Part shown: positions 1-37,717 of the stretch, one piece after another | Layout: every line of letters begins with the position of its first letter | How positions within the stretch are numbered: position 1 is the stretch's first letter | Assembly (NCBI GenBank): GCA_023264565.1 | Contig: JAHFLV010000006.1 | Span: 1-37,717, forward strand | Direction of reading: 5' to 3' | DNA length: 37,717 nucleotides | DNA from: Candidatus Zambryskiibacteriota bacterium | GTDB taxonomy: Bacteria; Patescibacteriota; Minisyncoccia; Phycocordibacterales; DATGWK01 | Translations under genes and position numbers: made by a program | Notes under the pieces: generated by a model | Told to the model about the DNA's origin: nothing | Seen by the model: only the letters and a program-made list of their open reading frames with translations | Databases searched by the model: none

Positions 1-55
1 GAGAGGCCACAGACCACCGTTTCAAACAAAAAAGCTCTTAAAAAGCTTGGGTTAC

Positions 56-83
56 ATAGTAGCAGAAGCATAAATACTGTCAA
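56..83 (-). promoter_or_regulatory. Sigma70-like promoter reading leftwards out of the window
   Basis: Minus strand reads TTGACA-16 nt-TACTAT, with the CTTCTGC block abutting the -10. Confidence 0.55.
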
Positions 84-110
84 ACAAAAACAGCCCTATT
101 TCAGGCTGTT
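81..110 (-). terminator. Intrinsic terminator after rplE (bidirectional look)
   Basis: AACAGCC/GGCTGTT 7-bp stem, 8-nt loop, U-run on the minus strand (and also on the plus strand). Confidence 0.6.
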
Positions 111-132
111 TTTTGCTTATTGAGGATATTTA

Positions 133-726
133 CTAGGCTTTCTTCTCTTTCTTGTCTTTTTTCACCTTTTTTGGACCAAGTTCTTCCTTTTTAAGAGTGC
201 TGAATGGGAAACCGAGGTGATCAAAGAAAGCTCGTGCTTCTTCGCGATTTTTTGCAGTTGTTACTACAGTGATCGCAAATCCGAAGATGTCTTTAAGGTC
301 TTCGTCGGCAGTTTCAGGGAAAATGATGTGTTCTCGAATACCCAAAGTGTAGTTACCCATTGAGTCGATAGATGACGCAGGAATACCTCGGAAGTCTTTT
401 GTTCGAGGAAGAGCGATGTTGATAAGACGATCGAGGAAATCGTACATTCGAGCACCGTTCAAAGTAACCTGGTAACCAACTGGGTCACCCTGACGAACCT
501 TAAAGGCAGCGATAGAGATCTTAGCGCCCTTTTTTGCAGCCTTCTGACCAGTGATTTTGGTGAGACGATCACCAACAACATCCTGCTTCTTCTTGTCTTT
601 GAAAGAACCGATACCGGCGCTTACAACAACCTTCACGAGCTTTGGGCTCTGCATTGGGTTCTTGTAGCCGAATTTTTCCTTCAAACTATCGAACGCTTTA
701 TTATTTTTTTCTTTTACTGAAATCAT
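133..726 (-). CDS. rplE: 50S ribosomal protein L5
   Basis: 197-aa ORF with L5 hallmarks (GYKNPMQSPKLVKVVV..., GNYTLGIREHIIFPE). It follows rplX in spc-operon order and has a Lys-rich C-terminal tail. Confidence 0.95.
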   Translation of the reverse strand: MISVKEKNNKAFDSLKEKFGYKNPMQSPKLVKVVVSAGIGSFKDKKKQDVVGDRLTKITGQKAAKKGAKISIAAFKVRQGDPVGYQVTLNGARMYDFLDRLINIALPRTKDFRGIPASSIDSMGNYTLGIREHIIFPETADEDLKDIFGFAITVVTTAKNREEARAFFDHLGFPFSTLKKEELGPKKVKKDKKEKKA

Positions 727-743
727 ATATTTTATGAGGCCGA

Positions 744-1052
744 TTATGAGAGGACTGAGCCACTTTTTTTAGCCACGCGGACTTTTCGGTCGCCTTCTTT
801 CTTCATGCCGATTCGGCTACCCTTTCCAGTCTTTGGGTCGACAATCATCGCATTTGAAACAGAAAATGGCATTGCTCGTTCTACAACCTGACCCTTACCT
901 CCCTGCTTCTTAGCGCGTTCGTGAGCTTTCACGATGTTTACACCTTCAACAAGAATTTTGTTGATACGAGGAAATGCTTTCGCAACCGTACCGGTCTTAC
1001 CGCGATCTTTTCCTGAGATGATTATGATATTGTCGTTCTTTTTAATTTTCAT
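744..1052 (-). CDS. rplX: 50S ribosomal protein L24
   Basis: KOW-type sequence MKIKKNDNIIIISGKDRGKTGTV. I use the internal ATG at 1052, because the longer track ORF (to 1082) would run to within 12 nt of the rplN stop (1094). Confidence 0.9.
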   Translation of the reverse strand: MKIKKNDNIIIISGKDRGKTGTVAKAFPRINKILVEGVNIVKAHERAKKQGGKGQVVERAMPFSVSNAMIVDPKTGKGSRIGMKKEGDRKVRVAKKSGSVLS

Positions 1053-1093
1053 TGTAGTTTTGAAATTTGGGAAATGTGCCAAATCGGCGCGTG

Positions 1094-1465
1094 TTACACG
1101 ACTTCTGGAGCTCGTGAAATGATGGTCTGGAAACCGAGCTCACCGATTTCTCGTGGAATTGGTCCGAAGATACGGCCGGCAATTGGTTCTCGTGTACCCT
1201 TGTCGATAATAACGACTGCGTTTTCATCGAATCGAACATACGAACCGTCTGCGCGTCGGAATGGTGCTCGCTGTCGAACAACCACACCTCGGAGAACGTC
1301 TTTCTTCTTTACAGACTTTCGTGGCTGAGCTTTTTGTACTGAGAGAACAACGATGTCGCCAATTCGAGCGTAGCGTTTCTTTGAACCGCCGAGCACTTTG
1401 AAAATTCGGCCGATCTGGGCACCAGAGTTATCTGCGATAGCGATGATTGAGCGTGGCTGTATCAT
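1094..1465 (-). CDS. rplN: 50S ribosomal protein L14
   Basis: 123 aa, MIQPRS...ADNSGA...RFDENAVVII motif set typical of L14. Operon position is after rpsQ. Confidence 0.95.
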   Translation of the reverse strand: MIQPRSIIAIADNSGAQIGRIFKVLGGSKKRYARIGDIVVLSVQKAQPRKSVKKKDVLRGVVVRQRAPFRRADGSYVRFDENAVVIIDKGTREPIAGRIFGPIPREIGELGFQTIISRAPEVV

Positions 1466-1466
1466 G

Positions 1467-1763
1467 TTATTTTGTTACTGAAGCACCAACGCTTTTTACA
1501 GTGCTGATAACTTTAAATCTCTTGTGCTTAGAAATTGGCGCGGTTTCTTCGATAATGACTTCGTCACCGATTTTGTTGGTGTTTCCTGCATTGTGCGCCA
1601 TGAACTTCTTGCTTCGAGAAATGAACTTCTTGTATTTTGGATGTTTGAAAAAGCTTTTAACAGAAACAACCACAGTGTCTTTCATTTTGTCAGACACAAC
1701 AACACCCTGAAGTTTTTTCTTCGAAGTGGTTTTTGCTACTGGTTGTGTTGTTTCCTTTTTCAT
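1467..1763 (-). CDS. rpsQ: 30S ribosomal protein S17
   Basis: 98 aa; LQGVVVSDKMKDTVVVSV...HPKYKK core of S17. Lies between rpmC and rplN. Confidence 0.9.
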   Translation of the reverse strand: MKKETTQPVAKTTSKKKLQGVVVSDKMKDTVVVSVKSFFKHPKYKKFISRSKKFMAHNAGNTNKIGDEVIIEETAPISKHKRFKVISTVKSVGASVTK

Positions 1764-1818
1764 ATGTATTTTAAATATTTTTTGATTTCGGCATGCCGCT
1801 CTGCGGCGCGCCAGTTCC

Positions 1819-2019
1819 CTACTTTGCTGCGGCGAGCTCTGCTCGGCGGAGTTCGGTCTGGATTCGAGCGATGTCTTTCTTCAAGTTTCGCGCTTCGCGA
1901 ACGTTCTTGCTCTTGCTACCAGCTGAACCAAAGCGAAAATCTCGAACCGCGTTTCGCTTGTCAGCGAGCATGTCGGTAAGTGATTTTTTGTCTTTGTTTT
2001 TAAAATCGGCTGATTTCAT
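1819..2019 (-). CDS. rpmC: 50S ribosomal protein L29
   Basis: 66-aa product from the internal ATG (MKSADFKNKDKKSLTDMLADKRNAV...ARIQTELRR). Size, helical Lys/Arg-rich character and position after rplP fit L29. The longer ORF would overlap rplP. Confidence 0.8.
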   Translation of the reverse strand: MKSADFKNKDKKSLTDMLADKRNAVRDFRFGSAGSKSKNVREARNLKKDIARIQTELRRAELAAAK

Positions 2020-2044
2020 TGAAGTAAAGTTATATCCTACTTTA

Positions 2045-2473
2045 TTATCCTTGTCGAGCGACGAACTTTGTCTTAAGAGGAAGCTTTGTGCCTGCCTTTC
2101 GGATTGCTTCTCGAGCAACCGCGATATCGACACCGTCTACTTCGAAGAGCACCCGGCCACCGAGCACAGGAACCTGATAACCCTGCGGATCTCCCTTACC
2201 CTTTCCAAGCTTCACTTCGGCTGGTTTCTGGGTGTATGGCATATCTGGGAAGATTCGGATCCATACACGACCGTTTTTACCAAGCTCTCGAGACAAAACC
2301 TTTCGAGCAGCTTCGATCTGATTTGATCGGATACGAGCTGGAGTCAAAGCCTTGAGGCCGTAAGAACCGAAAGCAACAGTAGAACCACGGGTCGTTGGAC
2401 TGACTCGGTTTGGGTTACGTCGGAACGTATGCCACTTTCGATATTTAACTTTTTTTGGAATAAGGGAAACCAT
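2045..2473 (-). CDS. rplP: 50S ribosomal protein L16
   Basis: 142 aa; MVSLIPKKVKYRKWH...GKGKGDPQGYQVPV motifs of L16. S10-operon order. Confidence 0.95.
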   Translation of the reverse strand: MVSLIPKKVKYRKWHTFRRNPNRVSPTTRGSTVAFGSYGLKALTPARIRSNQIEAARKVLSRELGKNGRVWIRIFPDMPYTQKPAEVKLGKGKGDPQGYQVPVLGGRVLFEVDGVDIAVAREAIRKAGTKLPLKTKFVARQG

Positions 2474-2488
2474 ATATTTGTTTTAAAT

Positions 2489-3172
2489 TTATGCGGCTTT
2501 CTGCTGCTTATCTTTATCTTTTTCGAAGATATCACCTTTGTAGATCCAAACCTTGATTCCGATCTGACCGTAGGTCATTCGAGCTTCGTATCGAGTAAAG
2601 TCGACATCTGCACGGAGAGTCTGAAGTGGTACTCGACCCTTTCGGAGTTTCTCAACGCGTGACATTTCGGCACCACCAAGACGACCTGAAAGTTCGATCT
2701 TTGCACCCAAGACACCCTTGTTTGCAATAATCTTTTCCAAAGATTGTTTGATGACACGTCGGAATGGAAGGCGCTTTTCGAGACCTTCGGCAATCATCTG
2801 AGCCATGATGTGCGCATTGGTTTCTGGGTATCGAACTTCTTTGATCTCAATTTTGATTTCTTCTTTTGGATTGATTCCAAGCTTTGTTGCCTGCTTCAAA
2901 AGATCTGACTGGAGTTTTGCGGTACCCTCACCTGCTCGGCCAATGATAAGACCTGGGCGTGAAGTTTCGATAACGATCTTCAAGGTTTTTTGACCTCGCT
3001 CGATTTCGATGTTGCTTACATACATACCTCGGAAACGTTCTTCCAAATATTCTCGAGTCAAAATATCGCTTCGGAGATTTACCTTGTATGAATTCTTAGG
3101 AGAAAACCATCGGGACTTCCAGTCTCTGATGATTCCAAGTCTATGTGCGTATGGGTGGACTCGATGTGACAT
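2489..3172 (-). CDS. rpsC: 30S ribosomal protein S3
   Basis: Starts MSHRVHPYAHRLGIIRDWKSRWF (canonical S3 N-terminus) at ATG 3172, 4 nt after the rplV stop. The upstream extension in the track ORF overlaps rplV and was rejected. Confidence 0.93.
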   Translation of the reverse strand: MSHRVHPYAHRLGIIRDWKSRWFSPKNSYKVNLRSDILTREYLEERFRGMYVSNIEIERGQKTLKIVIETSRPGLIIGRAGEGTAKLQSDLLKQATKLGINPKEEIKIEIKEVRYPETNAHIMAQMIAEGLEKRLPFRRVIKQSLEKIIANKGVLGAKIELSGRLGGAEMSRVEKLRKGRVPLQTLRADVDFTRYEARMTYGQIGIKVWIYKGDIFEKDKDKQQKAA

Positions 3173-3176
3173 ATGA

Positions 3177-3560
3177 TTATTTTGTTTCAGTTTTAGCTTT
3201 AGTTGCTTTTGCCTTAGGCGCTTTTTCTGCCTTTTCAGCCAAAGAAACAGCGATATGACTTGTTCGCTTTCGTTTTGTAAAAGCTCGGCCTCGTGACATT
3301 GGAAGTCGTCGGTACAAAGTTGCACCAGCGTTTACAGAAATGTTGCTGATCACAAGAGCGTCGACATTCATGCCTTTGTTTTTTGCATTCGCAACAGCAG
3401 ACTCGATAAGTTTGATGATCGGGCCAGTTGCTCGTTTGTTAGCAAATTTAAGAGTTGTGATTGCCTGAGGAACTTTCTTTCCTCGAACAAGATCAGCGAG
3501 TAAACGCACCTTTCGTGGTGATTGTCGGTATGTATTGAGTTGTGCGTTTGCTGATTCCAT
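3177..3560 (-). CDS. rplV: 50S ribosomal protein L22
   Basis: 127 aa; SPRKVRLLADLVRGKKV...AVANA pattern of L22, with a Lys/Ala-rich C-terminal tail. Confidence 0.93.
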   Translation of the reverse strand: MESANAQLNTYRQSPRKVRLLADLVRGKKVPQAITTLKFANKRATGPIIKLIESAVANAKNKGMNVDALVISNISVNAGATLYRRLPMSRGRAFTKRKRTSHIAVSLAEKAEKAPKAKATKAKTETK

Positions 3561-3580
3561 GTGAGTGAAGTATTGAAAAA

Positions 3581-3937
3581 TTATTTCTTAGCGCCGCCAG
3601 TTTTAGCGTCAGCAGCAGCTTTTGCAGCCTGAGCAGAAGCGATTTCAGATTCTTTCGCCTTTGTTTCCATTTCTTTCTGCATCTTTCCTCCGTGTCGGAT
3701 GAATTTACGAGTCAAAGAAAATTCACCAAGTCGGTGACCAACCATGTCTTCGGTAACAAGCACTGGAACGTGTTCGCGACCGTTGTGAACACCAAAAGTG
3801 AAACCAACCATTTCTGGTGCGATTTGGCTGTCTCGAGCCCACGTCTTAATAACTCCTGCTTCACTGGTTTTCTTTCCAGCGATTTTCAAGAGAAGTTTTT
3901 CGTAGACGTATGGTCCTTTTTTGGTCGATCGTGTCAT
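3581..3937 (-). CDS. rpsS: 30S ribosomal protein S19
   Basis: [11 protein letters not shown]...[24 protein letters not shown] is canonical S19. ATG at 3937; there is a ~35-aa Ala/Lys-rich C-terminal extension. Confidence 0.93.
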
Positions 3938-4006
3938 TTTAAAATTTATTTGATTGTGCCGCGATGGGCGTTTCGGAGTTGTCTTTTGCAGGGCGCTTTT
4001 TATTAA

Positions 4007-4038
4007 ACAAAAAACCTGCCCCACTCCTCGAAGGCAGG
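4007..4038 (-). terminator. Terminator-like hairpin inside the rpsS leader (candidate attenuator)
   Basis: CCTGCC/GGCAGG stem, 12-nt loop, followed by TTTTTTG on the minus strand. Lies between the promoter at 4087-4114 and the rpsS ATG at 3937. Confidence 0.4.
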
Positions 4039-4086
4039 CCCGAACTGCTGGTAAAGCAATGTGGGCGCGCTAATTGCGTAGGGAGA

Positions 4087-4114
4087 ATAGTAGCAGAAGA
4101 TGAAAAAGAGTCAA
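4087..4114 (-). promoter_or_regulatory. Sigma70-like promoter upstream of rpsS
   Basis: Minus strand reads TTGACT-16 nt-TACTAT with the CTTCTGC block abutting the -10. Confidence 0.6.
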
Positions 4115-4152
4115 GAATTTGGCCTCCATTCCCTTCTTATAATTTAGTAGGC

Positions 4153-4179
4153 AAACAAAAAGCGTCCAAAATGGACGCT
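4153..4179 (-). terminator. Intrinsic terminator of the 57-aa peptide gene
   Basis: AGCGTCCA/TGGACGCT 8-bp perfect stem, 3-nt loop, TTTTTG tail on the minus strand, 25 nt after the stop. Confidence 0.75.
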
Positions 4180-4203
4180 GTGTGGAACAAAAGAACCTGT
4201 AGA

Positions 4204-4377
4204 TCACTTACTGAACTTGGCGTGGAAGTAGGCCTGAACGAAAGCCGGATACCAGTCGGGAGGTGCCAGGACGACGTAGGCCAACAGAAGTATGCTTGTA
4301 AATGCAATGGCCGCACCAACCAGAAACCCCCGACGAATCCCCGAGTCTTCCTTCTTTGGGTCATATCCCCTTGCCAT
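4204..4377 (-). CDS. 57-aa single-pass membrane peptide (hypothetical)
   Basis: ATG at 4377 is preceded by AGGAG 9 nt upstream. One hydrophobic helix (FLVGAAIAFTSILLLAYVVLA). It has its own TTGACT-16-TATAAT promoter and its own 8-bp hairpin terminator. Confidence 0.6.
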   Translation of the reverse strand: MARGYDPKKEDSGIRRGFLVGAAIAFTSILLLAYVVLAPPDWYPAFVQAYFHAKFSK

Positions 4378-4446
4378 GGACAGAATCTCCTTACTATCTT
4401 TGGTCAGAGTGTTACACCCAGGCACAAGCCACAGGTTTCTAGCATC

Positions 4447-4474
4447 ATTATACACTTATAAAAGTAAAAGTCAA
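4447..4474 (-). promoter_or_regulatory. Promoter of the 57-aa peptide gene
   Basis: Minus strand reads TTGACT-16 nt-TATAAT (consensus -10), about 65 nt upstream of the ATG at 4377. Confidence 0.65.
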
Positions 4475-4499
4475 TAGTTCCTGAAAGTTGATCTTCCAA

Positions 4500-4523
4500 C
4501 AAAAAAGCCTCATTTCTGAGGCT
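4500..4523 (-). terminator. Intrinsic terminator after rplB
   Basis: AGCCTCA/TGAGGCT 7-bp stem, TTTC/GAAA loop, U6 on the minus strand, about 30 nt after the rplB stop. Confidence 0.7.
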
Positions 4524-4551
4524 TTTTTGTTCACTTTTTCGTGAGGAGATT

Positions 4552-5403
4552 TTATTGTTCTTTGCCTTTCTTTCCGACTCGGCGTCTTGAAACAATGAAG
4601 ACGTTTGAGTATTTCTTTGGAGTTCGGCTCTTCTGACCCTTTCCTGTTGGGCGGCCAGTTCGAGTCATCGCTCGTCGGCGACCTCGGCCTTGTCGGCCTT
4701 CGCCTCCACCGTGCGGATGATCGACTGGGTTCATAGCAGTACCTCGGACAGTCGGACGAATACCCAACCATCGGCTGCGACCTGCTTTTCCAAGCTGAAC
4801 GAGTCGGTTTTCGTCGTTTGAAACTTCACCAATTGAAGCCCATGCGAGTTCTGAAACTTTTCGAACTTCAGTTGAAGGAAGTTTGACGTGAGCAAAACCT
4901 GAATCTTTTGCAATGATTTCTGCAAAGTTACCTGCTGAACGAGCCATTTTGGCACCGGAACCCGCTTTGAACTCTACGTTGTATATAAATGTTCCCAATG
5001 GAATGTCTTTGATTGGAAGACGATTTCCTGGAGTGATCGGAGCGTTTTCTGCAGCAAGGATTTCTTGGCCAGGTCGAACGTTCTTTGGGAGAAGGATGTA
5101 TCGCTTTTCGCCGTCTTTGTAGTTTACGAGACCAATGAAACCCGTTCGATTTGGATCGTATTCAACGGTTTTAACAACACCAGGAACGCCGATTTTATCC
5201 ATTCGAAAATCGATTTCTCGGAAGAGTCGTTTGTGACCACCTCCCTTATGATTCATGGTGATTCGGCCGAAATTGTTGCGACCCATCGGACGTCGGAAAC
5301 CATGAGTAAGTTTCTTATGAGGTTCGTTGGTAGTGATCACTGCTCGGTAAGAGACAGTAGTCATATTTCGGCGTGATTTTGTTGTTGGTCGATAGCGTTT
5401 CAT
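4552..5403 (-). CDS. rplB: 50S ribosomal protein L2
   Basis: 283 aa; GRNNFGRITMNHKGGGHKR and MNPVDHPHGGGEGR signatures of L2. Confidence 0.96.
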   Translation of the reverse strand: MKRYRPTTKSRRNMTTVSYRAVITTNEPHKKLTHGFRRPMGRNNFGRITMNHKGGGHKRLFREIDFRMDKIGVPGVVKTVEYDPNRTGFIGLVNYKDGEKRYILLPKNVRPGQEILAAENAPITPGNRLPIKDIPLGTFIYNVEFKAGSGAKMARSAGNFAEIIAKDSGFAHVKLPSTEVRKVSELAWASIGEVSNDENRLVQLGKAGRSRWLGIRPTVRGTAMNPVDHPHGGGEGRQGRGRRRAMTRTGRPTGKGQKSRTPKKYSNVFIVSRRRVGKKGKEQ

Positions 5404-5438
5404 GTTTGTTTGGTCGTGTTGTTGTAGGCGGCAGTGTA

Positions 5439-5906
5439 TTACACAATTTCAATCTTGTCACCTTCTTTAAGGTACACATAGGCTTTCTTAATACCAGATG
5501 AAACACCTGATCGGCCTCGGTAGAAAACGTTCTTGCTTGGAGTTCGAGCAATAGAAACCTTTACTGGTCGAACCTTAAACATTGAGAAAATTGCTTCTCG
5601 AACGCTTACTTTGTTTGCATCATGAGCGATTTCGAAAACAAAAACGTTTTCAGCATCAGCTTTGTAAGATGACTTTTCAGTAACTCGTGGGCGAAGAATG
5701 ACTTTGCTGTAATTTACTGCTGGGTTTGAAGAAACCTGAGCATCTGCAACAACAGCAGGAGTTTTTGCAACTTTTTCTTTTGGAGCTTTTACAGCTTTTG
5801 TCTTAGCAACTTTTGCCTTAGGTGCAGCATCAGTTTTTGCTGTTTTTGCAGCCTTTGGCTTTACATCCTTTGCTTCGTCTTTTGTTTTTTTGCTAAAAAG
5901 TCCCAT
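5439..5906 (-). CDS. rplW: 50S ribosomal protein L23 with Lys/Ala-rich N-terminal extension
   Basis: The C-terminal ~95 aa (ILRPRVTEKS...VFVFEIAHDANKVSVREA...KKAYVYLKEGDKIE) is L23. The first ~60 aa are AKxK repeats. Confidence 0.9.
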   Translation of the reverse strand: MGLFSKKTKDEAKDVKPKAAKTAKTDAAPKAKVAKTKAVKAPKEKVAKTPAVVADAQVSSNPAVNYSKVILRPRVTEKSSYKADAENVFVFEIAHDANKVSVREAIFSMFKVRPVKVSIARTPSKNVFYRGRSGVSSGIKKAYVYLKEGDKIEIV

Positions 5907-5907
5907 A

Positions 5908-6627
5908 TTATTTGGTTAGTTTTCCAGAAATAGCCTTTACTGATTCAGCTGGGTTCACAAACATAACATATTTGTATTTTGCGAGTTCAAGCGGACTCAA
6001 GTTTCGAGCTTCGTTTACTTTTACGTTTGAGAAGTTTCGGAAACTCTTTTCGATTGCTTCGTTCTTGTTTTCGAGAGCCATAACAAGCGCGTTAGATTTC
6101 TTTCCAGAGATTCTCTTGTACGCTTCGATCTTGCCGATTGAACCAAAAATTTCTTTTGCGTCTTTTGTCTTTGGACCAGACATAGCGAGTGAATCCATGA
6201 AGATCACTTCACCCTGCTGCATCTTTCGAGAAAGAATGGTGTACAAAGCTTTTGCACGCATCTTTTGGTTAACCTTTCGGTCGAAGTTCTTGTCGTTTCG
6301 TGGACCATGAGTAACACCTCCACCAACCCAGATTGGAGATCGAGTAGAACCGTGTCGAGCGCGACCAGTTCCCTTTTGCTGCCAAGGCTTCTTTCCGCCT
6401 CCGCGAACGTCACCTCGCATTTTTGTATGCGCAACAGTTTTTCGGATTGAAGTCTGAAGAGACTGGAGCACCTGATGAACCAAGTCGGCATTCCAAGGCA
6501 AACCGAATACATCCTGAGGAAGTTCGTACTTTCCTACTTCAGCGCCTTTTGAGTTGTAGACAATCGCGTCTTTTGCGACTTTAGCGACTTTGGCGACTTT
6601 TTTTGTTTTTGTAGTTTCGTTTTTCAT
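5908..6627 (-). CDS. rplD: 50S ribosomal protein L4
   Basis: 239 aa; RGGGKKPWQQKGTGRARHGS motif of L4. Lies between rplC and rplW. Confidence 0.95.
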   Translation of the reverse strand: MKNETTKTKKVAKVAKVAKDAIVYNSKGAEVGKYELPQDVFGLPWNADLVHQVLQSLQTSIRKTVAHTKMRGDVRGGGKKPWQQKGTGRARHGSTRSPIWVGGGVTHGPRNDKNFDRKVNQKMRAKALYTILSRKMQQGEVIFMDSLAMSGPKTKDAKEIFGSIGKIEAYKRISGKKSNALVMALENKNEAIEKSFRNFSNVKVNEARNLSPLELAKYKYVMFVNPAESVKAISGKLTK

Positions 6628-6644
6628 ATCAGTATGGATCGGTA

Positions 6645-7262
6645 TTAGCCGGTTACTTCAACAAGAGTGCCTCGGCGACCTGGAACAGCACCACTCACAA
6701 CGAGAGTGTTTGTTGCTGGATCAGCCTGAAGAACAATGAGGTTCTTTACGGTAACACGATCGCCACCAGTTCGGCCGGCCATTCGCATACCCTTTGGAAC
6801 TTTGTTTCGGAGACCTCCGCCGATAGAACCTGGTTCTCGCTCAGAATGTTTCTGACCGTGGCTTCGTGGACCTCCTTTGAAACCGTGTCGCTTCACAACA
6901 CCCTGGAAACCTTTTCCTTTAGAAGTTGCAGAAACAGCAACCGTATCCCCTGGAGCAAAGACGGTTACATCGAGTTTGTCACCAACGTTCTTTGGAGCAT
7001 TTTCAACTCCTTCAGTTCGGAATTCTTTGAGATGAGCAAAAGTACCGTAAGCCTTTGTGTGACCAACTTCTGATTTGCTGAGGTCCTTTTCTTTCTTTGA
7101 ACCAAAACCAATCTGGATAGCTTCGTAGCCATCTTTTTCTTTTCCCTTCACCTGAGTGACGGTCATAGGACCTGACTGGAGGACGGTTGCTGAAAAGACT
7201 TCGCCGTTATCAGCAAACACCTGCGTCATATGCAGTTTTTTAGCAAGAATGAATTTCATCAA
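6645..7262 (-). CDS. rplC: 50S ribosomal protein L3
   Basis: 205 aa; KKLHMTQVF...SKGKGFQGVVKRHGF motifs of L3. The start could be the second Met (7259). Confidence 0.95.
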   Translation of the reverse strand: MMKFILAKKLHMTQVFADNGEVFSATVLQSGPMTVTQVKGKEKDGYEAIQIGFGSKKEKDLSKSEVGHTKAYGTFAHLKEFRTEGVENAPKNVGDKLDVTVFAPGDTVAVSATSKGKGFQGVVKRHGFKGGPRSHGQKHSEREPGSIGGGLRNKVPKGMRMAGRTGGDRVTVKNLIVLQADPATNTLVVSGAVPGRRGTLVEVTG

Positions 7263-7263
7263 T

Positions 7264-7632
7264 TTACATTATTTTCACTTCAATCGATACACCAGACGGC
7301 AAGCTCAAGTTTGTCAGGGATTCAATGATTTTCTGACTTGGATTGATGATATCAATCAAGCGCTTGTGAATGCGCATTTCGAACTGTTCACGAGCGTTTT
7401 TGTAGACGAACGCCGCGCGGTTTACTGTGTACTTTTTGATCTCTGTTGGCAACGGGATCGGTCCAACAATTTCTGCATCATAACGAAGCGCAGTATCGAT
7501 GATCTGCTTTACAGACAAATCAAGGATCTTGTATTCGTACGCTCGCACACGAATGCGGAGTTTAGAAACACCAGAAGCAGCCGCCTTAGGCGCTTTGACT
7601 TTCTTTTCTTTTGCTGCTGCTTTAGTTGCCAT
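7264..7632 (-). CDS. rpsJ: 30S ribosomal protein S10
   Basis: [14 protein letters not shown]...GPIPLPT...HKRLIDI is canonical S10, with a ~20-aa Lys/Ala N-terminal tail. Confidence 0.95.
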
Positions 7633-7658
7633 GTTTTTAAAAGATCAATTAATAGGTA

Positions 7659-8849
7659 TTAGGCGATGATTTTTGTTACGACGCCGGCACCAACAGTCTT
7701 ACCACCTTCGCGAATCGCGAATCGCTGCTTCTCTTCGAGAGCAACAGGGGCAATAAGCTTCACTTTGAAAGTGATGGTATCACCTGGCATAACCATTTCA
7801 ACGTTTGCAGGAAGTTCGACTTCACCAGTAACGTCAGTGGTTCGGATGTAGAACTGTGGTTTGTAACCCTTAAAGAATGGAGTGTGGCGACCACCTTCTT
7901 CTTTCTTCAAGATGTAGACTTCTGATTCGAATTCAGTATGAGGCTTCACTGAACCTGGTTTTGCAATAACCTGACCTCGAGAAATGTCTTCTTTCTTCAA
8001 ACCTCGGAGAAGAATACCTGCGTTGTCGCCGGCCATACCTTCGTTAAGAGATTTGTTGAACATTTCGATACCAGTAACAACAGTAGCTGATGTTGGTTTG
8101 AGACCGACAAGATCAACAGGTTCACCAACCTTTACCTGACCTCGTTCGATACGACCAGTAACAACAGTACCTCGGCCTTCAATTGAGAAGACGTCTTCGA
8201 TAGGCATAAGAAACGGCTTGTCGAGTTCTCGGACAGGCTGTGGGATGTAGGTATCGAGAGCGTTAGCGAGCTCAAGAACTTTCTGAGACCATTCGTCTGT
8301 GTTGTCTTTTGCTTCAAGAGCCTTAAGGCCTGAACCTCGGATAACAGGAGCATTTTTACCATCAAAGTTGTACTTTTCGAGGAGGTCTCGAACTTCTTCT
8401 TCAACGAGGTCGATCAATTCCTTATCAGGAACCATATCGCACTTGTTAAGGAAAACGATGATCTTAGGTACGCCGACCTGCTTTGCGAGAAGAACGTGTT
8501 CTCGAGTCTGTGGCATAACACCGTCAGTAGCAGCAACAACAAGGATAGCGCCGTCCATCTGAGCAGCACCGGTAATCATGTTCTTGATGTAGTCAGCATG
8601 ACCAGGAGCGTCGATGTGAGCGTAATGACGAGTATCTGTCTCGTATTCCTGATGAGAAAGATTGATCGTAATACCACGGGCCTTTTCTTCAGGAGTGTTG
8701 TCGATAGCGTCGACACCTTTAATAACAGCCTTTTTTCCCGCTCGGTTAAGAACGTTAAGGATAGCTGCAGTAAGGGTTGTTTTGCCGTGATCAACGTGGC
8801 CGATAGTACCTACGTTAACGTGTGGCTTTGAACGATCAAAATTTGCCAT
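7659..8849 (-). CDS. tuf: Elongation factor Tu
   Basis: 396 aa; [17 protein letters not shown] and NKCD GTPase motifs. Full-length EF-Tu. Confidence 0.98.
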
Positions 8850-8965
8850 AATTTTTACTAAAAATTAACTTTTAAATAATATTTGGTTTCGTTTCTTTTA
8901 TGCCAGACACCGAGAGTATTTCGTAGTGTGCCAAAACAAAAACGACGCTAAAAGCGGTACACAGC

Positions 8966-8993
8966 ATAGTATCAAAGGAGCTAAATTAGTCAA
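8966..8993 (-). promoter_or_regulatory. Sigma70-like promoter upstream of tuf
   Basis: Minus strand reads TTGACT-16 nt-TACTAT, immediately after the U-run of the preceding terminator. Confidence 0.6.
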
Positions 8994-9017
8994 GAAAAAA
9001 CCCCGCATTATGCGAGG
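8994..9017 (-). terminator. Intrinsic terminator of Cys-rich gene 1
   Basis: Minus strand CCTCGCA-TAA-TGCGGGG 7-bp stem (one G-U pair) followed by TTTTTT. Confidence 0.7.
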
Positions 9018-9062
9018 CGTTGTAGCTTTTTGGTAGACACCGCTGTGTTCATTGCCAGTTAT

Positions 9063-9602
9063 TTATGGACTGGCGGGTTGATTACAGCACAAACCGAGCA
9101 ATGCCTTGAGGTTGTTCTGGAGAACTCCGAGGGCGTGCTGCGTGCGATCCTCAACATCCTGAAGACAACTCACAAGTGCGGGCGATGGGATCGGGTTATA
9201 TGTCAGACAATAACAATAGGCGTCGTACCAATTCTGGTTAAGCTCTTCGAGGTCCTTGTAGTATTGAATAATCTCAGCCTTCACACAGTCACTGTCCAGA
9301 ATCCCTCCTGATGGACAAATGAAATTAGGGTCGGCGCTCAAAACCCATAAGAAAAAGTCCGTGTGGTACTGGGGCAAGAACGCGCAGGGATCGTCTGCGT
9401 TTTCAAGTGCTTTCACAAGGAGACCAACCCTTTGGGTGGGGTCGGCCTCCTTTAGTGCCTGGGCAACAAAGTACGAACGCTCGCTGTTCGGCACCAACAC
9501 CCTATCTGGCGGCATGGACACCACCTGGGCCGAGACCGAACGAGACAACGTTGCGACGACCGAAACCAGAAGAAGAACACGAAGATTAAGCTTCAAACTC
9601 AT
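9063..9602 (-). CDS. Secreted Cys-rich protein, family member 1 (hypothetical)
   Basis: ATG at 9602 is preceded by GAGGAG (7-nt spacing). Signal peptide ends VSA|QVV. Eight Cys including a CYC motif. By-eye homology to the ORF at 10812-11351. Own promoter and terminator. Confidence 0.7.
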   Translation of the reverse strand: MSLKLNLRVLLLVSVVATLSRSVSAQVVSMPPDRVLVPNSERSYFVAQALKEADPTQRVGLLVKALENADDPCAFLPQYHTDFFLWVLSADPNFICPSGGILDSDCVKAEIIQYYKDLEELNQNWYDAYCYCLTYNPIPSPALVSCLQDVEDRTQHALGVLQNNLKALLGLCCNQPASP

Positions 9603-9675
9603 GTGCAAACTCCTCAAAATGCGCGTCTCTCTCGAGAGATCGCTGTGTTAAAGAACGATTTGGATTCGACCCAGA

Positions 9676-9704
9676 ACACTACCAGGAATTCCCTTGATGG
9701 TCAA
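9676..9704 (-). promoter_or_regulatory. Promoter of Cys-rich gene 1
   Basis: Minus strand reads TTGACC-17 nt-TAGTGT, about 70 nt upstream of the ATG at 9602. Confidence 0.45.
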
Positions 9705-9715
9705 AAAACAAAACA

Positions 9716-10459
9716 TTAGAAACCGACAACCGGAGGAATTAAATCTCTCGTGGGTGGTGTGGTTATTGTTGGACGAACAGGTGGTATAGGACATTCTTGT
9801 GGCATAAGTTTCAAGGTTTTTGGGTCAACAGTATAACAAAACCTTTCGATTTCAGGAGAAATCGTTGGATCTACGAGATGACAATCGACTCGGAAAAGAC
9901 CAGACGGATCGCCCGGTAGACTCGGTTTTAACTCACATTTAACCTTCGGCAAGTAAGAACTTGGGATATCAAAAAACGGTGTTGTGACCTCTATTTTGCA
10001 AGGCTTGTCAGATGCTTCACAAGTAATTTTAATGACGTAGCAAACACTCGTGCGGTTAATAATCGTACAAAGACGAAACTCTTGTTTGCCATGTCGCACA
10101 TCCCCTTCCTTCAAACAGATTCCTGGAACATGAACACCGTTAGGTGCTCCTGGAAAATTTGGCACTGGAAAATATTGTGCGGGTGGCTGACACCAGTCTG
10201 GTGCGGCTGGGGTTGTTGGTGGTGTGGAGGATGGCTTCTCAGGGGGTTTTGTTGTATCAGCCTTTGTGGCTGTAGTAAACGAAAGCAACGAGGTAGCTGA
10301 TGAATTTGTGGAGAGAATAACAGAGGCCACTGCTTTTGAGTATATTTCTTTCTCAGCAACATTTCCCGAAGTGAGACGGACGGTAAGGTTTCCGGCAAAC
10401 ACAAGACATACAAAAACAATGGCAGCGAGTGAAAAAAATGAAACTAATTTTTTATTCAT
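9716..10459 (-). CDS. Secreted protein with Pro/Thr linker and Cys-rich C-terminal domain (hypothetical)
   Basis: 247 aa. N-terminal hydrophobic signal/anchor (LVSFFSLAAIVFVCLVFAG), a KPPEKPSSTPPTTPAAP linker, then about 10 Cys in the C-terminal 150 aa. Confidence 0.65.
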   Translation of the reverse strand: MNKKLVSFFSLAAIVFVCLVFAGNLTVRLTSGNVAEKEIYSKAVASVILSTNSSATSLLSFTTATKADTTKPPEKPSSTPPTTPAAPDWCQPPAQYFPVPNFPGAPNGVHVPGICLKEGDVRHGKQEFRLCTIINRTSVCYVIKITCEASDKPCKIEVTTPFFDIPSSYLPKVKCELKPSLPGDPSGLFRVDCHLVDPTISPEIERFCYTVDPKTLKLMPQECPIPPVRPTITTPPTRDLIPPVVGF

Positions 10460-10499
10460 TAAAAAAATTTATTATTCTAAAGCTAAAAATAGTATACAG

Positions 10500-10525
10500 C
10501 AAAAAACCCGCCAACAAGTGGCGGG
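10500..10525 (-). terminator. Intrinsic terminator of the lipoprotein gene
   Basis: CCCGCCA/TGGCGGG 7-bp stem, 5-nt loop, U6 on the minus strand. Confidence 0.7.
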
Positions 10526-10549
10526 TTTGAACGGACGGATACAAAAACC

Positions 10550-10738
10550 TCAGTTCTTGGGCAGATCGATGTGTTGATGCGTTGCCGTGACCTCGGCAGT
10601 CTTTTGGTCAGCGACAGCCTTGGTTGCCAGGAACAGCGTCGGATCGTTCTTGGCCATACAGCCCGGAAAGAAGGTGACGGTAGCGGTCATCAGAACGACA
10701 ACACCTGTCCACGTTAGAATTTTTATAACAACCTTCAT
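10550..10738 (-). CDS. 62-aa putative lipoprotein
   Basis: ATG at 10738 with GGAG upstream. Signal peptide ends in the lipobox-like FFPG|C. Followed by a 7-bp GC hairpin plus U-run. Confidence 0.55.
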   Translation of the reverse strand: MKVVIKILTWTGVVVLMTATVTFFPGCMAKNDPTLFLATKAVADQKTAEVTATHQHIDLPKN

Positions 10739-10811
10739 ATGCGCTCCTCTCTTTCTGAGTATTTTGAATATGTACAACCTCTAAATATTATGTATTTATA
10801 TCTACATTGTG

Positions 10812-11351
10812 TCAAACGCACTCTCCATTCTTAACCAAATAAAAAACCCGCCTGGAGGCGGGGTGCTTTAAAGCACATGTTTCACATTCGATCAGGGTAA
10901 CACACCGTCTGGCACACAACTCGAGATCAGCATCCGCCGAACTGAGACAGTCCCCTAATTTCTGAGGATCGTCTTCGTAGATTTCTCGACAATCACACTG
11001 CCTATGGCGCCATGCATTGAGGGAGGTAATGAGGTCGGCCACGTACCGCGTACGAACGTCGTCGACACAGTCTGGATTCAGATGGTGCTTCGGTGCCTTA
11101 CAGGGAATATCGACCAACGCGTACGAAAGCCATTCCATGAACTTGGGATACGTCACCGGGTCATCATCGCAATAAAGCGTCGGCTCCATGAGCGAAACAG
11201 CATATTCAAAGAGCGCAGACTCAGAAACGAAGTGCGCCCCAACTGTCGGTGGTGGGGTGATGATCTGGGCCAAGGATTTTTGTCCTGGGAACAAGACCAT
11301 CGAGGCCGCAATCACACAAGCAAAAAACACGGGGCTTAACTTCTGACGCAT
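10812..11351 (-). CDS. Secreted Cys-rich protein, family member 2 (hypothetical)
   Basis: ATG at 11351 preceded by AGGAGTTTGTG (same RBS context as member 1). Signal peptide ends SLA|QII. Conserved DDP, DCV and CxC (CDC) positions shared with member 1. Own promoter. Confidence 0.7.
   Translation of the reverse strand: MRQKLSPVFFACVIAASMVLFPGQKSLAQIITPPPTVGAHFVSESALFEYAVSLMEPTLYCDDDPVTYPKFMEWLSYALVDIPCKAPKHHLNPDCVDDVRTRYVADLITSLNAWRHRQCDCREIYEDDPQKLGDCLSSADADLELCARRCVTLIECETCALKHPASRRVFYLVKNGECV
10838..10863 (-). terminator. Intrinsic-terminator hairpin lying inside the last ~17 codons of Cys-rich gene 2
   Basis: CCCGCC/GGCGGG 6-bp stem, 4-nt loop, TTTTTTATTT on the minus strand. The ORF stop is only reached at 10812. 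Confidence 0.6.
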
Positions 11352-11418
11352 CACAAACTCCTATAAATGTACCCCCAACAAGGAGGCGTTACGAAAGAAC
11401 AAAAAACACAGACTGAAA

Positions 11419-11447
11419 ATGGTAGCAGAAGAAAAATAACTGGTCAA
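11419..11447 (-). promoter_or_regulatory. Promoter of Cys-rich gene 2
   Basis: Minus strand reads TTGACC-17 nt-TACCAT with the same CTTCTGC block as the promoters at 56-83 and 4087-4114. Confidence 0.55.
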
Positions 11448-11474
11448 TAAATATGTCGTACACAAAAACCCAAC

Positions 11475-11496
11475 AAAAAACCGGCTTTCACCGATC
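11475..11496 (-). terminator. Weak intrinsic terminator after fusA
   Basis: Minus strand AUCGGU-GAAA-GCCGGU (6 bp, two G-U pairs, GAAA loop) followed by UUUUUG. Confidence 0.45.
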
Positions 11497-11552
11497 TTTT
11501 GTTTTTCTTTAAAAATATTTGATCGCCCTAGAGACAATCTGCAATCGCGCGA

Positions 11553-13694
11553 CTACGCTCGTGCTGCTGCGATTTCGGCTTCGACGTTCTTTGGAACGAT
11601 ATCGTAATGATCGAATTCCATAGTAGATGAACCTCGGCCTTCAGACATAGATCGGAGCTGGGTTGTGTAACCGAACATTTCAGAAAGAGGAACCATCGCT
11701 CGGATAACCTTGAGCATTCCTCGATCTTCCATTCCTTCAATCTGTCCTCGCTTTGATGAAAGTGAACCAGTAACGTCTCCCATGAACTTTTCTGGAACGA
11801 CAACTTCAACTTTCATAATAGGTTCGAGAATAACTGGCTTTGCGCGCTTTGCCGCTTCCTGGAACGCCTGAGAACCAGCGATCTTGTACGCAATTTCAGA
11901 TGAGTCGACATCGTGGTATGAACCGAATGTGAGTTCACAAGAAATATCAACAAGTTTGAAGCCCGCAACGATACCTCGGTCCATCGCTTCCTTCACACCC
12001 TTTTCAACGGCTGGAATAAATTCCTGTGGAATAACACCTCCCTTGATAGAGTCGATGAATTCGAAATGATCGTATCGCTTAACGTTCTTAGGAATTTTCT
12101 TACCTTCTTCGAGTTTCTCGAGAGGTTTGATAGTGAGCTTTACGTGACCGTACTGACCCTTACCTCCGGACTGCTTGATGTATTTGTGTTCTGCTTCTGC
12201 AGCGGTGGTAATAGTTTCTCGGTACGCAACCTGAGGCTTACCGACGTTTGCTTCGACAGCGAATTCTCGCTTCATTCGATCAACCATGATTTCAAGATGG
12301 AGTTCTCCCATTCCGGAAATAATTGTTTCCATAGTTTCAGGATTTGAAGTGATTCGGAAGGTTGGATCTTCATCAGAAAGTTTCTTGAGGGCCATACCCA
12401 TTTTTTCCTGATCAGCCTTTGTCTTTGGTTCGATTCGGAGAGAAACAACAGGTTCAGCGAACTTAATAGGATCAAGAATGATTGGATTGTTTTCGTCGCA
12501 GAATGTATGAGAAGTTTTTGCAGTTTTCAAACCGACAGCAGCAGCAATTTCTCCGGCATAAACCTTCTTTACCTCTTCTCGTTTGTCGGCCTGAAGACGG
12601 ACGATACGGCCGAGTCGTTCTTTATCCCCTGTTGTTGCGTTGTAAATATATGTGCCGGCTTCGATTGTTCCTGAGTACACACGGAAGAACACGAGCTGAC
12701 CCACGAATGGGTCGGTCTGGAGTTTGAACGCGAGCGCAGAGAAAGGAGCTTCGTCTGAAGGAGCTCGGGTGATCTTGTCCCCCGTCTTAGGGTCAATTCC
12801 TTCGATTGGTGGAGCTTCGAGTGGAGATGGGAGGTAGTCAACAACGGCGTCAAGAACGAGCTGCACACCCTTGTTCTTCAAAGCTGAACCAGTGAATACT
12901 GGGATAAGCTTCACTGCCAAAACGGCCTTTCGCATAGTCTTTTTAAGATCAGCGAGAGACGGTTCCTTTCCTTCGAGGTACGCACTCATCAATGCATCAT
13001 CGTGTTCAACGATCTTTTCGATAAGTTCGGCTCGGTACTTCTTTGCATCTTCCATGTATTCCGCAGGAATTTCTTCTTCACGGATTTTGTTTCCCATTTC
13101 GCCTTCAAAATAGAAGGCCTTCATTTTCAAAAGGTCGATCACGCCAGAGAAGTTTTCTTCAGAACCCATAGGGATCTGCATTCGAACCGCGTTCTTGTTG
13201 AGTCGATCAAGAATAGATTTGTATGATCGTTCGAAAGAAGCGCCCATTCGGTCGAGTTTGTTGATAAAGCAGATTCGAGGCACCGCACCTTCGTCGGCAT
13301 AGCGCCAGTTAGTTTCTGACTGAGGTTCAACACCAGCAACACCGTCGAACACCACAACCGCGCCGTCGAGTACTCGGAGAGATCGTTTTACTTCTGCAGT
13401 AAAGTCGATGTGGCCTGGGGTGTCGATAATATTAAAACGCTGTTTGATAGAAGTGTCGGTTCCCATGTAGGTTGGGTTCCAGAAACAAGTAATCGCCGCC
13501 GCGGTAATGGTGATACCTCGTTCTCGCTCTTGTTCCATCCAGTCAGTGACAGTCGTACCGTCATGAACTTCACCGATTTTGTGTGACATACCGGTGTAGT
13601 ACAAAATTCGCTCGGAGACAGTCGTCTTACCAGCGTCGATATGCGCAATGATTCCAAAGTTACGAACTCGCTCCAACGGATAGTCTCGATTCAT
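11553..13694 (-). CDS. fusA: Elongation factor G
   Basis: 713 aa; [17 protein letters not shown] and NKLD motifs. Full-length EF-G downstream of rpsG. Confidence 0.98.
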
Positions 13695-13727
13695 ATGTTA
13701 AGTTAAATGATTTTTAATTTTTTCGTT

Positions 13728-13828
13728 AAGAAAACCGCTTTTCAGATGAGCGCGATAAGTCCTGCTGGACTTTCGCTACTCTCGGCGCCTTCGCGCCTCC
13801 GGAAACTCATCTTCAAAGCAGTTTTCTT
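13728..13828 (-). promoter_or_regulatory. About 100-nt Y-shaped structured RNA element in the rpsG-fusA spacer
   Basis: A 23-nt outer stem (21 pairs plus a tandem G-A/A-G mismatch) encloses two GC-rich hairpins (GGCGC-GAAG-GCGCC; GCGAAAGUCC-AGCA-GGACUU(A)UCGC). No U-run follows. It ends about 33 nt before the fusA ATG. Confidence 0.55.
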
Positions 13829-13856
13829 GCCAAAAGACTTAGCAATTATATAAAAC

Positions 13857-14327
13857 CTACCAAGCGAAGTGAGCAAAGGCCTTGTTAGCTTCTGCCATTT
13901 TGTGGGTGTTTTCTCGTTTCTTCACTGCTTCACCTTCGTTCTTTGTCGCGAGGATAATTTCTTCAGCGAGTTTTTCAGCCATAGGCTGGCCTTTCTTTGA
14001 CCTTGCAGCCAACACAATCCATTTCATAGAAAGAGACTGTCGGCGCTCTGGGCGCACTTCTCGAGGAACCTGGTAGTTGGCACCTCCAACTCGTCGTGAT
14101 CGAACTTCCATAAGAGGAGCAGTATTTTTCAAAGCTGCTTCAAGAGTTTCGATAGGGTTTTCGGTCTTGGTTTTTTCTTTGATGAGTTCGAGTGCGTCGT
14201 AGACAACGGTTCGAGCCGCGTTCTTCTTTCCATCAAGCATCACATAGTTAATGAGCTTAGCGACTTTGAGTGAGTCGTATTTGAATTCTGGATCTGTTTT
14301 AAATTTTCGCTTAACTTTTCTTCGCAT
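13857..14327 (-). CDS. rpsG: 30S ribosomal protein S7
   Basis: 156 aa; LINYVMLDGKK...EVRSRRVGGANYQVP motifs of S7. Confidence 0.96.
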   Translation of the reverse strand: MRRKVKRKFKTDPEFKYDSLKVAKLINYVMLDGKKNAARTVVYDALELIKEKTKTENPIETLEAALKNTAPLMEVRSRRVGGANYQVPREVRPERRQSLSMKWIVLAARSKKGQPMAEKLAEEIILATKNEGEAVKKRENTHKMAEANKAFAHFAW

Positions 14328-14360
14328 AAAGATGATGAATGACTAAATTATTTATTGAGT

Positions 14361-14771
14361 TTAGGCCTTAGGTCTCTTAGTACCGTAGACGGATCGGCTG
14401 GTTCGGCGGTTTTCAACGCCAGATGCGTCGAGCTTACCTCGGACGATAGTGTATCGCACTCCGACGTCTTTGACACGACCTCCTCGGAGAAGAACGACTG
14501 CGTGCTCTTGAAGATTGTGACCAACACCTGGGATGTAGGCAGTGACTTCCATACCGTTTGTAAGGCGAACTCGGGCGATCTTTCGGATAGCTGAGTTAGG
14601 TTTTCTAGGAGTTTTTGTCGTAACTTTCACGCAAACACCTCGTTTGAAAGGTGATGGGAAACTTGCTGGGCGATTCTTCAAAGTATTGAAACCACGAGAA
14701 AGAGCGGCCGCTTTTGATTTGCGAACCTTGATGACTCGTCGTCGCTTAACTAATTGATTTATCGTTGCCAT
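14361..14771 (-). CDS. rpsL: 30S ribosomal protein S12
   Basis: 136 aa; TINQL...[22 protein letters not shown]...[16 protein letters not shown] motifs of S12. Confidence 0.97.
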
Positions 14772-14831
14772 GTAGCTAGACGAGTACTTTACTAAATAAT
14801 CGAAAAATACGCAAGAAAATCAGCACCCCCT

Positions 14832-14862
14832 AAAAAGAAAGGCCCCGCATCCATGCAGGGCC
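14832..14862 (-). terminator. Intrinsic terminator of the 87-aa Cys-rich ORF
   Basis: Minus strand GGCCCUGC-AUGGAU-GCGGGGCC followed by UUUCUUUUU. Confidence 0.7.
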
Positions 14863-14888
14863 CAATGGTGGAAACAGAACTCACTGAT

Positions 14889-15152
14889 TCAGGCAGTCCT
14901 CCGAAGACCAGATGGATTGGATGAAGGACTGGTCATCACGAACAGGCTTTCAAAACCATACCCCCACCTACGAAGATTGGCGGCGAGGAAATGATCTGAA
15001 CAAGACTCACAGCGTTCTGCGTGAGCCTTTGTGGTCTGGAGACATCTTCCCCTTAACCGCCCTTGCATGAGGCAGTTGAACCTCAAAAAAAACTGATCGC
15101 AGGTGCAACCGCCGATTCGCTTATCCGGATTGGACACGGGCTGAGTCTTCAT
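14889..15152 (-). CDS. 87-aa Cys-rich protein without signal peptide (hypothetical)
   Basis: ATG at 15152 with GGAG about 10 nt upstream. Pattern CxC...C...C...CxxC. Followed by a strong 8-10 bp GC hairpin plus U-run. Confidence 0.45.
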   Translation of the reverse strand: MKTQPVSNPDKRIGGCTCDQFFLRFNCLMQGRLRGRCLQTTKAHAERCESCSDHFLAANLRRWGYGFESLFVMTSPSSNPSGLRRTA

Positions 15153-15238
15153 TGATCTCTTCTCCTGTAAACGGTGACGAACACACAAAGTGTTTCTATT
15201 TCTTCTTTTAATATACTCCCCCGCCCCAGATATACAAC

Positions 15239-15856
15239 TTAGATATACAAACCGGTTAATAGAACAAAAAACTTGGCGATGATTGGTGAAACGGCACCCC
15301 AGAAAAAGAAAACAAAGAATAAAACAATAAAAATTCCATAACGCTCAAGAAAAACTCGGCCTTTATTCCAGCCAATGTTAAAAATAGAGAAAAAGATTTT
15401 TGAACCATCGAGTGGCGGGATTGGGATGAGGTTGAAAGTCGCAAGAACGATATTGATCAAGACGATATAACTCGTAATTTTCAGAATATTCGCATTCTCA
15501 ATAAAACCAGTTGAAATACCGAAGCGGATGAGACCACCAAAAACGATTGCGATGACAATATTAGAAAGCGGGCCAGCAAAAGCCACGATCGCCTCACCCC
15601 AACGCTGATTACGAAGATTGTAGACATTATATGGAACTGGTTTTGCCCAACCGATCAAAAAACCCGAACCCGAGATAAAAAGAAGCAGCGGCAAGATAAT
15701 CGAACCGAATGGATCAATATGCTTTAAAGGATTCATGGTCAAACGACCTTCGAGCCGAGCGGTTGGGTCACCGAGCGAGTCTGCCGCGTACCCATGGGCC
15801 ACTTCATGGATAATGACAGAGAAGACAAGAATGAAGATTTCGAAGATAAAGTCCAT
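15239..15856 (-). CDS. Site-2 protease family (M50) membrane metalloprotease
   Basis: HEVAHG (HExxH) in the first TM helix, multi-pass hydrophobic profile, and NLIPIPPLDG motif. The start at 15856 is preferred because the 15931 start would abut the divergent rpmB ATG; it is uncertain. Confidence 0.8.
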   Translation of the reverse strand: MDFIFEIFILVFSVIIHEVAHGYAADSLGDPTARLEGRLTMNPLKHIDPFGSIILPLLLFISGSGFLIGWAKPVPYNVYNLRNQRWGEAIVAFAGPLSNIVIAIVFGGLIRFGISTGFIENANILKITSYIVLINIVLATFNLIPIPPLDGSKIFFSIFNIGWNKGRVFLERYGIFIVLFFVFFFWGAVSPIIAKFFVLLTGLYI

Positions 15857-15931
15857 AAAAATATGCAATGTCTGCTTGATTAATTTGATACCTATGATAG
15901 CATGCTTGTCACGACTCAATAGAGTAAACAT

Positions 15932-16174
15932 ATGGCAAAAATCTGCCCAGTTACAAAAAAAGGTTCAATGGTAGGAGGTGGCTTCAGTAACCGAACTCGA
16001 GCTACGCAGTTTAACCCTACCGGAAAAACTCGCCGCTACCCTAACCTCCAGAAGCGCCGCATCTACATTCCTGAACTCAAAAAACACGTCCGAGTTACTC
16101 TTTCAGCTCGAGGTATCCGAACCGTCAACAAGCAAGGTTCTCTCAAGGCTCTCCGAACCGCAGGCGTTATTTAA
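15932..16174 (+). CDS. rpmB: 50S ribosomal protein L28
   Basis: 80 aa; MAKICPVTKKGSMVGGGFSN..R..NLQ...VRVTLSARGIRT pattern of L28. Confidence 0.9.
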   Translation: MAKICPVTKKGSMVGGGFSNRTRATQFNPTGKTRRYPNLQKRRIYIPELKKHVRVTLSARGIRTVNKQGSLKALRTAGVI

Positions 16175-16223
16175 ATACAGCAGCCGATCGAGCACATGGC
16201 TCAAAATGCGCAACGACACGAAA

Positions 16224-16246
16224 GCTCCCTTCTGGGGAGTTTTTTG
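16224..16246 (+). terminator. Intrinsic terminator after rpmB
   Basis: CTCCC-TTCT-GGGAG hairpin followed by TTTTTTG. Confidence 0.6.
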
Positions 16247-16332
16247 TTGTCTTTGAACTGATAAAATAGACCGAGAAAATTACAGAGTACCGCAATAAAA
16301 GAATTGAGAGTGGAACAGAAAGGAGGAAAAAA

Positions 16333-16665
16333 TTGGCGAGATATTACACACGTGGAAGTTGGTGCAAATACTTTGGCGGACTAGGAATTATCGAATGCCA
16401 CGGAATTGATGACGAAAGAATGCCCGTGCACACTGTGTGTGGCGGAGAACTTATCGAAATCATCAACAGACGAACAGTCTGGACGGATGGCATCGGTCAA
16501 AGTCCAGCGGAAACGGGTGAAATAGTCGAGGTCGCAATTATTCTTTGTACTATATGCGACAGAAGAGTTCGGCTAGTCGACGATCTACAATCAATCTTCA
16601 GATCACAATTTTTTCTAACTGAACTTCCAGTCTGCATCCCTACCCGACGTCCGATCACGTCCTAA
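16333..16665 (+). CDS. Hypothetical 110-aa protein (TTG start)
   Basis: AAAGGAGG lies 6 nt upstream of the TTG at 16333. Several Cys/His (CKY..ECHG, VCGG, CTIC). Hairpin terminator directly downstream. Confidence 0.55.
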   Translation: MARYYTRGSWCKYFGGLGIIECHGIDDERMPVHTVCGGELIEIINRRTVWTDGIGQSPAETGEIVEVAIILCTICDRRVRLVDDLQSIFRSQFFLTELPVCIPTRRPITS

Positions 16666-16666
16666 G

Positions 16667-16704
16667 CCCCATAACAGAATTGTCTGTGTGGGGTGTTTTT
16701 ATTT
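16667..16704 (+). terminator. Intrinsic terminator after the 110-aa ORF
   Basis: CCCCATA(A)CAGA / TCTGTGTGGGG stem with one bulge, followed by TGTTTTTATTT. Confidence 0.55.
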
Positions 16705-16717
16705 AAAAGGCACACTC

Positions 16718-17596
16718 TCATTCAACTCGCGTAAATTTTTTCCCATCGCTTTTCATAATAATCGTGCCAAGCTGATCGGTACGAAAAAGTTTCAAAGGAA
16801 ATTTGGCGAGGGTCGCTAATGTTTCATCATTTGGATGACCATATTTATTTTCTTTGCCGCAAGAAATCACGGCGTATTGAGGATTCACCATTTTTACAAA
16901 CTCTTCGCTCGACGAAGTTTTCGATCCGTGATGCCCCGCTTTTAAAATATCACTTTCGAGTCGCAAGAACTGCGGCGTGCTGCTGTCAGTAATACTAAGC
17001 AGATGATTTTCTACACCAATCGGCGCGTCGCCCGTAAGCATGACTTCGGTTTCACCATACGTAAGACGCGCAACGATCGAACCATCGTTCGTAGTTTCCA
17101 TAGACACATCGCGGTCCGGAAATAAAACAGTCAGGATAACTTCCCTGCCCGGTGTATCATCCAAAATTATTTTCATACCACGTCGAGCCAGCGTTTTTGG
17201 AATTTCTTTTTCTTTAATTAATTCTTGAAGCGTTGTATGAGTCAGTGTTTTGCTTTGTGTTCCCGGTTCCAACACGCTTCCAACATCGAATCGTTTTAAA
17301 ATATCAATAAAGCCAGCAATGTGGTCCTTGTCGGGATTCGTAATAACGATCATGTCGAGGGATTTGTCGTACCACGGCATGACAGCACCTAATTCATGGA
17401 GCACTTTGGCATCGGGCCCGCCATCCACCAGGATCTGATTACCGTTCGGGGCCTCAATAAAAATTGCATCACCCTGACCGATATCGAGAAAAGCCACGGT
17501 GAGCTCGTGCCGAGCTGATTCAAGATACACTGCATGCCAAATCGCGCCGTTTGTTACGGCAAGCAATGTCATCAGGCCAATAAAAAACTTTTTCAT
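16718..17596 (-). CDS. Membrane-anchored metallo-beta-lactamase fold protein (ComEC C-terminal-domain type)
   Basis: N-terminal anchor MKKFFIGLMTLLAV. LDIGQGDAIFIE, NPDKDHIAGF and AGHHGSKTSSS motifs as in the ComEC/Rec2 MBL domain. Confidence 0.8.
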   Translation of the reverse strand: MKKFFIGLMTLLAVTNGAIWHAVYLESARHELTVAFLDIGQGDAIFIEAPNGNQILVDGGPDAKVLHELGAVMPWYDKSLDMIVITNPDKDHIAGFIDILKRFDVGSVLEPGTQSKTLTHTTLQELIKEKEIPKTLARRGMKIILDDTPGREVILTVLFPDRDVSMETTNDGSIVARLTYGETEVMLTGDAPIGVENHLLSITDSSTPQFLRLESDILKAGHHGSKTSSSEEFVKMVNPQYAVISCGKENKYGHPNDETLATLAKFPLKLFRTDQLGTIIMKSDGKKFTRVE

Positions 17597-17641
17597 GACA
17601 GTTTTTCTTGCTTTTTACAGGCGTGATATACTCGGTGCATT

Positions 17642-18262
17642 ATGTATAAATACACAGAACAAAAGTTTAGTATTCCGGAGTTAAAAGGAATCTCAAAAAA
17701 GGCTATAGAAGAACACGTAAAGCTCTACGCGGGCTATGTTAAAAATGCGAATTTAATTAACGAAAAAATTGTCGAGTACAAAACCGACAGCGAAAAAAAT
17801 GCGTATGCGCTCGGTGAACTTCAGCGCCGTTTTTCTTTTGAATTCAACGGCATGCGCAATCATGAATATTATTTCAAAAGTCTCGAAGGTGGCGCGCAGG
17901 CGCTCGGCACCAACAGCCCACTTCGTGCTCAGATTGAAAAAGATTTTGCAGATTTTGCCACAAATGGCATGAGCGCATTCGACGGCTGGCTTGCATCTTT
18001 CAAGGCCATCGCCCTTACCCGCGGCATCGGCTGGGCAATGCTGTACTACGATCAGCACACAGGCACACTCACCCACGCTTGGGTTGATGAGCAACATTTG
18101 GGTCAGTTGAACGGTCTTCAGCTCGTGCTTGGTCTCGATATGTGGGAACACTCTTTCCTCTTCGATTATGTGCCTGCTGACAAGAAAAAATACGTTGAAG
18201 CCTTTTTCGAAAACCTCAACTGGTCAGTAATCGAAAAGAATTTTGTTGAGGCAACAAAATAA
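17642..18262 (+). CDS. Fe/Mn-family superoxide dismutase (divergent)
   Basis: 206 aa; N-terminal His (IEEH), NGMRNHEYYF and LGLDMWEHSF motifs match the four SOD metal-ligand positions. Confidence 0.75.
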   Translation: MYKYTEQKFSIPELKGISKKAIEEHVKLYAGYVKNANLINEKIVEYKTDSEKNAYALGELQRRFSFEFNGMRNHEYYFKSLEGGAQALGTNSPLRAQIEKDFADFATNGMSAFDGWLASFKAIALTRGIGWAMLYYDQHTGTLTHAWVDEQHLGQLNGLQLVLGLDMWEHSFLFDYVPADKKKYVEAFFENLNWSVIEKNFVEATK

Positions 18263-18295
18263 TCAGGAGCGATTAAAAAATTAAAAAAACAAAAG

Positions 18296-18324
18296 CCGCC
18301 ACGAAAACCTCGGGCGGTTTTTTG
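18296..18324 (+). terminator. Terminator after the SOD gene
   Basis: CCGCC/GGCGG stem with a 12-nt loop followed by TTTTTTG. Confidence 0.45.
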
Positions 18325-18343
18325 TTGCCTAAATTTCACAAAA

Positions 18344-18367
18344 GAAAAACCCCGCGAATGCGCGGGG
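18344..18367 (-). terminator. Intrinsic terminator of the 313-aa secreted-protein gene
   Basis: CCCCGCG/CGCGGGG 7-bp stem, 4-nt loop, U5 on the minus strand. Confidence 0.7.
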
Positions 18368-18390
18368 TTTTGGGGGTATTTGAAAAATGC

Positions 18391-19332
18391 TCACCAGAAC
18401 CAGCCCATGAGCCCATATCCCACCTCATCACACCAGTCGTTGAGAGTTTTCTGTGGACTGGCGCCGGGGTTGATAGGATCGAGCGGCCACTTGAAGAAGG
18501 GCGGCACCTCGGGAAACACGGTGATGTTGTATATCCGTGTCCGGTCACCATCGCCGGAGATTGTTGTATCCCAACGTTCGGGAAGAAAGGTGTCAGTGTT
18601 GATGTAGAGATACTGAGAGACAGCGTCGCCGCCCGCTCGAATAAAACTGACATCGAACACATAGCACCCATGACCGCGCAAAGCTGCACGCCGCTCCTCG
18701 ACGGGGTTACGAACTCCTCCGGTGATCTTCTCTAAGAACACTTCCACCATGTCCGTGCTCGACTTGTATGCGGGCACATTTGCTGAAGGCTCTCCGAGCC
18801 AACTCAGTGTCAGCGTCGAGAGCGAGCAGTCCAATTCTGAACTGCCATGGAAGCTATACGGGCCGAATGACGTGTCGCTTTTGTAGTAATAGAACTTGCC
18901 GTTGTCCGCAGAACGATACTCGGACACATCACCGTCCATACCACCAACAAGCGAAATGGCCATGATGAGTTTGTCGCCTTCGTAGACCCGAGAATGCATC
19001 ATGCCTGGTGCCATGTAGCAAACTGACTTGATCGTCACGGGCTCCTCGAAAGTCCTCCAGCCGTCCCTCAAGCCGGGAAAACCGGACGTGATAACAGACT
19101 CGAGCTTGAGAAACTTGATCCCCGAACGGAGCTTATCCCGAACGCGATCTGCGATATCAGTGTTCGAGAGCTCCTTTGAGGCTTCTGTCTTGGGAACCAG
19201 ATCGGTCTTTTCCGATTTCTCTGGATTTGCCATCACCACGGGATTGGGTTCAAATCGAGCCACCACGAGCGACTCACCCGTCTGCTTTGGGACCACACAG
19301 AACATCAAAACAAATGCGATGAAGAACTTCAT
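18391..19332 (-). CDS. Secreted 313-aa protein (hypothetical), GC-rich island
   Basis: Signal peptide MKFFIAFVLMFCVV. GAAGGGAG RBS. TTGACA-17-TACTTT promoter and a 7-bp GC hairpin terminator. No family recognised. Confidence 0.65.
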   Translation of the reverse strand: MKFFIAFVLMFCVVPKQTGESLVVARFEPNPVVMANPEKSEKTDLVPKTEASKELSNTDIADRVRDKLRSGIKFLKLESVITSGFPGLRDGWRTFEEPVTIKSVCYMAPGMMHSRVYEGDKLIMAISLVGGMDGDVSEYRSADNGKFYYYKSDTSFGPYSFHGSSELDCSLSTLTLSWLGEPSANVPAYKSSTDMVEVFLEKITGGVRNPVEERRAALRGHGCYVFDVSFIRAGGDAVSQYLYINTDTFLPERWDTTISGDGDRTRIYNITVFPEVPPFFKWPLDPINPGASPQKTLNDWCDEVGYGLMGWFW

Positions 19333-19397
19333 GTGATACTCCCTTCAAAAGAAGCGGTGTTCCAAAAAGTCTGACAAATAACTACGCTCTGTAATAA

Positions 19398-19426
19398 AAA
19401 GTACGCTGTTAAATCACGAATGTCAA
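19398..19426 (-). promoter_or_regulatory. Promoter of the 313-aa secreted-protein gene
   Basis: Minus strand reads TTGACA-17 nt-TACTTT, directly after the upstream terminator. Confidence 0.55.
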
Positions 19427-19431
19427 GCATA

Positions 19432-19455
19432 GAAAAACCCCGCATTTCTGCGGGG
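19432..19455 (-). terminator. Intrinsic terminator of the 223-aa secreted-protein gene
   Basis: CCCCGCA/TGCGGGG 7-bp stem, 4-nt loop, U5 on the minus strand. Confidence 0.7.
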
Positions 19456-19482
19456 TCTGTTGTGTATAAAACGAGTGGAGAC

Positions 19483-20154
19483 TCACTTCATGACGACGAG
19501 TGGCGCCTGTCCCGCGTCGCGCACGATCTTGTTCTGACAGGTGGCGGAGTACGAGCTGTTTTCGTTCTGCTTACAGCTCTTCTGATCTTCACAGTCGCGC
19601 GGACTGCAGGACCTCACATCCACTGACATGTGGGTTCGAATGCACTTGCATTCCGTACCCATCACCTTCCCTGTGTCCACGTTGATAAGCAGGTGAATGG
19701 GGTCGGTGCCGTCCAGGTTCGCATTGTCGATCGTCAGACCAGTGTTGCCCGAAATGCCGAAGTTGAAGACCATCACCTCGCCGGTGGTGGGGCTCATGCC
19801 AACGTAGGAAATGTTCGTATCGGTGTAGCTGGACAGGTCGCTCGTCTCGAGCAACTCGCCGTTCACGAAGACGTACAGGGTGCCGTCGGACCAGTAGTGA
19901 TCCACGTAGTTACCGTGGAAATTGCCGCTGTGAATCCAGGGACCCTCGGTTGTACGAGCGTCGAGCATCTGACTGACCGTGACCCCGGGGATTGCCGGCA
20001 AATCCGGAACCGCCGTCGCTGTGGACTTCATGCTGACCGTCGGCCCGTTGATCGGGGTGACGATCTGGGCCGAAGTCTGTCGGCCGAAAACCGCCGTAAC
20101 CAAAACCGCAATCATGAAAGACGCCAAGGACTGCAAACTGATACGCTTCTTCAT
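19483..20154 (-). CDS. Secreted 223-aa protein with Cys-rich C-terminus (hypothetical), GC-rich island
   Basis: GGAGG RBS. Signal peptide ends TSA|QIVTP, like the two fusA-tuf island paralogues. Beta-rich middle region. C-terminal CKC plus four further Cys. Hairpin terminator. Confidence 0.6.
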   Translation of the reverse strand: MKKRISLQSLASFMIAVLVTAVFGRQTSAQIVTPINGPTVSMKSTATAVPDLPAIPGVTVSQMLDARTTEGPWIHSGNFHGNYVDHYWSDGTLYVFVNGELLETSDLSSYTDTNISYVGMSPTTGEVMVFNFGISGNTGLTIDNANLDGTDPIHLLINVDTGKVMGTECKCIRTHMSVDVRSCSPRDCEDQKSCKQNENSSYSATCQNKIVRDAGQAPLVVMK

Positions 20155-20274
20155 AGGAACCTCCAGTTACCACCATGGCTAGCCCAAACTACACAGCTTG
20201 GGCAAAAAACTAGGAAGGGACTCCGACGAACGCATTAACCTCAATCCTTTTACTTTCTACCTATAGCCTATACC

Positions 20275-21858
20275 TTATGTCTTTTTCGTCAAATTACTCC
20301 ATATAAAAATAATAATTGTAAGTACATAGAAACCGGCCACAATTACAGTTGAAAATCCGCTAAAAGGAATACTTGCGAGTGAAAATTTCGAGAAAAAGTC
20401 GACGACTGCAAGCTCATACGAAAGCAACAGGTGCGCAACGAACGCAAAAGGCATAGCCAAAAATCGCCACACCAAACCCGCGACAGCAGTTAGAAAACTC
20501 AAAAGCATTGTCACAGACACAAGTGGCACCACCAAAATGTTTGTCGGCAAAGAGACAGCAGATACGAATCCTGTCATCCAAGAAAGAATTGGAAATAGAA
20601 AAAGCTGCACAGTAATATTTGAAATGACCAATTCACGAATGCCAAATTTTTCTGGTAACAGATATTTCAGATATTTTGTCAGGTTATGCGCCGAACCCGA
20701 AGAATCGCACACGTTACTCACCCACTTTTCACATTTCGGCACAATTTTAATAACAGCAAACGTCGCCAAAAATGAAAGTTGGAACGAGGGGCTGTGCGAT
20801 AAAATTCCTGGATTTTGAATGAGCATCAGAAATGTCGCAATAAAAAGCCCGCGAGCTGGATCATAACTTCGCATAAACAATCGCGAGATGATCACAATGA
20901 TCGCCATTATCGAAGCACGAACAACAGTCGCCGTGGCACCCGTAACCATAGTAAACGCAATAATTCCCAAACTCGCTGAAAACAAACCGAAAAAACGCGG
21001 CAGAAACGCGAATACCCTACTCAGTGCCTCAGCAACAATAGAAACGTTCGAACCCGACAGCACCACAATGTGCACAATGCCGGTTTTCTGAAATTTTTCT
21101 TGAAGCTCGCCATTGATCGACTGCTTACCATCGATAAGAATGCCGGCCGCAAGCGAACTTTCTGGTTCCGGCAACATGTTTCGAATCGACCCAACAAAGG
21201 CTCGTTTAGCAAAAAATAAGCCAGAAAGAATTCTACTCGGCGGATCGTGGCCAAGCACCGTAACCGAAGCATTTTTTATAAGAAACTTGATATGGTTTGT
21301 ACGCAGGTACCCAACATAGTCGAATTCCCTGCCAGTTTCTGTATAGAAATTTTCTGGCAGACTCACCGTGCCCGTGACTCGCACCACGTCGCCATATGTA
21401 AAATCTTTTGGATTGTCGGTAGTGACGAGGACTTTTATTCCAGAAACTTTCTGTGTTTGCGTAATTTTTTCTTGCGTTTTGGCAGTGGTCCCAGATTGTA
21501 TTTCTTGAACAATTACATTAAGCCGTGTATTAAAATCTCGCTTCTCCTGCTCTTCCCCAATCACGCCAACCATCGAAATTTTTGTATCAACATATTGATC
21601 AATCGGAGTTTTCCGATTATTCAGGACAAGAGCGACGTAACCCCGAAGAAATCCAGCACTAGTAGCAAGCGCAATGACTAGTAAAAGTATCGCGGCAGAT
21701 TTCCTACCTAAGAACAAACATATTGCTGCAGTAAGTAAAAGAATTGCACTAATAGAAATTATTAGTGGGAGATATTCCCTGAAGATTTCATGCGTTACGA
21801 TTCCAGCGCAAAAACTAACCACCAACACATAGAGAATTGATTCCCGTAAATTCACCAA
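20275..21858 (-). CDS. comEC: ComEC/Rec2 DNA-uptake channel (OB/DUF4131-like plus competence membrane domain, no MBL domain)
   Basis: 527 aa, about 10 hydrophobic helices. VSLPENFYTE...FDY..YL OB-like region followed by the polytopic competence domain. TTG/GTG start. Confidence 0.75.
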   Translation of the reverse strand: MVNLRESILYVLVVSFCAGIVTHEIFREYLPLIISISAILLLTAAICLFLGRKSAAILLLVIALATSAGFLRGYVALVLNNRKTPIDQYVDTKISMVGVIGEEQEKRDFNTRLNVIVQEIQSGTTAKTQEKITQTQKVSGIKVLVTTDNPKDFTYGDVVRVTGTVSLPENFYTETGREFDYVGYLRTNHIKFLIKNASVTVLGHDPPSRILSGLFFAKRAFVGSIRNMLPEPESSLAAGILIDGKQSINGELQEKFQKTGIVHIVVLSGSNVSIVAEALSRVFAFLPRFFGLFSASLGIIAFTMVTGATATVVRASIMAIIVIISRLFMRSYDPARGLFIATFLMLIQNPGILSHSPSFQLSFLATFAVIKIVPKCEKWVSNVCDSSGSAHNLTKYLKYLLPEKFGIRELVISNITVQLFLFPILSWMTGFVSAVSLPTNILVVPLVSVTMLLSFLTAVAGLVWRFLAMPFAFVAHLLLSYELAVVDFFSKFSLASIPFSGFSTVIVAGFYVLTIIIFIWSNLTKKT

Positions 21859-21901
21859 CCAACGCTCTCAAAACCCGCTTCAAGAAATAATCAAAACAAT
21901 A

Positions 21902-22681
21902 TTAATACGATCCCTTGGTTTTAAATTGCTGAATAATCGCCTGCTCTTCTTCAGGACTGGTAGCTTTTTTGAAAAACGCTTTTTTACCCCTTACCCGAGC
22001 CTCGCATTCGGCCCATGTTTTATGAGTTTCAACAACACCATCAACCATGCTGACATATGAAAAAGCTTTGGCATTTGATCGACTTTTCGAACTCGACTTT
22101 TCTTTTTTCATTTCTGCATCATGAGAAATATCCAAAATATCAGCACCGATTTTATCTTTATATTCGGTGAGACTGCCACTGAAAAGCTCGCTCGGTTTGC
22201 CAAGCGCGAAACTGGTCGCGATTTTGTCGGCACGCTCGTTTCCAGTAATACCAATATGTCCTGAAAGCAAATGCCAGTGTATTTGTATGCCACTGGTACG
22301 AACACTCGAAAGAGCCGCGGACATTCGCTCCCACAAATCTTTATTCGAAACTTCTTTTTTGCCAGCAGTCATCCAGCCTTTTTGCTCCCAACCAGCGAGC
22401 CATTCTGTCGATCCGCGTAATACATATTTAGAATCGGTGTAGATCAAAACAGTGAAAGGATCGTGCTTACATTTTTCCTCAATAAAAACTAAAGCGGAAA
22501 TAACCGAAAGAAGTTCCATACGATTGTTGGTTGTGTTTGGTTCAAAACCACCAAGTTCGAAAACTTTCGCTGTGGTGTTGGCACTATTCTCAACGGCACC
22601 CTTGAACACAACAACGGCACCCCAGCCACCAGGGCCTGGGTTTCCACGAGATGCGCCGTCTGTAAAAATGATTGCTTCCAT
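21902..22681 (-). CDS. rnhA: Ribonuclease HI with C-terminal hybrid-binding-like domain
   Basis: TDGASRGNPGPGGWG, NNRMEL, YTDS and GNERAD catalytic motifs. The last 55 aa (FSYV..G....W.EC...V.G...A.FKK..S.EE) resemble the RNase H1 HBD/Cauli_VI motif. Confidence 0.85.
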   Translation of the reverse strand: MEAIIFTDGASRGNPGPGGWGAVVVFKGAVENSANTTAKVFELGGFEPNTTNNRMELLSVISALVFIEEKCKHDPFTVLIYTDSKYVLRGSTEWLAGWEQKGWMTAGKKEVSNKDLWERMSAALSSVRTSGIQIHWHLLSGHIGITGNERADKIATSFALGKPSELFSGSLTEYKDKIGADILDISHDAEMKKEKSSSKSRSNAKAFSYVSMVDGVVETHKTWAECEARVRGKKAFFKKATSPEEEQAIIQQFKTKGSY

Positions 22682-22693
22682 ATATTTGTATAC

Positions 22694-24433
22694 CTATATT
22701 AGAACACTCACAATCCTGAGTCGAAGTTCTGGATAACGTTTAAAGTAGGATTTTTCCATGCAGGCCTTAAGACTCACCGTGTCCCCCACTTTAAATTTTT
22801 TGAGCGGATCGTTCGCTTTGGTGAAAAAAGAAATGGCATTAAACACTTCGCCAACAGTGTTTTCGAAACTGAGCTCCATATGATTTTTAGTTTTTCCGAA
22901 CGGCTTTACGTTTTTTATACGCAAATTTTTGAAAAGGAAAACTGGCTTTGGATTACCAACGCCATAGGGCCCAAGTTTCTCGATAATTGAATAGGTGCTT
23001 GAATTTATATCATCAACGCTGAGTATATCTTCAAAATCTTCGAGCGCGTTTGCATCAGTCATAACTGAAAGTTTTTGATATGACTTTGAAAGTTGCTCTT
23101 CGAGGGTGTGAATTTTTTCTTGTTCGATCGCAAAGCCACCAGACATTTTGTGCCCACCAAAGGTAATAAAGAGATCGCGGCTTTCTTCCATAAGTTCGAC
23201 AACACTCACCCGGCCATCAGATCGGCATGAGCCCTTAATCACACTTCCCGTTTCTTTGCCCCATAAAAAGACTGGGCGATCGTGATCGTCCTTCAAACTA
23301 TTCGCAACGAGGCCCAAAACCGTCGGGCGCCAATGCAAATGCCCCATCACAATAACTGGAGTGAGCGTATTGTTTTGTTCACGTTCAACCATGCGCTGAC
23401 GCACATCTTTTACAATCGAAGCCACCAGACCCTTTCGCTCGTCGTTGATTTTATTTAAATGAGTGATGAGTGTGCCTGCCTGAATTTCATCAGTCGTCGC
23501 CAAAAGGTCGAATGCATCTTTCGGTACTCCCATGCGAGATGCAGCATTAATACGTGGGGTAATTGTAAAGCCCACGTCATCTTCGGTCATAAAACGTTGA
23601 TTCGTATTTGCGGCACGAAGGAGTCGCATAAGTCCAAGCCGCGGAGATTTGCGAAGAACCTTCAAACCATAGAGCGCAAAGACGCGGTTTTCCCCCACCA
23701 ACGGCACCATGTCAGAAAGCGTCGCAAGCCCTACCATATCAAGAAGCCACTTTTCCCAACCAACAGAAATTTTTTGATTGGTTATGTCGATGAGCTCACC
23801 CGCTGCATTTTTGACCTGCAGTTTTTTCTCTTCTTTTTTATTCAAAATTGCTTGAATGAATTTGAAAATGACACCCGAGCCACAAAGACCTTTGAATGGA
23901 TAACTACAATCTTTTTGCTTTGGATTGATGATAGCGAAGGCTGGCGGCAATTCCCCGCTTGGTTCATGATGGTCAGTAATAATTGTGTCGATACCTTTTT
24001 CGCGAGCATGTGCGATCGGTCCTACATCAGCAATACCGCAGTCGATCGTAATCATGAGTGTGGCACCGCGGCTGGCAATATCTTCGACCGCTCCGAGATT
24101 TACACCAAAGCCCTCTTCATGACGATCCGGAATATAGTTTTCAAAATTCTCGAAACCGATTTTCTTGAAAAAATCATGCAAAATCACACCACCCGGGATT
24201 CCATCAGCGTCATAGTCGCTATAAATAACAATTCGTTCATTGTTTCGAAACGCTTGAACAACACGATCAACCGATTTTTCCATGTCTTTGAGCAGATATG
24301 GATCATGAATATCCCGGGTGTAGTCGGGATTAAGAAATTTTTCCGCAGTTTCTGGGTCAGTCAGACCCCGCCTGTCGAGAAGTTTTTTTAAAAGTGGAGG
24401 AAAATGTACAACTGACATTGGGCAATTATACAT
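22694..24433 (-). CDS. recJ: Single-stranded-DNA-specific exonuclease RecJ
   Basis: 579 aa; DHH-family motifs (DYDADGI, ITDHHEP), GGHKMSGG (DHHA1). The start could be the Met at 24418. Confidence 0.9.
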   Translation of the reverse strand: MYNCPMSVVHFPPLLKKLLDRRGLTDPETAEKFLNPDYTRDIHDPYLLKDMEKSVDRVVQAFRNNERIVIYSDYDADGIPGGVILHDFFKKIGFENFENYIPDRHEEGFGVNLGAVEDIASRGATLMITIDCGIADVGPIAHAREKGIDTIITDHHEPSGELPPAFAIINPKQKDCSYPFKGLCGSGVIFKFIQAILNKKEEKKLQVKNAAGELIDITNQKISVGWEKWLLDMVGLATLSDMVPLVGENRVFALYGLKVLRKSPRLGLMRLLRAANTNQRFMTEDDVGFTITPRINAASRMGVPKDAFDLLATTDEIQAGTLITHLNKINDERKGLVASIVKDVRQRMVEREQNNTLTPVIVMGHLHWRPTVLGLVANSLKDDHDRPVFLWGKETGSVIKGSCRSDGRVSVVELMEESRDLFITFGGHKMSGGFAIEQEKIHTLEEQLSKSYQKLSVMTDANALEDFEDILSVDDINSSTYSIIEKLGPYGVGNPKPVFLFKNLRIKNVKPFGKTKNHMELSFENTVGEVFNAISFFTKANDPLKKFKVGDTVSLKACMEKSYFKRYPELRLRIVSVLI

Positions 24434-24513
24434 CGTTAGTCAGTCGCTGCGGACTAGCGGATGGCGCAAAACCGGGGTTAAAAATCGATAATAAAAAATG
24501 TTAAAATCTAGCC

Positions 24514-24936
24514 ATGAAGAATTCACAAAATCCGGGCACAGTAGGCACAACCAGCACAACAAATGAAAACTGTGTTTTCTGCAAAATAGTCAGGGGCGAA
24601 ATCCCAGCTCACAAGATATACGAGGACGAAAACTACCTCGCTTTTCTTGATATCAATCCACGCTCACCTGGACATGCCCAAATAATTCCAAAAACTCATT
24701 ATCGGTATGTATGGGATGTACCAAATGCTGGAGAGTATTTTGAGGTTGCTCAAAAGATCGCTAAAGCTCAACAAAAAACCAGTGGCACAGATGCCATCTG
24801 GTCACGAATTATGGGTGATGAAGTGCCACACGCTCATATTTGGGTATTTCCAAATCCTGATCTTGCACTCGGAGACAAAAAAGATTTTGCTGTAAATGCA
24901 GAGAAAATAAAGTCAGCCTTATGTAGAACCCCGTAG
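24514..24936 (+). CDS. HIT-family (histidine triad) protein
   Basis: CVFCKIVRGEIPA...AFLDINP..PGHAQIIPK and the HAHIWVFP histidine triad. Confidence 0.88.
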   Translation: MKNSQNPGTVGTTSTTNENCVFCKIVRGEIPAHKIYEDENYLAFLDINPRSPGHAQIIPKTHYRYVWDVPNAGEYFEVAQKIAKAQQKTSGTDAIWSRIMGDEVPHAHIWVFPNPDLALGDKKDFAVNAEKIKSALCRTP

Positions 24937-24945
24937 CTCGATAAT

Positions 24946-25332
24946 TTAATCCTGTCCCTTTTTCACTCCCCCAATTTTGGTGTGTACTTGAATTTCAAAG
25001 TCGTCGACAAAAAGAGACATGTTCAATTTTTCTACATCCCAACTCAGTTTTACTTTGTGGTCGGCATTCTTTGAAAGAATAAAAAATGGAGCGCTGATTT
25101 TTGCTGAACCTGCACCAGGAGCCGCATCAGTAGCACCTTCAAGAGCATCATTTACATAAAAACACTGAAGATCATCTTTTTCTGTAAAAACAGCGCGAAT
25201 AGAACCACCAGACAACGCCGCATCAAGAACGGTAATTGGTCGAGTCTCGTCTGCGAGAATTTCTTTGGTGACCACAAAAACTAAACTGTCTTTTTGAATA
25301 TTGAGTTTGCTGAAGTCGGTTTGGTTTTGCAT
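24946..25332 (-). CDS. Hypothetical acidic 128-aa protein, translationally coupled to pgk
   Basis: Its ATG directly abuts the pgk stop (TAAATG). No TM segment or signal peptide and no recognisable motif. Confidence 0.55.
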   Translation of the reverse strand: MQNQTDFSKLNIQKDSLVFVVTKEILADETRPITVLDAALSGGSIRAVFTEKDDLQCFYVNDALEGATDAAPGAGSAKISAPFFILSKNADHKVKLSWDVEKLNMSLFVDDFEIQVHTKIGGVKKGQD

Positions 25333-26475
25333 TTATTTGCTGTTTTTCAGAGCATCAATTCCTGGCAAAGTTTCTGCTGACAAAAAATCGAGCATTGCAC
25401 CACCACCAGTTGAAACAAATGTGAACTTATCCATGAGACCAAGAGTTTGGATAGCAGCGACAGTGTCACCTCCCCCAACGATCGACTTGGCTCCAGAGGC
25501 TGAAATAATTTCTGCTAATTTTTTAGTACCCTCTGAGAAGCCTTCTTCGTAATTTCCAAGCGGTCCATTCCACAGAATAAATTTTGATTTATTGACAAGC
25601 TCTTCAAGCTGCACAAGAGAGCCTGCGCCAGCATCCCAAATTTTGTCTTTTGGACCAATTTCCTGAATAGATTTTGTGACATGCTCATTTGATCCTTCAG
25701 CGCTTTGCACAACCGCATCGCTCGGAACAAATACTTTTTTGGTTTCGAGCATTTCTGGCAAATTAAAATTTCCAGGTGAAACAAGTGATTCCCCTATTTC
25801 CATACCAAGTTCCTTAAAAAAATTATTGGCCAAGGCACCACCAACAAACACAGAGTCAGCGAGTTTTAAAAACTTTTGAATTAAAGGCATCTTGGTATCA
25901 AACTTGGCACCGCCGAGGATAAACAGAAATGGCCGATCCGGAGTAAAAGCCTGGCTGAGATTTTCTACTTCTCGCATAAATGTCGGACCAGCGAAGCTTG
26001 GAAGGAACTTTGGTACACCGACTATCGATGCATGGGCACGGTGCGAAACCGGAAAGGCTTCGTTTACATAGACATCCCCCATAGCTGCGAGTTGCTTCGC
26101 AAAAGTTTCATCATTTTCCTTTTCACCTTTGTTGATTCGAAGATTTTCAAAAAGAACCATGTCGCCCTCTTTCATGGCGTCGAGCGCCGTTTGGGCAGCA
26201 TCCGTAAAATATTCTGAAATAAATGTGACTCGCACGTTCTTTTCAGCAAAATAATCTGCGACGGGCTTGAGGGATTCCCCACCTTTGCCTTCGATGTGAC
26301 TAATTGCCACAATCTTTGCCCCAGCTTCGCGAAGGCTGGTAAGCATCGGCATAGCTGCTAAAATTCTAAAATCATCACCGACTTTGTTATCGACAATCGG
26401 CACGTTCAAATCGAGCCTCACCAGAACCCGCTTCCCCTTCAAATCTTTCGCTTCGGTAATATTTTTGAGACTCAT
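25333..26475 (-). CDS. pgk: Phosphoglycerate kinase
   Basis: 380 aa; RVDLNVP, FILGGAKFDTK and STGGGA motifs. Confidence 0.95.
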   Translation of the reverse strand: MSLKNITEAKDLKGKRVLVRLDLNVPIVDNKVGDDFRILAAMPMLTSLREAGAKIVAISHIEGKGGESLKPVADYFAEKNVRVTFISEYFTDAAQTALDAMKEGDMVLFENLRINKGEKENDETFAKQLAAMGDVYVNEAFPVSHRAHASIVGVPKFLPSFAGPTFMREVENLSQAFTPDRPFLFILGGAKFDTKMPLIQKFLKLADSVFVGGALANNFFKELGMEIGESLVSPGNFNLPEMLETKKVFVPSDAVVQSAEGSNEHVTKSIQEIGPKDKIWDAGAGSLVQLEELVNKSKFILWNGPLGNYEEGFSEGTKKLAEIISASGAKSIVGGGDTVAAIQTLGLMDKFTFVSTGGGAMLDFLSAETLPGIDALKNSK

Positions 26476-26483
26476 GGAAAAAA

Positions 26484-27263
26484 TTATTTAGCAGCTTTCA
26501 CCTGCGCATCAGCAATAGTCAAAATATCTTTGAATTGGATTGGGTCAAGAGACTGACGACCGACCAACAAACCGTTCACATGGCCATTATTTAAAATATC
26601 TTCGGCATTGAGTGCGCTCACTGAGCCACCGTACAACACAGGAATAGTTTCAGCGTATTCCCGACCAAGCATTTCGGTCAAAACCTTCTTTATATAGATA
26701 TACATTTCGTACATGTCAGAGCCCTTCATGGCTTCGCGATCACTTTTGCCGATAGCCCAGACTGGTTCATAGGCAATAATGAAGTTTTCTACAAATTTTT
26801 TCTGAATACCAGAAAGGGCAGAACCAAGCTGCTGTTTTACAAAAGAAAGATATTCACCATGGGCATCACGTTCTTTTTCTCCGATACACAAAATAACAGT
26901 GAGCTCTTGTTTGAGAGCCGCCAAGACTTTTTTGTTGATCATTTCGTTGGTCTCACCGAGTTCGCGGCGTTCCGAGTGGCCGACAATGACGTGGGATCCA
27001 CCTGAAGACTTAACCATGGTGGAACTAATTTCACCGGTATATGAGCCGCTATTTTCCCAGAAAAGATTTTGGGCACCGATGTGTACTTTTTTAGAAGCGA
27101 GTTTTGCCAAGCCTGCAAAATAAATTGCGGGCGGACACATAATCGTTTCGGTTCTTTTGAGCTTGTCCCCTACGCGACGAGTAGCGAGAAAAATTTCTCG
27201 AGCGGCTTCGGGGGTTTCAGGATTCATCTTCCAGTTTGCAACAATCAGACGCTGAGATTTCAT
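26484..27263 (-). CDS. tpiA: Triosephosphate isomerase
   Basis: VANWKMN, IVGHSERR, AYEPVWAIG and YGGSV motifs. ATG at 27263 preferred over 27284. Confidence 0.93.
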   Translation of the reverse strand: MKSQRLIVANWKMNPETPEAAREIFLATRRVGDKLKRTETIMCPPAIYFAGLAKLASKKVHIGAQNLFWENSGSYTGEISSTMVKSSGGSHVIVGHSERRELGETNEMINKKVLAALKQELTVILCIGEKERDAHGEYLSFVKQQLGSALSGIQKKFVENFIIAYEPVWAIGKSDREAMKGSDMYEMYIYIKKVLTEMLGREYAETIPVLYGGSVSALNAEDILNNGHVNGLLVGRQSLDPIQFKDILTIADAQVKAAK

Positions 27264-27312
27264 AAGGCCTATTTTAACATACAAATTTTGAGCGGTTTTA
27301 TTACACCATTTC

Positions 27313-28863
27313 TTATTGCACCTCTTCCCAAGAAATAGTCGAGTACTGGTCCGATGTCAGCGGAAAGCTTGGCGGTGGGCCATAGAGCAGATTGGCATCA
27401 TACGTGATGTTTCGAGTACAGTAACCGCTACCGATGTTGCCTATAGAGCCACCACAGTCATAATCATTTCCAGTCCACGAGAAGCCATATCGCTGATTTG
27501 TGGCGATCATTCCATACAGCGTGATCTGAGACTTGTGAAAATCGGCGCCGCAGCTTGTATTGTAGTAATACCTTCCGACTCGGCCGTTTTGGGCCATAAG
27601 CGCAGCCTCGATATCAAGAGCATCAGCGCTATATAGCCCCACATTGATGTTATTTTGAGCGATCAGCGAAATAACGTCATGACCATCATGAGTCGAGTAC
27701 ATTAAATCGTTATTTACTGTGATGTTTGTGCGAGTCGATGCATTGTCTGGGAATTTTCCTGAAGCCACCGTAACACGGGTGTTGCTGATTGACCCCTCAA
27801 CCCACACGTTGTCTTCGAAGAAAATGAGACCATTGGCTGGAATGGTAAAAGGAGAGCCTGTAACTGCGGTTAATGCCCCGCCACCGGTACCAATGCTCCA
27901 TGTCGCCCATCCTGGCTGCGCTGGGGTTGGATTCACACAACCACTTGGTGCTGCACGAAGGGTGTTTACTTTATATACAGAATAGGTGTCGGTTGCGCTT
28001 TGGGCATTGAAAACAACCTTGTAGCCAAGGGCACCAGAAGCAGCGAAATATTTGCCTGATGACGTTTGCGCGGCGGCTTTAATCTGAGCCAGATCATTAG
28101 TGAGACCCACAAAATCGACACTTGGCACCGAAACCTGTCTGCCTGATTCAAAAACATCTGTGCGAACCTGCATGGCTGCTGGAGGCACCTCGAGTGGACG
28201 ATAGGTGTCAGTTGTTCCACTACCTGGCGGTGCATTAACGTGCGTATGGACACCAAATTCGAGCTTCTCACTACCAGAATCGTCATGATCGGGATCGTCA
28301 TAGCTTGCGCGCGCACTGCTCACAATATTATGGGCCAAGCCATCGAAACGAATACCGCCATTTGAATGAATCGGGCCGAAGACTTCGGTACCAACACCAA
28401 AACGCATATCGTTATTTGAAACAAAAGCAAATTTTGCCATCGAAGGAATCGCTAGCGTGGTCTTTATTGATCTTTTTATGGTGGTACTTTCAGCAACTCT
28501 TCCTGTTGATTTAATAGTCACAAGCGTTGAGCCGGGTATTGGTGGTGTAATTTCTAGCGTATATGTGCCAATTTTCGCGCCGTCTTTGTCAAAAAAATCA
28601 TGGGAATATGGACCAGCAGTACCCGTACCGTCCGTGAAATCCGTTGAAGCATGCGCCAAATGCCAACGGTAATAATCAATACCGGCTTCTGCAATCTCAA
28701 TAGCCTTCTCTTTCAAAACTGACGAACGAGAAGCTTTTATGTTTGTCCCCGCCCAAAGCACCAACGCACTGACAATAACTGCCGCAATACCCGCAAACAC
28801 CAAGGCATGCACAACCATGAATCCTTTTTTCGAAAACCGAGAATGTAGCTGTGTGAAATTCAT
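27313..28863 (-). CDS. Large PilX/GspK-like minor pseudopilin lacking Glu5
   Basis: N-terminus KKG|FMVVHALVFAGIAAVIV: pilin-like helix but His at +5. PilX_N-like AIEIAEAGIDYY. Large beta-rich ectodomain. Located in the pilus operon. Confidence 0.6.
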   Translation of the reverse strand: MNFTQLHSRFSKKGFMVVHALVFAGIAAVIVSALVLWAGTNIKASRSSVLKEKAIEIAEAGIDYYRWHLAHASTDFTDGTGTAGPYSHDFFDKDGAKIGTYTLEITPPIPGSTLVTIKSTGRVAESTTIKRSIKTTLAIPSMAKFAFVSNNDMRFGVGTEVFGPIHSNGGIRFDGLAHNIVSSARASYDDPDHDDSGSEKLEFGVHTHVNAPPGSGTTDTYRPLEVPPAAMQVRTDVFESGRQVSVPSVDFVGLTNDLAQIKAAAQTSSGKYFAASGALGYKVVFNAQSATDTYSVYKVNTLRAAPSGCVNPTPAQPGWATWSIGTGGGALTAVTGSPFTIPANGLIFFEDNVWVEGSISNTRVTVASGKFPDNASTRTNITVNNDLMYSTHDGHDVISLIAQNNINVGLYSADALDIEAALMAQNGRVGRYYYNTSCGADFHKSQITLYGMIATNQRYGFSWTGNDYDCGGSIGNIGSGYCTRNITYDANLLYGPPPSFPLTSDQYSTISWEEVQ

Positions 28864-29514
28864 TTAAAGATTATCTTTTAGATTTCGAATCGTAACCTGC
28901 GAAGTGAACGTAAGCGGCTGCGTCGATTTTGAAGACTTACGTTCAAGGATCATATTAATCTTAACAAGTTTTATAGCCGAAACATCTACAGGAATTGTGA
29001 GTGGTGATGTTGTACCTGTGTATGTTCCATCGTAATACTGAAATAGTGGTGTACTTGTGCTATTCAAAACCCCAGTTGAAACCGTAGTAACAACCGCAGA
29101 ACCAGAATTATATACGAGCGGATTACCAGTTGGATTGATGACGCTTTTAAAAAGTTTATTGCTTTGAATGTAATATCGAATTTGCTCTTTCACAGAATCA
29201 GCATCAATATCGGAATAAAAAGTAATCGTAGATGTTGCTGCGGCTGCGATCGGATATGCACCGAGGCTCGATGGCGACATTTCACGCATTTCCCCCACCA
29301 TACTTGTCACAGCTCTCCTTCCTTCAATCTGCGCATCGAGATCTTCCTGGATATATTGGTTGAGTGAAAAGACGTCTCGTTCAAAGAAAGTCGTCAAAAG
29401 CACGATGGCGGAAAAGATACCGAGTGCCACCAAAATTTCAGCAAGAGTCATACCGCGCGAAGTGCGTGATTTACCTGGAGTGTGTCGTTTTTTTATGCGT
29501 GTGAAAAAATTCAT
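28864..29514 (-). CDS. Prepilin-type N-terminal cleavage/methylation domain protein (pseudopilin)
   Basis: SRG|MTLAEILVALGIF matches the class III signal peptide with Glu5. 216 aa. Confidence 0.8.
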   Translation of the reverse strand: MNFFTRIKKRHTPGKSRTSRGMTLAEILVALGIFSAIVLLTTFFERDVFSLNQYIQEDLDAQIEGRRAVTSMVGEMREMSPSSLGAYPIAAAATSTITFYSDIDADSVKEQIRYYIQSNKLFKSVINPTGNPLVYNSGSAVVTTVSTGVLNSTSTPLFQYYDGTYTGTTSPLTIPVDVSAIKLVKINMILERKSSKSTQPLTFTSQVTIRNLKDNL

Positions 29515-29530
29515 ACAGATTTTATTCTTT

Positions 29531-31333
29531 TTAACTCGGCAAAAGCGACACTTCTTGTTGCTTCCAAGAACTATTTATAGTGATCGGAATAATCTGAGTA
29601 TCATAATTTGTATGAGAAATTGTTAGTGTGTATGAACCGTTTGGGACACCGGTGAAAGCAGTTTGACCAGGCGGTACACACTGGGAAGCAAAAGTGAAAG
29701 AAACATCGGAAACGTTTGGTGTATATGTCGTGCTCGCTGTATTCAAAAAGAGTTTATATCTTAAATACTGATCATTATTATGAACGGCATTTATTGTCGA
29801 AACACCCGAGGTGTAATAGGTAGTGTCAGTACCGTCTGGACCCTTAAAATTCCAAGTAGTCGTATCATTGTTTGTGGCAATCTGCATTTTTACACTATTT
29901 GCTCCAGTTGCAGCAGGCTGACTCGCCGGCAGCCATGACAATTGATAGAAGTTACTTGCGGAACCCGTATTGAATGTTGAAGAGGTTAATACACCGCTTG
30001 AATCATACACCCCAAAGGAACCAGTGAGTTTCGCTTCACCCGCTGGACTCGTGACATTTACGTTGCTCGATGAAAAATATTGAGCCAGGTCACTTGAAGT
30101 CGCCTGCCCAGCACCATGTGACCAATCTGTTTGAGTAATAAATCCACGCTCCGTAAGCAAGGTTTGGTCGTAACTTCCACCCTGGAGCCGCACCGTGGTG
30201 TTTGAAAGCGGCAAACCAGTCGACGTGTCTTTTACGATCACGAGTAATGTCGAAGGATTTTTTGGCGCAATGATAAGTTTCACGTTCGCAACGCTATCTT
30301 GAGCCAAAGAGACTGGGAAAAGTGGATTTGTTCCAATGAGATCGTACACGGCGTCAGTTGCAGTAATCGGATATGTGTCCCATTCCATATTAGTAAGATT
30401 CCTAGCACCAGAACTGTCAGTCACAAGACTCTGGCTGTATTTCAAAACGTTTGGACTCGTACCAATGAGCTTTGTGCCCATAAGATCAAAATGAAAAGAA
30501 GGAACAGGGGCACAGGCCAATGTTGAGCTTTGAATATTCATCGTACTCACTTCATCGATCACAAAACTAATCTGCGTAACATGCTGTGCTGTCACTGTTG
30601 CGTGGGGTTTAGTTGGGTTTGGATTTCCTACAGCACCAGGCGTGTAGGTTCGGTCAGTGGTGTATCCTCCCTTTGTTACCGTAATTTGATAGGCATTTAC
30701 ACCCGGTGGCGCATCAACAACCTGCAACATACCACTATTGTTCGTCACATCGTCAATTACAATCGGCGTCGCAGGTTGGCTATTTACAATATGCACGCTC
30801 GCATCTGGCACTGGTTGGCCGTTTGCATCAAAGACTCTCACGAAAAGCGCACCGTTTGTTGAGGTTGTTTCAAGTGCTTTTGGAGCCACGTGAGTATTCA
30901 CAAAAATCGGTGGGAAATTTTTGCATGTCGCACAACCAATCTCAATTTCAACGAGCCTATAGTCCGCAGGAGAAAGATCATTCGGGCTGCCGCCAATGGT
31001 GCCGTCAAACGGATCGTCGACGTTTCGAATGGTGGTGGTTGCCTGAAACGTGTACCCACTACGGACAAATGTTTCCGCGTGTAAAAGCACACCGTCTGGA
31101 ATACTGCCACTGATACCAACATCTTCAAAAGCCAGATTTCTAATGAGCTCAAAGCGCTCATTCGCCAAATCCATAGCAACGATTTTTGTTCGAGAAACCG
31201 CAATCACTTTCAAAACTGAAGTGAACGCATTATAAATGCCCACCGAAATCACGAGAAAAATCGCGGCGCCAATAAGCATCTCGACCAAACTGAAACCGCC
31301 AGTGCGATTTTTTTGTGTTTTTTTATATAACAT
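29531..31333 (-). CDS. Giant pseudopilin with CarboxypepD_reg-like beta-sandwich region
   Basis: MLYKKTQKNRTGG|FSLVEMLIGAAIF prepilin motif (start at 31333 gives an 11-nt overlap with pilC). FVRVFDANGQPVPDASVHIV...YQITVTKGGY repeat-like Ig folds. Confidence 0.8.
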   Translation of the reverse strand: MLYKKTQKNRTGGFSLVEMLIGAAIFLVISVGIYNAFTSVLKVIAVSRTKIVAMDLANERFELIRNLAFEDVGISGSIPDGVLLHAETFVRSGYTFQATTTIRNVDDPFDGTIGGSPNDLSPADYRLVEIEIGCATCKNFPPIFVNTHVAPKALETTSTNGALFVRVFDANGQPVPDASVHIVNSQPATPIVIDDVTNNSGMLQVVDAPPGVNAYQITVTKGGYTTDRTYTPGAVGNPNPTKPHATVTAQHVTQISFVIDEVSTMNIQSSTLACAPVPSFHFDLMGTKLIGTSPNVLKYSQSLVTDSSGARNLTNMEWDTYPITATDAVYDLIGTNPLFPVSLAQDSVANVKLIIAPKNPSTLLVIVKDTSTGLPLSNTTVRLQGGSYDQTLLTERGFITQTDWSHGAGQATSSDLAQYFSSSNVNVTSPAGEAKLTGSFGVYDSSGVLTSSTFNTGSASNFYQLSWLPASQPAATGANSVKMQIATNNDTTTWNFKGPDGTDTTYYTSGVSTINAVHNNDQYLRYKLFLNTASTTYTPNVSDVSFTFASQCVPPGQTAFTGVPNGSYTLTISHTNYDTQIIPITINSSWKQQEVSLLPS

Positions 31334-32549
31334 CGACAAGCGCATACATTGGAGAAAGCATTGCGAGCGCAAAGAAACCGACCGCGATACCGATGAAGAC
31401 CATCAAAAACGGTTCGATGATCGTCGAAAGATCTTTGGTTTTCTGGTCAACTTCATTTTCATAATAAATAGCCACGTTTTCAAACATTTCGGAAAGACGA
31501 CCGGTTTCTTCACCGATACTTGCCATTTCGCCGACAAACGCCGGATACAGTTTTTCCTCTTCTTCAAAAACCGTTGAAACAGGCTTTCCCTTCTCTACCG
31601 CAATCTCTGCACGTTTGAGAACTTCTTTATAGTACGAATTTTGCACGACATCACCGGCGATCTTCATGGCAACCAAAATATCGACGCCGGCTTTGAGAAG
31701 CGACGTAAGAGTTCGAGCCGTACGGGCAGAATTGGTTTCTTTAACGATCGTACTAATAATCGGGATACGCAAAATAATCGTGTCGATGGTGCGTCCGCCA
31801 GATTTGGTTTTTTTCCAATACATGAACCCAGCAACAATCGCGATCACCGCACCGAGCGTGATCAAGATATTATTTTTAAGAAAATCAGAAAAACCAATGA
31901 TAATTCGGGTCATAAGTGGTAACTGTACGTTGAGTTCTTTAAACACACCAGAAAGAGTCGGCACCACAAAAATAAGCATCAAAAAAGTAATAGCAATCAT
32001 GATACAGATAATGATTGCCGGATAAATCATAGCGCCGCGAACCTTTTTAGAAAGTTGCTGAGCTTTTTCGAGCTGATTTCCAACGGCCTTGAGCGCACCA
32101 GTGAGACTTCCAGATTCTTCACCGGCTTTTGCCATAGAAATGAATAGTTTTGAAAAAACCTTTGGATGGTTTTCCATGGCGGTGGAAAGAGTTTCACCGC
32201 GAGCCACCCGGGCATTGAGGTCACCCAGAACTTTTTTAAATGGAGCGCTTCGAGTTTGCTTTTCCATAACCGCAATCGCTCGAGTCATTGGCAAACCAGC
32301 GTCGATCATCACTCCAAGATTTTTGGCAAACTGAACCTTGTCAGACATTTTCACACCAGAAAACGCCGACATGTTTTTCATGGAATCAAGAAAGGATTTC
32401 TTATCACTTCCCCTAACCATCTCAACATGAACTACAGTTCCACCCTCTTTTCGGATAGCTTCGTAGAGAGCAAATTTATCTGCCGCTTCTAATTCCCCAT
32501 CATATTTCTCGCCGCCAGTGCGGATTGCTTTGAATTTAAATTTCGACAT
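31323..32549 (-). CDS. pilC: Type IV pilus platform protein PilC (GspF family)
   Basis: 408 aa, duplicated GspF domains, three TM segments, located directly after pilB. Confidence 0.9.
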   Translation of the reverse strand: MSKFKFKAIRTGGEKYDGELEAADKFALYEAIRKEGGTVVHVEMVRGSDKKSFLDSMKNMSAFSGVKMSDKVQFAKNLGVMIDAGLPMTRAIAVMEKQTRSAPFKKVLGDLNARVARGETLSTAMENHPKVFSKLFISMAKAGEESGSLTGALKAVGNQLEKAQQLSKKVRGAMIYPAIIICIMIAITFLMLIFVVPTLSGVFKELNVQLPLMTRIIIGFSDFLKNNILITLGAVIAIVAGFMYWKKTKSGGRTIDTIILRIPIISTIVKETNSARTARTLTSLLKAGVDILVAMKIAGDVVQNSYYKEVLKRAEIAVEKGKPVSTVFEEEEKLYPAFVGEMASIGEETGRLSEMFENVAIYYENEVDQKTKDLSTIIEPFLMVFIGIAVGFFALAMLSPMYALVDVI

Positions 32550-32563
32550 TGTATATCTTTTTA

Positions 32564-34315
32564 TTATTCCGACACAACTCGCAAAATTTCTTCGATTGTC
32601 GTCAAACCTTGAGCGGCCTTAAAGACTCCGTCTTCGATCATCGTAAGCATGCCTTCTTTTTTGGCCTGAGCTTCGAGTTCTTTGTCAGTTTTACCCTGCA
32701 TCACAAGTTCCTTGATAGCTGCAGACATTTTCAAAACCTCATATATACCAACTCGACCAGCAAAGGCTTCACTAACATTCACACCAGTCTTTGGTCGATA
32801 CATTGGGATTTTTTCCCAGGTTGCTTTTGCGTCGACAATCTTTTCGTCTTTCAGAGCCTTCAAAACTCGTTCCAAATCTACAGACTCAGAAAGAGTTTTG
32901 ATTTCCGCGGCAGTCATAAAATATTTCTCTTTTTTCTCAGTGAGTTTTCGAACCAAACGCTGACCGATCACCACGTTCACAGTCGACACAATCAAAAATG
33001 CCTCTGCATGCATATCAATGAGTCGTGGAATGGCACCAGCCGCAGAGTTGGTGTGAAGTGTTGAAAGCACCAAATGGCCCGTCAAAGACGCGTTAATCGC
33101 CAGCGACGCGGTTTCTGTGTCTCGAATTTCTCCAACCATGATGATGTCTGGGTCTTGTCGAACGAGCGTTCGCAAACCAGTACCGAAAGTTAAACCAATT
33201 TCAGACTTCACCTGAGTCTGATTTATACGATTCATTTGGTATTCGATCGGATCTTCAATCGTAGAAATGTTTACGTCGGCAGTATTCAAAATATCGAGCA
33301 TTGTGTAGAGCGTTGTTGTTTTTCCGGAGCCTGTCGGACCAGTAGTAAGAATCATACCGGTCGTGAGGTTCATGGCTTTATGAATTCGCTCGAGTGCTTC
33401 TCCATGAAAACCAGAGGCTTCCAAAGTGAAGCCGGCAGCGCTCGCTCGGAGTACGCGCATAACAGTTTTTTCACCAAAATACGTTGGCAATGTTGAAACT
33501 CGGAAAGAAATTTTCTCGCCGTTCAAGTCGATCTTGAATCGACCGTCTTGTGGCAAACGTTTTTCGTCAAGCTTTAAATTTGAAAGGACTTTGATACGCG
33601 CCACGATACTCGAAGCGGAATTTTTTGGAAGTACCATGGCATCACGGAGCAAACCGTCGATTCGGTAGCGTACGAGCAACTGTTCTTCGAGCGGCTCGAT
33701 GTGAATGTCAGATGCACCCTGAATAATCGCATGCTTTAAAAGCGTTTCGACGATTCGCACCACGGGCAAATCTTCAGCCAACTTTTTCAAATCTCCCTCT
33801 GAAGCTTCATCCTGATCTTCACCAGCAATAGTTTTGATCGTGCCAATATCTTTTTGAATCAAATCACCGAATTCGGCTTTCAAACTTTTTTGATACTGAA
33901 GCAAACCGCTTTTAATAGAATCGGTATCGGTCAAACGCGGCATGATTTTCAAGCCAACTTTTTTCTTTATGAAATCAATCGCCGAAAGGTCGTCGGTGTT
34001 GAGCATGGCAACTTCGAGAGAATCCTTTCCCTTTCTGAACGCAATGATGTTGTGGTTGCGAGCGATTGGTTCTGGAATGAGTGAGAGCACATCAAAATCC
34101 ATATGTTCGCCCTTGAGATCGACGAACGGGATACCGAGAATACTTGCCTGGATACGGCGCAAATCATTTTCGTTGATCGCGCCATCGGAAACGAGCACGT
34201 CACCAATATTCTGTTCGGTTTCTTTGGCCTTTTTTTCTGCAGCAGAGATAGCGCTCTTTGCAACAAGACCTGAGTCGACGATAAAATCTTTTAATTGCTT
34301 TTCTTCAATGTGCAT
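32564..34315 (-). CDS. pilB: Type IV pilus assembly ATPase PilB (GspE family)
   Basis: N-terminal T2SSE_N-like domain, Walker A GPTGSGKTT, Asp box and Walker B (IMVGEIRD), His box LSTLHTN. Confidence 0.93.
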   Translation of the reverse strand: MHIEEKQLKDFIVDSGLVAKSAISAAEKKAKETEQNIGDVLVSDGAINENDLRRIQASILGIPFVDLKGEHMDFDVLSLIPEPIARNHNIIAFRKGKDSLEVAMLNTDDLSAIDFIKKKVGLKIMPRLTDTDSIKSGLLQYQKSLKAEFGDLIQKDIGTIKTIAGEDQDEASEGDLKKLAEDLPVVRIVETLLKHAIIQGASDIHIEPLEEQLLVRYRIDGLLRDAMVLPKNSASSIVARIKVLSNLKLDEKRLPQDGRFKIDLNGEKISFRVSTLPTYFGEKTVMRVLRASAAGFTLEASGFHGEALERIHKAMNLTTGMILTTGPTGSGKTTTLYTMLDILNTADVNISTIEDPIEYQMNRINQTQVKSEIGLTFGTGLRTLVRQDPDIIMVGEIRDTETASLAINASLTGHLVLSTLHTNSAAGAIPRLIDMHAEAFLIVSTVNVVIGQRLVRKLTEKKEKYFMTAAEIKTLSESVDLERVLKALKDEKIVDAKATWEKIPMYRPKTGVNVSEAFAGRVGIYEVLKMSAAIKELVMQGKTDKELEAQAKKEGMLTMIEDGVFKAAQGLTTIEEILRVVSE

Positions 34316-34335
34316 ATTTGATTAAAGTATACCAA

Positions 34336-34372
34336 ACAAAAAACTCATCCGAGCTAGAGAGCGTGGATGAGT
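34336..34372 (-). terminator. Terminator between the tail-fibre-like gene and pilB (bidirectional look)
   Basis: CTCATCC/GGATGAG stem extendable by A-U pairs, 14-nt loop, U-runs on both strands. Confidence 0.55.
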
Positions 34373-34420
34373 TTTTTGAAAAATACTGTTGAGGAGATTT
34401 TCGACGAAACGAGCTGAAAA

Positions 34421-35410
34421 TTATGCGCCGTATGGATCGCCAGAATCAGCAGTGATTGAACATCGATTAGAACCACCGATCATAGGACATGCGATCGCAG
34501 GATTTGAGAAAGTAGGATCGACTCGAGCACATCGGATCTTATTGTTTGTCGCGCTAGCGGCATTAACACCAACCTGAATCCATCCTGATTCACAATACAT
34601 CATGCCACTGTACACGTTGATGTTGTAAGTCGCCTCAACCCATTTGTCGAAACGAATCTTTTGTGGAGCTTGCCATGTACCAAAACCTGCAGCGTCAGAA
34701 GTAAAGACCTTACCAGCACCAGGAGCCTGGCCTGAACCATTGATCTTTATAGTACCCGCAACATGCAATTTTGCACCCGCGTCTGGACTTGCTGTACCAA
34801 CACCAACGCTTGTGCCGTTATCGACGATCATACTATTACCAAGAGTCGTAGAATTGGTCCATTTTGGAATGTAGTTTGCGGTTCCAGAACCAGCAACACC
34901 ACCGGTGCCTCCACCTGTTGTAAGACAAACACCGTTGATCTTATAACAGCTTCCGGTAGGAAGGTTTACGTTTCCATAGACATCGAGAGCGTTACCGGTT
35001 GAAGCACCGATACCAATTTTCGCAGTCGAACTATTGTTGCTGTATGGACCGATGTACAAAGGAGCCCAACTACCCGCAGTTCGTGCCGCACCACTCTGGA
35101 TGTAGTTCGCATCACTCGCACCGCCTGTGCCGGTTCGAGTAAGGCGCAAATTTCCAAAAATTGCAGTACCGTTCTGAACAATAAGACCTGTATTACCATC
35201 AGAAAGAGTGTAGCCAAGGGTCAAACCACCGTCTTTAACCTGACCAGAAGAAGAAACGTTCAACGGAGCGTATGTGTTTCCCGCTGGTGGTGAACTTACC
35301 GGAGCCTGCCATGATGGCGCTGTTTGCGCAGATACATACTGCATTCCAGCAGCCAAGACGACCGCAAGAAGGACTATTTTTACTGTATTCAAAATTTGAT
35401 TGTTCTTCAT
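34421..35410 (-). CDS. Secreted Gly/Thr-rich tail-fibre-like surface protein (hypothetical)
   Basis: Signal peptide ends VSA|Q. Repeated LxVxGNxxL / LHVAGTIKING beta-helix-type motifs. Cys-containing C-terminal globular part. Confidence 0.65.
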   Translation of the reverse strand: MKNNQILNTVKIVLLAVVLAAGMQYVSAQTAPSWQAPVSSPPAGNTYAPLNVSSSGQVKDGGLTLGYTLSDGNTGLIVQNGTAIFGNLRLTRTGTGGASDANYIQSGAARTAGSWAPLYIGPYSNNSSTAKIGIGASTGNALDVYGNVNLPTGSCYKINGVCLTTGGGTGGVAGSGTANYIPKWTNSTTLGNSMIVDNGTSVGVGTASPDAGAKLHVAGTIKINGSGQAPGAGKVFTSDAAGFGTWQAPQKIRFDKWVEATYNINVYSGMMYCESGWIQVGVNAASATNNKIRCARVDPTFSNPAIACPMIGGSNRCSITADSGDPYGA

Positions 35411-35440
35411 AATTTTCTTTTATAATGCTTTTAAATATTT

Positions 35441-35737
35441 TTAACTTCCTGTTGTCATCCTGATATATTCGTCGCGATTGCCATTTCCCCTACTCGTATC
35501 TGACGCTGTCGTCATTTGATTGAGTTCGACAACTCCCGGATCATTAATCGACGAACTTCTTGGGGCTGTAGTGTCCCGCACCATATCTGCACGAGTCACA
35601 GCTGGAGTATTTTGCGGCGGAGAGTCCGGCGCTTTTGATCGATGTCCTCTAATCGCAACGAGTCCGAGAATAACTATGATGACGCCCACCAAAATGGCGA
35701 CGACAATCATTATTCGGTGATGATGTTGTTCATTCAT
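35441..35737 (-). CDS. 98-aa single-pass membrane protein (hypothetical)
   Basis: N-terminal HHHR followed by the TM helix IMIVVAILVGVIIVILGLVAI. The C-terminal part is Ser/Thr/Pro-rich and looks disordered. A 1-nt gap separates it from the upstream ORF. Confidence 0.5.
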   Translation of the reverse strand: MNEQHHHRIMIVVAILVGVIIVILGLVAIRGHRSKAPDSPPQNTPAVTRADMVRDTTAPRSSSINDPGVVELNQMTTASDTSRGNGNRDEYIRMTTGS

Positions 35738-35738
35738 A

Positions 35739-37139
35739 TTAAATTTCTATGATATTAGGGCGAACAATAACTCTTGTATCTGCATCACAACTACCAGACG
35801 CACCACCAGAAACACTGTCTAACACAGTCACATCGACATGTTTTGGTCCAAGAATACTGTATGTCTTGTCGACGGTAGTCTGTGAAGCGCTTGAGTTTAC
35901 AACCACAGGATGAGTGGTGTCGCCATCGAATATATACGTATAGACATATGGAGGAGTACCCGACGGACTAATAGTTACTTTCCAAGTTGCTGGCTGATTG
36001 ATATAGACAGGGTTTGGAGTAACTGAACATGAGGCACCGAGGTCGGTTGTTGGTGGCGGAACCGGAGCAGGATCAACAAAGACTTCTGCCGAGCCAATAG
36101 AAGAGAGGGTTCCGTAGGTTACTTCTGCTTGTGGGTGGAAATAAGTATTTTCTTGGGAGTATGAACAACCAGTGTATGTATTGCTTGATTGAGGAGCTGA
36201 CCATGTACCGCTGTAATCACATTTAAATCTATATGAAGGAGTTGGGGCAGGCTGCGCAAGCTGACGCTGCGCTTCAAAGCTCAACTGGTATGAAACCGCC
36301 AAAGTTGGAGTAAGAGTAGCTCGTCCATGAGTAGGATTTGCGGTCAAAGTAGTAATGAGGTTTTGAGCATTGCAAGTTCGAACACCGTTTCCTGACGCTT
36401 GATCCCACTTAAGCCAACCAATAACCGGTCCGCCCCATGAGTACCCAGAAAGATTTTTAACCCCACCGGCATTTGAAGCCTTCACTCCATATGAGCTTCC
36501 TACAGCAACACCATTACCAACCAAACTAATCCAGCCGTCCCAACCATCGCTTCGAGCAGTCATAGACGAACAATCGTTATTTACAGTACCAGAACATGCT
36601 CGTGCCCAACCCTGCAGACTTCCATTACTCTGTATTCTTGCATTTGAACTGCTGTTTCCAGAAGTACTTGGCATACCGGTCAAACTACCGAACTTAATCC
36701 AACCCAAATTACCACTCCAGGCGTATCCAGTGAGATCGTTTCGAGCAGAGATATTTACACCATATGTACCAGTGAATCCAACAGGACATCCTGGTCGAGC
36801 CGCGGCTTCTGCAGAAGAAATACTGCCGCTTCCATCAGTGTCGCAGTCTTTACTATTGAAACTAACCCAGCCTGCACCCATTTTTGGTGTTGGAAGCTCG
36901 TTTGTTGCACCCCAAGCAAAACCGCAGAGTTCGGTTGCTGAACCACCACCTGAAAGATCTCCAACAACCCCACCTATTGTGACACCACCGACAGGGGAAA
37001 TACCTCCGGTAGAACCAGTTGCACCAAACACCTTTTCAGAAGCGTGAGAGAAAAGCAGACTCACACCAACTAAAGAAAGAGAGAATACAAACGCTACTAC
37101 TGTTTTTTTACCTCCGAAAGATCCAAAAAGTGCTTTCAT
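35739..37139 (-). CDS. Secreted protein with G[YF][AS]W...GW[IVL].[FW] repeats and PKD-like C-terminal domains
   Basis: Signal peptide. Four or five aromatic GW repeats. C-terminal ATWKVT...YTYIFDGD PKD-like motif. Confidence 0.65.
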   Translation of the reverse strand: MKALFGSFGGKKTVVAFVFSLSLVGVSLLFSHASEKVFGATGSTGGISPVGGVTIGGVVGDLSGGGSATELCGFAWGATNELPTPKMGAGWVSFNSKDCDTDGSGSISSAEAAARPGCPVGFTGTYGVNISARNDLTGYAWSGNLGWIKFGSLTGMPSTSGNSSSNARIQSNGSLQGWARACSGTVNNDCSSMTARSDGWDGWISLVGNGVAVGSSYGVKASNAGGVKNLSGYSWGGPVIGWLKWDQASGNGVRTCNAQNLITTLTANPTHGRATLTPTLAVSYQLSFEAQRQLAQPAPTPSYRFKCDYSGTWSAPQSSNTYTGCSYSQENTYFHPQAEVTYGTLSSIGSAEVFVDPAPVPPPTTDLGASCSVTPNPVYINQPATWKVTISPSGTPPYVYTYIFDGDTTHPVVVNSSASQTTVDKTYSILGPKHVDVTVLDSVSGGASGSCDADTRVIVRPNIIEI

Positions 37140-37298
37140 TTAAAAAAATTTAAAAATTAAAGGTGTTTGTTAATAGAATATACAGAAAAGACACTTTGTC
37201 TTTTAACTCATAAAAGTTTAACACACAACATTTCTTTAAAAATTATTTTCTTCTATATTATGTGGATAGGATCGTGCGCACATACAGTTTTATACCCA

Positions 37299-37328
37299 TT
37301 GGACAAAGTCCGGATAATCATCTATAAT
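37299..37328 (+). promoter_or_regulatory. Candidate nusA promoter
   Basis: TTGGAC-18 nt-TATAAT on the plus strand, about 63 nt upstream of the nusA ATG. Confidence 0.45.
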
Positions 37329-37345
37329 TGGAAAGTAGTAAGTTC

Positions 37346-37368
37346 GCCCTTGGGCGGGCTATTTTTTT
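37346..37368 (+). terminator. Weak terminator-like hairpin in the nusA leader
   Basis: GCCC-TTGGGC-GGGC hairpin followed by TATTTTTTT, between the candidate promoter and the nusA ATG. Confidence 0.3.
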
Positions 37369-37390
37369 ACCAAAAATTAAGAGCAAAACC

Positions 37391-37717
37391 ATGTTAGACC
37401 TTAAAATAATCAACTCTGTACTCGAGCAGCTCGAACAGGAACGCGGCATCGCCCGCGAAAAAGTCGTCGAAGCTATCGAAATGGCTCTCGCGACCGCATA
37501 TAAAAAAGAATATGGCCAGAAGGGTCAGATTGTTCATGCTAAATTCGATATCAACTCCGGAAAAACAGAATTTTCACAGGTAAAGGTTGTTGTTGATGAA
37601 TCAACCGTGGTTTTTGATCCTGAAGACGAAACACAGAGCATGACTACCGAAAATGCTGCCGGTGAAACCGTCGAAAAGGATATTTTCAATCCAGAACATC
37701 ATATTTTGCTCGCTGAT
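37391..37717 (+). CDS. nusA: Transcription termination/antitermination factor NusA (5' partial, runs off the window)
   Basis: My own translation gives MLDLKIINSVLEQLEQERGIAREKVVEAIEMALATAYKKEYG, a typical NusA N-terminal domain. No stop codon before the window end. Confidence 0.85.
   Translation, partial: MLDLKIINSVLEQLEQERGIAREKVVEAIEMALATAYKKEYGQKGQIVHAKFDINSGKTEFSQVKVVVDESTVVFDPEDETQSMTTENAAGETVEKDIFNPEHHILLAD

Follow-up and report, generated by a model that had tools for sequence, protein, structure and literature searches.

A putative horizontally acquired mini-gene for a membrane peptide in an old gap between rplB and rpsS of a Patescibacteria genome

The gap between the ribosomal protein genes rplB and rpsS in the genome of a Candidatus Zambryskiibacteriota bacterium appears to be an old boundary between two transcription units that lodges a small, horizontally acquired, moron-like accessory gene, a reading to which we assign a probability of about 0.65. 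Throughout the order, the S10 cluster stops at a terminator behind rplB and resumes at a dedicated extended -10 promoter and a leader hairpin before rpsS, and the DNA between these elements would be free to vary and act as a hotspot for accessory cargo. In the present genome, this slot carries about 380 nt of strain-specific DNA as a stand-alone, moron-like unit consisting of a near-consensus promoter, a leader of about 63 nt, a 57-codon open reading frame (ORF) for a membrane peptide and a terminator of its own. The ORF would most likely have been acquired horizontally, from an unknown pool shared with the genome's other GC-rich genes for exported or membrane proteins that are preceded by a Shine-Dalgarno (SD) box. 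All coordinates refer to the window, i.e. the whole stretch of 37,717 nt that was analysed.

The rplB-rpsS boundary

Both genes that flank the gap lie on the minus strand. The gene rplB (uL2; 4552-5403, 283 aa), which carries the Pfam domains Ribosomal_L2_N and L2_C at 4555-5403 (E = 1e-29 and 5e-49) and shares 86-90% identity with its orthologues in the same genus, is the closing gene of the upstream transcription unit. The downstream unit is opened by rpsS (uS19; 3581-3937, 118 aa), which matches Ribosomal_S19 at 3584-3937 (E = 9e-32); its product has a tail rich in Lys and Ala, and orthologues were found in 38 of 41 relatives. These Pfam calls and coordinates agree with the gap of 614 nt (3938-4551) described in the first-pass annotation, and a consensus scan recovered the order of elements reported there, namely a terminator for rplB, a promoter, the 57-codon ORF, a second terminator and a promoter for rpsS.

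The same annotation held that the cassette had cut the S10 operon in two. When rplB-rpsS synteny was compared among relatives, as it had suggested, separation of the two genes proved to be common throughout the order. The distance between them in 34 same-order genomes has a minimum of 79 nt and a median of about 650 nt; it is at least 300 nt in 22 of these genomes and amounts to 11-44 kb in four, whereas the median in 98 other Patescibacteria is about 21 nt and a gap of at least 300 nt occurs in only one of them. Named GTDB contigs gave a median L2-S19 gap of 840 nt at an S19 identity of at least 70%, where 14 more loci had no L2 within 2.5 kb, and of 73 nt at an identity below 70%.

The promoter of rpsS, TTGACT-16-(TG)C-TACTAT (4087-4114, minus strand), was detected in the scan with a 9/12 match and a TG-extended -10 element. 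The first-pass description of a new promoter for rpsS was right about the promoter but not about its age, as it is ancestral and conserved across the order: 28-30 of 30 relatives have a promoter at the corresponding place, where the block TCTGnTAnnAT is conserved, and the succession of promoter, hairpin and U-run 5' of rpsS is present in 27 of the 30, compared with 32% of shuffled leaders. Because the break, the extended -10 promoter and the leader hairpin are order-wide, they predate the cassette. A recent insertion that broke a continuous rplB-rpsS operon and brought or forced a new rpsS promoter, which was the first-pass model, would be in line with the spacing of the two genes within about 60 nt in most bacteria and in 83 of the 98 other Patescibacteria sampled. 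It is scarcely credible, however, given that the promoter, its TG-extended -10 and the leader hairpin occur in 27-30 of 30 relatives that all lack the cassette, that gaps in the order are nowhere shorter than 79 nt, and that the conserved part of the gap begins exactly at the rpsS promoter. The cassette thus did not cut the operon, and these comparisons show the break with its dedicated promoter and leader to be a derived, order-wide trait and not a local accident.

An RNAalifold alignment of eight family members showed three stems in the rpsS leader RNA (4002-4086, minus strand): CGC/GCG, GCCC/GGGC around GCUUUACCAGC, and CCUGCC/GGCAGG, with the end UUUUUUGUUU. The last stem shows C-G to U-A covariation among the eight members. 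Within this leader lies a third terminator-like hairpin of the gap (4012-4041, minus strand), which had been overlooked in the first pass. A covariance model of the leader (R1) matched the genome once (96 bits). In this search, the long form with three stems was confined to the genus and family, with only weak terminator-like matches elsewhere; the short leader hairpin with its U-run is present order-wide. In Rfam, no family matched the leader at gathering score, and the terminator-type matches at E values up to 10 were at chance level. A conserved structure that closes in a hairpin and a U-run thus lies between a promoter and an r-protein gene, and it resembles an attenuator or a 5' stabiliser. 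The hairpin of most relatives stands at the extreme 5' end of the transcript, a position that suits a stabiliser equally well as an attenuator.

The content of the slot varies. Seven genomes of the same genus have differing inserts or none between rplB and rpsS, and the cargo of relatives includes SocA_Panacea, Clp_N, pilin N_methyl, nucleotidyltransferase and orphan membrane proteins; in the relative G002, the slot holds a toxin-antitoxin-like pair (SocA/Panacea). The flanking core genes are thus constant while the content differs among close relatives, as in a gene-transfer hotspot. Since the old boundary gathers changing cargo, the position of the cassette is ordinary, and only its homologue-less peptide is new.

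A strain-specific cassette with its own promoter and terminator

The limits of the insert were set by comparing the gap with the loci of 30 relatives by blastn and tblastx. Only gap positions 1-55 (the rplB terminator) and 427-552 (the rpsS promoter and leader) aligned; the DNA between them, at approximately 4118-4497 on the minus strand, has no DNA or protein counterpart in the relatives, and the cassette spacer is carried by none of the 30. The restriction of the tblastx matches to these two segments also ruled out a remnant of a larger cargo gene of a relative. A second copy or genomic repeat was excluded because the cassette is single-copy in the genome, and a duplicated rplB terminator because the rplB and cassette terminators are unrelated. 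A search for a direct repeat or other insertion scar, and for a donor or mobile-element gene, found none for the cassette. An opposite-strand ORF of 165 aa (3964-4461, plus strand) was rejected, as it has no family match and crosses three hairpins and two promoters. By eye, this ORF resembles an antisense ORF of G002 (KKPA-LLEGRP motif), the shared part being the conserved rpsS leader read backwards.

The promoter of the cassette, TTGACT-16-TATAAT (4447-4474, minus strand), matches the consensus at 11 of 12 positions in the scan and is near-consensus, as had been claimed. Only 15 sites of at least 11/12 exist in the 580-kb genome, and 14 of these lie outside ORFs of at least 100 aa, against a background in which such ORFs occupy 83% of the genome. 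Transcription would start near 4440, giving an unstructured leader of about 63 nt. The cassette ends in an intrinsic terminator (4152-4179, minus strand) whose hairpin at 4161-4179 has an 8-bp GC-rich stem AGCGUCCA/UGGACGCU and a 3-nt loop, followed by UUUUUGUUU; this tail motif is the same as in the other terminators of the host. On its upstream side lies the rplB terminator (4498-4531, minus strand, consensus scan), a GC-cored hairpin between an A-run and a U-run, which would therefore be usable in both directions. An equivalent hairpin stands directly 3' of rplB in two relatives (G004 and G006). The scan hence agrees with the earlier description of an 8-bp hairpin terminator behind the ORF and of a self-contained unit of promoter, ORF and terminator within the gap.

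The rare, mostly intergenic class of its promoter and the flanking terminators suggest that the cassette is likely to be a real transcription unit. Its promoter and terminators are host-type in look, which fits a very recent arrival less well. The transcript of about 292 nt folds no more stably than its shuffles (z = -0.7) and matched no Rfam family; it therefore shows no sign of structured RNA, and that candidate was dismissed.

The 57-codon ORF and its peptide

The ORF MARGYDPKKEDSGIRRGFLVGAAIAFTSILLLAYVVLAPPDWYPAFVQAYFHAKFSK occupies 4204-4377 on the minus strand, with the ATG at 4377 and the stop at 4204-4206, and encodes 57 aa. The single transmembrane helix attributed to it in the first pass was confirmed: its basic N-terminus is followed by one membrane helix, and the C-terminal helix is aromatic and amphipathic. 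The AlphaFold model, calculated from the single sequence, has a helix at residues 7-37, which contains FLVGAAIAFTSILLLAYVVLA, a kink at PPDW and a second helix at 42-55, with a mean pLDDT of 77. The N-terminus is probably inside and the C-terminus outside. A version of 83 aa from a GTG at 4455 was ruled out because this codon, immediately 5' of the -10 box, precedes the predicted start of transcription.

Dinucleotide shuffles of the transcript yielded an ATG ORF of at least 57 aa in 6.8% of cases, but 0 of 3000 yielded one with an equally hydrophobic 19-mer. In codon score, the sense frame is the best of its six frames. These results, together with the helix-kink-helix model and the lack of any sign of structured RNA, make it likely that the ORF is coding. 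Among host coding windows, its codon score ranks at the 2.3rd percentile, which is atypical for the host. Furthermore, the region upstream of the ORF is rich in G, whereas host genes have initiation regions that are A/U-rich and depleted of G, so that translation of the ORF may be inefficient.

The cassette could also be transcribed and untranslated: it would either encode a small RNA (about 285 nt) peculiar to this strain or be decaying imported DNA, with the frame as a functionless leftover. This would account for an SD box that the host cannot use, for the low codon percentile, for the orphan status of the ORF in all databases searched and for the frequency of ORFs of at least 57 codons in the shuffled transcripts. 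We nevertheless consider it rather unlikely: the frame is intact, its ATG-to-stop stretch occupies the interval between promoter and terminator, no shuffle matched its hydrophobicity, the sense frame ranks first of six, and neither the RNA fold nor Rfam points to an RNA product. We infer that the cassette is transcribed and that translation of the ORF, like that of host genes, proceeds without SD pairing.

Peptide homology had been proposed as a check, and no homologue was found in any database searched. Six-frame searches of 40 relatives and 400 same-order genomes, a word search of 5.8 billion clusters and back-translated patterns run against JGI metagenome contigs, GTDB genome contigs and IMG/VR all gave no homologue; an exact 29-mer of the ORF had no match in metagenome contigs, and the peptide had none in Pfam, NCBIfam, PHROGs, PADLOC or PDB. 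An exhaustive phmmer search of 1.84 billion representatives yielded nothing but two artefacts from tandem repeats, and one of the two was inspected. Pfam gave a single line, LRR19-TM, whose 16.7 bits fall short of the cut-off of 27 and are explained by the composition of the membrane helix. Because homologues are absent, selection on the peptide cannot be demonstrated. The absence of a homologue in relatives and databases also makes it unlikely that the peptide is an unannotated subunit of a membrane complex, as the first pass had suggested.

A type I toxin-antitoxin module would share several of these traits. The peptide would be a membrane-depolarising toxin, and an antisense RNA that starts near 4405 on the plus strand and stops at the bidirectional rplB terminator would base-pair with the leader of the toxin mRNA. 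The peptide is shorter than 60 aa and has a single membrane helix and a strong promoter, both strands of the hairpin at 4498-4531 carry T-runs, and the corresponding slot of G002 houses the SocA/Panacea pair. The search for an antisense RNA proposed earlier gave a single candidate, a promoter-like site on the plus strand (4371-4400, TTGCCA-18-TATCTT, 9/12), but such sites are at chance level, with 4 found and 3.3 expected in 3 kb. The module is also made improbable by the lack of a toxin-family match in Pfam, NCBIfam and PADLOC and of any match in PDB, by the single copy of the cassette, by a predicted mRNA fold that leaves the ribosome-binding region unsequestered, and by the absence of homologues to show a conserved pair. 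In our preferred reading, the peptide would sit in the membrane and serve as an accessory factor of the envelope.

An SD-like box in a lineage without an anti-SD sequence

An SD-like box, AAGGAG (4387-4392, minus strand), is found 9 nt before the ATG. The first-pass annotation took AGGAG for a ribosome-binding site; the box is present, but it is not a working one, having no anti-SD partner in the 16S rRNA of the lineage. The host 16S rRNA ends in GGAAUAUUUCAA, without CCUCC, and its 3' tail reads GGAAUAUUUCAAUU where the Rfam model shows GGAUCACCUCCUUU. The tail is identical in the 24 relatives whose 16S 3' ends were readable. Because this end lacks CCUCC, AGGAG cannot serve as a Shine-Dalgarno site. 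SD sequences are not enriched at host starts (5.9% vs 7.6% at random positions). With no anti-SD in the 16S rRNA, arguments from a "good RBS" fail in this lineage.

The composition of the ORF sets it apart from host coding windows, with a GC content of 54.4% compared to 44% and a GC3 of 61% compared to 41%, each within the top 2%. An SD box stands before 7 of 12 GC-rich ORFs and before 13 of 318 others (Fisher p = 6.5e-7, odds ratio 33). By these measures, the ORF belongs to a small class of GC-rich ORFs with SD-like boxes. Its high GC content and the SD box in front of it, which is unreadable for the host ribosome, make it compositionally foreign, and the AAGGAG box is read as a mark of foreign origin.

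Discussion

For the finding in its original form the consequence is small, namely one more orphan mini-gene with the essential operon undisrupted. SD-like boxes in this genome flag a small, GC-rich and probably imported class of genes, and they offer a simple sequence flag for foreign cargo in such reduced genomes. If expressed, the peptide becomes a candidate factor of the cell envelope, in a bacterium whose lifestyle is probably one of attachment to other cells. A further reading, which we regard as a long shot, joins these observations: a mobile pool of GC-rich, SD-boxed genes for membrane and exported proteins would circulate among CPR bacteria that lack an anti-SD. The GGAG box, unable to recruit ribosomes in such hosts, might then be a handle for a trans-acting regulator, e.g. 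a small RNA with a C-rich loop, which would gate expression of the foreign cargo, and the peptide would be a membrane-active effector or toxin at the cell-host interface.

Set beside known systems, our preferred reading of a horizontally acquired accessory gene at an old boundary shares features with several of them. With type I toxins (Hok, TisB, Fst, TxpA) the cassette has in common that its peptide is small, hydrophobic and single-helical, that its promoter is strong and that an antisense transcript may overlap it, but it differs in having no family match, no convincing antisense promoter and no RBS-sequestering fold, and in being single-copy. Lineage-specific small membrane proteins are encoded by ORFs of fewer than 60 codons and have one membrane helix, as in the E. 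coli small-protein set. The peptide resembles them in its length, its single helix, its basic N-terminus, which obeys the positive-inside rule, and the omission of its ORF by gene callers; it differs in being without any homologue, in that its translation is predicted, and in that its host has no SD-led initiation.

The E. coli S10 leader is controlled by L4 through attenuation, and Rfam holds r-protein leaders. Unlike these, the rpsS leader matches no Rfam family, and feedback by an r-protein is putative; like them, it places a promoter and then a conserved hairpin with a U-run before an r-protein operon. Oliveira, Touchon, Cury & Rocha are said to have described, in 2017, core-gene-flanked hotspots of horizontal gene transfer. 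The rplB-rpsS slot differs from these in being very small (hundreds of nt to a few kb), in lying inside the normally invariant S10 cluster and in having no integrase or mobile-element gene. It shares with them conserved flanks, rplB and rpsS, around content that is wholly different even within the genus, and a compositionally deviant cargo.

Phage morons are stand-alone promoter-gene-terminator units between genes of an operon-like cluster. The cassette is outside any prophage, flanked by rplB and rpsS with no phage genes, and the PHROGs and IMG/VR searches were negative, so that it would be moron-like in its working and a member of no phage family. It nonetheless has, as morons do, a strong promoter and a terminator of its own around one small accessory gene, a composition that deviates from its neighbours (GC 54%, GC3 61%), and a co-directional position between two genes that are adjacent elsewhere.

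Signals in the rplB–rpsS gap

The genes for L2 (rplB, ending at 4552) and S19 (rpsS, starting at 3937) lie on the minus strand, were both confirmed by Pfam and are separated by exactly the 614 nt that the first-pass annotation had claimed. The signals it had listed in this gap were all recovered, the promoters and hairpins by a consensus scan. On the minus strand, these are an rplB terminator hairpin (4498-4531), a near-consensus promoter (TTGACT-16-TATAAT, 4474-4447, 11/12 matches), an ORF for the same 57-aa peptide (4377-4204) with an SD-like AAGGAG 9 nt upstream of its ATG at 4377, a perfect 8-bp terminator hairpin followed by UUUUUGUUU (4179-4161), and an rpsS promoter with a TG extended -10 element (TTGACT-16-TACTAT, 4114-4087). 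The scan also detected a third terminator-like hairpin at 4041-4012 (minus strand), which was absent from that list. We refer to the promoter, the 57-codon ORF and its terminator as the cassette. No tRNA gene was found in the window, and Rfam gave no match there at the gathering score; matches with E values up to 10 were chance matches of the terminator type only.

On the plus strand, a 165-aa antisense ORF (3964-4461) spans the whole gap, crossing three hairpins and two promoters. It has no family match, and the sole motif that it shares, by eye, with an antisense ORF of G002, a genome of the same genus, overlies the rpsS leader. This ORF is most probably spurious as a gene.

The rplB–rpsS break across relatives

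The cassette had been read as cutting the S10 operon in two, and the rpsS promoter as new. Neither reading survived the comparison of rplB–rpsS synteny, which showed wide gaps throughout the order of Patescibacteria that includes the source genome. We located L2 and S19 in 40 relatives. Where both genes lie on one contig within the order (n = 34), the gap is never below 79 nt, with a median of about 650 nt; it is at least 300 nt in 22 of these genomes and 11-44 kb in four (G019:C1, G024:C2, G026:C3 and G028:C1, given as genome and contig). The corresponding values for 98 other Patescibacteria are a minimum of about 0 nt and a median of about 21 nt, with 83 gaps of at most 61 nt and one of at least 300 nt. 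In four genomes from other orders of the same class, the gap is 15-45 nt. The four relatives with gaps of 11-44 kb, among which G026 also has the relative order of rplB and rpsS inverted, indicate that the S10 cluster can split fully into its two halves in this order, and further same-order genomes carry L2 and S19 on separate contigs. In a second sample, consisting of named GTDB contigs split by S19 identity at 70%, the median gap was 840 nt at or above this threshold (n = 19), with 14 more loci lacking L2 within 2.5 kb, and 73 nt below it (n = 40).

Upstream of rpsS, almost all of 30 relatives have a strong promoter in which a TCTGnTAnnAT block is conserved. This block is the extended -10 (TGn) element of the order's rpsS promoters (4087-4114 in the window and the equivalent sites in loci L010-L038), which explains the 'CTTCTGC-TACYAT' block first noted in three promoters of the window. 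Downstream of the promoter, a hairpin with a U-run is present in 27 of the 30 relatives, compared with 32% of shuffled leaders. From these comparisons, we conclude that the rpsS promoter is ancestral and that the rplB–rpsS break is derived, a trait of the whole order.

The rpsS leader RNA

In the family to which the window belongs, the rpsS leader has three stems in 85 nt, with a final hairpin followed by UUUUUUGUUU. A covariance model built on it has a single match in the genome, at 4002-4086 on the minus strand (96 bits). A C-G pair of the last stem is replaced by U-A in three of the eight aligned sequences (alignment A1), and the leader corresponds to no Rfam family. Elsewhere in the order the model gives weak matches only, and the long form is restricted to the genus and family. 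In genomes beyond the family, the hairpin often takes the form AAGCUC-loop-GAGCUU and begins 6-9 nt past the -10 box, at the transcript's 5' end; a short hairpin and U-run located right at the start of the rpsS transcript is found order-wide. The leader may act as an attenuator, or it may instead be a 5' stabiliser.

A variable slot between two transcription units

Comparison of the gap with the relatives' loci by blastn and tblastx gave matches only at gap positions 1-55 (rplB terminator) and 427-552 (rpsS promoter and leader). The strain-specific part, at about 4118-4497, comprises the cassette promoter, ORF and terminator. The same slot in relatives holds different cargo. G002 carries a SocA/Panacea-domain protein (Pfam E 5e-19) and a 146-aa partner ORF that overlaps it (locus L012, 369-1200 nt upstream of rpsS); the two are probably a toxin-antitoxin pair. 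Other genomes have a 242-aa orphan with membrane helices (G001), a 235-aa orphan with an N-terminal membrane helix (G015), a Clp_N protein (G021), a prepilin-type protein together with a GIY-YIG-like ORF seen by eye only (G022), a lipoprotein-like ORF (G017) and a nucleotidyltransferase on the opposite strand (G011). Three relatives contain a GC-rich palindromic element whose core is GCGAAAnnCCAGnAGGnnTTA, at about 1250-1340 of L014 (G004), at about 270-360 of L013 (G006) and upstream of rpsS in L016 (G009). By eye it resembles a Y-shaped element at window 13728-13828, and blastn detected no link between the two at E ≤ 1.

Two transcription units meet in the gap, one ended by the rplB terminator and the next started by the rpsS promoter and leader, and the DNA between these signals varies freely in the order. 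Here it is a unit of promoter, ORF and terminator whose composition is foreign to the host. The ORF has a GC content of 54.4% and a GC3 of 61%, compared with averages of 44% and 41% for host coding windows, and each value is within the top 2% of these windows. Its codon log-odds score is at their 2.3rd percentile, and the sense frame scores best among its own six frames. Searches for a donor of the cassette and for an insertion scar found neither.

SD-like boxes in a host without an anti-SD

The AGGAG had been annotated as a ribosome-binding site; the box is present, but a Shine-Dalgarno role for it is contradicted by the host. An SD 4-mer at -20 to -4 precedes 5.9% of 236 confident starts, compared with 7.6% of random positions, and initiation regions are rich in A/U, G making up about 10%. 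The 16S rRNA 3' tail (contig C7:294-345, locus L039, outside the window) reads GGAAUAUUUCAAUU, compared with GGAUCACCUCCUUU in the Rfam model. This tail does not contain CCUCC, and the 16S rRNA therefore has no anti-SD; all 24 readable 16S 3' ends of relatives have closely similar tails without CCUCC. No gene for ribosomal protein uL1 (PF00687) was detected in the genome, whose completeness is 92%. The genome does not use Shine-Dalgarno sequences, and it matches a Parcubacteria subgroup without both uL1 and anti-SD (Tsurumaki et al. 2022, PMC9297842). The trait itself is thus already known and not new.

SD-like boxes are at chance level overall in this genome. Among 330 ORFs of at least 100 aa with confident starts, 12 have a GC content of at least 50%, and a GGAG/GAGG box at -20 to -4 precedes 7 of these 12, compared with 13 of the other 318 (Fisher p = 6.5e-7, odds ratio 33). 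Several of the seven encode signal peptides. Examples of these GC-rich, boxed ORFs are found on the minus strand of the window (18391-19332, 19483-20154 and 10812-11354) and on contigs C37, C21, C40 and C47 outside it. A class of GC-rich, SD-boxed genes, partly bearing signal peptides, thus exists in a host without an anti-SD, and the 57-aa ORF is consistent with membership of it. Import from donors that use SD sequences is the simplest explanation. As for the affiliation of the genome, the absence of uL1 and of an anti-SD calls a "Saccharibacteria" label into question; its closest named records comprise both "uncultured Ca. Saccharibacteria" MAGs and Nomura-, Kaiser- and Zambryskibacteria or Paceibacterota.

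The cassette gene and its possible role

The cassette promoter is one of 15 sites in the 580-kb genome that match the sigma-70 consensus at 11/12 or better. Fourteen of them fall outside ORFs of at least 100 aa, which cover 83% of the genome, and such matches therefore behave as real promoters here. In 3000 dinucleotide shuffles of the approximately 292-nt promoter-to-terminator stretch, an ATG ORF of at least 57 codons arose in 6.8%, and in no case did it include a 19-residue window as hydrophobic as that of the peptide. From the single sequence, AlphaFold predicts a helix at residues 7-37 (pLDDT up to 94), then a break at PPDW followed by a second helix at 42-55. The basic N-terminus (R3, K8, K9, R15 and R16) suggests, by the positive-inside rule, an N-in, C-out topology.

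A homology search, which the first-pass annotation had proposed, was run and returned no homologue of the peptide from any database: 400 same-order genomes in six frames, JGI metagenome contigs, GTDB genome contigs, IMG/VR, a 5.8-billion-cluster index, Pfam, NCBIfam, PHROGs, PADLOC and PDB. Exhaustive phmmer against 1.84 billion representatives likewise found none, returning two repeat artefacts.

A type I toxin is a weak candidate for the role of the peptide. For an antisense RNA, a search for which was also proposed earlier, the consensus scan gave a sole promoter-like site (4371-4400, 9/12) at chance level, and no toxin family matches the peptide. The cassette mRNA does not hide its start region: predicted folding is at the level of shuffled sequences (z = -0.7) and leaves the AAGGAG box unpaired. 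We regard the 57-aa ORF as an orphan mini-gene of ordinary type, lodged in a hotspot of a kind already known. Such a gene would be transcribed from about 4440 to about 4155 and would be translated without SD pairing, like host genes, albeit from an atypical G-rich leader; its product would enter the membrane as a single-pass protein and might serve as an envelope accessory factor. As a unit of promoter, ORF and terminator, the cassette is organised like a phage moron, although it differs from a moron in its location, which is not in a phage.

Follow-up and report, generated by a model that had tools for sequence, protein, structure and literature searches.

The window, by which we mean the whole stretch of 37,717 nucleotides that was analysed, is a segment of the chromosome of an ultra-small CPR/Paceibacteria bacterium with the gene order comEC–sod–MBL–rpmB–M50–rpsL–rpsG–fusA–tuf–rpsJ–rplCDWB–rpsS. 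Nine small accessory ORFs are spread over five junctions of this backbone. As stated in a preliminary description of this DNA, the inserts are co-directional with their neighbours: all nine match the strand of the upstream gene. Most have a Shine-Dalgarno (SD) sequence and a strong intrinsic terminator, seven of the nine encode an N-terminal signal or anchor, and the products are mostly secreted, membrane or Cys-rich proteins.

The rplB|rpsS junction holds one ORF, c57, which has neither a homolog nor a Pfam match:

4498..4531, both strands: bidirectional intrinsic terminator after rplB, AACAAAAAAGCCTCA-GAAA-TGAGGCTTTTTTGTT, with 15-nt arms that are 100% complementary
4447..4474, minus strand: sigma70-like promoter of c57, TTGACT-16-TATAAT (11/12)
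4204..4377, minus strand: c57, a 57-aa single-pass membrane protein; SD AAGGAG, ATG at 4377, TGA stop, GC3 0.60
4161..4179, minus strand: terminator of c57
4087..4114, minus strand: rpsS promoter, TTGACT-16-TACTAT with TG, resembling those of tuf and c180
4012..4041, minus strand: hairpin followed by a T-run, located after the rpsS promoter and ahead of the rpsS start (3937), possibly a leader or attenuator of rpsS; no match in an Rfam search

An 83-aa reading of c57 from a GTG start was rejected as too long because the c57 promoter falls within it. At fusA|tuf there are four ORFs, all on the minus strand:

11472..11503, minus strand: terminator after fusA
11419..11447, minus strand: promoter of c180, TTGACC-17-TACCAT with TG
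10812..11351, minus strand: c180, a 179-aa secreted protein with 12 Cys; signal peptide ...SLA|QIITPPP, GC3 0.57, TGA stop
10847-10862: terminator hairpin within the 3' end of c180
10787..10815, minus strand: promoter of c62, TTGACA-17-CATAAT (11/12)
10550..10738, minus strand: c62, a 62-aa lipoprotein-like small protein (…TFFPGC), GC3 0.62, TGA stop; also annotated, at 62 aa, in the ENA assembly
10504..10528, minus strand: terminator of c62, AAACCCGCCA-CTTGT-TGGCGGGTTT
9716..10459, minus strand: c247, a 247-aa protein with N-terminal anchor, Pro/Thr-rich linker and 11 Cys; GC3 0.33 and TAA stop (host-like), no SD evident upstream of the start
9676..9704, minus strand: promoter-like site of c184, TTGACC-17-TAGTGT, by eye and below the promoter-scan threshold
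9063..9602, minus strand: c184, a 179-aa secreted protein with 8 Cys; signal peptide ...SVSA|QVVSMPP, GC3 0.59
9000..9018, minus strand: terminator of c184, …GCATAATGCGGGGTTTTTT
8966..8993, minus strand: promoter for tuf, TTGACT-16-TACTAT with TG

Strong terminators close the inserts and, therefore, the downstream tuf and rpsS genes run from their own promoters. The M50|rpsL junction contains c87, the least certain of the nine ORFs, and rpmB|MBL is a fifth insert site that the preliminary description had missed:

14889..15152, minus strand: c87, an 87-aa ORF with 6 Cys (CxC … CxxC) and no signal peptide; SD AGGAGA, GC3 0.55, TGA stop
14840..14863, minus strand: terminator after c87, upstream of rpsL
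16333..16665, plus strand: c110, TTG start, SD AAGGAGG, 5 Cys, GC3 0.41 (host-like); annotated at 81 aa in the ENA assembly
16667..16703, plus strand: terminator of c110, CCCCA…TGGGG plus T-run, by eye

Finally, two ORFs lie at comEC|sod:

19483..20154, minus strand: c223, a 223-aa secreted protein; signal peptide ...TSA|QIVTP, C-terminus CxC…C…C…C…C, GC3 0.79, TGA stop
19437..19456, minus strand: terminator of c223, ACCCCGCA-GAAA-TGCGGGGT plus T-run
19398..19426, minus strand: promoter-like site of c313, TTGACA-17-TACTTT, by eye
18391..19332, minus strand: c313, a 313-aa exported protein, GC3 0.64, TGA stop
18346..18371, minus strand: terminator of c313, AAAACCCCGCG-CATT-CGCGGGGTTTT

A confident model predicts a LolA/RseB/LprG-like fold for c313, which has 33 homologs, and each of the three homologs of c223 adjoins a c313-family gene. 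Thus, c223 (first) and c313 (second) form a conserved two-gene module of a Cys-rich secreted and a LolA-like protein.

It is extremely improbable that these inserts arose by chimeric assembly or represent spurious ORFs in non-coding spacers. In favor of such an artefact, c57, c62, c87 and c110 lack homologs and have only expression signals as their support, and the public pipeline behind the ENA assembly called antisense ORFs in place of c223 and c57 and nothing for c87. However, three further assemblies, made from different samples, match the junctions at 99.99-100% identity, and each insert lies between host genes of the same contig. Moreover, the homologs of the c223–c313 module speak for real genes, as do the five aligned Cys common to the paralogs c180 and c184 and the GC3 of c223, which lies well above its GC1 and GC2 and is a coding signature. 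The insert architecture itself is not an assembly artefact.

Terminator-like hairpins are enriched between positions 3000 and 21000 (49 vs 19.6±4.5 in shuffles) and not between 21000 and 37717 (21 vs 18.3±4.1), and the strongest are directly 3' of inserted genes. Promoter-like sites show no overall enrichment (21 vs 21.1 in shuffles), and our promoter calls are consensus matches; the best two (11/12) are just upstream of c57 and c62, and extended -10 sites precede c180, tuf and rpsS. The promoter scan returned nothing for c223, c87 or rpsL, and no terminator was found after M50 or comEC. The preliminary description had proposed that four sites follow one grammar of terminator, promoter, SD, small ORF(s), terminator and new promoter. 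This grammar is complete at rplB|rpsS and fusA|tuf but not at M50|rpsL and comEC|sod. The earlier observation holds for the most part, and the interpretation given to it is partly supported. The window inserts are stand-alone transcription units, with promoters that are consensus matches and with part of the grammar missing at some sites.

The features said to be shared among the inserts are real but limited. Within the window, the motif A|Q[IV][IV][TS][PM] after the signal peptide occurs only in c223, c180 and c184, and CxC in these three and c87; the motif has 0 matches in 2.64 million six-frame residues of relatives. Three insert terminators are 62-73% identical over 37 nt, and GCGGGG followed by a T-run occurs five times vs 1.6±1.3 expected. 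This modest resemblance is the usual look of GC-rich intrinsic terminators; extended homology across the insert junctions was not detected, nor were junction repeats. Nor do the inserts constitute a single cassette or surface-protein family: c180 and c184 are paralogs, c223–c313 is a separate module, and the rest are unrelated.

To place the sites in context, we consider about 160 related loci, in which the backbone is kept and insertions of unrelated genes recur at the same junctions. With a gap of >400 bp scored as expanded and an EF-G ≥70% identical defining close relatives, the latter are expanded at fusA|tuf (33/35), rplB|rpsS (10/15), rpsG|fusA (16/40), rpsJ|rplC (12/32) and M50|rpsL (9/31), rarely at rpsL|rpsG (1/39) and tuf|rpsJ (1/33), and never at rplC|rplD, rplD|rplW, rplW|rplB or rpsS|rplV; from rpsS|rplV through rplX|rplE, 0 of 281 junctions are expanded. 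The pattern is reproduced in an independent metagenome set, and in distant loci (EF-Tu ≤70% identical) the junctions are mostly tight. Co-directional terminator hairpins are found in 114 of 173 expanded junctions, and in 37 of 197 unexpanded hot junctions vs 6 of 420 cold junctions; the unit boundaries appear to pre-exist insertion. Thus, in the Paceibacteria clade to which this genome belongs, the array from comEC to rpsS, with its normally rigid block of genes for ribosomal proteins and elongation factors, consists of several short transcription units in a row, [rpsL rpsG], [fusA], [tuf rpsJ], [rplC-rplB] and [rpsS→rplE], and not one super-operon. Its unit boundaries are permissive sites at which lineage-specific accessory genes gather and turn over, while the interiors of the units are almost never broken by inserts.

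We therefore suggest, with a probability of roughly 60%, that these junctions are gene-turnover hotspots without mobile elements at transcription-unit boundaries, "hot" being relative to the other junctions of this backbone, as the ranking was drawn among backbone junctions of related loci. Tentatively, the same data could reflect ordinary genome flux between transcription units everywhere, with ribosomal genes not special and turnover visible here only because the translation-gene backbone is the sole surviving synteny. Non-ribosomal junctions are indeed equally variable, with gaps >400 bp at MBL|rpmB (18/28), comEC|sod (5/15) and rpmB|M50 (6/37 loci), which gives no support to the earlier idea that highly expressed essential genes are specifically targeted. 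N-terminal hydrophobic segments are modestly more frequent in the cargo (37% vs 24%, p=0.035), which otherwise has no common theme. General flux is largely compatible with turnover hotspots rather than opposed to them; however, it leaves unexplained why rplB|rpsS and rpsJ|rplC, inside the classical S10 operon, are expanded in close relatives and mostly tight in distant ones.

The gap ORFs of relatives are mainly singletons (166/217), and a Pfam scan of 148 gap ORFs matched 82 families in total; the cargo includes toxin-antitoxin modules, proteases, metabolic enzymes, pilins and giant fn3/Ig surface proteins. An insertion of the units by an integron-like site-specific system, or their origin as decayed ICE, prophage or transposon remnants, is very improbable. 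Compact co-directional units with similar GC-rich terminators would fit such a system, as would the commonness of toxin-antitoxin modules in the gaps and one fusA|tuf gap (locus L002) with a VirD4/TraG-like type IV secretion coupling protein and a HigB-like toxin. By contrast, integrase, transposase and relaxase are all absent from the 37.7-kb window, which, as first described, contains neither a recombinase nor an attC-like repeat: imperfect palindromes of this type do not go beyond ordinary terminators, and neither direct or inverted repeats at insert borders nor a tRNA or tmRNA target were found. Similarly, integrases and transposases are missing from the 25 most frequent Pfam families listed for the 148 gap ORFs. 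The suggested analogy to an integron cassette pool fails because recombination sites are absent and each unit comes with a promoter and an SD of its own, while integron cassettes are promoterless.

The sites are truly variable, with junctions in relatives being empty, differently filled or occasionally homologously filled. The window ORFs of fusA|tuf, rplB|rpsS and M50|rpsL have zero homologs in the approximately 160 related loci, and c180, c223 and c247 have none in a search of 5.8 billion proteins. In L087, the nearest relative (mean identity of 72% across seven core proteins), FolD takes the place of c87, the rpmB|MBL junction that holds c110 in the window is tight, and rnhA|comEC carries additional genes. 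Few gap genes are common to species pairs with 90% identical EF-G. Same-species contigs are all identical, without strain-level occupied/empty polymorphism.

It is unlikely that the inserts are simply old, vertically inherited and fast-diverging genes of the clade, with nothing mobile and an odd composition caused by gene-specific constraints. For this speak the homologs of c223 and c313 at the same comEC|sod site in L087, the host-like composition of c247 and c110, and the tens of thousands of species-level unknown gene clusters in CPR genomes (PMC9132574). Also, gap genes common to close relatives occupy the same junction and are 36-62% identical while EF-G is 78-91% identical, and no gap genes more alike between two genomes than their EF-G were found, so that no transfer of recent date was seen. 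The syntenic module and the lower conservation of shared gap genes imply that many persist vertically. However, c313 is only ~29% identical to its L087 copy while the core proteins of the two genomes are 57-90% identical, and a search with its HMM brought up no member among the 80 remaining related loci. The synteny of the comEC|sod module in L087 would fit vertical descent, which had been named as evidence against mobile units, but empty versions of each site exist in many relatives. Finally, GC3 values of 0.55–0.79 together with TGA stops are hard to reach under one mutational regime: seven of the nine inserts have such a GC3 vs a host mean of 0.40±0.05 (z-scores 3.0-7.6; Mann-Whitney p=0.0016), and six of nine vs 1 of 35 host genes end in TGA (Fisher p=8e-5).

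Returning to turnover at unit boundaries, the foreign composition of these seven inserts leads us to infer horizontal gain, or replacement in place by a xenolog, with donors richer in GC. The products of the inserts probably act in the cell envelope or in host interaction. In the most likely route, DNA would enter the cell by way of the type IV pilus and ComEC machinery and would recombine homologously in the very conserved flanking genes, and the junction could thereby be filled without a dedicated recombinase. ComEC, PilB, PilC and pilins are encoded in the window. Transformation that depends on comEC has been demonstrated in Saccharibacteria with homology arms of 0.5-1 kb, and the core com genes are, according to the same authors, conserved across CPR phyla (PMC10633639). 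Hotspots that lack mobile elements and involve recombination in the core genes beside them have been described and are more frequent in transformable species (PMC5635113). Against flank recombination in this genome, the adjoining ends of fusA, tuf, rplB, rpsS, M50 and comEC contain no donor-like GC3 tract; the 3' end of sod, read in 40-codon windows that are noisy, is the only insert-flanking gene end with raised GC3.

Based on the comparison of the window with related loci, we show that gene content varies clade-wide at particular junctions inside a translation-gene backbone. In the window, ORF listing and Pfam scans gave a gene array that lies almost wholly on the minus strand:

First block: type IV pilus genes (PilB, PilC, pilins), tpiA, pgk, HIT (+), recJ, rnhA, comEC
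Middle block: sod (+), MBL-fold hydrolase, rpmB (+), M50 protease, rpsL, rpsG, fusA, tuf, rpsJ
Last block: rplC, rplD, rplW, rplB, rpsS, rplV, rpsC, onward to rplE

Compared with 185,579 species genomes, the EF-G has no match above 84% identity, and its best matches belong to MAGs of Nomurabacteria, Zambryskibacteria, Kaiserbacteria and 'Paceibacterota'; this places the host, an uncultivated bacterium, in the Paceibacteria (Parcubacteria) of the CPR/Patescibacteria. The critical junctions are 99.99-100% identical in contigs of three other public assemblies, on which grounds an assembly chimera is rejected. Look-ups of the EF-Tu, S12 and S19 of the window returned identical contigs only, and no strain variant with empty sites. 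Exact-sequence look-ups gave no record for EF-G or for c180, a small ORF between fusA and tuf, with its GTG start; c180 with an ATG start is on record.

The relatives comprised 80 species-representative genomes and 80 metagenome contigs, and junction rates were taken from those with EF-G at least 70% identical. Backbone order is kept across relatives, while the spacing is bimodal by junction.

Relatives in which a junction is expanded (gap >400 bp)
fusA/tuf: 33/35, up to 9.3 kb
rplB/rpsS: 10/15
rpsG/fusA: 16/40
rpsJ/rplC: 12/32
M50/rpsL: 9/31
rpsL/rpsG: 1/39
tuf/rpsJ: 1/33
rplC/rplD, rplD/rplW, rplW/rplB and rpsS/rplV: 0

From rpsS/rplV through rplX/rplE, expansion was seen in 0/281 cases. Compared within the same backbone, expansion affects 29-94% of close relatives at the five hot junctions and 0-3% at the cold ones. 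In the most distant loci (EF-Tu at most 70% identical), rplB/rpsS is expanded in 0/8, rpsG/fusA in 0/9 and fusA/tuf in 3/12. The preliminary description had suspected mobile-looking units at such sites, and occupied and empty states are indeed both found, the same junctions being expanded in some relatives and tight in others. Its further idea that highly expressed essential genes are targeted is not demonstrated, and the backbone varies just as much outside its ribosomal genes.

Co-directional terminator hairpins are present in 37/197 hot junctions that are not expanded vs. 6/420 cold junctions. Because hot junctions carry terminators even when unexpanded, they look like pre-existing transcription-unit boundaries. 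Among the expanded junctions, 114/173 have at least one such hairpin, so that inserts in this clade are, as a rule, “insulated”. As a separate observation, the EF-G match is 2.6-3.2 kb long, against 2.14 kb for the window gene, in L008, L015, L025, L027, L037, L048, L054, L064, L065 and L068, and likewise in L069, L071, L072, L074-L076 and L078-L080; the additional 0.5-1 kb suggests an intein or a large insertion within fusA in those lineages.

In the window itself, nine small inserted ORFs (named c with a number) occupy five sites. The contents described earlier for four of these are present at all four, and rpmB/MBL is added as a fifth. The predicted order of signals is:

rplB/rpsS: bidirectional terminator (perfect 15-bp stem) after rplB, TTGACT-16-TATAAT promoter, AAGGAG, c57 (57 aa, single-TM); 3' of c57, a terminator, then a TTGACT-16-TACTAT promoter with TG, a further hairpin with T-run, rpsS
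fusA/tuf: fusA terminator, promoter, c180, promoter, c62, terminator, c247, promoter-like site, c184, terminator, tuf promoter
M50/rpsL: c87 with SD AGGAGA and a terminator with a 10-bp stem
rpmB/MBL: c110, + strand, AAGGAGG, own terminator
comEC/sod: c223, terminator, promoter-like site, c313, terminator with an 11-bp stem

A single grammar of terminator, promoter, SD, ORF, hairpin and new promoter had been proposed for these sites. It is complete at two of them and incomplete at the others: in the window, no terminator was found after M50 or comEC, no scan-level promoter for c223, c87 or rpsL, and no SD for c247. A predicted sigma70-like promoter and SD of their own lie upstream of c57, c62, c180, c184 and c313, and a terminator follows each unit; that of c223 (− strand) was recovered by a second scan, the first hairpin scan having over-extended the stem into the T-run. 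Terminator-like hairpins are 2.5-fold enriched in 3000-21000 (49 vs. 19.6±4.5 expected) and not enriched outside this region (21 vs. 18.3±4.1). Promoter-like matches have no overall enrichment, and the best-scoring ones are correctly placed. The resemblance noted among the terminators extends to GCGGGG plus a T-run with 62-73% identity over 37 nt, but this is ordinary for GC-rich intrinsic terminators. Boundary comparison found only terminator and promoter look-alikes at the cassette borders and no junction repeat.

Two details of these regions concern leaders and annotation:

4012-4041 (−): hairpin with 11-bp stem and T-run, past the rpsS promoter (4087-4114) and ahead of the rpsS start codon (3937)
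19630-20238 (+): antisense ORF, 202 aa, overlapping c223
3964-4461 (+): antisense ORF, 165 aa, overlapping the c57 region

The hairpin is without an Rfam match and looks like a leader or attenuator rather than a gene terminator. A public gene caller picked the two antisense ORFs in place of c223 and c57; the high GC3 of the inserts likely led to this mis-annotation.

Most inserts in the window have a foreign composition. The 35 host genes have a GC3 of 0.40±0.05 (range 0.24-0.49), and 34/35 end in TAA or TAG. By contrast, c57, c62, c87, c180, c184, c313 and c223 have a GC3 of 0.55-0.79 (z-scores 3.0-7.6), and 6/7 of them end in TGA; c247 and c110 look native. Sliding windows over the adjacent ends of the flanking genes revealed no donor-like GC3 tract, except possibly at the 3' end of sod (17642-18262, +). 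There, the last ~80 codons have a GC3 of 0.55-0.68 vs. 0.38-0.47 at the 5' end, and this stretch abuts the high-GC3 c313 cassette; to judge from these noisy windows, it may be a recombination breakpoint.

The contents of expanded junctions turn over. Among ORFs in the gaps of relatives, 166/217 are singletons, a third have a deviant composition, 74% are co-directional at every size cut-off, and N-terminal hydrophobic segments are in modest excess (37% vs. 24%, p=0.035). Their functions are heterogeneous:

RelE/YafQ/HigB/ParE and HepT-MNT toxin-antitoxin modules
S41 and S8 proteases
short-chain dehydrogenases, DAG kinase, pyrimidine and folate enzymes
pilins, a holin, and giant fn3/Big_7/PG-binding surface proteins

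The nearest relative, L087 (mean 72% identity over seven core proteins), has FolD (methylene-THF dehydrogenase/cyclohydrolase; L087:11766-12614) between M50 and rpsL, the place of the Cys-rich c87 in the window; its rpmB/MBL junction is tight, while the window holds c110 there; and its rnhA/comEC junction has two extra genes, while the same junction is tight in the window. Gap genes common to several genomes occur in close genomes (EF-G 78-91% identical) at the same junction, with a gene identity of 36-62%, below that of EF-G. Thus, inserts persist vertically at short distances and are replaced at longer ones. Among the relatives, no gap gene was more similar than its flanks, and no recent transfer was caught directly. 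At rplB/rpsS, L014, L016, L017 and L018, two of them labelled Kaiserbacteria, share a conserved ~260-aa gene on the opposite strand (copies 36-43% identical); therefore, the hotspot can hold persisting head-on genes.

Which mobile system, if any, could account for the units? Integron gene cassettes are similarly compact, co-oriented and mostly single-gene units in arrays, their functions likewise uncharacterized, and an integron-like logic had been considered. However, it fails on every defining feature. Integrons depend on IntI, attC/attI and a common promoter that serves promoterless cassettes; here, the window ORFs scanned have no recombinase domain, including that of the tyrosine recombinase IntI, no attC/attI-like repeats were found, and the 3' palindromes are only short GC-rich hairpins with T-runs (intrinsic terminators). 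The units, dispersed over five sites, have their own promoters and terminators without a common Pc, and an integron or cassette array is rejected. A genomic island, ICE or prophage is also rejected, with no integrase, tRNA/tmRNA target or flanking direct repeats; Rfam and tRNA scans of the whole window gave no match, and tRNA and tmRNA are absent. The cassette borders in the window share no longer repeat family either, and the characterization of the units as recombinase-less stands: the window has neither recombinases nor recombination sites nor repeats. In the relatives, no integrase or transposase was among the most frequent families listed for 148 gap ORFs.

A horizontal-transfer hotspot between core genes fits these data: the content is variable when compared within the same backbone, and mobility genes are absent from the window intervals. 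In one relative, the Zambryskibacteria MAG L002, the 6.7-kb fusA/tuf gap has genes for a VirD4/TraG-like type IV secretion coupling protein and a HigB-like toxin (4997-7750 and 3451-3708; domains T4SS-DNA_transf and TraG-D_C). Among the relatives, L002 alone has such a coupling protein, and these genes may be left over from a conjugative element in that hotspot.

The cargo does not belong to a single surface-protein family, as had been proposed, but to at least six unrelated families. Seven of the nine proteins have a putative N-terminal signal or anchor, the exceptions being c87 and c110. As read from the sequence, c180, c184 and c223 have putative signal peptides with a positively charged N-terminus, a hydrophobic core and SLA-Q, VSA-Q and TSA-Q, respectively (hyphen, cleavage site). 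The mature start pointed out earlier, A-Q(I/V)(I/V)(T/S)(P/M), is common to these three and occurs nowhere else in the window or relatives. c180 and c184 are paralogs (26% identical, five aligned Cys) with similar 5' regions (TTGACC … CATTTnnAGGAGTTTG … ATG); their AF2 model, from a two-sequence alignment, is all-alpha with a pLDDT of 53 and was, with that pLDDT, kept out of the fold search. Homologs of c180, c223 and c247 were sought in 5.8 billion proteins and only the query itself was found; when 160 related loci were searched by tblastn with all cassette proteins, only the contigs with c313/c223 homologs were matched, and Pfam gave only sub-threshold noise on the cassette ORFs.

One nucleotide match links otherwise unrelated proteins. 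On the − strand, c180 (11260-11275) and c223 (20060-20075) are alike at 17/18 nt, GGCCCAGATC[A/G]TCACCCC, across the putative signal-peptide cleavage site. An extra match of 9 nt, TGATTGCGG, falls within the hydrophobic core. The likeness could stem from an exchange of leaders, from gene conversion or from chance.

In E. coli, the str and S10 operons run rpsL-rpsG-fusA-tufA and rpsJ-rplC-rplD-rplW-rplB-rpsS-…. The backbone gene order is the same here. However, the clusters of this clade are cut by predicted terminators and promoters at rpsG/fusA, fusA/tuf, rpsJ/rplC and rplB/rpsS, and tuf-rpsJ is a tight pair. In SAR11 (Pelagibacter), the hypervariable region HVR2 reportedly lies between rRNA genes (a report attributed to Wilhelm et al., 2007). 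Both cases combine a streamlined genome with variable DNA within a highly conserved, highly expressed gene set; however, HVR2 is one large island at an rRNA locus, while here several small islets lie between protein-coding translation genes. Also comparable are the hotspots of Oliveira, Touchon, Cury & Rocha 2017 (PMC5635113), in which a few fixed core-gene intervals, many without integrases, concentrate fast-turnover variable genes; the present junctions agree with them in these respects. Recombinase-free hotspots with flank recombination are documented there and are commoner in transformable species, and recombination in flanking core genes together with natural transformation are the proposed drivers (PMC5635113). 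Those hotspots were defined within species, while the present pattern is between species and genera of an uncultivated class and lies inside the str/S10 cluster, at junctions (rpsG/fusA, fusA/tuf, rpsJ/rplC, rplB/rpsS) that are intra-operonic in model bacteria; also, flank recombination is here only inferred. Hotspots of gene turnover that lie between core genes and lack mobile elements are thus already known, while their recurrence at fixed points inside the str/S10 cluster, across a whole CPR class and filled with insulated units, appears not to have been described. The literature searched contained no earlier description of insertions in CPR ribosomal clusters, which is no proof of novelty.

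We suggest a model for how the junctions are filled. In this model, each hot junction would separate two independent transcription units and so tolerate an insertion without killing the cell, and inserts would arrive or be swapped via DNA uptake and homologous recombination in the conserved flanking genes. ComEC and type IV pilus genes are encoded in the window. In Saccharibacteria, comEC-dependent transformation works with 0.5-1 kb arms, the authors describe the core com genes as conserved across the CPR phyla, and the tuf and rpsJ promoters of a Saccharibacterium were picked as predicted strong promoters (PMC10633639). In its broadest form, to which we give a probability of about one in four, competent CPR bacteria would use ultra-conserved translation genes as universal homology arms and transcription-unit boundaries as recombinase-free landing pads, exchanging self-contained surface- or secreted-protein units with their own promoter and terminator across species and even genera. 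If this landing-pad reading is true, epibionts with tiny genomes would renew their host-interaction repertoire without mobile-element machinery.

Bacterial gene order is regarded as most stable in the str/S10 cluster, which, as syntenic ribosomal proteins on one contig, is also the backbone of CPR phylogenomics. If a whole Patescibacteria class tolerates kilobases of variable genes at set positions there, several independent transcription units would make up the cluster, islets of foreign composition should be expected in it when markers are extracted or bins are made from contigs, and these islets would be a cheap source of lineage-specific secreted or surface proteins, which may mediate the epibiotic lifestyle. 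Confirmed flank-mediated exchange would provide a concrete model of gene acquisition with few mobile elements and active DNA uptake. For engineering CPR bacteria genetically, the hot junctions also suggest themselves as natural “neutral sites”. The pattern may surprise those who treat the cluster as invariant and should be useful for CPR genomics, the mechanism being hypothetical.

The analysis also defines a conserved two-gene module: c223 and c313 encode a Cys-rich, putatively secreted protein and a LolA-like protein. In every readable homolog context (L083, L087 and L171), a c223-family gene directly precedes the c313-family gene; the c223-family partner, of ~200 aa, starts with a putative signal peptide and ends in the conserved tail CxC…C…C…C…C. 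L087 has the pair at the same comEC/sod site with an identity of only 25-29%; in several relatives, comEC directly abuts sod, the site being empty. A search of 1.84 billion representative proteins gave 33 distant homologs of c313. Its family has no significant match in Pfam or, by profile search, among PDB sequences, and the c313 HMM found no member in the other 80 loci. The AF2 model of c313 (pLDDT 82.9) has a LolA/RseB/LprG-like fold, and Foldseek returned 49 PDB matches at E≤1e-3 (E down to 1.5e-6, probability 1.0), the top ones all being LolA, RseB, LprG or VioE, with TM-scores of ~0.35-0.55 (target-normalised ~0.5) and ~10% identity. By predicted structural similarity, c313 would belong to the LolA/RseB/LprG-like fold superfamily. 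Its likeness to LolA/LolB/RseB/LprG lies in this predicted fold; unlike them, c313 is longer, has an extra helical insert and is paired with a small Cys-rich secreted partner.

Two further observations concern proteins outside the inserts. Three large pilin-like or minor-pilin proteins adjoin PilB and PilC (27313-31372 and 34421-37139); p216 and p613 both have the N-terminal methylation motif, to which p613 adds CarboxypepD_reg domains. Beyond the pilin-like proteins, s329 and s466 are secreted, Gly/Ser/Thr-rich and without a family match. Finally, several ribosomal proteins have long Lys/Ala-rich extensions (5439-5906, 3581-3937, 3177-3560, 2489-3172 and 7264-7632): L23 has an N-terminal extension of ~60 aa, S19, L22, S3 and S10 have such tails or heads, and L4 has 239 aa.

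Follow-up and report, generated by a model that had tools for sequence, protein, structure and literature searches.

Why do the genes of the elongation factors EF-G and EF-Tu lie 2.7 kb apart in this genome, and what occupies the space between them? The adjacency of fusA and tuf in the str operon is among the most conserved gene linkages in bacteria, and the canonical operon of E. coli and B. subtilis reads rpsL-rpsG-fusA-tufA. The window (the whole stretch of DNA that was analysed, 37,717 nucleotides) originates from an uncultivated Paceibacteria-type CPR bacterium with a small genome; its fusA product is 61-84% identical to the EF-G of 80 Patescibacteria MAGs, and Pfam GTP_EFTU domains were detected on the tuf gene of ENA contig L081, which is identical to that of the window. 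Gene order and orientation are those of the canonical operon, with the S10 operon (rpsJ onwards) next, but fusA is followed by a predicted terminator, and tuf, 2,703 bp away, has a separate promoter-like site, so that the contiguity of the str operon appears to be lost. The internal promoter of E. coli tufA is a precedent for a tuf gene with its own promoter. All genes listed here, core genes as well as those of the gap, are located on the minus strand:

14361-14771, minus strand: rpsL (ORF list)
13857-14327, minus strand: rpsG (ORF list)
11553-13694, minus strand: fusA (EF-G), upstream core gene at the gap edge, ORF of 713 aa
10812-11351, minus strand: isl1, Cys-rich, predicted exported, divergent member of an 8-Cys family; ORF of 179 aa, 12 Cys, GGAG ribosome-binding site (RBS)
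10550-10738, minus strand: isl2, putative small membrane-anchored or lipoprotein-like ORF of 62 aa, GAGGAG RBS
9716-10459, minus strand: isl3, predicted N-terminal transmembrane helix or signal anchor, disordered Pro/Thr/Ser stalk and C-terminal beta domain; ORF of 247 aa
9063-9602, minus strand: isl4, predicted exported, canonical 8-Cys member; ORF of 179 aa, 8 Cys, GAGGAG RBS
7659-8849, minus strand: tuf (EF-Tu), downstream core gene at the gap edge, ORF of 396 aa
7264-7632, minus strand: rpsJ (ORF list)

The ORF list bears out an earlier note, made from the sequence alone, which had described rpsL-rpsG-fusA and tuf-rpsJ as canonical, fusA and tuf as about 2.7 kb apart and the gap as filled by four co-directional ORFs with export-type N-termini; each isl protein has one N-terminal stretch of 12 residues with a mean Kyte-Doolittle hydropathy of 2.3-3.2, and no further ORF of at least 40 aa in the gap looks coding. 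The GC content of the gap is 0.457 vs 0.449 for the whole window, and a recount of the line 9421-9480 agrees with the 35/60 G+C given before. The window also contains ComEC and type IV pilus genes.

The fusA-tuf spacer in the window and in relatives

It is very improbable that the island is an artefact, i.e., that the contig is chimeric at the fusA or the tuf junction or that the ORFs are non-coding chance frames. The source is a metagenome-assembled genome, all four isl proteins form singleton clusters, and isl2 is short, with an annotated frame that is not the best by codon usage. The junctions nevertheless recur in two other assemblies from different assemblers, whose reads may be shared with the window assembly: ENA contig L081 (7,139 bp) covers both junctions with its sole mismatch outside the island, and Logan contig L082 covers the fusA/isl1 junction with 100% identity. 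Misassembly is hence unlikely. Chance frames are opposed by the conserved cysteines in the homologues of isl1 and isl4, by the 247 codons of isl3, in which codon usage ranks the annotated frame first, and by strong Shine-Dalgarno (SD) sequences ahead of isl1, isl2 and isl4. The least certain coding call among the four ORFs is isl2, a singleton that both NCBI and ENA nevertheless annotate as a gene.

Long inserts at the same spot are common in relatives, which likewise speaks against an artefact. Among 55 relatives with both fusA and tuf in view (one genome per species), the gap ranges from 107 to 6,711 bp with a median of 893 bp, and it exceeds 300 bp in 47 and 1 kb in 25 of them, whereas rpsL-rpsG and tuf-rpsJ exceed 300 bp in only 1/63 and 1/52 cases, respectively. 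The split of fusA and tuf had been presented as a break of a conserved linkage; the proposed synteny comparison with the closest genomes showed instead that long variable gaps are routine and adjacency is the exception in this clade, where, unlike in the canonical operon, separation is the rule. Given these sizes, the 2.7-kb insert is mid-range for the group. The position of the island is thus ordinary, and only its proteins are new. For genome scans this is a caution: an operon linkage that passes for "universally conserved" can be loosened systematically throughout a single clade.

According to Pfam, the gaps of the relatives hold unrelated genes of very different lengths, e.g., toxin-antitoxin pairs (RelB/YafQ, ParE, HepT/MNT), an IS200 Y1 transposase, large secreted proteins such as PG_binding_1 proteins and a subtilase, ABC/HlyD components and pyr/pur metabolic genes. 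Judged by eye and without a count, a GC-rich hairpin and a T-run follow immediately 3' of fusA in many of the closer relatives. Exported proteins are not enriched in these gaps (22% vs 26% in the flanks, p = 0.37), so that the site does not account for an island made up of exported proteins only.

Across the clade, the fusA-tuf spacer thus acts as a hotspot of variable cargo, while rpsL-rpsG and tuf-rpsJ stay tight. Hotspots of horizontal gene transfer without mobile elements that are flanked by recombining core genes have been described (Oliveira, Touchon, Cury & Rocha 2017; PMC5635113). Common to both cases are the concentration of gene gain and loss in one core-gene interval of related genomes, here apparent from the greater variation of fusA-tuf compared to its neighbouring intervals, and a cargo that differs from genome to genome; the spacer of the window is likewise devoid of a recognisable mobile element, and DNA-uptake genes are present here as well. 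In contrast, the published hotspots were defined among strains of one species, whereas our comparison spans CPR species and genera at the above-mentioned EF-G identities, and the interval interrupts genes that elsewhere form one operon (str).

Terminators, promoters and base composition

The scans for regulatory signals returned the following sites, all on the minus strand:

11462-11503 (scan 11503-11472), minus strand: predicted intrinsic terminator of fusA, 14-bp stem and U-run, fold -17.2 kcal/mol, z -4.7
11419-11447, minus strand: isl1 promoter-like site TTGACC-17-TACCAT, TG-extended, 9/12 in the promoter scan
10837-10862 (scan 10862-10847), minus strand: predicted isl1 terminator, hairpin CCCGCC-TCCA-GGCGGG and U-run, fold -12.1 kcal/mol, z -1.5
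10787-10815, minus strand: isl2 promoter-like site TTGACA-17-CATAAT, 11/12, the best of the region
10498-10528 (scan 10528-10504), minus strand: predicted isl2 terminator, 10-bp stem with 6 GC pairs, U-run, fold -16.5 kcal/mol, z -3.8
10474-10502, minus strand: weak site upstream of isl3, TTGCTG-17-TAGAAT, below scan level
9676-9704, minus strand: weak promoter candidate of isl4, TTGACC-17-TAGTGT, sub-threshold in the scan
8994-9018 (scan 9018-9000), minus strand: predicted terminator closing isl3-isl4, fold -11.5 kcal/mol, z -3.5
8966-8993, minus strand: tuf promoter-like site TTGACT-16-TACTAT, TG-extended, abutting the preceding U-run

Terminator-like sites are in excess (16 vs 7.2 +/- 2.8 in shuffles), and each of the four hairpins in the gap (-11.5 to -17.2 kcal/mol) is followed by a U-run. 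Promoter-like sites of the region, in contrast to the terminators, are at chance level (10 vs 9.0 +/- 2.6 in shuffled sequence). The terminators previously placed at 11475-11496, 10500-10525 and 8994-9017 were recovered by the scan, as was the tuf promoter at 8993-8966. Of the one at 10838-10863, hairpin and U-run are indeed present, but within the 3' end of isl1 and not behind it; the last 13 codons run through the hairpin, which casts doubt either on this terminator or on the end of the ORF. Two island promoters had also been proposed: 11419-11447 was retrieved by the scan, whereas 9676-9704 fell below the threshold, although the paralogue alignment A4 puts it at a place equivalent to that of the isl1 promoter, whose -35 box TTGACCA aligns with the isl4 upstream region in sequence and position. 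The isl2 promoter-like site, whose -35 overlaps the isl1 stop codon, is absent from the earlier list. For isl3, neither an SD sequence nor a promoter at scan level was found, and the terminator scan gave no site between isl3 and isl4.

Taken at face value, these predictions divide the island into three units, as the claim of own promoters and terminators suggested: isl1 and isl2 would each run from promoter to terminator, and isl3-isl4 would have one terminator and a weak internal promoter for isl4. With a terminator behind fusA and a promoter-like site in front of tuf, inserted DNA need not disturb either gene. The same insulation undercuts the previous suggestion that strong transcription of the neighbourhood benefits the island genes.

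Phage morons such as HK97 gene 15 are defined by their own promoter, own terminator and deviant GC content (PMC3594210). The island resembles them in that single or few genes with own promoter and factor-independent terminator (isl1 and isl2 with both, isl3-isl4 with one terminator and weak promoters) are inserted between genes that are adjacent elsewhere, that the products are predicted small membrane or exported proteins, and that the base composition of three genes is off that of the neighbours: the GC3 of isl1, isl2 and isl4 is 0.57, 0.62 and 0.59, respectively, compared to 0.24-0.49 in the housekeeping genes. It differs in its chromosomal location between housekeeping genes and not in a prophage, in the host-like composition of isl3 (GC3 0.33) and in the terminator common to isl3 and isl4. 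The best reading of the island is that of moron-like, self-contained cassettes for predicted envelope or extracellular proteins.

The four predicted exported proteins

Searches of Pfam, NCBIfam, PHROGs, PADLOC and PDB sequences gave no match that reached a curated cutoff for any of the four proteins, and neither the libraries nor the fold comparisons pointed to a function. For isl1, isl3 and isl4, word-index searches across 5.8 billion proteins retrieved nothing but the proteins themselves, relatives of isl2 and isl3 were not detected, and tblastn of the isl genes gave no match in the fusA region of any of 80 related genomes. The assessment of the genes as lineage-specific and of the families as unrecognised is consistent with these results, and the exported look of the N-termini is supported by hydropathy and by cleavage sites read by hand.

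The N-termini of isl1 and isl4 have, by eye, the n-h-c layout of signal peptides with AXA sites. The predicted peptide of isl1 (residues 1-28, hydropathy 2.6) consists of MRQK, 17 hydrophobic residues and SLA, with putative cleavage before QIITPPP, and that of isl4 (residues 1-25, hydropathy 2.6) of MSLKLNLR, 11 hydrophobic residues and VSA, with putative cleavage before QVVSMPP. The two proteins match each other in BLASTP (E 0.006), and their promoter, RBS and signal-peptide regions align. Beyond these two, a profile search of 1.84 billion representatives retrieved only three proteins, P0005-P0007 (E 5e-8 to 2e-5), giving a family of five known members. Seven Cys are invariant in alignment A3, and the common pattern is a hydrophobic N-terminus followed by DPC ... 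CP ... DC ... CxC ... C ... CC near the C-terminus. All 8 Cys positions are present in isl4; isl1, placed by alignments A1 and A3 and the profile search, fits most of them, with a displaced first Cys and C-x-x-C in place of CC. The two 179-aa proteins had been taken for separate unrecognised families; they turned out to be paralogues of one rare family, which indeed corresponds to no described family by sequence or fold. The 8-Cys family is new and tiny, and isl1 and isl4 are, by these alignments, old, diverged duplicates of one cassette comprising -35 box, RBS, signal peptide and 8-Cys domain. Small disulfide-rich secreted proteins resemble the family in size (about 110-150 mature residues plus a predicted signal peptide), in the even number of conserved Cys (8) and in the low identity outside the cysteines (22-28%), but the family has no described sequence or fold match and only five members. 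Being so small and without an assigned function, it has a limited direct impact for now.

P0007 is encoded on L085, a putatively phage-like contig with tightly packed co-directional genes, among them PHROG phosphoesterase and thymidylate synthase matches, and its GC content is native to that contig. This finding, together with the deviant GC3 of isl1, isl2 and isl4, the own promoter and terminator of the moron definition (PMC3594210) and the toxin-antitoxin and IS200 transposase genes in the same gap of relatives, would suit a remnant of a CPR phage or mobile element that integrated between fusA and tuf and lost its backbone except for lysogenic-conversion genes; the cassettes would then be true morons, e.g., for surface proteins excluding superinfection. 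We regard such a remnant as unlikely. The gap contains no integrase or recombinase (its four ORFs lack Pfam matches), and no phage structural gene or att-like repeat was found in or next to it, the sole boundary repeat being an AT-rich 14-mer of 86% identity that is probably due to chance. By eye, no phage gene was recognised among the window ORFs of at least 100 aa, PHROGs matched 0/4 proteins, tRNA genes are absent from the window and from the gaps of the relatives, and the codon usage of isl3 is host-typical. The viral status of L085 is only putative, since P0007 had no relatives in IMG/VR and an L085 protein had none in INPHARED.

In isl2, MKVVIK is followed by an 18-residue hydrophobic stretch and PGC, with the single Cys in ...FFPGC. 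The classical lipobox at the end of a signal peptide is [LVI][ASTVI][GAS]C (PROSITE PS00013), and F-P-G-C, with Pro at -2, falls outside this pattern, so that the lipobox of the earlier note is a non-canonical one. The description of the 247-aa protein as having a Pro/Thr linker and about 10 Cys was close: the linker of isl3 is Pro/Thr/Ser-rich, and 11 Cys were counted, one in the N-terminal hydrophobic segment and ten in the C-terminal domain. Its AF2 single-sequence model (pLDDT 60) predicts a helix at 4-31, a low-confidence segment at 48-114 and strands at 125-221, and had no fold match. With pLDDT values of 53 and 60, confidence in the structure models is low, and the terms "helical" and "beta domain" are accordingly provisional.

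Bacteriocin, immunity and lysis-lipoprotein loci show a layout comparable to small exported Cys-rich proteins beside a 62-aa anchored peptide, each seemingly transcribed separately, and on this analogy isl1 and isl4 might be disulfide-stabilised antagonistic effectors and isl2, perhaps also isl3, factors of producer protection or release. The export look of all four products and their high lineage specificity, with close relatives not detected, would suit conflict genes, but Pfam, NCBIfam and PADLOC revealed no toxin, immunity or defence domain, the gap encodes no dedicated exporter or processing peptidase, the homologue P0007 has no isl2-like gene in its neighbourhood on L085, and the isl2 lipobox is non-canonical. 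A secreted toxin module with immunity or release factor is accordingly quite improbable.

Origin and possible role of the cassettes

We consider it rather probable that the spacer is a site of variable cargo, occupied here by three self-contained units for four exported proteins with few or no known relatives. The cargo would arrive and turn over through recombination for which the conserved genes on either side provide the anchor, and DNA uptake, for which ComEC and type IV pilus genes of the same window are candidates, may precede it. The products of isl1 and isl4 would be exported by Sec, cleaved after AXA and folded into helical domains with about four disulfides, the N-terminal helix of the isl3 protein would anchor it in the membrane, with a Cys-rich beta domain exposed on the Pro/Thr stalk, and isl2 would be a very small peptide with a membrane or lipid anchor. 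Together, the four proteins might modify the cell surface or be active extracellularly. Candidate roles are the interaction with a host or partner, which the earlier note had raised and which is speculative, and the exclusion of phages or competitors.

A bolder version, to which we attach little confidence, is that the split of the str operon after fusA made a clade-wide landing pad in Paceibacteria, at which naturally transformable cells swap self-contained cassettes by recombining within the conserved fusA and tuf flanks, and that the 8-Cys proteins, as a new family of exported effectors common to phages and cells, remodel the surface of the episymbiont; such remodelling, if true, would serve host attachment or phage exclusion. 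A life attached to other cells is assumed for CPR/Patescibacteria, and most of their surface proteins are orphans. A defined site of gene gain and loss is a practical place to seek lineage-specific interaction factors across many MAGs.

The fusA-tuf interval in the window and across relatives

The window carries rpsL, rpsG, fusA, tuf and rpsJ in this order on the minus strand, followed by rplC, rplD, rplW and rplB, and between fusA and tuf lies a gap of 2,703 bp (GC 0.457 vs. 0.449 for the window) with four open reading frames, named isl1 to isl4 in the order of transcription.

Genes around the fusA-tuf gap (ORF list)
14361-14771, minus strand, rpsL
13857-14327, minus strand, rpsG
11553-13694, minus strand, fusA
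10812-11351, minus strand, isl1 (179 aa, 12 Cys)
10550-10738, minus strand, isl2 (62 aa, 1 Cys, in FFPGC)
9716-10459, minus strand, isl3 (247 aa, 11 Cys)
9063-9602, minus strand, isl4 (179 aa, 8 Cys)
7659-8849, minus strand, tuf
7264-7632, minus strand, rpsJ

A fusA-tuf pair split by four ORFs of exported type had been described in the earlier note, and this observation is confirmed by the ORF list, the sequence signals and two matching contigs. The 7,139-bp ENA contig L081 shows the identical arrangement across both junctions and differs from the window at a single position, 5268, which is not part of the island, and the Logan contig L082 covers the fusA/isl1 junction at 100% identity; both assemblies may have reads in common with the window. 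A recount of the sampled line 9421-9480 again gave 35/60 G+C.

The linkage of fusA and tuf is among the most conserved in bacteria in general. As a premise for this clade it fails, with 47 of 55 gaps exceeding 300 bp. The EF-G of the window is 84% identical to that of a 'Nomurabacteria' MAG and 82% to that of a 'Zambryskibacteria' MAG, and the 80 EF-G loci retrieved are nearly all labelled as Patescibacteria groups, mostly of the Paceibacteria/Parcubacteria set. Junction lengths follow from the tblastn positions of EF-Tu, S10, S7 and S12 in the retrieved sequences.

Junction lengths in the 80 retrieved loci (junction; loci; median; range; number >300 bp; number >1 kb)
fusA/tuf; 55; 893 bp; 107 to 6,711 bp; 47; 25
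rpsL/rpsG; 63; 27 bp; -1 to 640 bp; 1; 0
tuf/rpsJ; 52; 29.5 bp; -37 to 672 bp; 1; 0
rpsG/fusA; 66; 149 bp; 6 to 7,388 bp; 26; 11

Across the clade this gap is a variable interval, and given the range of the relatives' gaps, the 2.7 kb of the window is mid-range. A gap below 300 bp occurs in only two loci with an EF-G identity of at least 70% and enough flank. The earlier interpretation as lineage-specific surface or secreted factors is partly supported. The surprise value is low after examination of the relatives. No report of a fusA-tuf hotspot in CPR bacteria, or of the sample accessions, was found in the literature.

The rpsG/fusA junction is also variable among the relatives (longest 7.4 kb; only 162 bp in the window), and with 26 of 66 gaps above 300 bp, both junctions of fusA are therefore permissive in this clade. 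In about eight further loci whose sequence extends at least 7 kb past fusA, tuf was not found downstream of that gene. In some relatives, e.g., L004, it does not lie within 8 kb, and the next ORF after fusA in L004 starts with MPITKSAKKALRQ, resembling ribosomal protein S20; the operon is therefore further rearranged in parts of the clade. Six more distant loci (L069, L072, L074, L075, L078 and L079; EF-G identity of 61-65%) have a short fusA-tuf gap with one ORF of ~100-136 aa, which may be a long-standing occupant of this site; for three of these six ORFs, Pfam gave weak matches of Phd/YefM-like or RelB-like type, below threshold (E about 0.002).

Transcription signals within the gap

In this genome the gap holds separately punctuated units. 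The terminator scan yielded 16 sites vs. 7.2 +/- 2.8 in shuffles, and four sites in and around the gap are among the strongest on the minus strand. The overall number of promoter-like sites is close to that expected by chance (10 vs. 9.0 +/- 2.6), but those detected in the gap are well placed before isl1, isl2 and tuf.

Transcription signals (scan)
11503-11472, minus strand, terminator at the end of fusA (fold -17.2 kcal/mol)
11447-11419, minus strand, promoter-like site of isl1
10862-10847, minus strand, terminator near the end of isl1 (fold -12.1 kcal/mol)
10815-10787, minus strand, promoter-like site of isl2 (TTGACA-17-CATAAT, 11/12)
10528-10504, minus strand, terminator 3' of isl2 (fold -16.5 kcal/mol)
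9018-9000, minus strand, terminator 3' of isl4 (fold -11.5 kcal/mol)
8993-8966, minus strand, promoter-like site of tuf

A further promoter proposed earlier at 9676-9704 (TTGACC-17-TAGTGT) remained below the scan threshold, but it matches the -35 element TTGACCA of isl1 base for base. This element is found upstream of both isl1 and isl4 at the same spacing to a common RBS block (alignment, repeat D3). The scan placed no terminator between isl3 and isl4, and the positions of terminators and promoters therefore delimit three transcription units, i.e., isl1, isl2 and isl3-isl4. Rfam returned sub-threshold matches only, located on a terminator hairpin. In many closer relatives, a GC-rich hairpin with a T-run immediately 3' of fusA was seen by eye.

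A Shine-Dalgarno sequence (GGAG or GAGGAG) precedes isl1, isl2 and isl4 and is absent before isl3 and tuf, whose leaders (window 10460-10502 and 8850-8884, respectively) are AT-rich. Several relatives conserve the nucleotide sequence of about 35 nt 5' of tuf, and their blastn matches extend to window position 8884.

The hairpin near the end of isl1 sits within the ORF, which continues for 13 further codons through hairpin and U-run (window 10812-10862, minus strand) to a TGA stop inside the -35 element TTGACA of the isl2 promoter. Since isl4 and the other family members terminate 3-6 residues past a C-terminal cysteine pair in the alignments, this tail looks like the result of a lost stop codon, and isl1 seems to have lost its own. 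A functional terminator would leave isl1 transcripts without a stop codon.

Predicted exported proteins and a rare cysteine-rich family

The products of isl1 to isl4 are probably exported, as suggested by N-termini with a basic followed by a hydrophobic stretch (best 12-residue hydropathy of 2.3-3.2) and by AXA cleavage sites read by hand in isl1 (SLA/QIITPPP) and isl4 (VSA/QVVSMPP). The GC3 values of isl1, isl2 and isl4 (0.57-0.62) deviate from those of housekeeping genes (0.24-0.49), and that of isl3 (0.33) is host-like. No match at curated thresholds was obtained in Pfam, NCBIfam, PHROGs, PADLOC or PDB sequences.

According to the alignments, isl1 and isl4 arose by duplication of a complete cassette that extends from the promoter to the domain, and their proteins are weak paralogues (BLASTP E 0.006, 26% identity). 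Word-index searches with isl1, isl3 and isl4 returned only the queries themselves, leaving isl3 with no homologue, and tblastn, phmmer and hmmsearch with isl1-isl4 against ~15,000 ORFs from six-frame translation of the retrieved loci recovered only the known copies and family members; two further motif-selected matches among these ORFs were dismissed as chance. An exhaustive HMMER search with the isl1/isl4 alignment against 1.84 billion representatives identified P0005 (135 aa), P0006 (150 aa) and P0007 (139 aa) at E values of 5e-8 to 2e-5. The top non-self profile match, P0004 (3,390 aa, 18 repeats), was rejected as a summed repeat artefact; by eye it resembles a protein of plant NBS-LRR type.

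The five-sequence alignment contains seven invariant cysteines in the pattern DPC ... CP ... DC ... CxC ... C ... CC, which closes a few residues before the C-terminus, and all five members are singleton clusters in a collection of 15 billion proteins. Judged by these searches, the family is very rare and its cysteines are conserved. With a degenerate DNA pattern for the motif N-x-[WY]-x4-C-x-C-W-[ED]-x-[YH]-P, 11 metagenome matches and one viral match were obtained, as expected by chance, and no family member is encoded in any of them. A likeness to motifs of secreted phospholipase A2 was considered and dropped, as there is neither a Pfam match nor an H-D catalytic motif.

P0007 is encoded on L085, a 13.7-kb contig whose arrangement is repeated in three sequencing runs, and has no relatives in IMG/VR. 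The genes of L085 are closely spaced, run in one direction and are for the most part unknown; among them are PHROG-matching phosphoesterase and thymidylate synthase genes, a ThiF-like gene and a weak JAB-like gene. Packing, direction and PHROG matches therefore make the contig appear phage-like. Its identification as a known phage was rejected, with no INPHARED match and just two informative PHROG matches. The P0007 gene shares the low GC native to L085. Just upstream of it, three consecutive genes at 478-1597 (GC 0.54-0.59, GC3 0.62-0.77 vs. GC 0.32-0.45 for most others) resemble a recent insertion.

The AF2 single-sequence model of isl3 (pLDDT 60) comprises an N-terminal helix (4-31), a low-confidence Pro/Thr/Ser stretch (48-114) and a beta-strand domain (125-221) with ten cysteines. 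The isl1 model from a two-sequence alignment is of low confidence (pLDDT 53), and Foldseek searches with both models against PDB and BFVD returned nothing at E <= 0.001; the weaker fold matches were set aside.

Gap cargo and hotspot behaviour

In the relatives' gaps, 153 ORFs were called, and the 110 of at least 80 aa were scanned against Pfam. The Pfam matches include toxin-antitoxin pairs (RelB/YafQ, ParE, HepT-nucleotidyltransferase), an IS200 Y1 transposase, large many-cysteine proteins with PG_binding_1 domains, a subtilase, ABC/HlyD components, pyr and pur genes, an asparaginase and a holin-like protein. None of these gap genes resembles isl1-isl4, and the four nearest relatives (82-84% EF-G identity) carry entirely different cargo in each case. 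A preference of the site for exported proteins was rejected (export-type N-termini in 22% of gap vs. 26% of flank genes, Fisher p = 0.37); co-directionality with fusA amounts to 78% in both gap and flank genes.

Neither the window nor the relatives have tRNA genes in the gap, and that of the window contains no integrase and no convincing flanking repeat (att). With its variable cargo, the site thus behaves like the hotspots of Oliveira et al., which are flanked by core genes, lack mobile elements and are tied to homologous recombination and natural transformation (PMC5635113). The architecture of the cassettes resembles that of phage morons, i.e., cassettes with their own promoter and terminator (PMC3594210). 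The island is best read as a core-gene hotspot with moron-like cassettes for orphan, probably exported proteins, both kinds being already known, and one small protein family, that with eight cysteines, is undescribed.

Deviant GC3, moron-like architecture and a relative on a phage-like element suggest that the cassettes may have been acquired horizontally. Their products would function on the cell surface or extracellularly, with host contact, competition and phage exclusion as candidate roles; isl1 and isl4 would be set free as domains held by disulfide bonds, isl3 would be presented on a stalk, and isl2 is a predicted membrane or lipid-anchored peptide. By sequence reading only, the window also contains ComEC (20275-21858) and type IV pilus genes (27313-34315), among them those for a PilB-like ATPase, a PilC-like platform protein and several pseudopilin-like proteins. 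This putative DNA-uptake or pilus machinery could feed a recombination-driven hotspot; that the site is a transformation-driven landing pad carrying surface effectors common to phage and cell is rather improbable.

Orphan proteins with export-type N-termini also form a second patch at 18391-20154 (minus strand), flanked by superoxide dismutase and ComEC genes. Neither protein has a Pfam match, and their GC3 values are the most deviant in the window.

Orphan genes of the second patch
18391-19332, minus strand, 313-aa orphan with export-type N-terminus (GC3 0.64)
19483-20154, minus strand, 223-aa orphan with export-type N-terminus (GC3 0.79)

The gene of the otherwise unrelated 223-aa protein (~20060-20080) and isl1 (11255-11272, both minus strand) agree in 17 of 18 nt, GGCCCAGATC(A/G)TCACCCC. 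At the protein level this gives A-Q-I-[IV]-T-P at the predicted cleavage site of the signal peptide, where isl4 has the similar A-Q-V-V-S, and the likeness could reflect chance, a common maturation motif or the reuse of a 5' module.

Follow-up and report, generated by a model that had tools for sequence, protein, structure and literature searches.

Two cysteine-rich exported proteins encoded between fusA and tuf of a Candidatus Zambryskiibacteriota bacterium, probable members of a rare eight-cysteine family

Two small proteins with export leaders, termed A and B, are encoded in an insert between fusA and tuf of a Candidatus Zambryskiibacteriota bacterium and probably belong, as anciently separated members, to a rare family of small exported proteins that has not been described before. 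The window analysed here is a stretch of 37,717 nucleotides (contig JAHFLV010000006.1 of assembly GCA_023264565.1); the features of the insert are listed in table 1. The two genes bracket a four-gene island, as a first-pass annotation had described, and both 179-aa reading frames were confirmed, with their strand (minus) newly assigned.

Table 1. Features of the fusA–tuf insert and its edges, in window positions and in the order of transcription.
Feature	Position	Strand	Description
fusA terminator hairpin	11472..11503	minus	left edge of the insert; kept in congeners; -18.1 kcal/mol, z = -5.2
Insert, ~2.48 kb	8994..11472	minus	B, D, C and A, in that order, as four exported-protein genes; fusA terminator to tuf promoter
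Putative sigma-70-like promoter of B	11419..11447	minus	TTGACC-17-TACCAT; consensus scan, upstream of B
Shine–Dalgarno (SD) of B	11362-11358	minus	AGGAG; from sequence, after the putative promoter
Gene B	10812..11351	minus	179 aa + stop; first gene of the four-gene island
Leader of B	11351-11268	minus	residues 1-28; mature protein 151 aa, 11 Cys
Terminator-like hairpin in B	10837..10862	minus	CCCGCC-TCCA-GGCGGG + U-run, within the last 17 codons of B; -12.1 kcal/mol
Promoter-like site of D	10787..10815	minus	TTGACA-17-CATAAT; 11/12 matches to consensus
Gene D	10550..10738	minus	62-aa lipoprotein-like peptide, leader ending FFPG|C; own SD
Terminator of D	10504-10528	minus	-16.5 kcal/mol, z = -3.5
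Gene C	9716..10459	minus	247 aa; hydrophobic N-terminal leader/anchor, Pro/Thr-rich linker, 10-Cys domain
SD of A	9615-9610	minus	GAGGAG; from sequence
Gene A	9063..9602	minus	179 aa + stop; last gene of the four-gene island
Leader of A	9602-9528	minus	residues 1-25; mature protein 154 aa, 8 Cys
Intrinsic terminator-like hairpin after A	9000..9018	minus	-11.5 kcal/mol, near the value of the hairpin within B
tuf promoter-like site	8966..8993	minus	TTGACT-16-TACTAT; right edge of the insert; kept in congeners

A and B are connected through five relatives from metagenomes (P0004, P0005, P0007, P0008 and P0009), which were matched by a profile of A and B in a library of 1.84 billion proteins at library-wide E-values of 3.5e-7 to 9.5e-4. 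Both proteins are significantly similar to other members: by BLASTP, A matches P0004 at 6e-14, while B matches P0005 at 1e-9, P0004 at 2e-9 and P0007 at 6e-9, and all-against-all BLASTP links every member of the family. Members share the motif C-x23-C-x10/11-C-x24-CxC-x14-C-x~25-CC, and alignment A4 contains seven invariant columns (C48, C71, C81, C105, C107, C121 and C147) over eight domains. A has the canonical motif with all eight cysteines, including the terminal CC; B keeps the register of the first six and diverges at the C-terminus, with CETC where the family has CC. N-terminal leaders were read by eye on all members, and the mature proteins are without exception acidic (pI 4.3–4.9, net charge -8 to -12). 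On the evidence of their sequences, A and B are homologous by way of intermediate family members, because transitive matches run through the five relatives and seven cysteine columns are invariant. The proposal of an unrecognised exported Cys-rich family is thus upheld; Pfam, NCBIfam, PHROG, PADLOC and PDB sequences hold no match to the family (best E-values of at least 0.02, far short of the cut-offs), no member matches Pfam at E ≤ 0.1, and nothing relevant was found in the literature.

In the genome itself, a family HMM run over 5,119 stop-to-stop ORFs matches A and B only, and the number of copies is exactly two. Beyond it, a sample of ~1,100 genomes from the phylum yielded no copy, searches of class, phylum and order samples with the family profile were negative for every other genome, and A or B alone gave no matches in 60 relatives. 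When A and B were each used in word-indexed searches of 5.8 billion proteins, only the queries came back; profile A4 retrieved only A and P0007. Several candidates were discarded: two are repeat proteins whose cysteine matches are amplified by the repeats (P0003, of the plant NLR-type LRR class, and P0006, of the C-type lectin class), G422 is a helical protein with two cysteines, and G894 lies antisense to a 471-aa gene.

Compared directly, A and B resemble each other weakly, and it is here that a chance resemblance between two unrelated orphan ORFs, both Cys-rich by accident, would find its support. Direct BLASTP gives E = 0.006–0.04 (26% identity across 110 aa at E = 0.006), phmmer gives E = 0.5–1.6 against the ORFs of the genome, and the significance of the alignment is lost when cysteines are replaced by serines. 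The cysteine positions are nonetheless kept, as had been seen by eye, with six in register (A 73/96/106/130/132/146; B 61/84/95/119/121/135); random placement of cysteines equals this register in 29 of 20,000 trials, and 10 of 3,000 shuffles attain the local alignment score. A and B are also reciprocal best hits among the 5,119 ORFs, and with the transitive homology via P0004 and the seven columns, a chance resemblance is extremely improbable and, as far as these comparisons go, effectively refuted. The opposite extreme, an expanding, fast-diverging, disulfide-rich family of four (A, B, a 223-aa protein at 19483-20154 and an 87-aa ORF at 14889-15152) acting as effectors, adhesins or bacteriocins, was the first-pass interpretation. 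It correctly joins A and B, with their export leaders, and the leader end AQ[IV][IV][ST]xP is common to A, B and the 223-aa protein and is confined to these three N-termini in the genome. Profile alignment of the four proteins, however, relates only A and B: the 223-aa protein and the 87-aa ORF, which had been tied to them by a CxC motif, reach hhalign probabilities against the family of 0.3% and 0.05%, the family HMM is silent on both, and the CxC found in relatives of the 223-aa protein is situated in a different domain. Since A and B also form the most distant pair of an entirely acidic family, the four-member reading retains very little probability and is, at the level of sequence, already refuted; the family cannot be called expanding when there are two copies and the two other proposed members are unrelated. 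An effector or adhesin role for A and B is a guess.

Nor could fast divergence between paralogues be demonstrated. A and B form the weakest pair of the whole family in all-against-all BLASTP, and the family tree has branches of >1 substitution per site and no A+B clade; either the split is old or the two have separate origins. Because A and B differ by >2 substitutions per site, dN/dS between them is saturated and uninformative. Their equal length is a coincidence, since A is 12 residues longer before the first cysteine and B has a 13-residue C-terminal tail. Both leaders are of the Sec type (n/h/c, read by eye) and end, as described, in VSA|Q-V-V or SLA|Q-I-I, and the ribosome-binding contexts of the pair are GAGGAGTTTGCACATG and AGGAGTTTGTGATG, as earlier quoted; AGGAGTTTG is scarce, with 10 occurrences in the 580-kb genome, both strands counted. 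An identical copy of A is present on an independent Logan contig. B may be decaying, because the number of cysteines in its mature form is odd and a terminator-like hairpin lies within its reading frame.

The insert is absent from two congeners, G007 and G004, in which the fusA–tuf spacer measures 295 bp and 236 bp, respectively, and aligns with the window over its fusA terminator on one side and its tuf promoter and leader on the other, with no further sequence separating them. In other genera the same spacer contains unrelated genes; in this lineage, unrelated cargo has repeatedly been inserted there. Direct repeats flanking the island were searched for and none was found, and this kind of boundary was rejected. 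Third-position GC is high in A (0.59), B (0.57) and D (0.62) relative to the genome (mean 0.41, 95th percentile 0.54), and A and B look horizontally acquired. Gene C, with a GC3 of 0.33, is an orphan with no counterpart in 60 relatives and is unrelated to A and B (hhalign probability against the family 0.4%); its differing composition may mean that the insert is a mosaic and was not gained in one acquisition. No family match was found for D, whose putative -35 hexamer includes the TGA stop of B. The insert is specific to its lineage and occupies a fixed intergenic position, and in this it resembles the hypervariable exported-protein islets that lie between conserved housekeeping genes in ultra-small, Patescibacteria-type genomes; it differs in carrying a definable family that spans lineages and has a phage-borne member.

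That member is P0007, the one of the five relatives for which the genomic context could be read; P0004, P0005, P0008 and P0009 were not found in viral, genome or metagenome contig collections. P0007 lies on a phage-like contig, where its neighbours are DNA polymerase A on one side and a Holliday-junction resolvase on the other; of the genes on this contig, only P0007 and the polymerase have counterparts in the genome, that of the polymerase being a chromosomal polymerase on contig C4. The polymerase of the phage contig is closest to those of Pseudomonas and Rhizobium phages (29% identity), and a phage infecting Actinobacteria was rejected on this basis.

AlphaFold2 models of A and B have the same four-helix order, with long helices running from C3 to CxC and from C6 to CC, at low confidence (mean pLDDT 62 and 55); Foldseek searches of PDB and BFVD with the model of A return generic helical bundles only (E > 0.08). 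The genome encodes a VKOR (84 bits) and an adjacent Thioredoxin_4/DsbA-like protein (104 bits; contig C30:3044-3995), a gene pair that fits disulfide formation. A and B would be exported by the Sec pathway, cleaved at VSA|Q or SLA|Q and oxidised by the DsbA-like/VKOR pair. In the predicted fold, cysteines at the ends of two ~30-residue helices could then staple a long alpha-hairpin, and the remaining cysteines would tie on the N-terminal helices to give a stable extracellular protein. The twin-Cx9C (CHCH) proteins, such as Cox17 and other Mia40 substrates, are alike in having an alpha-helical hairpin with cysteines near the helix ends, where the predicted fold here would allow a comparable staple. 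The likeness is one of principle only: the CHCH spacing is x9 against x24/x25 here, the present family has eight cysteines including CxC and CC, carries a Sec leader, comes from bacteria or phage and has no Pfam match. The plant 8CM proteins (nsLTP and 2S albumin, C..C..CC..CxC..C..C) are likewise small, secreted and all-alpha with eight cysteines including CxC and CC, but their order is C-C-CC-CxC-C-C, whereas here it is C-C-C-CxC-C-CC, with CxC preceding a C-terminal CC; the helices of the present family are also much longer, and its origin is prokaryotic or phage.

What the proteins do is a matter of weighing several readings. The eight cysteines might instead be grouped as two Cys4 clusters, one at each end of the hairpin, that bind Zn, Cu or Fe-S without disulfides, since CxC and CC are common in Cu(I) and Zn sites and the predicted topology places the cysteines in two groups of four at helix ends. 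Against the Sec-type leaders, a genome that encodes a DsbA-like/VKOR oxidation pair, the lack of any Pfam match to metal-storage or chaperone families and the lack of accompanying conserved His or Met, this is decidedly improbable. A and B, and perhaps D, could alternatively be phage-derived exclusion cassettes, moron-like exported proteins that mask receptors or block entry. One member of the family is a phage gene and, polymerase A excepted, no other gene on its contig has a counterpart in the genome; B and D each have a promoter-like site, SD and terminator-like hairpin of their own, A has its own SD and terminator-like hairpin, though no promoter was found for it in the consensus scan, and the island combines foreign composition with a recurrent insertion hot spot. 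Superinfection-exclusion lipoproteins such as Llp, Ltp and Cor are similar as small exported accessory proteins in self-contained promoter–ORF–terminator units, and are phage-encoded, as is one member of the family here. They share no sequence or profile similarity with it, however, and the phage copy sits in a replication operon rather than being organised as a moron; PHROG and PADLOC give no match, searches of 50,697 phage records and of IMG/VR turned up no relative, phage and plasmid records searched by tblastn yielded no genuine match, and no integrase or other phage gene lies near the island, all of which makes an exclusion role rather unlikely. A secreted toxin or bacteriocin encoded beside its immunity protein (B with the lipoprotein-like D) is suggested by the adjacency of a small exported Cys-rich protein and a tiny membrane-anchored peptide. 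It is very improbable, as A has no such partner, no processing or export genes lie nearby and bacteriocin families are unmatched; the acidity of every member argues against a cationic bacteriocin, and the earlier label of bacteriocin-like is weakened with it.

For the predicted exported, disulfide-bonded form of A and B, we would guess, tentatively, that the acidic mature proteins may serve as binding, masking or inhibitor modules at the cell surface or where the cell meets its host bacterium or phage, carried as horizontally mobile accessory cassettes. A more specific version, which we consider unlikely, is that the stapled-hairpin domain would be a mobile, phage-linked exported module, either captured twice by this ultra-small epibiont-type bacterium or kept as two ancient copies, that binds or neutralises a basic partner at the host or phage interface; this partner could be a cell-wall hydrolase or a receptor.

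Ultra-small symbiotic bacteria rely on other cells and, to our knowledge, most of their exported proteins are unannotated orphans. Such orphans are rarely tied to a definable cross-lineage family, and A and B are one of the few cases. At the level of sequence, the family is a modest finding. Its clear cysteine signature, likely fold principle, phage-borne relative and precisely mapped insertion site make it amenable to expression, mapping of disulfides, structure determination and pull-downs of partners; if the mobile-module reading were true, these proteins would constitute a new class among extracellular interaction or immunity proteins.

The first-pass annotation had taken two cysteine-rich exported ORFs, A and B, for divergent paralogues. 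Each ORF does encode 179 aa, and each leader runs from a charged n-region through a hydrophobic core to a c-region of small residues, with its end at VSA↓QVV (A) or SLA↓QII (B). The claim that cysteine positions are kept is confirmed: six stand in register across one single-residue indel (73, 96, 106, 130, 132 and 146 in A; 61, 84, 95, 119, 121 and 135 in B), and six matches arose by chance in 29 of 20,000 trials with cysteines placed at random. BLASTP aligns the proteins over 110 aa at 26% identity (E = 0.006), their local alignment score is equalled in 10 of 3,000 shuffles, and phmmer over 5,119 stop-to-stop ORFs makes them mutual best non-self matches (E = 0.5-1.6). The significance in shuffling is due to cysteine alone, since the z-score drops to 1.3 once cysteine is replaced by serine. 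Taken by itself, the resemblance is suggestive and would leave homology unproven.

An HMMER search of 1.84 billion cluster representatives with a profile of the cysteine domains of A and B (A2) returned nine proteins in all at E <= 0.001. Besides A and B, these were five relatives and two repeat-amplified matches, one to an LRR protein from a plant and one to a C-type lectin repeat protein, which were rejected as false positives. The relatives are metagenomic exported proteins with the same cysteine pattern. The eight-domain alignment (A4) contains invariant C48, C71, C81, C105, C107, C121 and C147 (mature-A numbering) and an eighth cysteine in most domains, giving the motif C-x23-C-x10/11-C-x24-CxC-x14-C-x~25-CC; the elements DP, HPxF..W, CP, LDxxC, WR and PxDP also recur. 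All-against-all BLASTP connects every member (A with P0004, 6e-14; B with P0005, 1e-9, with P0004, 2e-9, and with P0007, 6e-9), A with B being the weakest pair (E 0.04). In the maximum-likelihood tree, terminal branches measure ~1 substitution per site, the only clade with support unites the two P0009 domains, and A is not sister to B. By the links through relatives and the tree, A and B are true homologues and not recent duplicates, so that dN/dS between them would be meaningless. The proposal of an undescribed exported cysteine-rich family holds by way of these five relatives.

The proposed extent of the family does not hold. A 223-aa protein and an 87-aa ORF, which had been counted towards four members of an expanding family, are unrelated (hhalign probability <1%); relatives of the former, from three genomes, have a conserved CxC of their own that lies in another domain. 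Protein C, encoded between A and B, was likewise rejected as a member (hhalign probability <1%). A cysteine regular expression and the family HMM recover A and B in this genome (580 kb in 48 contigs, estimated completeness 92%, the window being contig C9) and nothing else, and both copies are ancient. Neither has a match in 60 relatives, seven congeners included, whose genomes span 0.5-1.1 Mb, and the family profile matched no other genome among 400 sampled from the class, 400 from the phylum and 300 from the order; two marginal matches in these samples were judged spurious. The size of this genome and those of the relatives fit an ultra-small organism of Patescibacteria type. Word-indexed searches of 5.8 billion proteins gave nothing new, and no member has a match in Pfam, NCBIfam, PHROGs, PADLOC or PDB sequences. 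Four of the five foreign members are recorded from Logan assemblies only; the P0008 cluster also includes JGI/IMG and NCBI/ENA members.

Genomic context was obtained for P0007 alone among the foreign members. Its phage-like contig (6.4 kb, 57% GC) carries closely packed co-directional genes, and P0007 is flanked by a family-A DNA polymerase (phrog_17, 9e-69), nearest to Pseudomonas and Rhizobium phage polymerases at 29% identity, and a Holliday-junction resolvase (phrog_1770). P0007 has ATGA-type overlaps with both neighbours, at the stop of the gene before it and at the start of the resolvase gene after it, and therefore belongs to a replication operon as an integral gene coupled in translation; it is not a moron. 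Its match to B is the only link between contig and genome besides the polymerase, which matches a chromosomal polymerase on contig C4.

Positions of the genes, sites and family members discussed
Feature	Coordinates	Strand	Description
rpsL, rpsG, fusA	fusA 11553-13694		Transcribed first, before B
B	10812-11351	-	After fusA in transcription order
D	10550-10738	-	62-aa lipoprotein-like peptide, leader end FFPG↓C; after B
C	9716-10459	-	247 aa: leader, Pro/Thr linker, 10 Cys; after D
A	9063-9602	-	After C
tuf	7659-8849		After A
Insert	~8994-11472
5' UTRs of A; B	9603-9625; 11352-11372	-
Hairpin in B frame	10862-10847 (window 10812-10866)	-	CCCGCC-TCCA-GGCGGG
AQ[IV][IV][ST]xP leader sites	9528-9545, 11250-11270, 20050-20070	-
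DsbA-like and VKOR genes	G000:C30:3044-3995	+	Adjacent, this genome
fusA-tuf spacer cargo	G017:C1 (L033) 6876-8805		Prephenate dehydrogenase, chorismate mutase
fusA-tuf spacer cargo	G012:C5 (L034) 1197-2760		Secreted Amidase_3/PG_binding_1 protein
fusA-tuf spacer cargo	G009:C3 (L031) 1356-3366		Opposite-strand ORFs
P0004			135 aa, small exported protein
P0005			139 aa, small exported protein
P0007	L035 5497-5913	+	138 aa, small exported protein
P0008			155 aa, small exported protein
P0009			283 aa, two tandem domains, exported

The island between fusA and tuf looks foreign. The spacer of two congeners (295 bp in G007, 236 bp in G004) holds only the fusA terminator and, after it, the promoter and leader of tuf. 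The window retains both elements in recognisable form, and the insert therefore falls exactly between a terminator and a promoter; a search for direct repeats flanking it found none. DNA identical to 8806-10370 is present in an independent Logan assembly. Within this order, insertions recur at the spacer, the cargo in other genera being unrelated. In three congeners the assembly ends inside or just upstream of tuf (G002:C15, G001:C50, G003:C24/C10), and these breaks could reflect strain-variable content at this site. Third-position GC is 0.59 in A, 0.57 in B and 0.62 in D; the long ORFs of the genome average 0.41 (sd 0.06, 95th percentile 0.54). The insert may be a mosaic, given the value of 0.33 in C. 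Protein C is an orphan among the 60 relatives, and its far lower GC3 suggests an origin separate from that of its neighbours.

The ribosome-binding contexts of A and B, described earlier as near-identical, were correctly quoted. Identity reaches ~70% across roughly 50 nt of 5' UTR and first codons, compared with ~40% in the gene interiors, and the gene ends are also more similar than the interiors; the UTRs agree at 14 of 18 positions (CATTT..AGGAGTTTG), the proteins at just 26%. AGGAGTTTG has only 10 occurrences in the genome. A promoter-like site, a Shine-Dalgarno (SD) sequence and a terminator-like hairpin accompany both B and D; A has the latter two, but a promoter scan found none, and C has no obvious SD. 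No N-terminus in the genome carries the leader end AQ[IV][IV][ST]xP except those of A, B and the 223-aa protein, which is unrelated to them. The 223-aa gene shares GGCCCAGATCRTCACCCC with B at the DNA level, and also GGCCCAGATC(A/G)TCACCCC and TGATTGCGG; the QIVTP part is absent from its product's relatives in other genomes.

Family members usually end a few residues past CC. B has CETC instead, and a 13-residue tail that brings an eleventh, unpaired cysteine. Its frame passes through a terminator-like hairpin with a U-run (-12.1 kcal/mol), and its stop is the TGA inside the -35 TTGACA hexamer of the promoter-like site of D. These features fit stop-codon loss or decay, and B may be degenerating or have been remodelled; transcripts terminating at the hairpin would have no stop codon.

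Export of A and B is expected to follow the Sec route, since their leaders lack a twin-arginine motif. A DsbA-like thioredoxin (PF13462, 104 bits) and VKOR (PF07884, 84 bits) provide this 0.58-Mb genome with an extracytoplasmic disulfide-forming pair, so that A and B could plausibly fold oxidatively once outside the cytoplasm. Low-confidence AF2 models (pLDDT 62 for A, 55 for B) both contain two short N-terminal helices and then two of ~30 residues, the first with C3 at its start and CxC at its end, the second with C6 at its start and CC just past its end. An antiparallel hairpin would set C3 beside CC and CxC beside C6, a doubly stapled arrangement with two spare cysteines tethering C1 and C2. 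Every member is acidic (pI 4.3-4.9, net charge -8 to -12), which speaks against a cationic membrane-active peptide and the bacteriocin-like role once suggested. The family is real, undescribed, very rare, exported and built on eight cysteines, with two ancient copies here, carried by a foreign-looking insert, and one phage-borne relative; as a guess consistent with acidity, its members may be soluble binding, masking or inhibitor proteins.

Follow-up and report, generated by a model that had tools for sequence, protein, structure and literature searches.

The question raised by this locus is what lies between the genes for superoxide dismutase and ComEC in the 37,717-nucleotide stretch of DNA analyzed here (the window), and why its composition departs so sharply from its surroundings. 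The interval is bounded on one side by sod, encoding an Fe/Mn superoxide dismutase (17642–18262, plus strand; Pfam Sod_Fe_C and Sod_Fe_N), and on the other by the N-terminal part of ComEC (20275–21858, minus strand; Pfam DUF4131 and Competence domains), in a genome whose EF-G and EF-Tu are 92% and 94% identical to those of a MAG titled Candidatus Saccharibacteria. An earlier note on this DNA had described positions 18330–20260 as a sharp compositional island, and the jump is real: the GC content is 0.531, compared with 0.446 ± 0.013 (maximum 0.473) in 638 other segments of the same size (z = 6.7), the tetranucleotide distance has a z of 4.0, and codon usage departs from that of the other genes. 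The counts on which the claim had been built (38 G+C of 60 at 19501–19560 and 18 of 60 at 20281–20340) were exact on recount. The GC-normalized dinucleotide signature of the island is not distinct (z = 0.4).

The compositional signal is at the synonymous sites of two genes, O313 and O223, together referred to here as the cassette. GC3 is 0.643 in O313 (z = 4.6) and 0.786 in O223 (z = 7.3), compared with 0.397 ± 0.053 (maximum 0.488) in the 31 other genes of the window, and the synonymous-codon log-odds give z values of −3.4 and −3.5, respectively, with every synonymous class of O223 enriched for GC. In these two genes the pattern GC3 > GC1 > GC2 is seen on the sense strand but not on the antisense strand. 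The three spacers (18263–18390, 19333–19482 and 20155–20274) have a GC content of 0.41–0.47, and host intergenic DNA is at 0.43. The term “island” therefore holds for the two GC3-rich genes but not as a uniform GC excess, as what is present is two GC3-rich coding sequences parted by host-like, AT-rich spacers. Host-type codon adaptation is ruled out as the source of the high GC3, because the ribosomal protein genes, tuf and fusA have a GC content at 4-fold sites of only 0.21–0.30 (0.77 in O223). Another secreted, Cys-rich gene in the window, O247, has a GC3 of 0.33, so high GC3 is no general property of secreted Cys-rich genes.

Both of the reading frames singled out previously are real genes on the minus strand, with conserved families and conserved cysteines behind each, and each has its own ribosome binding site (RBS) and a hairpin terminator with a T-run after its stop, as had been noted. 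The small gene O223 (19483–20154, minus strand, 223 aa in the ORF list) starts 120 bp downstream of the ComEC stop codon, with no terminator called by the scan in between. Its RBS, read from the sequence, is GGAGG (20160–20164, minus strand), 5 nt upstream of the ATG. Its intrinsic terminator (19437–19456, minus strand; stem ACCCCGC / GCGGGGT, then TTTTTCT) was reported by the scan as a plus-strand hairpin, and the minus-strand T-run was read from the sequence. The large gene O313 (18391–19332, minus strand, 313 aa in the ORF list) is preceded by the RBS GAAGGGAG (19339–19346, minus strand, read from the sequence upstream of the ATG), and a related locus, L005, has AAGGAG at the equivalent position. 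Its intrinsic terminator (18346–18371, minus strand) consists of an 11-bp stem, AAAACCCCGCG / CGCGGGGTTTT, followed by TCTTTTG, and sits between the convergent sod and O313; the two cassette terminators are the two copies of a 37-nt repeat, D1. The promoter of O313 had been called clear. The hexamers are indeed present (19398–19426, minus strand; TTGACA at 19426–19421, 17 nt, TACTTT at 19403–19398) with a perfect −35 box, but the −10 box matches 3 of 6 positions and the consensus promoter scan did not call the site, so we regard it as a putative sigma-70-type promoter. The minus strand of the L005 spacer reads TTGACA-17-TATTCT by eye, and the −35 boxes of the two loci fall in different columns of their alignment (A4).

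Signal peptides had been proposed for both products. Both N-termini are hydrophobic, and by inspection and hydropathy O223 has a predicted Sec-type signal peptide (MKKRISLQSLASFMIAVLVTAVFGRQTSA followed by QIV, with a KKR stretch, a hydrophobic core of Kyte-Doolittle value 2.4 and cleavage between TSA and Q), but the O313 N-terminus (Kyte-Doolittle value 2.3) has no clear cleavage site and may be a signal or an anchor. From these N-termini, the lipobox-like relatives described below and the invariant cysteines, we infer that both proteins are probably extracytoplasmic.

Following its predicted signal peptide, O223 has a variable region of about 140 aa, strand-rich in a low-confidence model, and a C-terminal six-Cys knot. 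The six cysteines (C169, C171, C183, C188, C194 and C206) follow the motif C-x-C-x(8–11)-C-x4-C-x(4–6)-C-x(6–11)-C, are the sole invariant residues of the small family (alignment A9, 11 sequences) and presumably form three disulfides. Homologues were found by BLASTP (E = 7e-9) and by a local profile that recovers 11 distinct loci at E values of 1e-81 to 2e-6 and scores O223, itself one of its members, at 2e-75. No relative of O223 was found among 1.84 billion representative proteins. It had been pointed out before that the high GC yields long spurious ORFs in several frames, and such ORFs do overlap both genes. One of these (19630–20238, plus strand, 202 aa) is the exact codon-antisense of O223, and its frame is kept open by the scarcity of O223 codons ending in A (6%). 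The antisense strand was chosen by gene callers in three of the contigs examined, so that protein databases contain too few members of the small family and it seems more of an “orphan” than it is.

O313 comprises a domain of about 250 aa with two near-invariant cysteines (C169 and C223) and W/R/P motifs (RWDT..R.R...P...W). An exhaustive phmmer search of the 1.84 billion representatives gave 27 distant relatives (E = 8e-14 to 5e-4), of which the closest is at most 37% identical, and no other member of the family is as divergent as O313. The large family, defined as O313, L005 c314 and P0003–P0029, shares motifs over a core of about 230 aa (EIA-RVE--LRNA, QEYRP, DC...SWVG, C-VF, VYVDK-TFLV-RWDT and R-R...P...W), with E138, G157, C169 and V225 invariant in alignment A6 (28 sequences) and M107, W178, C223, W254, R266, P277 and W282 at least 90% conserved. 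The HMM of this family scores O313, itself a sequence of A6, at E = 1.5e-68. By inspection, several members have lipobox-like or signal-peptide N-termini. The single-sequence AlphaFold models of the two proteins are unusable (pLDDT 31 for O313, strand-rich at low confidence, and 42 for O223). Homology between the small and large families is ruled out (hhalign probability 2%).

The junctions of the cassette are supported by two independent assemblies from different samples. The L001 contig is 100% identical over 9,592 bp and spans both junctions, while L002 covers 20320–18898 with one mismatch and crosses the comEC-side junction, so that chimeric joins at approximately 18330 and 20260 are unlikely. 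An artefact of another kind, such as a contaminant fragment or a GC-rich non-coding stretch with spurious ORFs, could draw on the long ORFs in several frames and on the antisense choice of the automatic caller on L001. In about a dozen genomes, however, both proteins have homologues that keep the motifs, the cysteines and the export signals, and this, together with the codon-position pattern on the sense strand only, argues so strongly against it that we consider artefact in any form scarcely credible.

The pair was then compared with what is already known. O313 and O223 have no Pfam, NCBIfam, PHROGs, PADLOC or PDB match (Pfam, NCBIfam and PDB gave only noise at E ≥ 0.014), and profile searches of PDB sequences with the large and small families likewise gave no match. 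A phage or viral origin is ruled out, with no tblastn match in 50,697 phage records, no PHROG and no IMG/VR locus, as is a known anti-phage defence system, with no PADLOC match. A search of the literature gave no described equivalent, and the gene pair is to that extent previously undescribed.

Two suggested relationships did not survive. The small protein had been taken for a paralogue of the secreted proteins encoded near fusA-tuf. BLASTP similarity is found over residues 1–40/41 only (E = 0.008) or not at all, which is to say within the signal peptide and cleavage region, and the fusA-tuf ORFs lack the six-Cys pattern; a profile of these ORFs (O184 and O180) gives O223 an E value of 0.18, and the small-family profile has no O184 or O180 match at E ≤ 1e-3. 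The fusA-tuf ORFs do share a raised GC3 (0.57–0.60) with the cassette genes. The other suggestion, that O313 is LolA/RseB-like, found no backing in Pfam, since none of 28 family members matches the LolA, LolA_like, MucB_RseB or DUF4367-type models at E ≤ 1. The O313-family C-terminal motif “...VYVDK-TFL-RWDT...” may, by eye, resemble the ends of LolA-like domains, which makes it a lead only. The likeness otherwise consists of a similar size, a probable extracytoplasmic location and a strand-rich large protein in a low-confidence model (pLDDT 31), as opposed to the lack of a Pfam match and of a PDB profile match.

It is clear from the distribution of the pair that the cassette is a genuine two-gene accessory unit in a Candidatus Saccharibacteria genome. 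Both genes are adjacent and on the same strand in 11 of 12 distinct contexts, the remaining one (L092, a 4.9 kb contig) having the large gene only, and ten of the 11 full pairs have the small gene first and the large one second, 117–177 bp apart (in L093 the pair is reversed and abutting). The products are a predicted exported six-Cys protein of about 200 aa and a partner of about 270–310 aa with a signal, lipobox or anchor and one conserved pair of cysteines. Each gene has an RBS and a terminator of its own, and the large one has a promoter-like site as well. The spread is sparse, with 27 large-family clusters among the 1.84 billion representatives. Between comEC and sod, the cassette is found again in L005 (314 aa and 204 aa; E = 1e-14 and 7e-9) and in L084, and L004 has a small-family fragment only, next to sod. 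In total the pair occupies at least six different chromosomal sites: L091 and L095 carry it at a murA-priA-def-fmt-hpf site, the L089 pair adjoins comF and type IV pilus genes, L085 and L094 carry it at other sites, and L086–88 and L093 are non-CPR contexts.

At the comEC-sod site itself, the cassette is missing from the sister MAG locus L003 and from about 60 loci, and the sod-comEC gap is shorter than 200 bp in about 45 of 68 related metagenome loci. Contig 2 of the L003 MAG (L090) carries the pair elsewhere. Since sod lies between two ComEC parts in these relatives too, and the order MBL-sod-comEC is kept in the roughly 68 loci without the cassette, the ideas that sod belongs to the island or that an insertion split comEC are ruled out. 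The ORF, Pfam and repeat scans bear out the earlier statement that mobility features are missing, as no integrase, transposase, tRNA, att-like sequence or bracketing repeats accompany the cassette in the window. Mobile elements do reach these neighbourhoods in other loci, as the L007 gap holds an IS30-type transposase. A weak IS91/ISCR-like remnant lies beside the L086 cassette (NCBIfam E = 4e-4, far below the curated cutoff, and no Pfam match).

The cassettes diverge much faster than their surroundings. Amino acid identities of flanks and cassette are 59–91% and 23–27% between the window and L005, 69–79% and 42–49% between L005 and L084, and 76–89% and 27–37% between L091 and L095, which corresponds to cassette divergence approximately 2–6 times faster. 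Composition follows the cassette as well. In nine low-GC, CPR-like hosts with a GC3 of 0.35–0.55, the small gene has a GC3 of 0.63–0.86 and the large gene 0.49–0.64, and both genes exceed the host in 9 of 9. In two of three higher-GC hosts the cassette is below the host: L093 (genome GC 0.57) has a cassette GC3 of 0.54–0.56 with flanks at 0.62–0.80, and the L092 large gene is at 0.81 in a host at 0.91 (genome GC 0.67); in the third, L086, cassette and host are about equal in a mosaic region. Intra-cassette spacers across loci have a GC content of 0.34–0.49 and are not enriched.

The reading that we prefer, with a probability of roughly 0.55, is that of a hypervariable extracytoplasmic module which circulates horizontally and is maybe renewed by transformation or GC-biased conversion. 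Such a diversifying module may be renewed in naturally competent hosts by allelic replacement through conserved flanks, which here would be comEC and sod. Saccharibacteria are naturally competent in a ComEC-dependent manner, integrate DNA through 0.5–1 kb of flanking homology and are now genetically tractable (PMC10633639). GC-biased gene conversion at a recombination-prone locus may in addition reinforce the GC3 excess, so that the composition would belong to the gene family and would not be the scar of a single recent import. In 11 of 14 bacterial groups, GC3 is raised in genes that recombine, and most of the rise comes from GC-ending codons that are not optimal (PMC4450053). The weakest step is functional, namely that the exported Cys-rich protein and its membrane-tethered partner would act together outside the cell, possibly in a complex at the surface or for host interaction, or as a pair of the effector-immunity type on which diversifying selection acts. 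Several observations stand against a circulating module: no two distant hosts were seen to share a closely similar cassette, the cassette relationships of the window, L005 and L084 mirror those of their hosts, with L005 and L084 closest in both, the intra-cassette spacers are not GC-enriched, and mobility features are missing from the window.

Alternatively, the cassette may simply have been inherited at the comEC-sod site since before the window, L005 and L084 split, with its GC3 held without inter-genome transfer by GC-biased conversion alone or by selection acting on the mRNA or the coding sequence (for stability, structure, or slow non-optimal codons aiding export and disulfide folding). 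At least three Saccharibacteria share the site and the strand, and their cassette relationships match those of the hosts, which fits this account; the 2–6-fold relative rates could arise from vertical descent with fast evolution alone, and the GC3 excess is kept in all nine low-GC hosts and confined to coding sequence between host-like spacers. With flanks 58–79% identical in amino acids, synonymous sites are probably saturated, so that the signature of a passive import should by now have faded. Vertical descent has more difficulty with the pair occupying at least six sites, including one elsewhere in a MAG that lacks it between comEC and sod, with flanks 76–89% identical around cassettes of 27–37% identity at a shared site, and with O247, which is secreted and Cys-rich yet not GC3-rich. 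A GC3 below that of higher-GC hosts is also easier to reconcile with a mobile gene that has not reached equilibrium than with an optimum that is fixed. On balance we regard it as possible but rather unlikely.

A single recent acquisition from a high-GC donor (e.g., an actinobacterial host), not yet ameliorated, would account for the sharp GC3 excess (z = 4.6 and 7.3), for the absence of the cassette at the site from L003 and most of the 68 related loci, and for family members in GC-rich genomes (L092 and L093). It is largely refuted because L005 and L084 have orthologous cassettes at exactly this site, and L004 the fragment. The alternatives offered in the earlier note, horizontal acquisition or lineage-specific selection, were the right pair to weigh, but the cassette is not a recent import confined to this one genome. 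The nearest relative of O313 in 1.84 billion representatives is no closer than 37% identity, and O223 has none; the spacers, RBS, promoter-like site and terminators resemble host DNA and keep their positions in L005; and integrase, repeats and tRNA are missing. Regional GC-biased conversion or an unameliorated import would both be expected to touch the spacers, which are not GC-rich, unless promoter and terminator function constrains them. A one-off import seems improbable.

A more specific proposal, which we put forward as speculation and consider doubtful, is that epibiotic CPR bacteria may have in the cassette a hypervariable locus for recognition or specificity, where a secreted cystine-knot ligand and a tethered partner would co-evolve as a matched pair fixing which host or kin is engaged, alleles would be shuffled by ComEC-dependent transformation, and a recombination hot spot would have left its mark in the GC3 excess through GC-biased conversion, a process not known to be documented in CPR bacteria. 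If so, its placement by competence genes (comEC in the window, L005 and L084; comF and type IV pilus genes in L089) would be no coincidence, and it would be alike in logic to self-incompatibility loci, with their pairs of small Cys-rich ligand and receptor, or to effector-immunity pairs. CPR bacteria, Saccharibacteria included, live attached to host bacteria, and few determinants of their host range and cell-cell interaction are known. The pair, conserved, hypervariable and unannotated in all libraries, is a candidate for such a role in host range or cell-cell interaction. A GC3 that is above that of low-GC hosts and below that of two of three higher-GC hosts, confined to coding sequence and persistent in lineages with flanks of about 60–75% identity, is unusual, and provides a test case for telling apart repeated transfer, GC-biased conversion and synonymous-site selection in reduced genomes.

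Among known systems, a classical genomic island shares with the cassette an odd composition, absence from many relatives at the site and accessory, predicted secreted products. The cassette differs in being only about 1.9 kb, in having no integrase, transposase, tRNA or direct repeats, in its host-like regulatory spacers and in occupying the same site in diverged lineages. Polymorphic toxin-immunity systems combine a secreted toxin or bacteriocin with a membrane-tethered or lipoprotein immunity gene, and the cassette is similar in its linked, co-diverging genes, its predicted exported, disulfide-rich first product and anchored second product, its patchy occurrence across phyla and its fast evolution. 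Unlike such pairs, it has no toxin, immunity or delivery domain match in Pfam, NCBIfam, PHROGs, PADLOC or PDB, no secretion-system marker, and separate terminators with a promoter-like site between the genes.

Capsule and O-antigen-type loci are hypervariable, lie between conserved flanks, are swapped by homologous recombination and have atypical GC. The cassette departs from these in consisting of two genes for proteins that are not biosynthetic enzymes, in having a GC content higher, not lower, than its low-GC hosts, and in being found also at unrelated sites and in other phyla, and its exchange is putative. The resemblance lies in its arrangement: conserved housekeeping genes border the cassette, its divergence far exceeds theirs, its composition is odd and, without mobility genes of its own, it resides in a host that is transformable (PMC10633639).

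Across its 37,717 bp, which carry genes for ribosomal proteins, tuf, fusA, comEC, recJ and the type IV pilus, the window has a GC content of 0.449, and the sharp compositional island that the earlier note had placed at 18330–20260 stands out clearly, with a GC of 0.531 versus 0.446 ± 0.013 (maximum 0.473, z 6.7) in 638 windows of the same size. The G+C line counts given there (38/60 at 19501–19560 and 18/60 at 20281–20340) were reproduced exactly; the segment is a tetranucleotide outlier (z 4.0) and is no outlier in GC-normalised dinucleotide signature (z 0.4). Most of the signal comes from the third positions of codons in two ORFs on the minus strand, a large gene (O313, 18391–19332, 313 aa; GC3 0.643, z 4.6) and a small gene (O223, 19483–20154, 223 aa; GC3 0.786, z 7.3), relative to 0.397 ± 0.053 (maximum 0.488) for the 31 other genes of the window. 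GC3 is evenly high over the full length of both, and the three spacers that flank or separate them have a GC of 0.41–0.47, with host intergenic DNA at 0.43. The island is two GC3-rich coding sequences within host-like non-coding DNA. Translational selection of the host type is ruled out as the source of the high GC3 by the synonymous class values, since O223 is enriched in every class (C/(C+T) 0.80 and G/(A+G) 0.88 in 2-fold classes, 4-fold GC 0.77), versus 0.65–0.72, about 0.4 and 0.21–0.30, respectively, for r-protein genes, tuf and fusA.

As had been claimed, and as our ORF map agrees, the high GC leaves ORFs open in multiple frames, and the gene caller used on the matching contig L001 preferred an antisense 202-aa ORF (19630–20238, plus strand; 3013–3621 in L001) over O223. 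This ORF mirrors O223 codon for codon on the opposite strand, and its frame stays free of stops because just 6% of O223 codons have A in third position. The sense-strand assignment of both genes is secure, because GC3 > GC1 > GC2 is seen for them on the minus strand only, Shine-Dalgarno sequences precede them (GGAGG at 20164–20160 for O223 and GAAGGGAG at 19346–19339 for O313), putative hydrophobic export segments stand at both N-termini, a hairpin with a T-run follows each, and homologues with conserved motifs exist; the two ORFs favoured by the earlier note, with the ribosome-binding sites and terminators it listed, thus hold up as genes.

A single 37-nt motif, AGAAAAACCCCGC...GCGGGG, supplies both terminators (18343–18379 and 19431–19467, copies 73% identical), and a similar CCCCGCG stem lies downstream of the large gene in L005, a groundwater contig with the same gene pair. 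The promoter proposed for O313 exists as TTGACA (19426–19421), 17 nt and TACTTT (19403–19398), but its −10 box matches at only 3/6 positions and was uncalled by the scan. TTGACA-17-TATTCT can be read by eye on the minus strand of the L005 orthologue's spacer, and the −35 boxes are out of register in a MAFFT alignment of both spacers. The large gene's 5' leader contains a block, AGTT(A/G)TTTGTCA, that is kept between the window (about 19366–19378, minus strand) and L005 (about 9712–9724), the rest of the spacer having diverged; this block may function as an operator or as a leader element. Integrase, transposase and bracketing repeats are absent, as previously noticed, and so is tRNA; Rfam gave no matches.

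The junctions are supported by two assemblies, each from a different sample. L001 matches at 100% identity across 9,592 bp and spans both island junctions, and L002 has 1 mismatch in 1,423 bp and covers the comEC-side junction and the O223/O313 spacer. L001 is an ENA contig whose bases 1–75 fail to align with the otherwise identical window, probably through an artefact at the contig end or because the strains differ.

Word-seeded searches of 5.8 billion proteins matched O313 and O223 only to themselves, and Pfam, NCBIfam, PHROGs, PADLOC and PDB sequences held no match for either. The first relatives were found through synteny, by a metagenome scan anchored on sod with mapping of neighbours. 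In L005 (Hainich groundwater), whose ComEC, SOD and EF-G are 59, 73 and 91% identical to those of the window, the comEC/sod gap holds a 314-aa and a 204-aa ORF on the same strand as in the window, the former 27% identical to O313 (255 aa, E 1e-14) and the latter 23% identical to O223 (E 7e-9 over 111 aa that take in the C-x-C tail). With O313 and O223 fused into one query, an exhaustive phmmer run against 1.84 billion representatives retrieved 27 remote relatives of O313 (E 8e-14 to 5e-4, 190–350 aa), all unnamed or annotated as hypothetical, and zero of O223. When six-frame translations of the contigs of nine O313 relatives were searched with local profiles, the small gene was found to adjoin the large one in 11 of 12 distinct contexts, in 10 of them in the order small to large with a spacer of 117–177 bp; in L093 the order is reversed and the genes abut, and only the large gene is seen in the 4.9-kb contig L092. 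The only invariant residues of the 11 small proteins are six cysteines, C-x-C-x(8-11)-C-x4-C-x(4-6)-C-x(6-11)-C. In the large family two cysteines are near-invariant and W/R/P motifs are shared; its N-termini read by inspection as signal peptides, as membrane anchors or as lipobox-like sequences. The families are unrelated to one another, and their profiles retrieve nothing from PDB sequences or Pfam; the earlier suggestion of a LolA/RseB-like fold for O313 likewise finds no sequence-level support in Pfam profile comparison. With these relatives, the two proteins are not orphans. The antisense strand was picked over the small gene in three public contigs (L001; L085, 5894–7813; L095, 6203–6865), its frame being stop-free because the third codon positions are A-poor, and such gene calls hide the small family from protein databases.

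The pair, hereafter the cassette, retains its own composition in most hosts examined. In nine low-GC CPR-like hosts (the window, L005, L084, L085, L089, L090, L091, L094 and L095) GC3 ranks small > large > host throughout, at 0.63–0.86, 0.49–0.64 and 0.35–0.55. It lies below the host in L093 (flanks 0.62–0.80, small 0.56, large 0.54) and L092 (host 0.91, large 0.81, small gene not seen), and the L086 host is a mosaic of 0.23–0.79 with values of 0.44 and 0.53 for the small and large genes. Taxonomy is firm only for the sister MAG (L003/L090); for L005 and L084 it relies on their synteny with the window and high identity to it, and for most other cassette contigs on gene content and GC. The window, with EF-G and EF-Tu 92% and 94% identical to those of an uncultured Candidatus Saccharibacteria MAG, is treated as a Saccharibacteria genome for that reason.

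At its site in the window the cassette lies between sod (17642–18262, plus strand) and comEC (20275–21858, minus strand; DUF4131 and Competence domains), with a separate gene for the ComEC metallo-beta-lactamase (MBL) domain (16718–17596, minus strand) beyond sod. About 68 related metagenome loci keep the order MBL-domain gene(−), sod(+), comEC(−), which means that sod lies outside the island and that the separately encoded MBL domain is ancestral in the group. The sod-comEC gap is below 200 bp in about 45 loci and above 1 kb in four; in about 15 it measures 300–800 bp and contains small unrelated ORFs. The comparison with sister genomes proposed in the earlier note shows the cassette at this site in L005 and L084 and its absence there in L003, where an unlike 104-aa ORF (5910–6224, plus strand; GC3 0.58 versus about 0.42 for the host) without a signal peptide has its own ribosome-binding site and terminator; that MAG (GCA_964492195.1) carries its copy on another contig, L090, near secE-nusG-rplK. 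A C-terminal fragment of the small family abuts sod in the closest sod relative (L004), and the gap of another close relative, in which comEC is inverted (L007), holds an IS30-type transposase (6995–8008, plus strand; HTH_38 and rve). The gap therefore accepts mobile DNA, and it is a hot spot.

Elsewhere, the cassette lies after murA-priA-def-fmt-hpf (L091, L095), beside an MFS transporter, a methyltransferase and a two-component system (L085, L094), and 3' of comF and type IV pilus genes (pilM/pilB) in L089 (5125–5856, plus strand, and upstream). Two site classes with no relation to each other place it immediately 3' of competence genes, comEC (window, L005, L084) and comF (L089); a terminator scan called none between comEC and O223 in the window, and the adjacency may be coincidence or read-through co-expression. 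Two contexts are clearly non-CPR, L093 (GC 0.57, farmland soil) and L086–88 (GC 0.51), the latter within a compositional patchwork (L086 2000–10000, genes of GC3 0.23–0.79) where a 158-aa ORF beside the cassette weakly resembles an IS91/ISCR transposase C-terminus (E 4e-4, far below the curated cutoff).

The earlier note linked O223 to ORFs of the fusA-tuf gap as paralogues, and this finds no support, as the likeness goes no further than the signal peptide and the A-Q-I/V-I/V-T/S-P cleavage region, whose common DNA string, GGCCCAGATC(G/A)TCACCCC, is expected from the same residues with C-ending codons. The 2.7-kb insertion between fusA and tuf (8850–11552) encodes three secreted Cys-rich proteins on the minus strand (9063–9617, 9716–10459 and 10812–11354; 184, 247 and 180 aa) that have no family matches; the 184- and 180-aa ORFs are weakly similar to each other (E 0.007) with GC3 of 0.60 and 0.57, and the 247-aa neighbour is host-like at 0.33. 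The gap measures 295 bp in the sister MAG and 442–2,056 bp in other relatives. Its occupants in the Saccharibacteria-like contigs L044 (658–975, minus strand) and L082 (1473–2147, minus strand) have GC3 of 0.66 and 0.75 versus 0.26 and 0.49 for the adjacent fusA. Intergenic hot spots of this group may more widely harbour accessory genes that are GC3-rich.

The cassette is a real and conserved gene pair with a sparse distribution; it encodes two predicted extracytoplasmic proteins and is hypervariable, multi-site and out of compositional equilibrium with most hosts examined. Of the two origins offered earlier, import or selection, a single recent import into the window genome is largely excluded by the site shared with other lineages, by host-like and positionally conserved spacers and signals, and by the lack of a close donor; we instead infer horizontal circulation. 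A serious rival, though one we judge unlikely, is pure vertical descent with gene-specific synonymous constraint, which accounts for the common comEC|sod site, for enrichment limited to coding sequence, and for cassette relationships among the window, L005 and L084 that parallel those of the hosts. In these three, small and large genes are 23% and 27% identical between the window and L005 (flanks 59–91%), 25% and 29% between the window and L084 (flanks 58–71%), and 42% and 49% between L005 and L084 (flanks 69–79%).

Descent alone fits less well with the many sites and with the below-host GC3 in GC-rich hosts, and with L091 and L095, whose cassettes are 27% (small) and 37% (large) identical between flanks at 76–89%; the values for L085 and L094 are 24% and 30%, with flanks at about 56%. 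By log-distance calculated from these pairwise identities, the cassette evolves about 2–6 times faster than its flanks. Among all members only L005 with L084 and L090 with L091 cluster, the latter pair occupying different sites, and the window's copies form the longest branches.

As for function, the anatomy of the pair, a predicted cystine-knotted secreted protein and a tethered partner with which it co-diverges, leads us to propose with low confidence a cell-surface or host-interaction complex, or else an effector-immunity-like pair, either of them being under diversifying selection. Under horizontal circulation, cassette alleles would be replaced by homologous recombination through the conserved flanks, and GC-biased conversion at the polymorphic locus would add GC3. 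This combined scenario is mechanistically plausible since Saccharibacteria are naturally competent in a ComEC-dependent manner and integrate DNA via 0.5–1 kb of homology (PMC10633639), and since GC3 is raised in the recombining genes of most bacteria, mainly via non-optimal GC-ending codons (PMC4450053).
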